Source: Seison nebaliae
Lineage: Eukaryota
DNA length: 38,024 bases
Direction of reading: 5' to 3'
Assembly: GCA_023231475.1 (NCBI GenBank)
Contig: JALJEE010002390.1
Span: 1-38,024 of the forward strand
The notes beneath the pieces were generated by a model. It had not been told where the DNA came from and searched no databases. It saw only the letters and a list, made by a program, of their open reading frames with translations. The first letter of the stretch is position 1. Each line of letters begins with the position of its first letter. The translations under genes were made by a program, and so were the position numbers. This document shows, in pieces, positions 1 through 38,024 of this stretch.

Positions 1-484
1 GTTAACTTAAAGATAACTTAAAGATACTATCACTATAAATATCATCGAATCAAATTGTAAAAATTTAAGATTGTCTTCTCATCGACTTCATTCGGACAAG
101 TTAAAAGTGAAATATTTACCCAAATTGTCGTAAATTTCGAATTTATTTTATTCTTGACGTGAATTTTGTTTCATGAAATTATAAAATATGAAAACGAAAT
201 TTAAAAAATCAAATAAGTCGTTGAACATCCACCTTAACTTTTTGCACTCCGAAGTCACGCCAGTAGGTTGCCGAAAATCCGATCAATACTTAAGTAAAGT
301 TTAACAAAGAACTTCAACTTGTAGAAACAAAAATTTCTAGTCGACAGATGTAACTGGGGGAAAATATTTTAATTTTAGAGAATAATAAAAATTGAATAAA
401 TTTTGGTCTCCGGCGCATTATAAGTGTGTCATTCTACTCTTTAAGTTTCAGGATATAAAATTGTAATTTTTTCCTTTATTGAAA

Positions 485-512
485 TTAATGGCAGATTATA
501 ATCTGCCATTAA
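485..512. repeat. Perfect 28-bp palindrome TTAATGGCAGATTATAATCTGCCATTAA
   Basis: Read directly: the right 14 bp are the exact reverse complement of the left 14 bp, with no spacer. Confidence 0.95.
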
Positions 513-630
513 CTAATTTAATTTTTTCCAATTTTTAAATTTATTTTTTAAAGATATTTTTTTAAAAATTTACGTAAAATAGGTAGAAGGAAAAAAATAG
601 TGCAAAAAATAAAACTGTTCAGTGAAAATA

Positions 631-1314
631 TTATAAGTATAAAAATGTTCTAGTAGTGCTGCTGCTTCTTCTATATTTTTGGGTGCTTTCTCTTACAATA
701 GACCATATATAGTCACCCAACATATTCTGATAATCTTTCTGAAAATATCTCGTTTCCATTATTTTGATGTCTTGGTAAAAAGGTTCTCCATGTTCTTCGG
801 AAACACTACACAAATTATTTGTGAAAAAATCTTTATGGTGGTACAAATATTGCATTTTGATGGACATTCTACAACCAATTTTATGGAATGTTTCAATCAT
901 ATCGTTGCATTCATTTCCACCCATATCTGTTCTTCTACTGAGGAACTTAGTTAATACAGCTGTTAACTTATCCCATGGATCTCTTTCCGGTAATGTCATT
1001 GTTTCTAAAAAATGTTTATTGTCTCTCAGTTTATTAATTTGGGGACCTGTCAGAATATCATTTCTTATTTTTTGGTAAGATAATTTCGGAAAAAAAATTT
1101 TCAAAAAGGTAAAACATTTACTTTTTTCTCCAAATGCTTTGATGAATTGTTTGGCTCATCCCAATTTGATGTGCAATGTCGGAAGAATTATACCGGTAAT
1201 ATCAATGAGGGGCTCATTTTGAAAATTGAATTTTCCAATTTCAAAAGTTGTTCTTGTTTCCCAGATTTTTTGTTCATTGTAATGATTTTTGTCATCTCGA
1301 CTATTTCATAAACA
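631..1314 (-). mobile_element. Decayed DNA-transposon transposase C-terminal fragment, Chapaev(-3)/CMC-like
   Basis: ORF 631..1104 has FPKLS..KI....LTGPQI, GCRMSIKMQYL..H.DFF, VSEEHGEPFYQDI..ME.RY and MLGDY.W. The same frame extends upstream as CL*NSR...W..R...G..N....LI....LPTLHIKLG*AKQFIKA, with two in-frame TGA stops (1156-1158, 1306-1308). Homology ends at an (AT)n run near 1314-1326. Family assignment is from motif recall; no TIRs were identified. Confidence 0.7.
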
Positions 1315-1446
1315 TATATATATATAAGATATTTGCGTTGCGGCCATTTCTGAATCCCGTAATTCCTCCGCAGAACTTTTTAAATTTTTAAATGTTACTG
1401 GTTACTGTTAACCTGGCGATTTTTTAACTTCTATACCTTTTCAACA

Positions 1447-1600
1447 TCAAGTTCGTACATCAGCAAGTCAAGTTCGTACAATCAAAATTCAAGTTCATAA
1501 ATCTGAGAAGATAGAAATCTATTTGATAGAAATCATCAAAAAGTCAAGTTAGTAGAATGAAAATTCAAGTTCGTTAAATGTAAATTCAAGTTCGTTAAAT
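1447..1600. repeat. Degenerate 21-bp-period repeat, core TCAAGTTCGT, two triplets
   Basis: The core starts at 1447, 1468, 1489 and again at 1544, 1565, 1586. AAATTCAAGTTCGTTAAAT is an exact duplicate at 1561 and 1582. Confidence 0.85.
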
Positions 1601-1885
1601 TAGATCCGAAGAGGTCTAAAATATAAGATTTCAATATCATCAATTTTAGCTTAATCGGAAGTTTTGCAAGAGTAGTTAGTAGGTTGTTTCCTCTGCGAAT
1701 TATTTTTAGGTTCAGTTTCTCAATCATGATGTCATCTTTCAGATTGTTAGCAATCGTGATCCCAAGAGTGTTTATATCATTCTTAGGTATGATGAGAGAA
1801 TTATCTAATAGAATTCGTTCTTGTGGTGCATTAACAATCATGATTTGAGTTTTTTTTCCTTGTTAACGGTTATCCCAATTCGACT
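1600..1885 (-). mobile_element. Degenerate non-LTR (LINE) retrotransposon reverse-transcriptase C-terminal fragment
   Basis: The minus strand reads RIGITVNKEK, then a frameshift in an A-run, then KTQIMIVN...INTLGITI...L...I..L..KI.R..N.L...KLMILKSYI..LFG. This resembles the GL.IN..KT..M / YLG / K..LFKSY...LYG region at the end of LINE RT domains. Confidence 0.55.
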
Positions 1886-2527
1886 GAAGTGTTCATGAGG
1901 GAATTCTATAGTTACATTTGTAAATGTAGAACTCTGAACTTTGGTGGTTGTTAACGTTGAGAAATAAATACACTTTCAAAAAAAAATTGACTATTTTTCA
2001 AATTTATTCTCAAATAATTTATTTATTATTAAAGATCGCTATTTATTAGATTAAATTCTTATATGAGTATAATGACGTTTTCCTGTATAACCAGGAATAA
2101 TAGTCGTTGAAAGAGTAAATCAAATCGGTATGGTTAACATTTTTTATGTTATAATAAACAAACAATATGGAGCATAATTATAAATAATTATTAAATTGAA
2201 TTATATTAAATTATAAATTAATTTTATTTTCTTTTGTTGTTGAAATATTGGAAGAATCACCTTCTTGACCTGAAAGAAATTTTCTTTTGTTTTAACTGAA
2301 TTTGAAGTAATTTTTATAAAAGTTTTTCTGAATTCTTATTGTAACGAATAATTGTTATATCAGTTTTTTGTTAATCGAATGTGTCCGGTTATGGTTTTTA
2401 TGAATAAAGTTTCTAAACAATTATTGATAATGAATCAAAATGTCGAGTATTTAACCATCAGTTAATTTTGAGGATTTAAGTTACAATTAGTTAATTTGGA
2501 ATAATATTAAACAGGAATTGAAAGAAA

Positions 2528-2855
2528 ATGAAATTCTTCTTAATTTGTTTAATAGTTTTTCTATCTTGTCTTTACGTATCAGCAACAATTCCTGAAGTTA
2601 CAGTTCAAATCGGCAGAAAATTCTAATTATTTCTTTCAAATAAAGGATGATGAATTAGCAGTGCATTCTATCGATCAAATCGAACCAGTCGAATATACAG
2701 TCACTCCAGATTATGGGAATATGACGGTTTTTCTTTTAATAATTTTATATTTATAAGAACTTCTTTTAAAACAGATGGCGGATGGAAAAAACAAGGGAAA
2801 GGGATGGTATGATTTCGTTAAATGGTGGAGGCATGTGCTTTATATTTTGACTTAA
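2528..2855 (+). CDS. Small secreted prepropeptide (~76 aa), 3 exons: 2528-2596, 2646-2726, 2775-2855
   Basis: Not in the ORF track. Splicing two GTT..AG introns (49 and 48 nt, both phase 0) gives MKFFLICLIVFLSCLYVSATIPE/DDELAVHSIDQIEPVEYTVTPDYGNMT/MADGKNKGKGWYDFVKWWRHVLYILT*. It has a signal-peptide-like N-terminus and an AATAAA about 70 nt downstream. An alternative donor at 2603 would add VT. Confidence 0.75.
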
Positions 2856-3528
2856 AAATTTCCTGTTAAAATATCATTGATAAATTTGGGATTTGATATT
2901 TTATCATATTTATTGTTGTTCTTAATAAATATTTTTTGATTTGAAATGTTACTGAAAATTATTGAACGAAATATTTTATGGTTATCTGTCTCTTACCTAA
3001 CTTGCTGTTTTTTCGTTAGTTCTATCATTGTCGGTATTAATCGTGTTCATTTATGATCGATTTTGGTGATTTATTGTCAAATTGTTGGTTCGTGACATTT
3101 CCTATAATCTGTACCACGATTATTAATAGAAATAATAATATTTATTATCAAATGAATGAAGTAGTTTAGATAGAATTCAAATGAATATTAGAATAGGAAG
3201 CCGAACTTTTGAAAAAAGTTAACTAGATTATATTAGAGAAAAAGTGAATTGGAGAAGTTTAAAGGAGACTTATCTTCTCAACAAATAGCCAATAGGAATC
3301 GCCTTATACAAATCTATCACTTTCCCACTCAAATCAACAGATAATTGTAACTTTTCTAATTACATGATGTACATTGGACTGTACATAGCAAGATAGTAAA
3401 TTAAACAAAGAGAATTAGTAGCAGATAAGAGGCTACTATAAAAATAATTCAAACAGATAAATTTCTTTAGAAAAATTGTGTTCATGGAAATAAGAAGAAT
3501 TTAAATGCGAACAAGTTGTTGATCGGAA

Positions 3529-6500
3529 ATGAAATTTGCAGATAAATCTCATTTCCTCTCAATTCTCCAAATATTGTTCATTTTCAAAATTTTTGTTCGA
3601 AATGAAACAACTTTGATTTGTTCATCGAATCAATTCGAATGTAACAATTCCTTCTCCAAATGTATTGACAACAAATATCGATGTAATGGAATTGCCGACT
3701 GTCCTCCCAATGACTTTTCTGACGAATTGAATTGTTATATAAATCAGACAATTCAATTGAATTGTGATCCTCATCATTATCGATTTGTGAGAGGTGAATG
3801 TGTTCCATTAAATCGGATTTGTGAAATGGGTCAGATTTTAAATATGAAGGAAAAAAAGGATTGTGATGAATCGAAACGATTGTGTAATGAATCGAATATT
3901 TGTGACCCATCGATGCAATGTATTCCACTCATCAATTCTATTCAATGTGGTTGTTCTGCTGAAGATATTTTTTTTGAAGCGAAGAAAATCTTTCGAAAAT
4001 GTCCGATGAAAACGAATGATGATAATCAATTCAATTTATTTCATTCGGAGAGAGATGGATGTGAAAATCGTTTGTGTGGAAAATGTGAACATAATTGTGT
4101 TAATGGGGCAGAATGTGCATGTTATGTGCCATATCGATTATTTGATAATTATCGATGTCAATTAAATAAAGAATTAATAAAGAAAAATCTTCTTATTTTA
4201 TCTGGAGAGAAATTAATTATTGTTAAAGATTTAAATTCAACTTATGTGGTATGGAAGAGTGATGAATCGATTATATCGATCACTTCTTGTCTCTCATTTG
4301 ACGGACGAATTAAAATATTTTGGAGTGAAAAATCATCGATTCATTATGGGGAATTATCGTCAACTGGAAATGATATTTATCGATTGATTCATCATCGTAT
4401 CATTTATCGAACAATAGTCAATTCAAATATTCGTTCAATAGTTGTCGATTGTTTTAGTGAGAACGTTTATTGGATCGATATCTTCCAATTGGCACTTTAT
4501 CGAAAATCATTTCATTCCAACGATGAATATGATGATAATGAGATGTTATATCATTTCGATGAATTGACAAATCATTTAAAATTTACATCAACTCTCTCCA
4601 TCGACCAATATCAATCGATCATCTTTTATACGATCAATTGTGAAATTATCATGATGGATTTGGATGGAAATGAAATTTATCGTTTTAAATTAAATTTCAA
4701 TGACCATTCCTGTCTTTCCACTTTTATTTCAATGACCATTGATATCTTCTCTCAAAAACTTTATTTATTTGATATCAATTATTCGAGTATTGAGGAATGT
4801 CGATATACGAAAGAAACCATCGAATGTCGTCAATTGATGGTTTTGGAGACAAATGTTCACATATATTCAATGGCAATACATGAACATCAATTATTTTATT
4901 CAAATGACAAATCATTATATCATGTGGATTTGACGACCGTTCCAACTCATTCTCTTTGGCCACTCGAATATTTCACAAAAAATCAATCGACAATTAATCC
5001 ATATGAAAATTATGTGAATGATTATTCTACAATTATCTATTCGAATAATCAATATTTATTATCTATTTCTAATGTGCCAATGAATGAATTTCTCATATTT
5101 CGTGAACGATTACCTGATTTATCGATGTTATCTCATCAAATTAATAGAACGAATAATACAACTCTTCTTCAAAAATTTCTCGATGAAAAATTTTCAAAAT
5201 TATTCGATTTGAATTTGGTGGAATCGAAAGAGAACGAAACAATTCGATGTGATCAATTATCGATTTGGAACGATAAATCTAAATCATGTTCTTGTTATGT
5301 ACCATATGTGATGAATAATGGAAATTGTGAAATTGGAAATTTCTTTTCCATCACCATCGAAATGGATCGAGAGAATGTGATTGATAAATTTTATCGATTT
5401 TCAATGAATAATTTCCTCGTTCAACATTTTCCTATTGTCAAACAGAAATATAATGAACTGAAAATGAGAATGAGATCAGACATCCATTTTCGAGTATCGT
5501 TAATGATGAATGGAAACCGTTCAAAACGGATTCCACTTTCCCACAAATCTCAATATGTCGTTCATGATTATTTCATTTGGAATCAATATATTTATTATTT
5601 ATTAATCAATCTCGAATATTCTTATCATTTCAATTTCCTCTTATATCGATCATCTATTATTGCTGATTCGACGAAAGAAGAATTATTATATGAATCAAAA
5701 TATTTTTCATCATCTATCTTCGATTACAATTATCGAATTTCTGTTGATGGAATTATTGAAGAGAAGTTTATTTATCTTTCTTATCCATCATCTCCCAATC
5801 AATCCATAATCCAATTACTTGAATTAAATAAGAATGATATGAAATCATCAATTTTGATGGAATTGGACAATGTGAAAATAACATCTCTCAAAATTCATGA
5901 ATCATATCGACAAATTATTTTCAGTTCAATTAAAAAAGAATTCGAAGATGATTTCATTGTTGAAGAAACGACTATCAATTCGATGGATTTGGATGGAAAT
6001 GGAATGAGAGAAATAAAAAAATTTAAATTTGTTGATGATTGTCAAAAGAAATTCAATGAATTGAAATGTTCAAATTTAATTAAAAATAAAGAATTGTTAC
6101 GAGAAAGTAATTCATCAGAGAATCGACGTTTAAATGAAATTATTTCAATACAAATCGATTACATCTCTTCCTCACTCTGTTATATGAGACGAATTCCATA
6201 TTCTATCAATATTCCTGAAATGAGAGTCATTTATGAAAATGTGATCGATTGTTTGAATTTATTGAATATTTTAACGACATCTCATATCGACATTCATCCA
6301 ATTAATATAGTTGATGGAATTCCAATTTATATAAAGAATTTCCAATTTATTTCTTCAAATTCAAATGAATATCAGATCGTTTTATTCGATTCTTTTCTAA
6401 ATACCATTTATTCAATTCCATTCTCATCTGATAATTCGATGACATTGAAATTAGAAAATTCGATAAATATTAATCGACATCTCTTGAACAACATCTCTCA

Positions 6501-9500
6501 AATGAATGATTTGGAAAGTGATAATGATATTGATTCGGAAATAAAATATCATTATGGTGATATCGATTCTCAATTGAAAACATCTCTAATTCAATTCCTT
6601 CAACAATTACCATCATTAAATAATAGAAGAAATTCATCAATCTTCTACTTTCATCATCAAAATATTAATAAAATTAATAAATTATTTTATTTACAATTTA
6701 CAATGAAGAAAATGAAAATGAAACAGGAATTGGGATCGACATTAATTCCTAAATTATATGTGGCACATGAAATGAATTTATTTAATTCTCTCATTCTATC
6801 TATCAATTCACATTATTCAATTATCAAACGTCTCAATTTATTTCATAATGAAGAATATTTAGATCGAAAGAATGCTGAAATCAAATCATTAAAATCAACG
6901 AAAATATTATCGAATTGTAAAGAAGATGAAATTATTTTACGATTAAATTCACCATCAGTTACCAGACAATCAGTTTGTTTATCTAATGATGAATTATTGA
7001 AAAAGAGAAATATTTCATTTATCTTCTTTCCCAATTTTCAATCGAACAATAACTCATTTCCATTCGTCGCTCAACAATTCCACCAAACGTTATTTCCTTT
7101 CATTTATCTCTTACCAAACGACTTGCGTCATTATTTGAAGAGTGATGAAAAAATTGTAAAAATATTTTGGAAGAGAACTAAAAACGATGAAATAGATTGG
7201 AATCTTATTATTTTGAAGAGATTTAATCATTTTACAAATTCTTTTCAATCATTTGATAATGAAAATGAAAATGATTATCAATTGAAATTAATTGGAAATC
7301 AGATGGATGAAACGATTATTGATGAATCGATATTTTTCCAAAAACATAAATTATTTTTGAAACATATTAATTTCAATTCGATTATTCTCTTCAACAATTC
7401 TCTTTTTTATTCCATTATCAATTTGAATATTTCACAATTCTCGAAATCGTCGAGTGGAACTCTTCTGGAATTGGAAGTGATCGAATGGAATCCAATTGAA
7501 ACGACCGTTTTATTTTCAATTAATTTCTCGTTAAATAATCAAATATTTTGGGAGAACGAGATGGAAATGGAGAATAATGACACGAATTTTTTCTTTCATA
7601 AAACAAAAAATTATTTAAATGAAAATTTAATTAATAAACCAATGGATGAAATGAATGATTATTTCCAATTGAGAATATCAAACGATTATATTCTCATCAA
7701 ATATATGGAATTGAATATTACTTATTTTCACTTTTTCCACAAACCAACTCATAATCATAGTGATGGTTTATCAATGGAGAAATTGTTTCATATCAAATCG
7801 GAATTTGTTCAACTTCGATTATTAGAAATTTTCCATAATCCTAAAAATAATGCAACACAATTAATTGTCATTTATCTCGTTCGTCAAACGAACATGTTCG
7901 AAGGACAACTTTGTGAGTTTATGAGTTGGAGAGGATGTCTCGAACAATTCTTCACTTTCTCCTTCATCGAAACGGATCGTATAAAATTAGGATTTGATAA
8001 TAATCGACTTCTCATCATTCGAACGAATGGACAATTTTCATCTTTCTCTTTAGATGAAGTGAAGAAATTCAAAGAGAAATCTTTATTATTATTTCTGTCT
8101 CATAATATATTAATTTCGAATGTGGATCAATATCAAATAAGTTTTCCATCAGAAATCATTTCAGAAGAAATGAAATTAATTGAAAAAAAAAAAAATTCGA
8201 GAAATTCTTTCAATTATTTAGTTGATTTGCAAGTGAATAATCAATCAATAATTTATGAAATTAATGGAAATTATAAATATTATGATTATCGGAAATTGAT
8301 TTCAATGAAGAAATCGGATGTGATGGAAAATGGAACGTTATTTCTAGAACTATTTCAAATATCTTCCTCCATTATTCTCATGAGTGTTTCAAGAGAAATT
8401 GATGGAATTTATTGTGAATTCAATTTAATTTTTCATAATTATTCAAAATATTTTTTGACGAAATATCGAATAATTAAAATAGAATTCCCTTTATCAATCT
8501 CCATCTCATCTAAACAATTATCATTTACTAACGAGTTTCGACAATTTCTTTTTATTCTAAAATTGAAATCGATAGATGGAAATTCAGATGAACAATCGAT
8601 AATCACTTTCAATATTCATCGATATAATATTCAATTATTTATCGATGATATTCGAGATGAATTGATCGAACAAATTATTACAGATCGAAATGTCAGTTAT
8701 ATTATTGAAAAATCAAGAGAGATATTAAATGATATTCGATCAGATATTCAATATTCTTCAGAAGACGTTATCGATTATAAAATATCGATAAATTTAATGA
8801 AAGAAATGGAAGAATTAGAAATAAATCAGAGAATATTCAATGGAACATTCATAACGAAATATAATGAAAGTGAGAAAGTGGTTTGGAATTGGAAGAGTTG
8901 TCGTTTTCATTTAAAAGAAAATATTCATAATGAGAAATATATAATTAATGAATATTATTTAATTTTCCCATGGCAAATTATTCGATTTTCATTAAACGAC
9001 AAAAAAGAGAAGTTTCTGGGAGAATTATTCTGGATAACTGATCATCATAATAAACGACAATTTGATCCATTCAATCAGATTGAGGATGTGGTATTTGGGA
9101 AGAATTTTCTCATTTGGTGGCAAACTAGAAAGATTTTTTCAAATAAATTCTCCGAAATTTTCATCAAGAAAATTTCACATAAAAACGAATTTTTTCAAAT
9201 TTATTCAAGTTTGATCTTCTCCACCGATTTGATGGAAATTGAAGAAATTCGATTAATTGACAATAATCGACTACTTCTACAATTGACGAATGCTTTTGAG
9301 AAAGAAGAGAAATTTATTTATTTATTGAAAATTGATGATGAGAATGATCGAATGGCACCAGAAGTTTACATTGAAATGAGAGTTGATGTGACGAATATTG
9401 GAAATCCGTCAAATTTCCATCGAATCATTTCACGTTGGAAAGGGAAAACTTTCATTAATGATAGTGATAAAGAGAGATTGAGTGATAATCATTTAATTAA

Positions 9501-12500
9501 TGAATTATATTTAATGACAAAATCATATTCGACGAATAAATTAGAAAAAGATTTTCATGAGAATACGAAGAAATTTTATGATAAAATTATGATAAAAGAC
9601 AATTCTATTTTACAATGTCCACCAAAAATAATTGAAGGAATTATATCATGTCAACATCAGATGCAATATTCAGCATATCTTCGATTTTATTTTGAATCTA
9701 ATAAAAAATTACCGATGGAACATTTGAGAAATAATATTATCTCTCAATGTATACGATCTGAATGGATTTGTGATGGAAAAGTAGATTGTTTAGATGGAAG
9801 TGATGAATTCAATTGTGATTTAATGAAATTACATTTACCCCGATTCTCTCATGATCATGTTGATGATTATGAGAATAATAATAATTTTATTCCTGAATTC
9901 GATTGTAAAAAGAATCGACATGATGAACTGATAATCGTTGATGATCCAATGGAAATTATCGATTATCGACAAAGATGTGATGGAAAGATTGATTGTGAGA
10001 ATGAGAGTGATGAATGGGAAGAAGAATGTAAAGATCTCTCACCAGATCGTTGTCCATCACCCTTAATTCCATGTGGAAATACATCGAAATGTATTTTGGA
10101 ATCGTCGTTATGTGACGGTATTGTGGATTGTGTTGATGGTTCAGACGAAGATATTTCCATCACCACAAATGGAAGATTTAATGAGAAATGTCGTTTACAG
10201 AAGAAATTGATGAATAAAGAGAATGTAAATCGAATTTTATTGAGAGAATGTTCATCTAATTTATTCCATATAAATGAGAATGAAATGACTACCGTTGAAC
10301 GGTTACCAGAAAAGATGAAGAAAAAAGTTCGAACATATCGTCCCAAATATAAATTCGTCAGATATATTCGATGTGGTGATGAATGTCTGAGAGAATCTGA
10401 AATTTGTTTCGATCGATATAATTGTCGAGAAGATCAAAAGTTTTGTGGTTTCCATCAACATTCCATCTCGCCATTGGAGGAACATCAATTATTTCGAAGT
10501 CATTTCAATTGTGATCATAATGAGAATGAATTAAATTCAAATACACAATGGATGTGTCACAATTTGGAGAAATGTATTTCTGGTACACGTGTCTGTGATG
10601 GGATAGTAGATTGTGGAGATACATCAGATGAAATGGATTGTAGAAATTCAAATAATTTCACTCATGATATTTATGATCAATTTTATGATTTGACTATACA
10701 ACCGTTCAATATGGAATTTTGTCAATCAAATCAGAATAATGTCATCGCATGTTATCAATGTAAGAATAAATGTATTGAAATGGAGAGTGGAAGTTTAAAA
10801 GAATATTTACCAATATTAAATTGTCTCATTTCTGCATATTCTTTAAGTCAATCGATAATCAATGAAGAAATTTTCTTCTTCAACTCTAAAATTAATTTAT
10901 TGTCAATCGAAAATATGACAATGAATCAATGTGTTGGATTTGAGCGGAATAATAAGAAATTTCATTTAATAAAATTTTTTAAAAATTTCTTATCGATCAA
11001 AGTGGATGAGAAATCGAATCAATTATTCGATGTGGAATCATCATGTCTGATTAATGGTCAATCGCCATGTCAAGGAAAGAATACGATATGTCGTGAACAA
11101 TTCCCGATAAATGAATGGATGAAAAATATGAGAATGAATTCATTAAATCATTTTTTTCTATTTCTCTCTCCACTTTATCGATGTGAATGTATTGAAGGAT
11201 ATGAATTCATTGATGAATATAAATCGATCGATTGTAAAAAAATTGATGAATGTCTCCTTCCTATCACATCATCATCATCATCATCGAGAGAAGATTATAT
11301 TCATTGGAAAATGATTGAGAAGAAATTTGAACGAATTCATCTCCCACCAAATAAATGTTCCTCTACTCAATTAGATTATTCAAATTTCGATAATCGATTT
11401 CTGATGACAGATCATCATCATATCTATTTATTTGATGATAATTCAAAATTTCTCATATTGGACAATGGGAAAGCATTCCTCTCAACTGCTTATGATATGG
11501 AAGGAAAATATTTATATTTCGCTGAAATGTATCATGGACCGACGAAAGATTATGGTGTGATTAAACGGATTCGATTCGATATCGACAACGTCCGAAATAT
11601 CATTCTTCCACTTCATTATTTTGATAGTGAAATATTTCTCTATCATAATATCGGTTTACCTGAATGTATCGTTTTAGATGGAAATGGTGGAAATATCATT
11701 TGGAGTGACAAGAAATTGTCATCGATAGAAATGGCATCGTTAAAGACAAAACATCGAAAACTTCTCTATGAGACATGTGAAGAACAATCATTTCGTGCAT
11801 TATTATTTGATGAGAAGAGAAATATGTTATTCTATACCGATTGGAGTAAAGATCCACATATTGGTGGAATTGATATGAATCGAAGAAACGAAACAAAACG
11901 AATTGTTGACAATAAAAAATTGATGGAATTTGGATTGTCGATCATTTGGCCAAATTCGTTAGTTGGTGATGATGAACGATTGTATTGGATTGATGGTCGA
12001 TTAGGATATTTGGCGAGTATTCCATATAATGGAAATTTATCACAAATTATAATTTATTATTCAAATCATTTTCAAAAAGAGAATATTTTACTTCATTCTT
12101 TTTCCATTATGGATGGTGGAGAATATATTTATGTATCTGATGTATATCATAAATCAATTATTCGTATCTCTAAATTGAGTGGAATTGATATGAAAGAAAT
12201 TCATTTGAATTCTAATGAAATTATTCATCGAAAATATCGTCAAATGAAAGAAATCGAAACAATTTTCACTTTCGATTCAGCCCCATTAAGTTTGAGAAAT
12301 ATTGGGAAATTTTCATCAAGACATCAATGTCATTTATTAGATTGTCATGGATTATGTCTGATGAATGAAAACGGACAATTTTGTGAATGTGATGATGAGA
12401 TGGAAGTGATTGATGGAAATGGATGTCGATTAAAAAATTATACGATAAATATCGTTGGATTGAATGAATGTGATAAAAAGATGTTGAAGAGAATTAATCC

Positions 12501-15500
12501 AATTTATACTCAATTTAATTTGATAAGAGATTGTAAAGAACCTACTCAATTTTTATGTCAATCAACAAATCATTGTATCGATAGTTGGTGGCGATGTGAC
12601 GGTTTTAATGATTGTCCGAACGGTGAAGATGAAATTAATTGTCATCATCTCCATCATAAATGTCCAGTACATGGAATGTTCAATTGTCCCAATTCCACTC
12701 GCTGTATTTCCCGTGCACAATTATGTAATGGAAATGTAGATTGTGATGATGATAATTTAAATGATGAAATATTTGAATTTTGTAAAAATTTTATTTGTTC
12801 AAAAAATTTCATTCCATGTTATTTATATTCGGAGATTGATGGAGGAGAAGGAGGAGGAAGAGGAAGAAAACCAAATCCTAAATGTATTCCACAAGAATTG
12901 ATTTGTGATCGACATCCACATTGTTTCCATGGAGAAGATGAAATCGGTTGTCTCATCAATGATTATTCGGAATCGAATCGAATTAATGAAACAATTATTT
13001 GTCATGAACATCAATTCAAATGTTTCGATGGAAATGAGAATGAAATCTGTTTGAATGAAAATAAGAAATGTGATGGAAGACAAGATTGTAGAATAGAGAT
13101 AACTAATCGAAATGAAACGACAAATAAATTGTCATTCGAACAATTATTATTTAATCATTTGAAAAGTATGGATGAAAATCCATCAAATTGTCGTTCCACA
13201 AATAATCCATGTCACAAATATCAATATAAATGTAAATTCTCTGGTGTTTGTATCGACATCTTTCGATTATGTGATGGAACGAACAATTGTCTTTTACCAT
13301 CAATTCAGGAATTTTTATTTTGGATTGAAAATGATCCATTCCATCAACATAATCCTCAACTCATCAATGAACATGGTCTATTGGATATTGAAACAATTCC
13401 ATCAATATTATTAGATGATGAGAATAAAGATATTTGTCGTGAAATCGAATGTCCAAAACCGTTTTTTCTTTGTGCTAACCGTTATCAATGTATTCCATAT
13501 AATTGGAGATGTGACGGTTTCAAAAATTGTGATGATGCATCTGATGAACAAATGGAATTCTGTCGAAACTTGACAAATGAAAAGAAGAGTCTTTGTACCA
13601 TCTCCCAATATAAATGTAAAAATAGTTCGATTTGTATTTCGAAACAATTCCAATGTGATTCTATTCCTCATTGTCCAAGTGGTGATGATGAGATGAATTG
13701 TACGAACATCGACACATTATTAGAAGAGAGACAAATAAATGATAAAACGATTTTAGAGAAATTGAAAATTAAATATCGATCAATGAACGATATTTATCGA
13801 ACAAGTCGAGAAGATTGTTTAAATCATCAAATGTATCGATGTATTATGAAAGATGAGAAAGATGTTCGATGTATTCCAATTTCAATGATGTGTGATGGAT
13901 TTGTCGATTGTCCAAATAATGATGATGAACATGATCATTTATGTGGTCTCATTCTTACTTATACTTCAATTAATCATGATAAATCGATGGATGAAATGAA
14001 AAAGAAATTAGAAACAAATCCTTTCACATGTTCCTCTAATACATTCAGTTGTTTAATTCGAAAAATTAATAATAATTCATTAACTAATCATAGTCCATGG
14101 ATAATTGAAAATTATCAAATGAGATGTCTTCCATCATCTCTCATTTGTGATGGTATTAATGATTGTTTTGATAATGATGACGAACGATTATGTCAACATA
14201 AGAAATTAGAAGTTCATGAATTATCATGTCGTTCACGTGGAATGCTTTCTTGTAACACTTTATCTTCACTCAATTCGATATCGATAGAAGACGAATGTAT
14301 TTTCACTGATCAATTATGTAATGGCAAATGGGATTGTCGAAATCGACTCGATGAAATTTTGTGTCATCATCCAAGAAATGAATCGAATGTTTGTGAAAAT
14401 TCGATTTGTGAACAAATCTGTCTGGAAAGTTCATCATCATATTATTGTGATTGTGTTGATGGTTATCAATTATCGATTAATGGATATTCGTGTACGAGAA
14501 ATGATCAATGTCAAATCGATATCACTTCTATTAGAATGATCAATCATTCATCTTGGAGTACTTGTAGTCAGAGATGTCTTAATAGTTTCATTTCAGAAGA
14601 AAGATGTTCATGTTTATCAACATATCGACCTATTGGTCATTATTGTCAAATGGTGAGAGAACCATTAGAATTTCAATTTAATTTTCAATCATCTTATTAT
14701 TCATCACTCATGATCGATTGGAGACGATATGTTATTCCAATGGAATCGATACATATCCATTCGAATGGAATAATTGAATGGAAAATGACTGATATTAATC
14801 AATTAGTCTCATTCATTCAACATCATCAATCAGACAAAACGAAAATATTAGGAGAAAGTTTTATTATGAAATTATCTACGAAACCAAACGACAAATTCTT
14901 CACATCAATTCGATCACAAATTGCCAATGATTCATTATTATTAGAAGAATTGACAGGAATATTAGAACATTTAAATGAATCGATTCAATTGACAGATATG
15001 GCAATTCGTCATGTTGAATTGAAAGGAGAGAATGGTGAAAGTAAACCAGATTATTTTCTTTATTGGATCGATAATAATATCAAAGCTCTTTTCTCCATCT
15101 CATTAAGAGAGATGGATTGTTATCTTCATCAATTAGTGGAATTTGGAGGAAATGTCGATCTTCTCTCATTCATTCATGTGATGGCTGGTGGTATTCTTGA
15201 TCCATCATTTCAAATGAAATTTCATGGAATTTTTGAAGAAATTCATCACGAATTAATTCTTCATAATCCAAAATATTTATCAGTCGATTGGCTCCATCAA
15301 ATGATTTATATCGTTGATGATGATCATGGTCGTCATCGTATTGTGAGATTAGTAGATGAACCATATCAAATATCATTGAATGGTGAAAATGATGGAAATG
15401 GGAAATGTCGATTTTATAAACGAATATTTCCATCTCTTCATACCATTTATGAGAATTATGCGAATCGTATTAATTTATTGAAACAATCATCTAAACTCAC

Positions 15501-18051
15501 AATCGATGCATTACAATTCCATTGGTATTTCCTCATGGAACATTCAATTCAACAACGAGATAATTATCAATTGATACGATTACAAAAATATGATATAAAA
15601 AATATTAAATTTATTCATTCAATTTATGTTGATCCAATATCAGCTTATTTATATATCAGTGATAATAATCAAATTTATCGAAGTCGAATTGATGAGACAA
15701 TGAATGTTATCCAACCACAAATTCTAATTCAACATCAATTATGGGAGGCAAAACGATTAATTGTTGATCATACGAAAAATCGATTATATTGGATCGATAG
15801 AAAAAGGAGGAAAATTGAAAGTTGTTCAATTCTTTTAGATATCGATGATTATCAAAGAAATTATTCGAGATTACTTCATTATCAATGGAATGATAATATC
15901 GATGAAACGCCAATCGACTTTCTCATTTTCAATGATATTCTCCATCTCTTTTTCAAAGATAATCGTCAATTGTCTTTCTTTAAATTATCAGAAAATTTCA
16001 AAAAGAAATTGAAAAAAATTCCATCGACAACAAAAACGAAGAAATTGGAAAATGTCAATTTCCATTTTATTCTTCATTCTCTTAATCAACCGTTCGATTA
16101 TGATTTAATTCATGAAATGAAAGAGAATTTATTTCAAAATTCTCATTATTTTCTCAAAAAATTAAATTCGTCATGTTTCCAACGATCGAATTCATCTCAT
16201 TTCTATTCGATGGAAAGAACGACAATTTGTCATCATATCATCATGGAGGAAGTACCATCAGATAATCATTATCATATTCCATTCATTTTTAAGCAGAATA
16301 AATATGTGACATGTCTATCACCAGTTCCATATGTAGAGAAAGTGGGAGATCGGAAGAAATCTAATGATTATTCGATAAATTACAAATGTCTTTGTCGATC
16401 TAATCGAAAATATTTTATGGAAGATTTCTCTCATAAACATCCATCAATTTCCATCAACAATCGAATGACAATGGATGATATTTGTATGAATGAATTCCAT
16501 TCAGTATGTCAAAATTTCTGTCTGAACAATTCCACCTGTCAACTCATTAATTATCGTCAATCCAATATTCTTGTTCATTCCAAAAACAATTTATTAGACC
16601 ATTCTCAAATGAATAGTGAATTTCATAATAAATTTTATGATTTATTATTAGAATCATATTTCCCTAAAAAGAATAATATTTCTGATAAAATTTGGCTTAA
16701 TGACGATTTACTCGAAGTGAAAAAGAATCTCATAGAAATGAGTTATTCATTCAAAACTGTCGACAAATGTTTTTGTTCCTCCTCCAGATTTTATGGACGA
16801 AGATGTCAATATGATCATTGTTCATTCTGTGCAGCGAAACCATTCACTCAAAAATGTTTATTAGATGACGACAGTTTATCCAACGAACAACTCAACGAAT
16901 TAATTGAAAGAAATGAATTCTGTCAATGTTTCTCCATGTTCGGTGGTAACGATTGTCGACAATCCGCTTGTAATTCTTTCAATTGTTCTCATGACGGTAA
17001 ATGTTTCATCGATGATCAATTCCTTCCTAAATGTCATTGTCCAACATCGTTTTCTGGTGATCATTGTGAAATGAGAATTGAACAATTAAATGATTCATCA
17101 AATAATGACGAAAATGAATTTTATTCAACATCATCAAACATTTACAACTTTGACGATAATGACGATAATGATGATGATGATGATGATGATGATGATTATA
17201 ATCGATTATTAGAGAATTCATTTAGATGGAAAACAAAAGATAATTGTCGTGGATTCTGTAAGAATTTCGGTAATTGTTATCGAAATAGTCGAACGTTCGA
17301 ATGGGAATGTATTTGTGCTGGGAATTATTCAAAATTCTGTATCGATTTACATGAAGTGAATATCTCTAGGAAATCGTTGAAAATTTTGAAGAAAATCCAA
17401 TTTCCTCTCTCAAATTTTATTAAACGAAAAAAATCCTTATTCGCTATCGTTTTATTGACCATTCTCTTTTTCCTTCTATTAATTCTTCTTATCAATCTCT
17501 ATGTGATACGACGTCGTCGTCGTTCCAATTTCCATCAATGGCATCATTTGCGAGAAGAACCTCCATCAGAACGACGAAGGAAAACTTTCTCTCATCGATT
17601 TCAACAATATTTGCCAACTGCTCTCCATTTATTCAAATCGGATGGTTATCTCGCCACACAATCTCAATCAACTGAATATAATGTGGGAAATGAAATAACG
17701 GAAGTTGACAGGAAACGTTTCGTTCAACATCAACAATCATTTCCTTTAACTACTTCATCCAATTCAACAACTAATTATTCACCAACCATCAATTTATTCA
17801 AATTCAATTGGCTTCATCGAATATTCGATCAATTCAACAAACGATTCTATCATGGATATCAACAACAAACGAATGATGTGATGGCACAAGATATGGAAGA
17901 ATTAGCCGATCAACGATCTCTCCGACAACGCAAATATGATAATGATGGAAATATTATACATGACGATGACGGTGAAAACGGTGAAGATCTCATTGTAAAC
18001 TTTAGTTCGTTGAAACCGTCATCGAATACCATCAACGAAATGAAATATTGA
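3529..18051 (+). CDS. Giant LDL-receptor-related protein, LRP1-like (4840 aa), single exon
   Basis: Domain order: signal peptide; N-terminal LDLa (CIDNKYRCNGIADCPPNDFSDELNC); EGF repeats; YWTD-type propeller motifs (VYWID, IIWSD, LFYTDW, LYWIDG); a middle LDLa group; a cluster of about 10 LDLa repeats (~12530-14365); a propeller; several membrane-proximal EGFs; TM helix LFAIVLLTILFFLLLILLINLYVI followed by RRRRR; ~180-aa tail. The short N-terminal LDLa cluster and multiple juxtamembrane EGFs fit LRP1 better than LRP2. Confidence 0.9.
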   Translation: MKFADKSHFLSILQILFIFKIFVRNETTLICSSNQFECNNSFSKCIDNKYRCNGIADCPPNDFSDELNCYINQTIQLNCDPHHYRFVRGECVPLNRICEMGQILNMKEKKDCDESKRLCNESNICDPSMQCIPLINSIQCGCSAEDIFFEAKKIFRKCPMKTNDDNQFNLFHSERDGCENRLCGKCEHNCVNGAECACYVPYRLFDNYRCQLNKELIKKNLLILSGEKLIIVKDLNSTYVVWKSDESIISITSCLSFDGRIKIFWSEKSSIHYGELSSTGNDIYRLIHHRIIYRTIVNSNIRSIVVDCFSENVYWIDIFQLALYRKSFHSNDEYDDNEMLYHFDELTNHLKFTSTLSIDQYQSIIFYTINCEIIMMDLDGNEIYRFKLNFNDHSCLSTFISMTIDIFSQKLYLFDINYSSIEECRYTKETIECRQLMVLETNVHIYSMAIHEHQLFYSNDKSLYHVDLTTVPTHSLWPLEYFTKNQSTINPYENYVNDYSTIIYSNNQYLLSISNVPMNEFLIFRERLPDLSMLSHQINRTNNTTLLQKFLDEKFSKLFDLNLVESKENETIRCDQLSIWNDKSKSCSCYVPYVMNNGNCEIGNFFSITIEMDRENVIDKFYRFSMNNFLVQHFPIVKQKYNELKMRMRSDIHFRVSLMMNGNRSKRIPLSHKSQYVVHDYFIWNQYIYYLLINLEYSYHFNFLLYRSSIIADSTKEELLYESKYFSSSIFDYNYRISVDGIIEEKFIYLSYPSSPNQSIIQLLELNKNDMKSSILMELDNVKITSLKIHESYRQIIFSSIKKEFEDDFIVEETTINSMDLDGNGMREIKKFKFVDDCQKKFNELKCSNLIKNKELLRESNSSENRRLNEIISIQIDYISSSLCYMRRIPYSINIPEMRVIYENVIDCLNLLNILTTSHIDIHPINIVDGIPIYIKNFQFISSNSNEYQIVLFDSFLNTIYSIPFSSDNSMTLKLENSININRHLLNNISQMNDLESDNDIDSEIKYHYGDIDSQLKTSLIQFLQQLPSLNNRRNSSIFYFHHQNINKINKLFYLQFTMKKMKMKQELGSTLIPKLYVAHEMNLFNSLILSINSHYSIIKRLNLFHNEEYLDRKNAEIKSLKSTKILSNCKEDEIILRLNSPSVTRQSVCLSNDELLKKRNISFIFFPNFQSNNNSFPFVAQQFHQTLFPFIYLLPNDLRHYLKSDEKIVKIFWKRTKNDEIDWNLIILKRFNHFTNSFQSFDNENENDYQLKLIGNQMDETIIDESIFFQKHKLFLKHINFNSIILFNNSLFYSIINLNISQFSKSSSGTLLELEVIEWNPIETTVLFSINFSLNNQIFWENEMEMENNDTNFFFHKTKNYLNENLINKPMDEMNDYFQLRISNDYILIKYMELNITYFHFFHKPTHNHSDGLSMEKLFHIKSEFVQLRLLEIFHNPKNNATQLIVIYLVRQTNMFEGQLCEFMSWRGCLEQFFTFSFIETDRIKLGFDNNRLLIIRTNGQFSSFSLDEVKKFKEKSLLLFLSHNILISNVDQYQISFPSEIISEEMKLIEKKKNSRNSFNYLVDLQVNNQSIIYEINGNYKYYDYRKLISMKKSDVMENGTLFLELFQISSSIILMSVSREIDGIYCEFNLIFHNYSKYFLTKYRIIKIEFPLSISISSKQLSFTNEFRQFLFILKLKSIDGNSDEQSIITFNIHRYNIQLFIDDIRDELIEQIITDRNVSYIIEKSREILNDIRSDIQYSSEDVIDYKISINLMKEMEELEINQRIFNGTFITKYNESEKVVWNWKSCRFHLKENIHNEKYIINEYYLIFPWQIIRFSLNDKKEKFLGELFWITDHHNKRQFDPFNQIEDVVFGKNFLIWWQTRKIFSNKFSEIFIKKISHKNEFFQIYSSLIFSTDLMEIEEIRLIDNNRLLLQLTNAFEKEEKFIYLLKIDDENDRMAPEVYIEMRVDVTNIGNPSNFHRIISRWKGKTFINDSDKERLSDNHLINELYLMTKSYSTNKLEKDFHENTKKFYDKIMIKDNSILQCPPKIIEGIISCQHQMQYSAYLRFYFESNKKLPMEHLRNNIISQCIRSEWICDGKVDCLDGSDEFNCDLMKLHLPRFSHDHVDDYENNNNFIPEFDCKKNRHDELIIVDDPMEIIDYRQRCDGKIDCENESDEWEEECKDLSPDRCPSPLIPCGNTSKCILESSLCDGIVDCVDGSDEDISITTNGRFNEKCRLQKKLMNKENVNRILLRECSSNLFHINENEMTTVERLPEKMKKKVRTYRPKYKFVRYIRCGDECLRESEICFDRYNCREDQKFCGFHQHSISPLEEHQLFRSHFNCDHNENELNSNTQWMCHNLEKCISGTRVCDGIVDCGDTSDEMDCRNSNNFTHDIYDQFYDLTIQPFNMEFCQSNQNNVIACYQCKNKCIEMESGSLKEYLPILNCLISAYSLSQSIINEEIFFFNSKINLLSIENMTMNQCVGFERNNKKFHLIKFFKNFLSIKVDEKSNQLFDVESSCLINGQSPCQGKNTICREQFPINEWMKNMRMNSLNHFFLFLSPLYRCECIEGYEFIDEYKSIDCKKIDECLLPITSSSSSSREDYIHWKMIEKKFERIHLPPNKCSSTQLDYSNFDNRFLMTDHHHIYLFDDNSKFLILDNGKAFLSTAYDMEGKYLYFAEMYHGPTKDYGVIKRIRFDIDNVRNIILPLHYFDSEIFLYHNIGLPECIVLDGNGGNIIWSDKKLSSIEMASLKTKHRKLLYETCEEQSFRALLFDEKRNMLFYTDWSKDPHIGGIDMNRRNETKRIVDNKKLMEFGLSIIWPNSLVGDDERLYWIDGRLGYLASIPYNGNLSQIIIYYSNHFQKENILLHSFSIMDGGEYIYVSDVYHKSIIRISKLSGIDMKEIHLNSNEIIHRKYRQMKEIETIFTFDSAPLSLRNIGKFSSRHQCHLLDCHGLCLMNENGQFCECDDEMEVIDGNGCRLKNYTINIVGLNECDKKMLKRINPIYTQFNLIRDCKEPTQFLCQSTNHCIDSWWRCDGFNDCPNGEDEINCHHLHHKCPVHGMFNCPNSTRCISRAQLCNGNVDCDDDNLNDEIFEFCKNFICSKNFIPCYLYSEIDGGEGGGRGRKPNPKCIPQELICDRHPHCFHGEDEIGCLINDYSESNRINETIICHEHQFKCFDGNENEICLNENKKCDGRQDCRIEITNRNETTNKLSFEQLLFNHLKSMDENPSNCRSTNNPCHKYQYKCKFSGVCIDIFRLCDGTNNCLLPSIQEFLFWIENDPFHQHNPQLINEHGLLDIETIPSILLDDENKDICREIECPKPFFLCANRYQCIPYNWRCDGFKNCDDASDEQMEFCRNLTNEKKSLCTISQYKCKNSSICISKQFQCDSIPHCPSGDDEMNCTNIDTLLEERQINDKTILEKLKIKYRSMNDIYRTSREDCLNHQMYRCIMKDEKDVRCIPISMMCDGFVDCPNNDDEHDHLCGLILTYTSINHDKSMDEMKKKLETNPFTCSSNTFSCLIRKINNNSLTNHSPWIIENYQMRCLPSSLICDGINDCFDNDDERLCQHKKLEVHELSCRSRGMLSCNTLSSLNSISIEDECIFTDQLCNGKWDCRNRLDEILCHHPRNESNVCENSICEQICLESSSSYYCDCVDGYQLSINGYSCTRNDQCQIDITSIRMINHSSWSTCSQRCLNSFISEERCSCLSTYRPIGHYCQMVREPLEFQFNFQSSYYSSLMIDWRRYVIPMESIHIHSNGIIEWKMTDINQLVSFIQHHQSDKTKILGESFIMKLSTKPNDKFFTSIRSQIANDSLLLEELTGILEHLNESIQLTDMAIRHVELKGENGESKPDYFLYWIDNNIKALFSISLREMDCYLHQLVEFGGNVDLLSFIHVMAGGILDPSFQMKFHGIFEEIHHELILHNPKYLSVDWLHQMIYIVDDDHGRHRIVRLVDEPYQISLNGENDGNGKCRFYKRIFPSLHTIYENYANRINLLKQSSKLTIDALQFHWYFLMEHSIQQRDNYQLIRLQKYDIKNIKFIHSIYVDPISAYLYISDNNQIYRSRIDETMNVIQPQILIQHQLWEAKRLIVDHTKNRLYWIDRKRRKIESCSILLDIDDYQRNYSRLLHYQWNDNIDETPIDFLIFNDILHLFFKDNRQLSFFKLSENFKKKLKKIPSTTKTKKLENVNFHFILHSLNQPFDYDLIHEMKENLFQNSHYFLKKLNSSCFQRSNSSHFYSMERTTICHHIIMEEVPSDNHYHIPFIFKQNKYVTCLSPVPYVEKVGDRKKSNDYSINYKCLCRSNRKYFMEDFSHKHPSISINNRMTMDDICMNEFHSVCQNFCLNNSTCQLINYRQSNILVHSKNNLLDHSQMNSEFHNKFYDLLLESYFPKKNNISDKIWLNDDLLEVKKNLIEMSYSFKTVDKCFCSSSRFYGRRCQYDHCSFCAAKPFTQKCLLDDDSLSNEQLNELIERNEFCQCFSMFGGNDCRQSACNSFNCSHDGKCFIDDQFLPKCHCPTSFSGDHCEMRIEQLNDSSNNDENEFYSTSSNIYNFDDNDDNDDDDDDDDDYNRLLENSFRWKTKDNCRGFCKNFGNCYRNSRTFEWECICAGNYSKFCIDLHEVNISRKSLKILKKIQFPLSNFIKRKKSLFAIVLLTILFFLLLILLINLYVIRRRRRSNFHQWHHLREEPPSERRRKTFSHRFQQYLPTALHLFKSDGYLATQSQSTEYNVGNEITEVDRKRFVQHQQSFPLTTSSNSTTNYSPTINLFKFNWLHRIFDQFNKRFYHGYQQQTNDVMAQDMEELADQRSLRQRKYDNDGNIIHDDDGENGEDLIVNFSSLKPSSNTINEMKY
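17152..17196 (+). repeat. (GAT)n coding microsatellite giving a poly-Asp tract between EGF repeats of the LRP
   Basis: gacgataatgacgataatgatgatgat... encodes DDNDDNDDDDDDDDD. Confidence 0.9.
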
Positions 18052-18063
18052 AATAATTTTTGT

Positions 18064-18112
18064 TTATTATTTTCGCGTCAAAATTATTATTTTCCCGTCA
18101 AAATTATTATTT
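18064..18112. repeat. 20-bp tandem repeat (~2.5 copies) just after the LRP stop
   Basis: TTATTATTTTC(G/C)CGTCAAAA at 18064 and 18084, with a partial copy at 18104. Confidence 0.9.
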
Positions 18113-18397
18113 CTTGTCTCTGCTTCCTCCTACTTTATAGTATTATTCTACAACATTTCATATAAAATATGACACATACTATTATGAATCTCAATTCTTT
18201 CATCAACTTTTTTTCATTCATTTTTCACGAAAAGATAATTTCATTTTATAATAATACAATTTCATCTATTTACCTTTCTATTTTTGTTGAAATTAATTAA
18301 ATAAATTTTATCATTATCATTTCAATCTCTCAATCTCGAATTGTAATTGAGAATTTCTCATAAAACATTTCTCTTATTTACTTTATATTGAAGAAGA

Positions 18398-19157
18398 ATG
18401 GAAGATGAATTTGAAGAAATAATTGACGATCTGATTTTACTTTTAAAAAATGAAAAAAATTTTAGGAATATCACAAATCGTTTATTTTCTTTTTTTGAAC
18501 TTGAACTACTTTTAATTCTCTTCTAATTAGAATCGTATAATGAGTCGTTAATGAGATGGATCATAAAAGAAATTAATAATAATTTCGTTAGTTCAACATC
18601 TTCTTTAATTGATAAAATAATAATGAATTTATTGGTAGTTAGAGAAAATAGAGAAAATTGAGAAAGATGAAGAAATTGTGAATTATATGAATTCATCAAT
18701 TGATTGTGAGAGTATGTTGAAAGAAAAATTGACGAGAGAAATGAAATTGAAATTATTTGAATTTCTTAAACAAAATTATAATTTGGCATTAATCGGAGTG
18801 CACAATTTCCCCAAATATCAAATCATCGCTAAATCGACGAATGTAGACGTCAGTTCGAAACAATTTACTAATAATAAAATAATCGATGCATTCTATGGAG
18901 GAAGTGATTATCATTCATTTAACGACATCAAATGTTCTTTGTCATATAATGCAAAAGAAGAAGTGAATGATGAGAAAAGTAGAAGAATAATAATAAATTT
19001 ACATCATTCTTCTGGAGTTCATTCGAAATTGATGAAAACAAAATTATCGATGAATTGGTCATCATTTCTTGTTGTATATAAGAAATTGGACAAGTTGAAT
19101 GAAACATTAAAATATTCGTCTCATTTGAAACTACTGAAATCTATCGGTAAATTATAA
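18398..19157 (+). CDS. Hypothetical protein (~218 aa), 3 exons: 18398-18479, 18531-18586, 18639-19157
   Basis: MEDEFEEIIDDLILLLK... joins ORF 18678..19157 in frame through two GTT..AG introns (51 and 52 nt). AATAAA follows the stop immediately. No family recognised. Confidence 0.7.
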
Positions 19158-19341
19158 TTGAATAAATTTTGCATGAGAAACTTCCATTTTTTCCGTTATT
19201 ACTTCACTTCAACTTTCTTTTTTTCATTCATCATCATAAAAATATGAGTGTTGATTCAATAAAATTATTCACAATATTCCTTTTCCGAGAGGTCAAGACA
19301 GGAAGAAACGAATTATTATTTATTTAATTATCCTTAGCCAA

Positions 19342-21950
19342 ATGGAAGACAAGAAGAAATGTCTGAAAAGAATACCAACCATTTTCGCATCAAACACTTC
19401 CATTCATGGATTCAGTTTTATAATTCATTCAAAATATAACATTCTTTAATTCCATTTTGAAAGCATTCCGATTGGAAAGTACTACGAAGAAAAGGAAACT
19501 TTTCTGGAGTTTTGTCATATTAATCGGTTAGCATGGAATTTTCAATGATACTTCATTAATTTAATTAAGGTATTGTTGTTATGTTTTATTTTGCAACGAT
19601 TGACTTTATCGAATATCATTATACGAAACCGACAATCACATCCAGTTCTAAGATGTATATGCACAATCTCGATTTTCCTGCCGTTTCCATCTGTAAATAT
19701 CAACAGTTTGAAATTATTAATCAATAATTCTGCTTAATATGTAAAATTAATCTTAAAATGAAATTGAAGATTGAGTAAGAAAGAGTTGACTGAAAGACGA
19801 GAAGTGAAATATTTGATGGACTATTATAAAATGCTTTTCCGATTGAACAATACACGTCATGCAACTTATAACGATCAAGTAGGAATGTTGGAGAATTGTT
19901 TCATCGAAAGTAGTTAGCTTATTTATCCGATTTTCAATTTAATTTTTTAATTTTAAAAGATTATACTTATGGAGAGATATCTCGCTATGCAGTTCTTTAT
20001 ACAACCATGTCATTATGTGCAGAAGATATTGATGATATGTTATACAAGAAACGATTATTGGTCGTAGAATATTGGCGATTGAAACGAAGTAAATTCTATT
20101 ATCGGTACAGTAACAATACGAGACAACTCACACAAAAAGTTCTTTAAAAGTTTTCTTCATTTTCAATTCTTCAAATTTCAGTTCCGAACTTGTCTCGATA
20201 CGAGATTGGACGAATTATGGCCGTTCAATTTAAATATCAGTGAGATTGTTTGGGATGTTCTCGATAACGGAATAAGAAACGTCAAATGTTCTAAAATGAT
20301 AGTGAAATATGTGACGGAAAGGAATCCGATTCCTCTAATGGATCTACCAGAGAACGGAGTCCAAATTCTTGTTCCCAAAATGCTCGTTCATGAAATCTAT
20401 TTAACAGTTCTACATTTATTCAAAATCATTGCTTTGAAACGAATGATTAGTATACGAACGAATGAAATCGGTTAGGAGTCAATTTGATGGAAATTCCAAT
20501 GAATGATTTTCAGCTAAACAGACGAAAATGCACAAGATAATGCCAGAGATTAGTTGGGATATTAAGCAGAATATAATACAATGTCATTTCAGTGGAAATG
20601 AATGTGATTTAAATTTGGTTAATTCATTTTCCTTTTAAAATTTCAAGAAAAAATTTTAACAGTTTAAAAGAAGATTTGCTGAAGCTGAAATTTGTTATAC
20701 ATTCAATTGGAATGATACGACAACGTTAAATCAGAATTTACCTGGTAAAAGTTGCCGATCTTCCATCATTATTCAATATTATTTGACTTATATTAGACGG
20801 TGGATTAATTATCGGATTAGATCTCAAATCATTCGACACATATGAGGAGTCGTATGTGTTCGATCCATTCAAAGGAGTGAAAGTTGTCATTCATAATCAG
20901 AGTGATGCAATTGCGAGTAATTTCCGAGGCATTCCATTACAATCGGGTCGATTCTCTTATATCAAATTGAATCGAGAGAATGTTTCCTTAATTTTGTTTA
21001 TTTGTGTAAAATTTGAAAAATTTTTTCGTTTATTAGACGAAATTATTAGATGCAAGTGACGGAGGTAATTGCCAAGAAGACTATTTATTACCTCTCTATG
21101 GGTCATACTCGTCTTTCAGCTGTCAATCCAATTGCTATTTCGAACGTGTAGAGAATAATTGCGGATGTATCGCTTATACTGATCCGAGAATGGAGAACTC
21201 ATCAATAAACAAACCGGATTATTGTTCATCCCTTGACTCACATATCTGTTTGAGTAAAATGAAGAACTTAAGTTTATAGATAATTCTCATTATTTTCCCA
21301 TTAAATTCCCAATTTTGAAGAACCAACAGAAAATGATTTCGTTAATACGAAAACATGTAAAATGTGTTCGGCACCGTCGTGCATCGAATGGCGATATTCT
21401 CCACAGGTGACAGCCATCGATTTGGATTATAATGTCATCTCTTATTATACGACGAGTGAAGAGATTGATTGTTTGAATGAGAAGAATGCATCGGTGGTCT
21501 TGCCATTTAATGTGGATTTCTGGCAGCCAAATCTCACTCTATTGAAACGTCATTCGGATGTTTGTCTAACGAGATATAATTGGAGGTTTCTTCCTCAATC
21601 CTCCAACTAAATTCTCATCATTCCTCTCCCATCTCCCCTCCTTCTAATAGGAATAGTATTCTCTATTTTTCTGTTTATTATGATGAGTTGGCAACATTAA
21701 CGACCATACAAAAACCGAAGAGGAATATATTCGATTTTCTAGGTTTCATTTGTGAGAAATTAGGAAATGGGAAATTATTCGAATGTTTGTTCTTTTTTCA
21801 GGTGCTTTAGGCGGTACAATGGGTCTTTATACTGGAATGAGCATTATTAGTCTTATAGAAATTATAGAATTTATTAGTGTTTACATATTCACCGTATGCA
21901 CGATATTAGCAATGAAACGGAAAGTATCATCATCGGATAAAATCAACTGA
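19342..21950 (+). CDS. DEG/ENaC (ASIC-like, amiloride-sensitive) channel subunit, ~666 aa, 13 exons
   Basis: Exons 19342-19414, 19464-19526, 19570-19705, 19770-19912, 19960-20138, 20182-20470, 20514-20617, 20663-20750, 20797-20981, 21037-21271, 21321-21585, 21651-21742 and 21802-21950 sum to 2001 nt in frame. Motifs: pre-TM1 TSIHGF; FPAVSIC; CHFSGNEC; CYTFN; GVKVVIHNQ; Cys-rich thumb YSSFSCQSNC...CGC; TM2 GALGGTMGLYTGMSIISLIEIIEF. Confidence 0.92.
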
Positions 21951-22549
21951 AGAAAAAAAAACATAATATCATTTCTAACGAATTGTCTCCTATAAATCTC
22001 CATTTGACTATTTCAAATTTCTAAAAATTTTCTCATCTTTCTCTTTCACATATTTTTCTCCTTTCACTAACTATTGAACTTTAAATAAAATTCTCATTTC
22101 TACAACTTGTTCCACATTCCCGACCTGTGCACATTTGGATAAAGTGAAATGTTTCTTATTAAGACATTTCTGTTCATCAGTTACAAATTATTTCCTCTCG
22201 CCCCTGTGGGAGGGAGGAAGAGAAACTTTCTTACTGTTAGTTTGTATAGTCAATTATAAATTCGAATGTTTAATATCGGCAACTATCTAATCGGAGAGTG
22301 CATCAATTTGATGAGATTGATGAAAAAGAGAAATTAACAAAGAAGAAGTACCTTGGAATAATATTTGTTTTATAGAATTCCTCCCGTTTATTTCTTTTGA
22401 GATATGGTGATTTTCTTATTTACCTATTCATAAAGTCTGAGAGAAGATAAATATTAGAAAATAATTATTGAAACTTCATATTATCACATCATATATTTGA
22501 GAATAGAGAAATTATATAATTCCTAATTTAGATAAACACTTTTTAATTG

Positions 22550-23716
22550 ATGTATCGGGACGAAAATAATTTCTTATTGACCAATTTCCAATCAAACGAA
22601 GAAACTAAATCATTATTGCAATTCCGTGTGAAACAATATATTCTCAACACCAATGACGACCAATCGATCGAACGAGATTACCAAATATTCTTCTTCATTC
22701 TCATACTGGTTTTCCTCTTATCACTCGTGTTGCATCTCGTCAATTTGAGATATTTATGGACGGAAATTTTATTTCAAAGAAAAAAAGAATCGAATGAAAA
22801 TTCTGAAAGTCAGAAAATCGAACAATTCAGCAATGAATTCAATCAATCTCTAATTATCTTTGTAATTTTCTTTATTGATGTTCTAACCATTTTAATTGTG
22901 ATTCCATTAATTCTGGGGAAGAATGGAATTATTAATCATTCGTTTCATGAAATCTCTCATGTTAATGAATCGATCAATTCTCATAATTTCTGGAATGTAG
23001 TCGAATGTATCAATTCGGCAAAGATTCTGATAAATTCTCTAATTTTATTCTGTAATTCTATTCTCTTCATTTATACGTTAACTCAATTAAAGAATTGGAA
23101 ATTCTTTTTCATAATCATCATCATTGGAAACATTTTAACAATTCTATTATATATTCCATTAACAATTTTTTATTACAAATTCCAAAAGACGATGATTGAA
23201 AGTCAATCTCATTTCTATTTTATTCCTCTGATTTCTGTCTGTTTTCAACTCATCCCACTCGGTCAACTATTTCACTCGTCTTGTCGTTGTCCGAAAGTGG
23301 ATAGTGATACATTTCGATCTGATTCTTTTATGAGTTATGTTGGTAAAAGTGAATTCGATTCAGAATTATTAGAAACAATTAATCGAACTTCTATCGAATT
23401 ATATGAACATGAACAATTACAACAATCTCATATTGTCAATAATTCAAGTAATGGTGCTCGTTCACTAACAACAGCAACAACAACAGCGATGACGACGAGA
23501 AAAGTAAAAAAGGAAACTAATTTTCATGAAATAAAATTATTATCGATTTTATTCATTTTCTTATTCTCCTCAACAATCCTTCTCATTCTTTACATGAATT
23601 TCCCATTAACATCAATTAATAATTCCATTATTCATATTGCATTATTTAATCTCCAAATCATTATTGTTCCATTGTTCTATTTCTTATTATGCGTCAAGTC
23701 AATTTGTAGTAAATGA
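22550..23716 (+). CDS. Multi-pass membrane protein, possibly a highly divergent class A GPCR, single exon
   Basis: 388-aa ORF with about seven hydrophobic segments, a long polar loop before the last two, IDVLTILIVIP (TM2-like D...P) and IIIVPLFY (NPxxY-like). No DRY motif. The first ATG is at 22550. Confidence 0.6.
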   Translation: MYRDENNFLLTNFQSNEETKSLLQFRVKQYILNTNDDQSIERDYQIFFFILILVFLLSLVLHLVNLRYLWTEILFQRKKESNENSESQKIEQFSNEFNQSLIIFVIFFIDVLTILIVIPLILGKNGIINHSFHEISHVNESINSHNFWNVVECINSAKILINSLILFCNSILFIYTLTQLKNWKFFFIIIIIGNILTILLYIPLTIFYYKFQKTMIESQSHFYFIPLISVCFQLIPLGQLFHSSCRCPKVDSDTFRSDSFMSYVGKSEFDSELLETINRTSIELYEHEQLQQSHIVNNSSNGARSLTTATTTAMTTRKVKKETNFHEIKLLSILFIFLFSSTILLILYMNFPLTSINNSIIHIALFNLQIIIVPLFYFLLCVKSICSK

Positions 23717-24034
23717 TTTAGAAAATATTTATTTACGAACCTTCTCCAAAATTTTCTTTTCATTAAATATTTCTTCTTTTATCAGAAAACTTAATCATCT
23801 TCTGTCAGTTATGCAGAGAAAATCGATTGAGATTGAAGAGCTTATTAAATATACTATTAAAAAAAGACGGTTTGAAATTATATCCAAATTAATCGTAAGA
23901 ATAATAATATTACATCTTTCTCTAGTTAAAACTACATCATATTTCAGTTTATCTACTTTCATTTACCATATTTTATTTCAAGCGCTGTCCAAATTATTTC
24001 GAAGTTTAATTAGTGAAAAAAAGTATGAGAGCAG

Positions 24035-24059
24035 ATACCTAATACCTAATACCTAATAC
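24035..24059. repeat. (ATACCTA)3.5 heptamer repeat; the same unit recurs in reverse orientation at 30506-30520
   Basis: atacctaatacctaatacctaatac here, and ttaggtattaggtat at 30506. Confidence 0.8.
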
Positions 24060-24347
24060 TTTTTTATATATTTGAACTTCAAATCAAATTTTAAAGTTCC
24101 ATAGTTAGTAGTAATTTAGTTATTGAATTGTATCCTAGAATAAATTTAATTTTATGAATAATTGAGAAATTATATAGTTTTTTCCTAAATCATCCTTATT
24201 TCAATTTTTCTCCATTCATGTTTTAATTATTTTAATTGTGATAAATGTTTAGGTAAAATGAAATTATTCATCATCCATGTCAATGATTCGATTTAATTTC
24301 ACAATTCTTGTGATAAATTAATTTATAGAAACTGATTAATGAAATAT

Positions 24348-24950
24348 TTATTCGAAAACATCTACAAAATTATCTTTCCCAATAATGATCTTCTCATCTG
24401 CCTCTCCATTGCAATAACCATAATTTCTTCCATGTTGTTTCGCTATTTGACAAATGGCCTAAAAAAATTGAAAACTAAGAAAATTATTATCCGATGAAAT
24501 TGAAACTGCGAAAGTTTTGGGTTCAAAAATCGCTAAATCTGAAAGACTTTTCTTATTCAAACGAATATTTTGCTTCAAACATTTCATTAGAGATTATTTG
24601 AAGAATTAAAGAAACTCGATGTAAATGGTCATGAAGTAATTGATTTGTCATTTGGTGTTCATTGGCAGCGGCTTCTAATCGAAAATTCCATAACTTAAAT
24701 TGAATAATTTGAGAAATTCATTCAAATGAAGGAAGATGAGAACTTCATTCATTTCTAATTTTCTGACTTGTCGATGTCTTGTTGATGTTTTCCATGCATG
24801 TTCCATTTTCTCACGAGCTATCCTATAACAATTCCTTTCTCGTCCATGATAATTGATGGTATGTCGGAAGATTTGCATTCTTCGCCATCTTCTGTCGGGT
24901 CCATAAACTTTTGGAATAAATTTATTCAAAAAGATTTTTGACAATTCCAT
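24348..24950 (-). CDS. MRPL20: Mitochondrial ribosomal protein bL20m, 153 aa, 4 exons: 24950-24744, 24693-24616, 24572-24507, 24458-24348
   Basis: DRRWRR.QI......YHGRERNCYRIA / LWNFRLEAAANEH / QNIRLNKKSLSDLAIFEPKTFA are L20 signatures. Three phase-0 GTT..AG introns of 50, 43 and 48 nt. Confidence 0.93.
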
Positions 24951-25201
24951 TTGTTGATTTGAGCTTAGCTATTAATTTTAAAAAAAAAGTAAAGAAAATT
25001 TGTTGAAGAAATCGAGTGATTGTCGACTAGTTAATGAAGGATGAAGAATTAGGAGAATTTCCGTTTAAAGAAAGAGAAATTTTCTCATTATTCTTTTGAC
25101 AAAAAAATAAAAGTAGAAGATAAGATGATTGATTTAATTGAAACATAAGTCATTGTCATGGAATCAGATTTTTAAATTCAACTTAATTCTCAAATTCAAA
25201 A
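24951..25201. promoter_or_regulatory. Putative bidirectional promoter between MRPL20 and TBCCD1
   Basis: The divergent start codons are only 251 bp apart. This is a positional inference; no motif was identified. Confidence 0.55.
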
Positions 25202-27529
25202 ATGACACAATCAAAAAGTTGTGAACGATCAGATGTCAGTTGTCAATTGTTCGCTCGAGCGGAATTGTGGGTGAATGGAGGAATTCTGACCATTCCATAT
25301 CCCAATAAAAATACATTTAACGTTTCCGTTAGGCATCTCATTCTCTCCATCAATCTTCATTTTTTTTTATCGTTTATCAATTTATTTAATCATTTATTTT
25401 TAGACGTTGAAACGAATTTTGACTTATGCAAAAACAAAAGGGACGACTGGAATGCCAAAATTATCGTTAAATCTTTTTTTTAATTTCAATCAAAATTTTC
25501 AAATTTCTCATATTTTAGTTGGACAATTTGGAAACATGTGATATGTTCGAAATTGAGTCTTCATGAAGATTTGGCATGGGCGTTCGTTCGTTTATTCTGA
25601 TTATTCATTCTCATAAATTTTCCAGATATTTCGAGACTTATATGATTGTGAGTGATAATCGAACGGCGGAATTGATCGAATTCGAAAGACGTTTACTTCA
25701 TGCCAATTCGATCAGTGAAAGAAATCAATTGAGAGAGAAATTTAGTGTAGATACTATTCGATTCGTTTTACTTATGTATCTCCTTCAATTCAATGATGGG
25801 GCAGCTCCAGCCAGTGCTCGATATTCATATTCGGATGATGAGTTTAAAAATTTTAATTTGAAATTTAATTCTTCATTTTTAGATGGCCAATGAGAGCAAC
25901 ATCACCGATAATTGATGGAAGAAGTCGTTCGAAACGTGCGGCTGAATTACTTTTTCTCACATTCTTCCAACAGAATATGCAACACATTCTTGACTTATTA
26001 TTAACATCGGAACCAGGTGAGTTAATTATTTATTCGAATCATCTACTCTCATTGAGAATAGATAGTGTGAAACATTCGACATCCAAAGTATCGATTCATA
26101 GAAAGACTTTAGAAGCTCTCTCATTCTTAATTGAAGGAACATTTGATGGTGGACGAACTTGTTATCCCGTTCACTCCATATTAAGTCGACCAGACTTTTT
26201 AAAAGAAGTCAATTTCGATCCGACTACCAATCGATATAATACCACTGATCTTCAAAGATGGCTCGTTAATAATTTGAGTATGAATCCAAACGAGATCTCA
26301 ACTTGTCTCTCTCGTGGGAAACATTTATGTTAATTTAAATTTCTTTTATTATTTATCAATTTCTCTATTAATCTCGATCTTTTTCAGATGTTACATCTCA
26401 GAATCGAACAACAAAAATTATGACAAATTTCAACTTTGTGGATAAAACGTTTTTTTTTTTTAAATATTTTTAGTTTTTAATAAGGAAATTATTTAGTAAT
26501 AAATTATTGTATATTTGTGGATTCAGTCATCAGACGATTGTGGATGAAGGCGAAAATTATGATATGGGAAATGTGAGAATTCATCGATGTGTTAACAAAT
26601 GTGATATTTATGTTTTGGCACCGGTGAAGTTTTACTTAACCTTTTTTTTTTCTTCTTCAAATTTTTTCCAGGTCTGTTGTTCTTCATAAATGTCGAAATT
26701 GTCGAATTACTTTGGGATGTGTAAATACCTCGTTACATATCAGACAGAGCGATAATGTTACAGTGACGGCAGTTTGTCGTCGAATTTGTTTGATGGATAC
26801 TACGTCGTGTACATTATATATTCATACAAATTATCGTCCACTAATTCTTGGAGTTAATTTTAAAATTCTAATTTCAATAATTGGAAATTTTGAATGAAAT
26901 AGGGATGTTCCGATATAACATTAGCTCCTCATAATACTTTCTATCCCAAATTGAAGAATCATATTGAGAGATGTTCAATTTTGACGACAATCAATCGATT
27001 CAATGAACCGTTAGTTCTAGGAGAGACAGGTTAATTAATTTTTAATTATCTTATTCATTCCTCTCTAATGTGAGTAGCCAGTCAAGAGAAACAATTTTAT
27101 AAGTTAATGGATCCAACAAACTTTTATCCATCTGCTTTACCTATTCAGATGGAAGGGAATTACAACGAAATGGATTTCATTCATTTACCCTCCAATTATC
27201 GAAACGCTTTAGAAGAACGGAAATTACAATGTAATATATTTAGAGAAACACTTCAGTCAACAGTGGGTACAGCTCATCGTACTGAAATGAATAAATATAT
27301 TCAATGCCAATTTAAAGTTTGTTTTTAATTAAAAATTTTGAAGGAAAATAATTAAATTAATTCATTTCAGAAATATCTAATGCAAAATCGACTGTCTGAT
27401 ATTCTTGCAATCTCAAATGATATGGATACATGTCGATCTCATTCATCGACGGGTATGTTATCGAAGAATTTGGGAGCATCATCTACTACTGCCAACGGAA
27501 CGATAGCAGCAGGTCGATCATTAAGATAA
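25202..27529 (+). CDS. TBCCD1: TBCC domain-containing protein 1, ~588 aa, 12 exons
   Basis: Exons 25202-25327, 25404-25465, 25519-25581, 25626-25841, 25883-26016, 26062-26328, 26388-26448, 26497-26628, 26672-26852, 26903-27029, 27078-27316 and 27371-27529 sum to 1767 nt in frame. PKLSWTIWKHVICSKLSLHEDLAWAYFE, VDTIRFVLLMYL, EALSFLIEG and the TBCC beta-helix (VRIHRC...IYVLAPVKSVVLHKCRNC...RPLILG...LAP) match TBCCD1. Confidence 0.9.
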
Positions 27530-28660
27530 ATATTTCGAAAACGAATTAACATTTCTCTTATCTCTTTCAACTCATCATATTGCTGTCCGATGTGTAAATG
27601 TTACATTCCTTTTGACGTTTAACAAATAAAACATTTCTTTCTTCATTTTCCCATGATGAGAAAGGAGGGAAATGATTGGAGAAATGAAGAATTTTCTTCT
27701 TTTTGCCATTCGAAGTAGTAGAACTTAATCATTACCATATGGTATTGGGAAGAGGCAGAAGATTTCCATGTACATATTTCAGTAAAAGAATATGAATTTA
27801 TCGATAAGAGGAAGAATAATTATCATTTATCTTGAAATTAAGATTTTTCTTCTATTTTAATTTTACCTCGTCAATTTCCTTCTCAATTTCTTTTAAGGAA
27901 TTTTTTTCTTTTTTCCATTTGTCGATTAGAGATGTGTTAGGATAGATCGAAATTGACATTCTTATCTTAATATTTACTTTATTCAGACGAAGAATTAAAA
28001 AGTGCATAAGACGAAATAGGAATTTGTTGAAAGGAATATCGGAGAATGAAGAACAATTTAGTTATTTGATTATGTTGACCTGTAAATGGTGTAAATGTTT
28101 CAATTGAGAGAACGATTTTATTCGATTCATTGTCAATGTCTGATTCATCACCCATTTATTTACATAAGAAGCAAGTAACTCGAAAATGCAGTTTTCAGAA
28201 GGACATCAGAGAAGTGATAATGAAAAATTTTAATGATGGTCATTCCATGTTGATAAGATTTCTCCAATCTAAATAAAGCAAACAAATGAAAGTCATGACA
28301 AGTCATGCTAACTCTCCACATTCATCCCACTATTCACACCAATTTATTCTCACTCAATTGTTATCCACATCGACGAAAGTTTACCAGTTCTTGAATGATT
28401 TTTCAATTTGTCAAAGAGACGGAACGGAAAATTGGATGTGCAAGATCGCAGACTTCAACTAATAATTGTTCTGTCATACGTTTCATGTTGGATTTTTTTG
28501 TTGAATTAATGGAAAAGAATTTAATGTAAATTTATTTTGACAATTAATCTTTTCATCATACTCATCTCTTATTCACCTGAGAAAATAATAATAATTATTA
28601 TTATTATTATTATCATCAAATCGTATTGTTATATCATTTTTTGAATTAAGTTGACCGAAA

Positions 28661-30313
28661 ATGACGTTTGAAACTGAATTAAATGGAATGGATTCAATTC
28701 CTTTTCTATCAACGATTCATTTCCAAAATTTATCGGATAATATTTCCGCTAACAATTATCAGTTTGATGAAAGAATGTGGCAAATTACACAAGTCATCGT
28801 CATCCTCATTTCGATATTGATCATCATATTCGCTCTCATTGGAAATACGTTCACCATTTTGGCATTTATCAAAAGTGAACGACTGAAACGATTTAAGCCA
28901 AATCTCTTTCTCGTTTCGTTAGCGACGGCTGATATTGGAGTGGCGTCATTTGCTATGACGTTTAACGCCGTTCAATTGATAAGGAGAGGATGGCAATTTG
29001 GTTCGTTTTTATGTCGATTATGGTTCTGTTTCGACGTTCTATTCACTACCGCCTCCATTTTACATTTATGTTTTATTAGTATCGATCGAATGCTTTCAAT
29101 TTACTTCGCATTACATTATAGTACGGAAGCTCCAGAGACAACATCGAAAAGAATAAAAATATTCATAAGTATCGCTTGGTCATTATCATTCTTAATTGCA
29201 TTCGCTCCCATCTACTCAAACATTTTCACAACTACCGAAAATTTGGAAGCAATTAATCAATTAGAATGGAATCATTTAGATGTTGGAATTTATTGTATGT
29301 TCATAACGAATCCATATTATTGTGCTATTTCCAGTACAATCTCATTCTGGATTCCAGCAATTATCATCGTTATTATGTATGCTCTCTTAATACAGAAAGC
29401 GAATGAATTAGCTAATTATGTTCCTGGTTTCGATTCGGATAGAAATTCACAAAAACGTCCCAGTATTTTTAGTAAGAAAGAAATGAGAAAATCAATTTAT
29501 AATTGTTTTAATTGTTCAAAAATCTTTTATGAATGTTGTTGTTGTTGTTGTTGTTCGTGTAATAACAAAAATAAATCATCAGTAATTCAAAAAGGAAATG
29601 AAGAGTTAAGTGATGAGCGAACATCATTTATTCAATATAATCCATCAATTTCATATACGATCAATATACGTCCATCAGACACATTCAGTCAGAAACATCC
29701 CGACTTAAGTAAACGAGCAAATCAATTGAATTATGAGAGAGATTCTATTGAACATTTCTCATCTAATAATCTACTCAAATCGACTCTAATTAATAATAAA
29801 CCAAATCTAATTGTTCCAAACAACAACAACAATCCAAATTTCAAACGTAGTTCAGTGAATTTTGTGAATCTCAAAGCGAAGAATCAAATCAGAAAATCTT
29901 TAGTTCAACATGAACGTCGAGCAGTTCGTACATTCGGACGAATTATGTTGGCATTTCTCATTTGTTTCGTACCATTTTTCAGTCGTTATACATATTGTAA
30001 CGGTATAGCAAATGGAACATGTTATGAATGGGAATTCCCTTTAAAATTGGAAGATATTCTCTTCTGGATCGGATATGTCAATTCGACAATGAATCCATTC
30101 ATTTATGCATTCACTCATCGAGAGTTCAAAGCTCAATTCAAGAAAATGTTACGAGAGAAACCTTTTCCCAAATGTATTCGAGATCTCAAATGTCTACTAA
30201 GTGAACGACCTTCATTTACTAATCGCACCAGATCCTCCACCGTAACGACAAATGACGTAAACGAACGTCGAAGTCGGTTGAAATCGCAGACTTTCCTTTA
30301 TACCCCAACTTGA
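28661..30313 (+). CDS. Biogenic amine GPCR, beta-adrenergic-like octopamine receptor type, 550 aa, single exon
   Basis: FLVSLATAD...FAMTFNA; TM3 DVLFTTASILHLCFISIDR with the conserved amine-binding Asp; TM5 ISSTISFWIP; TM7 FWIGYVNSTMNPFIYAF. The AMTFNA and SS.ISFWIP motifs are typical of OctbetaR. Confidence 0.85.
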   Translation: MTFETELNGMDSIPFLSTIHFQNLSDNISANNYQFDERMWQITQVIVILISILIIIFALIGNTFTILAFIKSERLKRFKPNLFLVSLATADIGVASFAMTFNAVQLIRRGWQFGSFLCRLWFCFDVLFTTASILHLCFISIDRMLSIYFALHYSTEAPETTSKRIKIFISIAWSLSFLIAFAPIYSNIFTTTENLEAINQLEWNHLDVGIYCMFITNPYYCAISSTISFWIPAIIIVIMYALLIQKANELANYVPGFDSDRNSQKRPSIFSKKEMRKSIYNCFNCSKIFYECCCCCCCSCNNKNKSSVIQKGNEELSDERTSFIQYNPSISYTINIRPSDTFSQKHPDLSKRANQLNYERDSIEHFSSNNLLKSTLINNKPNLIVPNNNNNPNFKRSSVNFVNLKAKNQIRKSLVQHERRAVRTFGRIMLAFLICFVPFFSRYTYCNGIANGTCYEWEFPLKLEDILFWIGYVNSTMNPFIYAFTHREFKAQFKKMLREKPFPKCIRDLKCLLSERPSFTNRTRSSTVTTNDVNERRSRLKSQTFLYTPT

Positions 30314-33300
30314 GATTACATCATTTTTGTAATTTGATTCGAAAGAAATCACTTTTAATAAATTATTTTCCAATTAATCCAATTAATACGACTAAACTTT
30401 AAAGGCTTATTCGAATTTCTCGAATGATTTCCAGGAGAAAATGTCGAACGATCATTTGATATGGTGGAAGGAAAGAATACTTATCAGGTATACTTGTATG
30501 GTAAATTAGGTATTAGGTATACTAAAGGAAATAAAACAAGAAAAATTGAAGACGATTTTTTTTCAATTGATCAATTGAACTGAAATAAGAACTGAATTCA
30601 GTTAAGATTTGATGATGAGAAGAGATATATGTTTAATAAAATCCAAATTTACAGAATGAGAAGTGATCCATCAATGAAAGAATGTTTTTTGGGAAAGTAT
30701 GCACATAAACATAATCTGTATTTGCTGTGCATAATACGTATGAATTCTTACTACGATGCACGCAACATAAAATTTAGAAGGACGTGAAAGAAATTTTGAA
30801 AGAAGAATTTGTTTTTTTTGTATATTTAGATAATCTTTTTGGATAGTTTATTTGTAAATTACATAAAATTAGGTTGGTGAGAATATGATTGTAGACGGTC
30901 CACGCCATCTATTTTATCTATTCAAGGAAATTATAGAATTGGAGAATGTTTATTCCGTACTTATATTTGTCATAAGGCATATATTAGGGGCATGGTGGTG
31001 GAAGAAGGGAGGAGGGAAGCAAATTAATAATTAATGTACTGGAGATTCGTATGTTTAAAATTTCTCTAAAGATATTCTTTAATCCCGAGTTCTTCCTTCG
31101 ACTAATTCACGTGGATTCTTTTATTAACAGAATTTTTGTTTGTCAGATAAACAGGCGGACAATTGGGAGAATTCCTCGTTCTTTCTACGTCCAATTAATT
31201 TGCTTCATGTTAATTTGTCTTTCAGATGAACTGATAAACAAATGAAAGTGAATGAATATTAACATTTTCCTATAACTTATTTGATCTTTTCCAATTACCT
31301 ATCCGATTAGCATTGATTTAATAATTCTCGTTTGACGTATTGAAAGAAGAAGAAGAAAAAGAAGAAGGGGTAGTGTTCATCTTAAATGACGTGTGCATTT
31401 CGTGATATTTGAAGTAAAGTCGTTCGTTCCTTCTACATGATATTTTCTCCCATAACATCTTACCGAACTAGATGGTAGCTCGTTCTTATTATTGTGTGAA
31501 TTCATGCAAAGATTAAACACATTTTACTTTATTAAATTGAAATGAATGATTTAGGGTAAGGAGAACTATATTTCTTTTTCCACAATCACTTTTATATTCC
31601 ATCAATATTTTCCTTATTAATAATAATATCATTTTTAATTTAAACTTTTATTTCGTTTAATTTCCTTTCATCTAAACATTTCAATTCTTTTCCAATTTTC
31701 TCATTACTAATTTCATAAAACTCGCTGACGAGTTAGAATCAATCGTTCGAATTTGAGAGTTCGGACGACATCAGGAGAACTTTTAGTCGTTCCATCGAGT
31801 GTCCAATATATTGGACCGATGTGAATGAAATAATCGATCTAATTCGAAATTAATGGAATTAGATCGAGCAAGAATCGTTTAGTCATTCTCCATTTTATGT
31901 TTTTACACCAATTTAATCATTTAGTTCATGACCCCAACCTTCTCCATAAACAAAATCTATTTACTAAATTATTCGATGTGAAGCACCATTTGGAGAATAT
32001 CATTTGAAAAAAAAGTGGTACGGAAATTTTTCAGAAAAACATGAATTTCTCAATTAATTCTATACTCTTAATATAATCATCTTGTCAATATAATTCCAGA
32101 ATACAACTAGTAAACCCAACAGAATGTTGATATTCCGGTTTTCTTCTAATTAGGTTAATGTAATTCGATAATTTTTAAACAATTAACTTCTTTTTCTCTT
32201 CTCCATCTCAACTCAATTTTATTTACGTCATAACTATTATTATTGAATTTTATAATTAAAACAAAAAATTATGAATTTGTTCGATTACGAAAAAGTAACT
32301 TTTAATCGTCCAAATGAGGATTGGTTTGCTTCGACAAGAAATGAGACGATTGAGAGATGTTTATATGATTTCATGTTATCTAACATAGTCTCTAAATTTT
32401 CATGTAAAGTACTGATAATGGAGGTTAGGTTGAAGGGAAATGGAACAAGTAGAAACTAATGATTGAGAAGGAGTAAATCTATGTTCATTTTTAGTTGAAT
32501 GCCTCCCAGTGTCTCTTGAGCAGTAACTAGACAGAAAAAATAGACTTTCTTCTTTTTGAAAGTAGAAACTTTTCCGCGTAAGAAAAAAATTGAACGTTAT
32601 TGTCGTCATTCATCCGATGGGATCATCGAGGAGGGTAGAATCGTGAATGCATATCATCTCCATCTAAATAATTTTAGTGGGTGGTACTGTTTCTTTGTCA
32701 CATTCGAAAATGGGTGTAATTCGTTGACCACCAAACATTATACGGATGATCTCATCTTACAGGAATTATGGAGCTACTTCTTATTATACCAACGAATTAA
32801 TTCCTTTTGAATGTCAGGGTCAAAGAAATTTTTAGTTGATCTTCTTTTCTATCCGAATGACTAGTGAAGATGAAAATAATTTTCGGCATTTTCATTCTTC
32901 TTCCAACCGATTGATTGTTGACTATTTGTTGGAAACAATTTCTGTTTATTTACCTTTCCAAATATCTAAATTAGATATCGGAATAAAACATAATGCCCAA
33001 TTGACAATCGTATGCTTCGTTTAGATGAAGTCACATTATTTTGTTGAAATTTATTGATGTCAATGTTATGCAAAAAATAAAGGACAGTTAAGTTATTATG
33101 ATATCAAATAATTTTCCGTGCATATAGCGACAATTAATTTTGATTTCGGCCCATCTTTTTTTCAATGTTCCTCTTTCTCATCGAATTAGTATCGATGTCC
33201 ATTATCTATTCAATTCATTTCTACCCGAAATTTTCGCGTGACGAAATTAAGGAACTATAAAATGAGGGAAGGAATTATAGAACTCAATTCGTTTGACAAC

Positions 33301-34189
33301 AGCTTCATCTGTTCACCTATACGAATAAGTCGTTTGTTCGAATTACATCCCACTGGTACGTATGGAGCATATATAGTTCTTGGTTTTAAATGAAAAAATT
33401 AAGAATATCTTTCATCATTTTACGTATCATAATCATCAAATAAAATTTAATTCTAATATTACTAGTTTAAATGATACTGTCTATGAATAGTGGACGAATG
33501 ATGAAAGTAATATCGTTCTTTCTGGTGTCGCTATGTGAAGGGAGAAGGGGAGAAAGAAGATGACATTTTCAAAGATATCAATGAATAAAATTTCATTAGT
33601 AAATGTCTAAACAGAAACATATTATGTATTCGATTACAGTTTAAAATTTCTATTACATCCTTCTCCTTCCATCTTCTTCTGCCAGGTAGTTCGATATAAT
33701 AATAAAGTTATTTATTCGATTAACATCAATAAAAGGGAAATATGGTGGAAGTAACCAACCGATAAATTGAAGGTATGACACATATCGTTTTCGTCAGGAG
33801 AAGAATATTGAAATGTTGTTTGTTTGATTAAAAGGAAGTAGATTCGTCCATAAATATTGTGGATCTGATTAGAAAGATTGAGATTGAGATAACATAGATA
33901 GATAAATATCGACTCACTTTATTCCGTTTCATAAAAATTTACATAATTTTGATGGGAATTACAGATAATTGTGAATTATCTCACTCTAGTATGTAGTTGT
34001 TATTAGGGAGATACGTAAATGCACAATTATCTTAGATTTGAGTTATCTTTTACATTGTATTATTCATTTTGTTTATTCATTATTCGTTCTTTATCATCCT
34101 TATTAATTCCCAAAACAATAAGTTCGTTAATTATTGACATTATTCCAAAACAGAAATGTTCTTTTCTTCATGAAAGTAGTTTATGAGTT

Positions 34190-36067
34190 ATGATGATTGG
34201 AAAATTTCCATTTTTGTTCATTCTTGTGCACAATTCATACGTCCATTCCGCTCCAAACATTCAAGTAACAATGCCAAATGATGACAACTACCACAATACT
34301 ACTCAGTCTCAATCGGAGAATATTCCAAAGATTATTGCCTTATCCATCATTCTAATTCTATTATGTTTGGTGACGATTTTCGGCAATTTAATCGTTCTCA
34401 TTAGCATCGCAACTCAGAAACGATTACAAACCGTTTGATTTATTATTATTTATTATTCATCATTTTCATTCAATTATATAGGTGGGAAATCTTTTCATTG
34501 TCAGTTTAGCATCAGCCGATATGATTGTTGGAACATTTGTGATGCCATTAGCAGCATTATATCTGATTTTGGGTGAATGGGTTCTTGGGAAATTGATGTG
34601 CAATTTATGGTTATCAATCGATTATACAGCGAGTACTGCAAGTATTTTTGCTTTGTTACTTCTCTGTATTGATCGTTATACGACAATTAATTATCCTTTG
34701 AAATCTCTAAGTAATCGAACTAATAAAAGAGCGTTAATCATGATAAGGTTTCTATCTTCATTTATTTCAATCAATTCTTCATCATAAATTTTAGTATCAC
34801 CTGGCTCATCTCATCGTTGTGGGTTCTCCCGATAAATTTATGGAATATATCAACTATTCCGATGGATGAGAAGAGAATGAATAATTCTCTCAATAAAACG
34901 ATGAAAAGACAATGTTCTGCACCTTATGATAATAATGCATTGTTCAAATTATTAACTGCTGTAGGTAATTTCTTCGTTCCACTCATCACAATGATTGGAT
35001 TGTATGGGAAGATTTATTGTATCATTTATAATCGATCAAAAGTTCTACGATCAAATGATTTCACCAATAACGATAAAAACTTGTCAGTCGTGAGATCATT
35101 AACTGGGAAATATGAGAATATTCTTCAGAAGACACGAAGGAAAACTTCAGATACGAAGAAACCTCTTGTGAGACGATTAACCTTTCAAGCATGTTCACGA
35201 GCGACAATCATTCGAAGTGATTATAGTACGAGTAACGACTTTTCCAAAGTAGAAATAAATGGTAAAAGTAAAAGATGTGAAGAATTGACAGTGAGAGAAT
35301 GGAAACAATTATCCATCGAATTAAGAAAGAAAGTTCTATTGAGAATGATCGTAGAAGAAACAAGACAACAGAATGAAAGAAATTACAAAAAGAAACTTTG
35401 GAAACATTTCAAAAATCGTTTATCATTCAATTCTTTCAATAATTCCAAGAAATATTCAGCATCTTTAGAAACGTCTCGTCGAACATTCTCCAATAGTTCC
35501 ATTCTAATGCTCCTGCCAAAATCTTCGGGAAATCGTCTATTTTCCCACAAACTCTCACCTTCAATTCCCAATTCTTTCAACTATCCAAATATTGCCCAAA
35601 AAACTTTATCTTATCCAAATTTATCGATTCAAGATACAGTTATTCCAAAAGCCAAACGTAAACCAACAATGCGACAAATAAGTTTATTCACCGAAATGGA
35701 TGAAGGAAAATCCGTTAAAAGAGGTTTCCACTCGAAATTGAGAAAGAGTTTCGAGACAAAATCAACTGGAAATCTACTTCAATTAAACACGTCGTCGATG
35801 CATCTGATATCGCCGGATGTGAAAGCTGCACGACAACTTGGTTTAATATTATTCGTTTTCACCGTTTGTTGGTTACCGTATTTCATCTTATTTATGATCG
35901 TTGCTATGATTCCTGATCACAGTTCTTCATTAACATCCGCCTTATCGATAACTGTTTGGTTTGGCTATTTGAATTCCACCTTCAATTGCTTCTTGTATCC
36001 ATTGAGCAATAAACAATTCCATATTGCTTTCTTACAATTATTCTCAATTAAACCGCAAAGAAAATGA
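34190..36067 (+). CDS. Histamine H1-like aminergic GPCR, ~593 aa, 3 exons: 34190-34432, 34482-34747, 34795-36067
   Basis: LQTVGNLFIVSLASADMIVG..VMP, WLSIDYTASTASIF..L.LCIDRY, FKLLTAVGNFFVP, KAARQLGLI...F..CWLPYFILFM and WFGYLNSTFN.FLYPL.N closely follow the H1-receptor pattern. Introns of 49 and 47 nt. The start could instead be ATG 34271. Confidence 0.85.
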
Positions 36068-36182
36068 AGAATTCTTAATAATTTATATTTATAGAATTAT
36101 CGTAATATTCCGGTGAGGGTAATTCTTCCACAAAACTTGTATAATTTCATTTTTTCATCATATATATACATTCATTCATTTC

Positions 36183-38024
36183 TTAGGATAATTCTCTCGT
36201 TTCATCATCATTCATTTTCCACATTGTTACTGGTAATAAATTTTTTACAATTTCATCAATTTCAAAATTATGAAAATCTTATGAAACATGAACTGTTAAA
36301 ACATTTTTTTCAATTCTTTAAAGGAAAATTTATTTCTTGTAATTATTATCTAATGAAAATTAGTTAATTTCACTTTCATTTTGAACAATCTCTTCATCAT
36401 CCACCTTCTCATCAACAACTTCCTCTCGATGAGGGAAGATACACATTAATAAACATTTCGTCTTTCCAGTCAACAAGTTCAATCGGTCAATATTCGTAGG
36501 AAATAACCATTTGACATATCGTTCAAGTTCCAATTCGGAAAGTTTCTCATCGTATTGTTTAATCGTTTCCAAAAACTTTTCCTTCGTCAAATGACTGTAA
36601 TGAGAATGTTAATTAATATTTAACAATTATAATCAAAACTTTTCATTTTGAAAATATTTCTCGAAATAATTGTTGACATATTTATTTTTTTCAGTAAAAA
36701 TTTGTTCAAGGAATGTTGAATGAAAATCTGGCAAACGGTCATCATCTTCCTACGAAAAAATAAAATTAGTTTTTTATTCAAATTTTTGAACTTCAACGAA
36801 AATTTGTTGGAACGGAATTTGTGCATTCATTTCCGTCTCATTGAATTTTTCCTTTAAAATTTCGGTCAATTTTCTGGTATCCGTCATCGATTTCTCGGGG
36901 AAGGCTTTCATAATAATATCTTGCACTGATTTCAATTGTAAAGTTTTCTCCTTGATTGATATTGTGAGATAAATAAAAATGATTATTAAGATGAACTTGT
37001 TCGGCTGATTTCGGTCTCAATAAAGATTTTTCTTCTTCCAACAACTGTTCTTCGAGATAAACAAGACAATTTTTGAAATGATAATAAGAATATTCTTCTT
37101 CTTTGTCGTTAGAGATACGCCAAAATAATTGAAGGAAAACATTATTTTTAAGTCTCTTACATGTAACATTAATATTATATGTCCATTCCAATGCCATTGA
37201 TTCGCTGGGAAATTTCGACTTGGAATAATTCCAATAATGTTCAACAAAATCTTCGATGGATGATCGATTTTTAATTCGTTCAATCCAAAATTGTTTAATG
37301 AAATAATGTGCATCTCGTTGGGATAATCGACGATTATAAATAGAATCAGTCGTTTTCAGGAAAATTGGAACATTTTGTTCTGTCTCCTAAAAGATTGAAT
37401 TTTTGGAAATAAAAAATAATTGAATATAAAATTAAAACATTCGGCTGGAATTGTTGTTGTGGATGAGTTTCTATCGATGTCAAATCATTCAACAAATTAT
37501 CTAAAAGGACAATAGATGAATCGTTTTCAACAGCTTTTTTCCATTCCTGTTTATTGGAAAACATTTCCCCATATTTATCCCATTGTGGTCTATTCGTATA
37601 AGAATTTCAGTATAAGAATCAAAACTTCAAATAACCTTGGAGTAGATGTTCTTTTCAATGTTTCACTTTCATTATAATATTCATCTCGCTCAGTTGTTAA
37701 TGTGTCCACTGCAGTTATCAGACGACTGAAAAGATGTTTGAAAATTTTTAAAAATTTTCCATTTCGAAAAACTCCAACTCATTCTCTGTAGTTATCTCAT
37801 CAACATGTTCCTTTACCAATTTGACTTCTTCATTTAAGTCATTGAAATTTTTTGAAAGTTCTTCGAATTCACTTTTTGGAACGACATTTCGGTATTCAGT
37901 TTCCATACGGATCACTTTGTCAACGGTTCGATTGAGATCTTCTCGACATTTTCTTCAAAAAAATATATGTTATATTCATAACCTATTCACGACTAATAAA
38001 CTGTAGTGCTATTTTCAATAGTTT
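36183..38024 (-). CDS. TSNAXIP1: Translin-associated factor X-interacting protein 1, 3' portion (5' end beyond window), 8-9 exons in window
   Basis: The spliced minus-strand product reads KLLKIALQKCREDL...ME.EY.NVVPKSEFE, ERDELY.E...LKRTSTPR, VPIFLK, MALEWTYN and FLEQIF.EK, matching recalled TSNAXIP1 motifs. Seven GTT..AG introns. The 3' end is uncertain: stop at 36360, or a further exon ending at 36183. Confidence 0.8.

Follow-up and report, generated by a model that had tools for sequence, protein, structure and literature searches.

The window analysed here is the whole 38,024-nucleotide stretch of contig JALJEE010002390.1 of the marine rotifer Seison nebaliae. Three of its exons agree at 100% with NCBI proteins recorded under this species. 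It carries five unrelated genes on both strands, which together provide a core set of 35 introns with lengths of 41-76 nt (n = 35). The introns were derived from protein models and homology and not from transcript reads, and all counts given below rest on this. In the core set (five genes, one contig), 34/35 introns begin with GTT and 1/35 with GTG, the same pattern being seen in all five genes. The features are as follows.

2528..2855, plus strand: small putative gene with hand-read GTT introns 2597-2645 and 2727-2774, without homology support, outside the core set
18398..19154, plus strand: upstream ORF, joined to the ENaC gene in the deposited model, without a Pfam match; GTT introns 18480-18530 and 18587-18638 from the model only, outside the core set
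19342..21950, plus strand: ENaC/DEG channel gene (3' part of SNEBB_004927), 12 introns, 12/12 GTT: 19415-19463, 19527-19569, 19706-19769, 19913-19959, 20139-20181, 20471-20513, 20618-20662, 20751-20796, 20982-21036, 21272-21320, 21586-21650, 21743-21801
24348..24950, minus strand: MRPL20 gene, introns 24743-24694, 24615-24573, 24506-24459, 3/3 GTT
25202..27529, plus strand: TBCCD1-like gene (SNEBB_004930), located by exact mapping of the deposited protein, 11 introns, 10 GTT and 1 GTG: 25328-25403, 25466-25518, 25582-25625, 25842-25882, 26017-26061, 26329-26387, 26449-26496, 26629-26671, 26853-26902, 27030-27077, 27317-27370
26017-26061, plus strand: TBCCD1-like intron with the sole non-GTT donor, CAG/GTGAGT, a near-perfect canonical site
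26021-26065, plus strand: tandem alternative to the latter (GTTAAT...ATAG), of equal length and keeping the frame
34190..36067, plus strand: rhodopsin-family GPCR (Pfam 7tm_1), earlier called H1-like, introns 34433-34481 and 34748-34794, 2/2 GTT
36360..38024, minus strand: TSNAXIP1-like gene (SNEBB_004933), truncated by the contig end, 7 introns, 7/7 GTT: 38001-37953, 37778-37726, 37635-37590, 37438-37387, 36996-36951, 36791-36750, 36639-36595

The deposited proteins SNEBB_004930 (TBCCD1), SNEBB_004927 (ENaC) and SNEBB_004933 (TSNAXIP1) were mapped exactly onto the window, which yielded 32 introns, 31 of them with GTT. At each of these 32 junctions a single GT-AG placement reproduces the deposited protein, a result for which the predictor may itself have demanded GT-AG. 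From this set we removed the three introns at 18480, 18587 and 19094 (all GTT), which lie in the 5' portion of the ENaC model where homology is lacking, and added, by hand reading, the three of MRPL20, the two of the second GPCR and the first of TSNAXIP1. The 244-nt model intron 19094-19337, which links the upstream ORF to ENaC, was discarded because it probably reflects a fusion of two genes. Another hand-read candidate, 32424-32494, was rejected as well: a stop follows 11 codons past the junction, and a GTA option is present.

Homology bears on the junctions as follows. The ENaC/DEG gene matches Pfam ASC over profile positions 1-455, and its alignment with ASIC5 is gapless at the junctions 19415, 19527, 20618, 21586 and 21743, with small gaps close to 20751 and 20982. 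The TBCCD1-like gene matches Pfam TBCC, and a PDB TBCC alignment spans the 26629 and 26853 junctions. For TSNAXIP1, an HMM built from 10 other homologues ranked the GTT junction top among all GT/GC options at 6/6 deposited introns (2/6 had a single candidate) and crossed the first, hand-read intron without a gap. The GPCR HMM likewise prefers the GTT junctions, with 64 bits against 33 and 27 bits against 16. In MRPL20 there is one viable GT-AG option per intron; in the PDB structure exon 1 reaches residue 66 and exon 3 begins with residue 93, and the 26 residues between equal the 26 codons of exon 2, which had no PDB match when searched alone. Three contig sets over 18101-38024 behave as DNA, without intron-skipping joints, and are neutral on the junctions, while a fourth gave no alignment.

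All 35 donors that the preliminary description had assigned to five main genes were recovered at GT-AG introns. Its four further donors, not named individually and attributed to small genes, are likely those at 2597, 2727, 18480 and 18587; they are indeed GTT, but lack homology support and stay outside the core. Its figure of 37 unambiguous GTT donors was too strong, as 7/35 core introns (26017, 26329, 19913, 20751, 21272, 21743 and 38001) have a frame-keeping non-GTT option. At TBCCD1-like intron 5, judged from the sequence, either 26017-26061 or 26021-26065 may be used, both donors being equally in frame. In the other 28/35 introns, no alternative GT-AG pair within 18 nt both avoids GTT and keeps the frame.

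The excess of T at +3 was compared with several backgrounds. T follows GT with a probability of 0.41 in the window and also in its non-coding stretches, against 34/35 in the core (Fisher P=6e-12). Within the core introns, non-donor GT is followed by T in 17/25 cases (0.68), which still differs from the donors (Fisher P=0.003). AT bias is therefore insufficient, and the +3T donor code of the window exceeds composition. The earlier expectation that AT bias alone would give GTA about as often as GTT does not hold, since composition here favours GTT (0.41 vs 0.21-0.28). GTT is thus the commonest GT context, and a reader or gene predictor choosing donors circularly, or a local quirk of the contig, could have added to this bias in a sample of five genes from one contig with seven optional introns. 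We regard such an artefact as highly improbable: even if all seven optional introns are set to non-GTT, 28/35 remain GTT (P=3e-6 vs 0.41; P=0.002 vs 0.55, the frequency of T after any T in introns), other-species homologues favour the GTT junctions where tested, and the five unrelated genes on both strands concur.

The remaining donor positions are mostly relaxed. T at +4 occurs in 17/35 donors vs 47% in the background (P=1.0), and +4 and +6 as a whole, like U at +4 to +8, are at background. G at +5 is found in 10/35 vs a background of 5.5% (P=1e-5), a minority, yet five times background; counted over 32 introns it is 10/32 (P=5e-6), with +6G at 3/32 (expected 1.7). The preliminary description had +4 to +6 varying freely with +5G as a minority, and proposed a minimal GUU signal. 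This is right for +4 and +6 and for the minority status of +5G, but +5 is not free and its G is still selected. Upstream, the last exon base is A in 18/35 and G in 8/32 (P=0.14), so the AG/GU class is unenriched. On average, the donors match the canonical U1 target at 4.0/9 positions, three of them at GT alone; with T at +3 in the target the average is 4.9/9, an increase already implied by the +3 count.

In the normal pairing register, donor +3 faces U1 nucleotide 6. Pairing of U1 one base further into the intron (GUU-RAGU type) would be suggested by A at -1 and by a shifted match count of 65 vs 55.5 expected (P=0.07). The match count in the normal register is significant (67 vs 49.7, P=0.002) and +5A is at background. 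The strong enrichment of G at +5, absent at +6, places the reading of the donor in the normal register; shifted-register donors were rejected, and we give this explanation hardly any credence. U12-type introns were also rejected, the RTATCC donor occurring in 0/35 core introns. ZMAT5 is a U11/U12 protein. It is listed as missing in Seison in the BUSCO supplement of PMC12256650.

Usual animal introns begin with GTA or GTG. Like standard metazoan U2-type (GURAGU) introns, those of Seison retain GT-AG ends, a T-rich 3' end and residual +5G, and PRPF8 and the Sm/SF3 core are listed as complete for the genome; unlike them, they have a purine at +3 in 1/35 only, so that the GURAGU expectation fails, and AAG acceptors at 9/35. 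GURAG accounts for 1/35 and AG/GU for 6/35 donors, together 6/35, vs 44% GURAG plus 32% AG//GU among wild-type C. elegans donors as given in PMC11347140. A literature search found no animal case of GTT donors, and splicing terms gave no matches in the supplements of PMC8351084. For a donor comparison with bdelloids, their TSNAXIP1 locus was sought in viral and prokaryote collections and did not turn up there.

The closest precedent is Entamoeba with its GUUUGU(U) donor, where a fixed U likewise takes the place of the +3 purine in GT-AG introns of an AT-rich genome. According to the Entamoeba preprint, that lineage is intron-poor and has a strict extended motif, with GUUUGU at 88-89.5% (bioRxiv 10.1101/2022.06.08.495308). 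Seison, in contrast, is an intron-rich animal (35 introns in five genes) with GTTTGT in 1/35 donors and free +4 and +6. The preprint text describes a co-evolved U1 in Entamoeba, ACAAAC in place of ACUUAC in 5/5 species (bioRxiv 10.1101/2022.06.08.495308).

With a probability of roughly 45%, we infer that the GUU donors reflect a Seison U1 with A for U at nucleotide 6 together with an unmethylated U6. Such a candidate A would pair with +3U; donor recognition through a changed U1 of this kind is so far not known outside amoebae. Were the U6 methylase METTL16 lost, as is likely, U6 would be unmethylated and the usual GURAG donors would no longer have an advantage. A signal of three to five bases would presumably suffice, because the introns are short (41-76 nt), contain little G (5.8%, with ~15 GT per kb) and would be recognised by intron definition. 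The U1 change is suggested by +3T at 34/35, far over every background tried, and by the Entamoeba U1. Against it, most lineages with changed donors are described in the preprint as keeping a canonical U1 (69 Saccharomycotina, Giardia, Trichomonas, Micromonas and Thecamonas, mainly with +4 changes; bioRxiv 10.1101/2022.06.08.495308), pairing would usually give graded conservation and not one fixed site beside free ones, and one donor, GTGAGT, is a perfect canonical site. In metagenomes, full-length U1 had T at nucleotide 6 in 109/109 among the matches listed, although the pattern left this position free; these loci are real, none is known to be or assignable to rotifer, and the single AT-rich locus inspected resembles insect. 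An Rfam search found no RNA gene, snRNA included, in the window, and none of the 120 loci picked up when viral contigs were scanned for a U1 motif resembled U1.

As to the METTL16 part of this reading, S. nebaliae is the one out of 25 syndermatan genomes for which the gene is called 'Missing' in the BUSCO table of the PMC12256650 supplement. This call may reflect divergence rather than loss, because 356/954 BUSCO genes are missing in Seison, 76 of these Seison-specific (PMC12256650 supplement). The same table gives PRPF8 and SNRNP27K as 'Complete' and the Sm/SF3 core as complete. The rewired donor recognition proposed in the preliminary description thus remains a reasonable inference, with METTL16 as a predicted correlate called 'Missing', while PRPF8 and SNRNP27K, which it had also considered, are not lost. 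In PMC10581693, METTL16 loss is tied to +4U, not +3U, and absence of METTL16 with SNRNP27K kept is said to be a state tolerating +4A and +4U. C. elegans mett-10 mutants shift off GURAG donors, with examples such as AA//GUUGU and UG//GUUG, and also favour AG/GU donors, as described in PMC11347140. Seison resembles these systems in the lost GURAG class, in METTL16 not found by BUSCO and in the retained SNRNP27K. They differ in that METTL16-loss systems change +4 and move to AG/GU, whereas in Seison +3 is fixed, +4U is at background and AG/GU is unenriched, which speaks against the METTL16 part.

If U1 were canonical, +3U could be read at the U6 or catalytic-core stage, by wobble with G (or pairing with a substituted A) of the ACAGA box of an unmethylated U6. 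A near-invariant +3 beside the invariant GU would resemble an active-site constraint, GUUUGU permits more pairing with U6 ACAGA according to the Entamoeba preprint (bioRxiv 10.1101/2022.06.08.495308), a GTTTGT-type target has the top mean match to the donors (5.1/9), and the BUSCO-missing METTL16 and the retained +5G would fit. However, +4T and +6T are at background, GTTTG occurs in just 3/35 donors, and the review text of PMC10581693 describes yeast U1/U6 sequence as without association to the +4 change; we consider this explanation somewhat unlikely.

With both snRNAs canonical, GUU might instead be picked by a protein (U1C, LUC7, a TIA1/Nam8-type U-binder, Prp8 or a B-complex factor) in combination with intron definition. 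The introns are very short and U-rich (48% T), and their non-donor GT is already mostly GTT. SNRNP40, SPF45 and LSm2 are BUSCO-missing in Seison, so that the spliceosome may be altered (PMC12256650 supplement), and U1C of Entamoeba is described in the preprint as highly diverged (bioRxiv 10.1101/2022.06.08.495308). A U-binder, however, should raise U at +4 to +8, positions that are at background, and we judge selection by a protein to be unlikely.

We suggest, only tentatively, that a GUU donor code may extend over the whole genome of Seison, which would make it the first such animal, and that this code was reached through a compensatory change of the U1 5' arm and loss of METTL16 and U6 methylation. 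Transformed donors have so far come mainly from intron-poor microbes with strict long motifs, and Seison would represent the opposite direction, an intron-rich animal with one position fixed and the others relaxed. If the code is genome-wide, +3 can be rewritten in an intron-rich animal, at tens of thousands of its splice sites, and the animal can live with a near-minimal donor signal. Whether U1, U6 or a protein sets the base at +3, and in what way the spliceosome evolves together with its introns, is an old question that Seison opens to a direct test on public data. The sister lineages, namely bdelloids, monogononts and acanthocephalans, are sequenced and, in the BUSCO supplement of PMC12256650, listed as keeping METTL16, and offer a natural comparison. 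The finding also has a practical bearing on gene prediction in Seison's clade.

Concerning the 3' part of the introns, the branch-point motif CTRAC was found in 0/32 introns. YTRAY, one of six motifs tried, lies near the 3' end in 23/32 vs 15 in shuffled introns, and 2/500 shuffles reach 23.

The window has a GC content of 26-33% and carries animal genes for an ENaC/DEG channel, two rhodopsin-family GPCRs, MRPL20, a TBCC-domain protein and an LDL-receptor-repeat protein. Single-exon queries from it were 100% identical to three Seison nebaliae proteins at NCBI (SNEBB_004930, SNEBB_004927 and SNEBB_004933). Therefore, the GTT introns belong to the own genes of this animal, a marine and epizoic member of the Rotifera. 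Further reading frames are:

3523-18048, plus strand: uninterrupted ORF of 4,842 codons with LDL-receptor class A repeats (LRP/megalin-like)
28655-30313, plus strand: intronless aminergic GPCR gene, best matches to crustacean octopamine beta receptors (30-40% identity)
634-1155, minus strand: ORF of 174 codons, no match in Pfam, presumably similar to a DNA-transposon-derived protein fragment
32270-33400, plus strand: several short ORFs which may form one gene, with neither a Pfam match nor a consistent intron model

The LRP/megalin-like ORF is free of introns and lies amid genes densely split by 45-nt introns.

For the donor counts, the three deposited proteins were aligned back to the window DNA with any splice dinucleotides permitted. 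Exactly one GT-AG placement was found for each of the 32 junctions, and 31 of these introns start with GTT. From this set we dropped three introns, all GTT, located 5' in the ENaC model where it lacks homology, and added six hand-read introns of MRPL20, the second GPCR and the TSNAXIP1 5' end. The resulting 35 core introns are 41-76 nt long, with 34 GTT donors and one GTG donor. They are the same introns for which the preliminary description had claimed GTT donors nearly throughout in the five main genes, and this observation is very probably real. The sole exception is CAG/GTGAGT at 26017, which has an in-frame alternative of equal length, GTTAAT, at 26021. Acceptors are TAG (16), CAG (10) and AAG (9), the latter above the level of typical animals.

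To check for circularity, every frame-keeping and stop-free GT-AG pair up to 18 nt from each junction was listed. A non-GTT option is present in 7 of the 35 core introns and absent in the other 28. An artefact as the source of the pattern is very unlikely. Judged by sequence comparison, homologues of other species support junctions without recourse to the deposited donor model. In the alignment of the ENaC model with ASIC5, five junctions are free of gaps and two more have gaps of one or two residues nearby; the alignment of TBCCD1 with TBCC spans two. With HMMs built from other TSNAXIP1 and GPCR proteins, the GTT junction came first at 8/8 introns tested (at two it was the single candidate), and the first TSNAXIP1 intron is crossed by a gap-free alignment with the homologue HMM. 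MRPL20 exon 2 corresponds exactly to the 26 residues absent between exons 1 and 3; queried alone, this exon gave no match. Where conservation is poor, the deposited models are the basis of the junctions, and all junctions were derived from models or homology, none from transcripts.

Base composition was considered as a source of the pattern. The probability of T after GT is 0.41 in the whole window as well as in non-coding stretches, and 0.38 among 281 non-donor GT in gene bodies (Fisher P=3e-11 against the donors). Inside introns it reaches 0.68 (17/25), which is the strongest result against a specific signal, but the donors are still above it (Fisher P=0.003). With all seven ambiguous introns counted as non-GTT (28/35), P is 3e-6 against 0.41 and 0.002 against 0.55, the probability of T after any T inside introns; only these two backgrounds were used.

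Around the GTT, +5G is clearly enriched in the 32 model introns (10/32, P=5e-6) and -2A mildly (18/32, P=0.015). In the same introns, +4A, +5A, +6T, +6G, +7T, -1G and -3C occur at background frequency. A shifted pairing register of U1 is very unlikely, since the +1 shift is not significant (P=0.07) whereas the normal register is (P=0.002). The usual animal donor classes are rare in the core set (GURAG 1/35, AG/GU 6/35, union 6), in contrast to C. elegans with 44% GURAG plus a further 32% AG/GU in the figures of PMC11347140. G makes up 5.8% of the intron interiors, where GT occurs about 15 times per kb. Among 30 introns of 41-65 nt, 15 have no GT other than the donor within this length window and 20 have no other GTT there, and the branch-point motif is weak. 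Readout of GUU by proteins together with intron definition appears unlikely.

In the normal register, intron +3 lies opposite U1 nucleotide 6 and later opposite the G of the U6 ACAGA box. We favour over all rivals a U1 snRNA with A at nucleotide 6, which would face +3U, alongside an unmethylated U6 (probability roughly 0.45). Entamoeba is the single +3U lineage with a described U1 in bioRxiv 10.1101/2022.06.08.495308; there U1 is changed, while it is mostly unchanged in the +4-shifted lineages treated, and the U1-change reading is preferred for this reason. Readout of +3U by U6 or the spliceosome core is rather unlikely. In the BUSCO table of PMC12256650, PRPF8, SNRNP27K, PRPF6, PRPF31, ZMAT2 and MFAP1 are Complete in S. 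nebaliae, SNRNP40, SPF45, LSm2 and ZMAT5 are Missing, and U1C, LUC7 and U1-70K are not among the matches listed. METTL16 is Missing in this species alone, with the 24 further syndermatans having it (fragmented in one); this is no more than a hint because 356 of 954 BUSCOs are Missing in S. nebaliae. By the data given in PMC10581693 and PMC11347140, METTL16 loss would account for the absent GURAG class and the neutral +4, but not for the fixed +3.

In a metagenome scan for U1 with nucleotide 6 free and the remainder of the arm fixed, this nucleotide was T in 109/109 full-length copies among the matches listed (at least 121 loci), with no known rotifer among them. On one of these contigs U1, U2, U4, U5, U6 and 5S are clustered within 2.8 kb (L121, 1-2834), on another U1, U2, U6, SRP RNA and 18 tRNAs within 4.7 kb (L186, 1-4747).

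A term search for splicing in the supplements of PMC8351084 matched nothing. The full-text literature search turned up no animal described as having a GTT donor consensus, whether Seison, rotifers, acanthocephalans or others, which is no proof as coverage of subscription journals is sparse. The Seison GTT code is apparently a new form of transformed donor signal and the first in an animal. Bdelloid introns often start with GTT, alongside GTA; if this holds, Seison would be the extreme of a clade trend, with less surprise and a sharper comparison.

At 18398-19337 on the plus strand, the deposited model SNEBB_004927 connects an unrelated upstream ORF to the ENaC gene by an intron of 244 nt, one of the three dropped above; the two were probably fused during annotation. 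TSNAXIP1 homology (37906-38024, minus strand) runs upstream of the deposited start, across one further intron, to the contig end, and the deposited model is therefore 5'-truncated.
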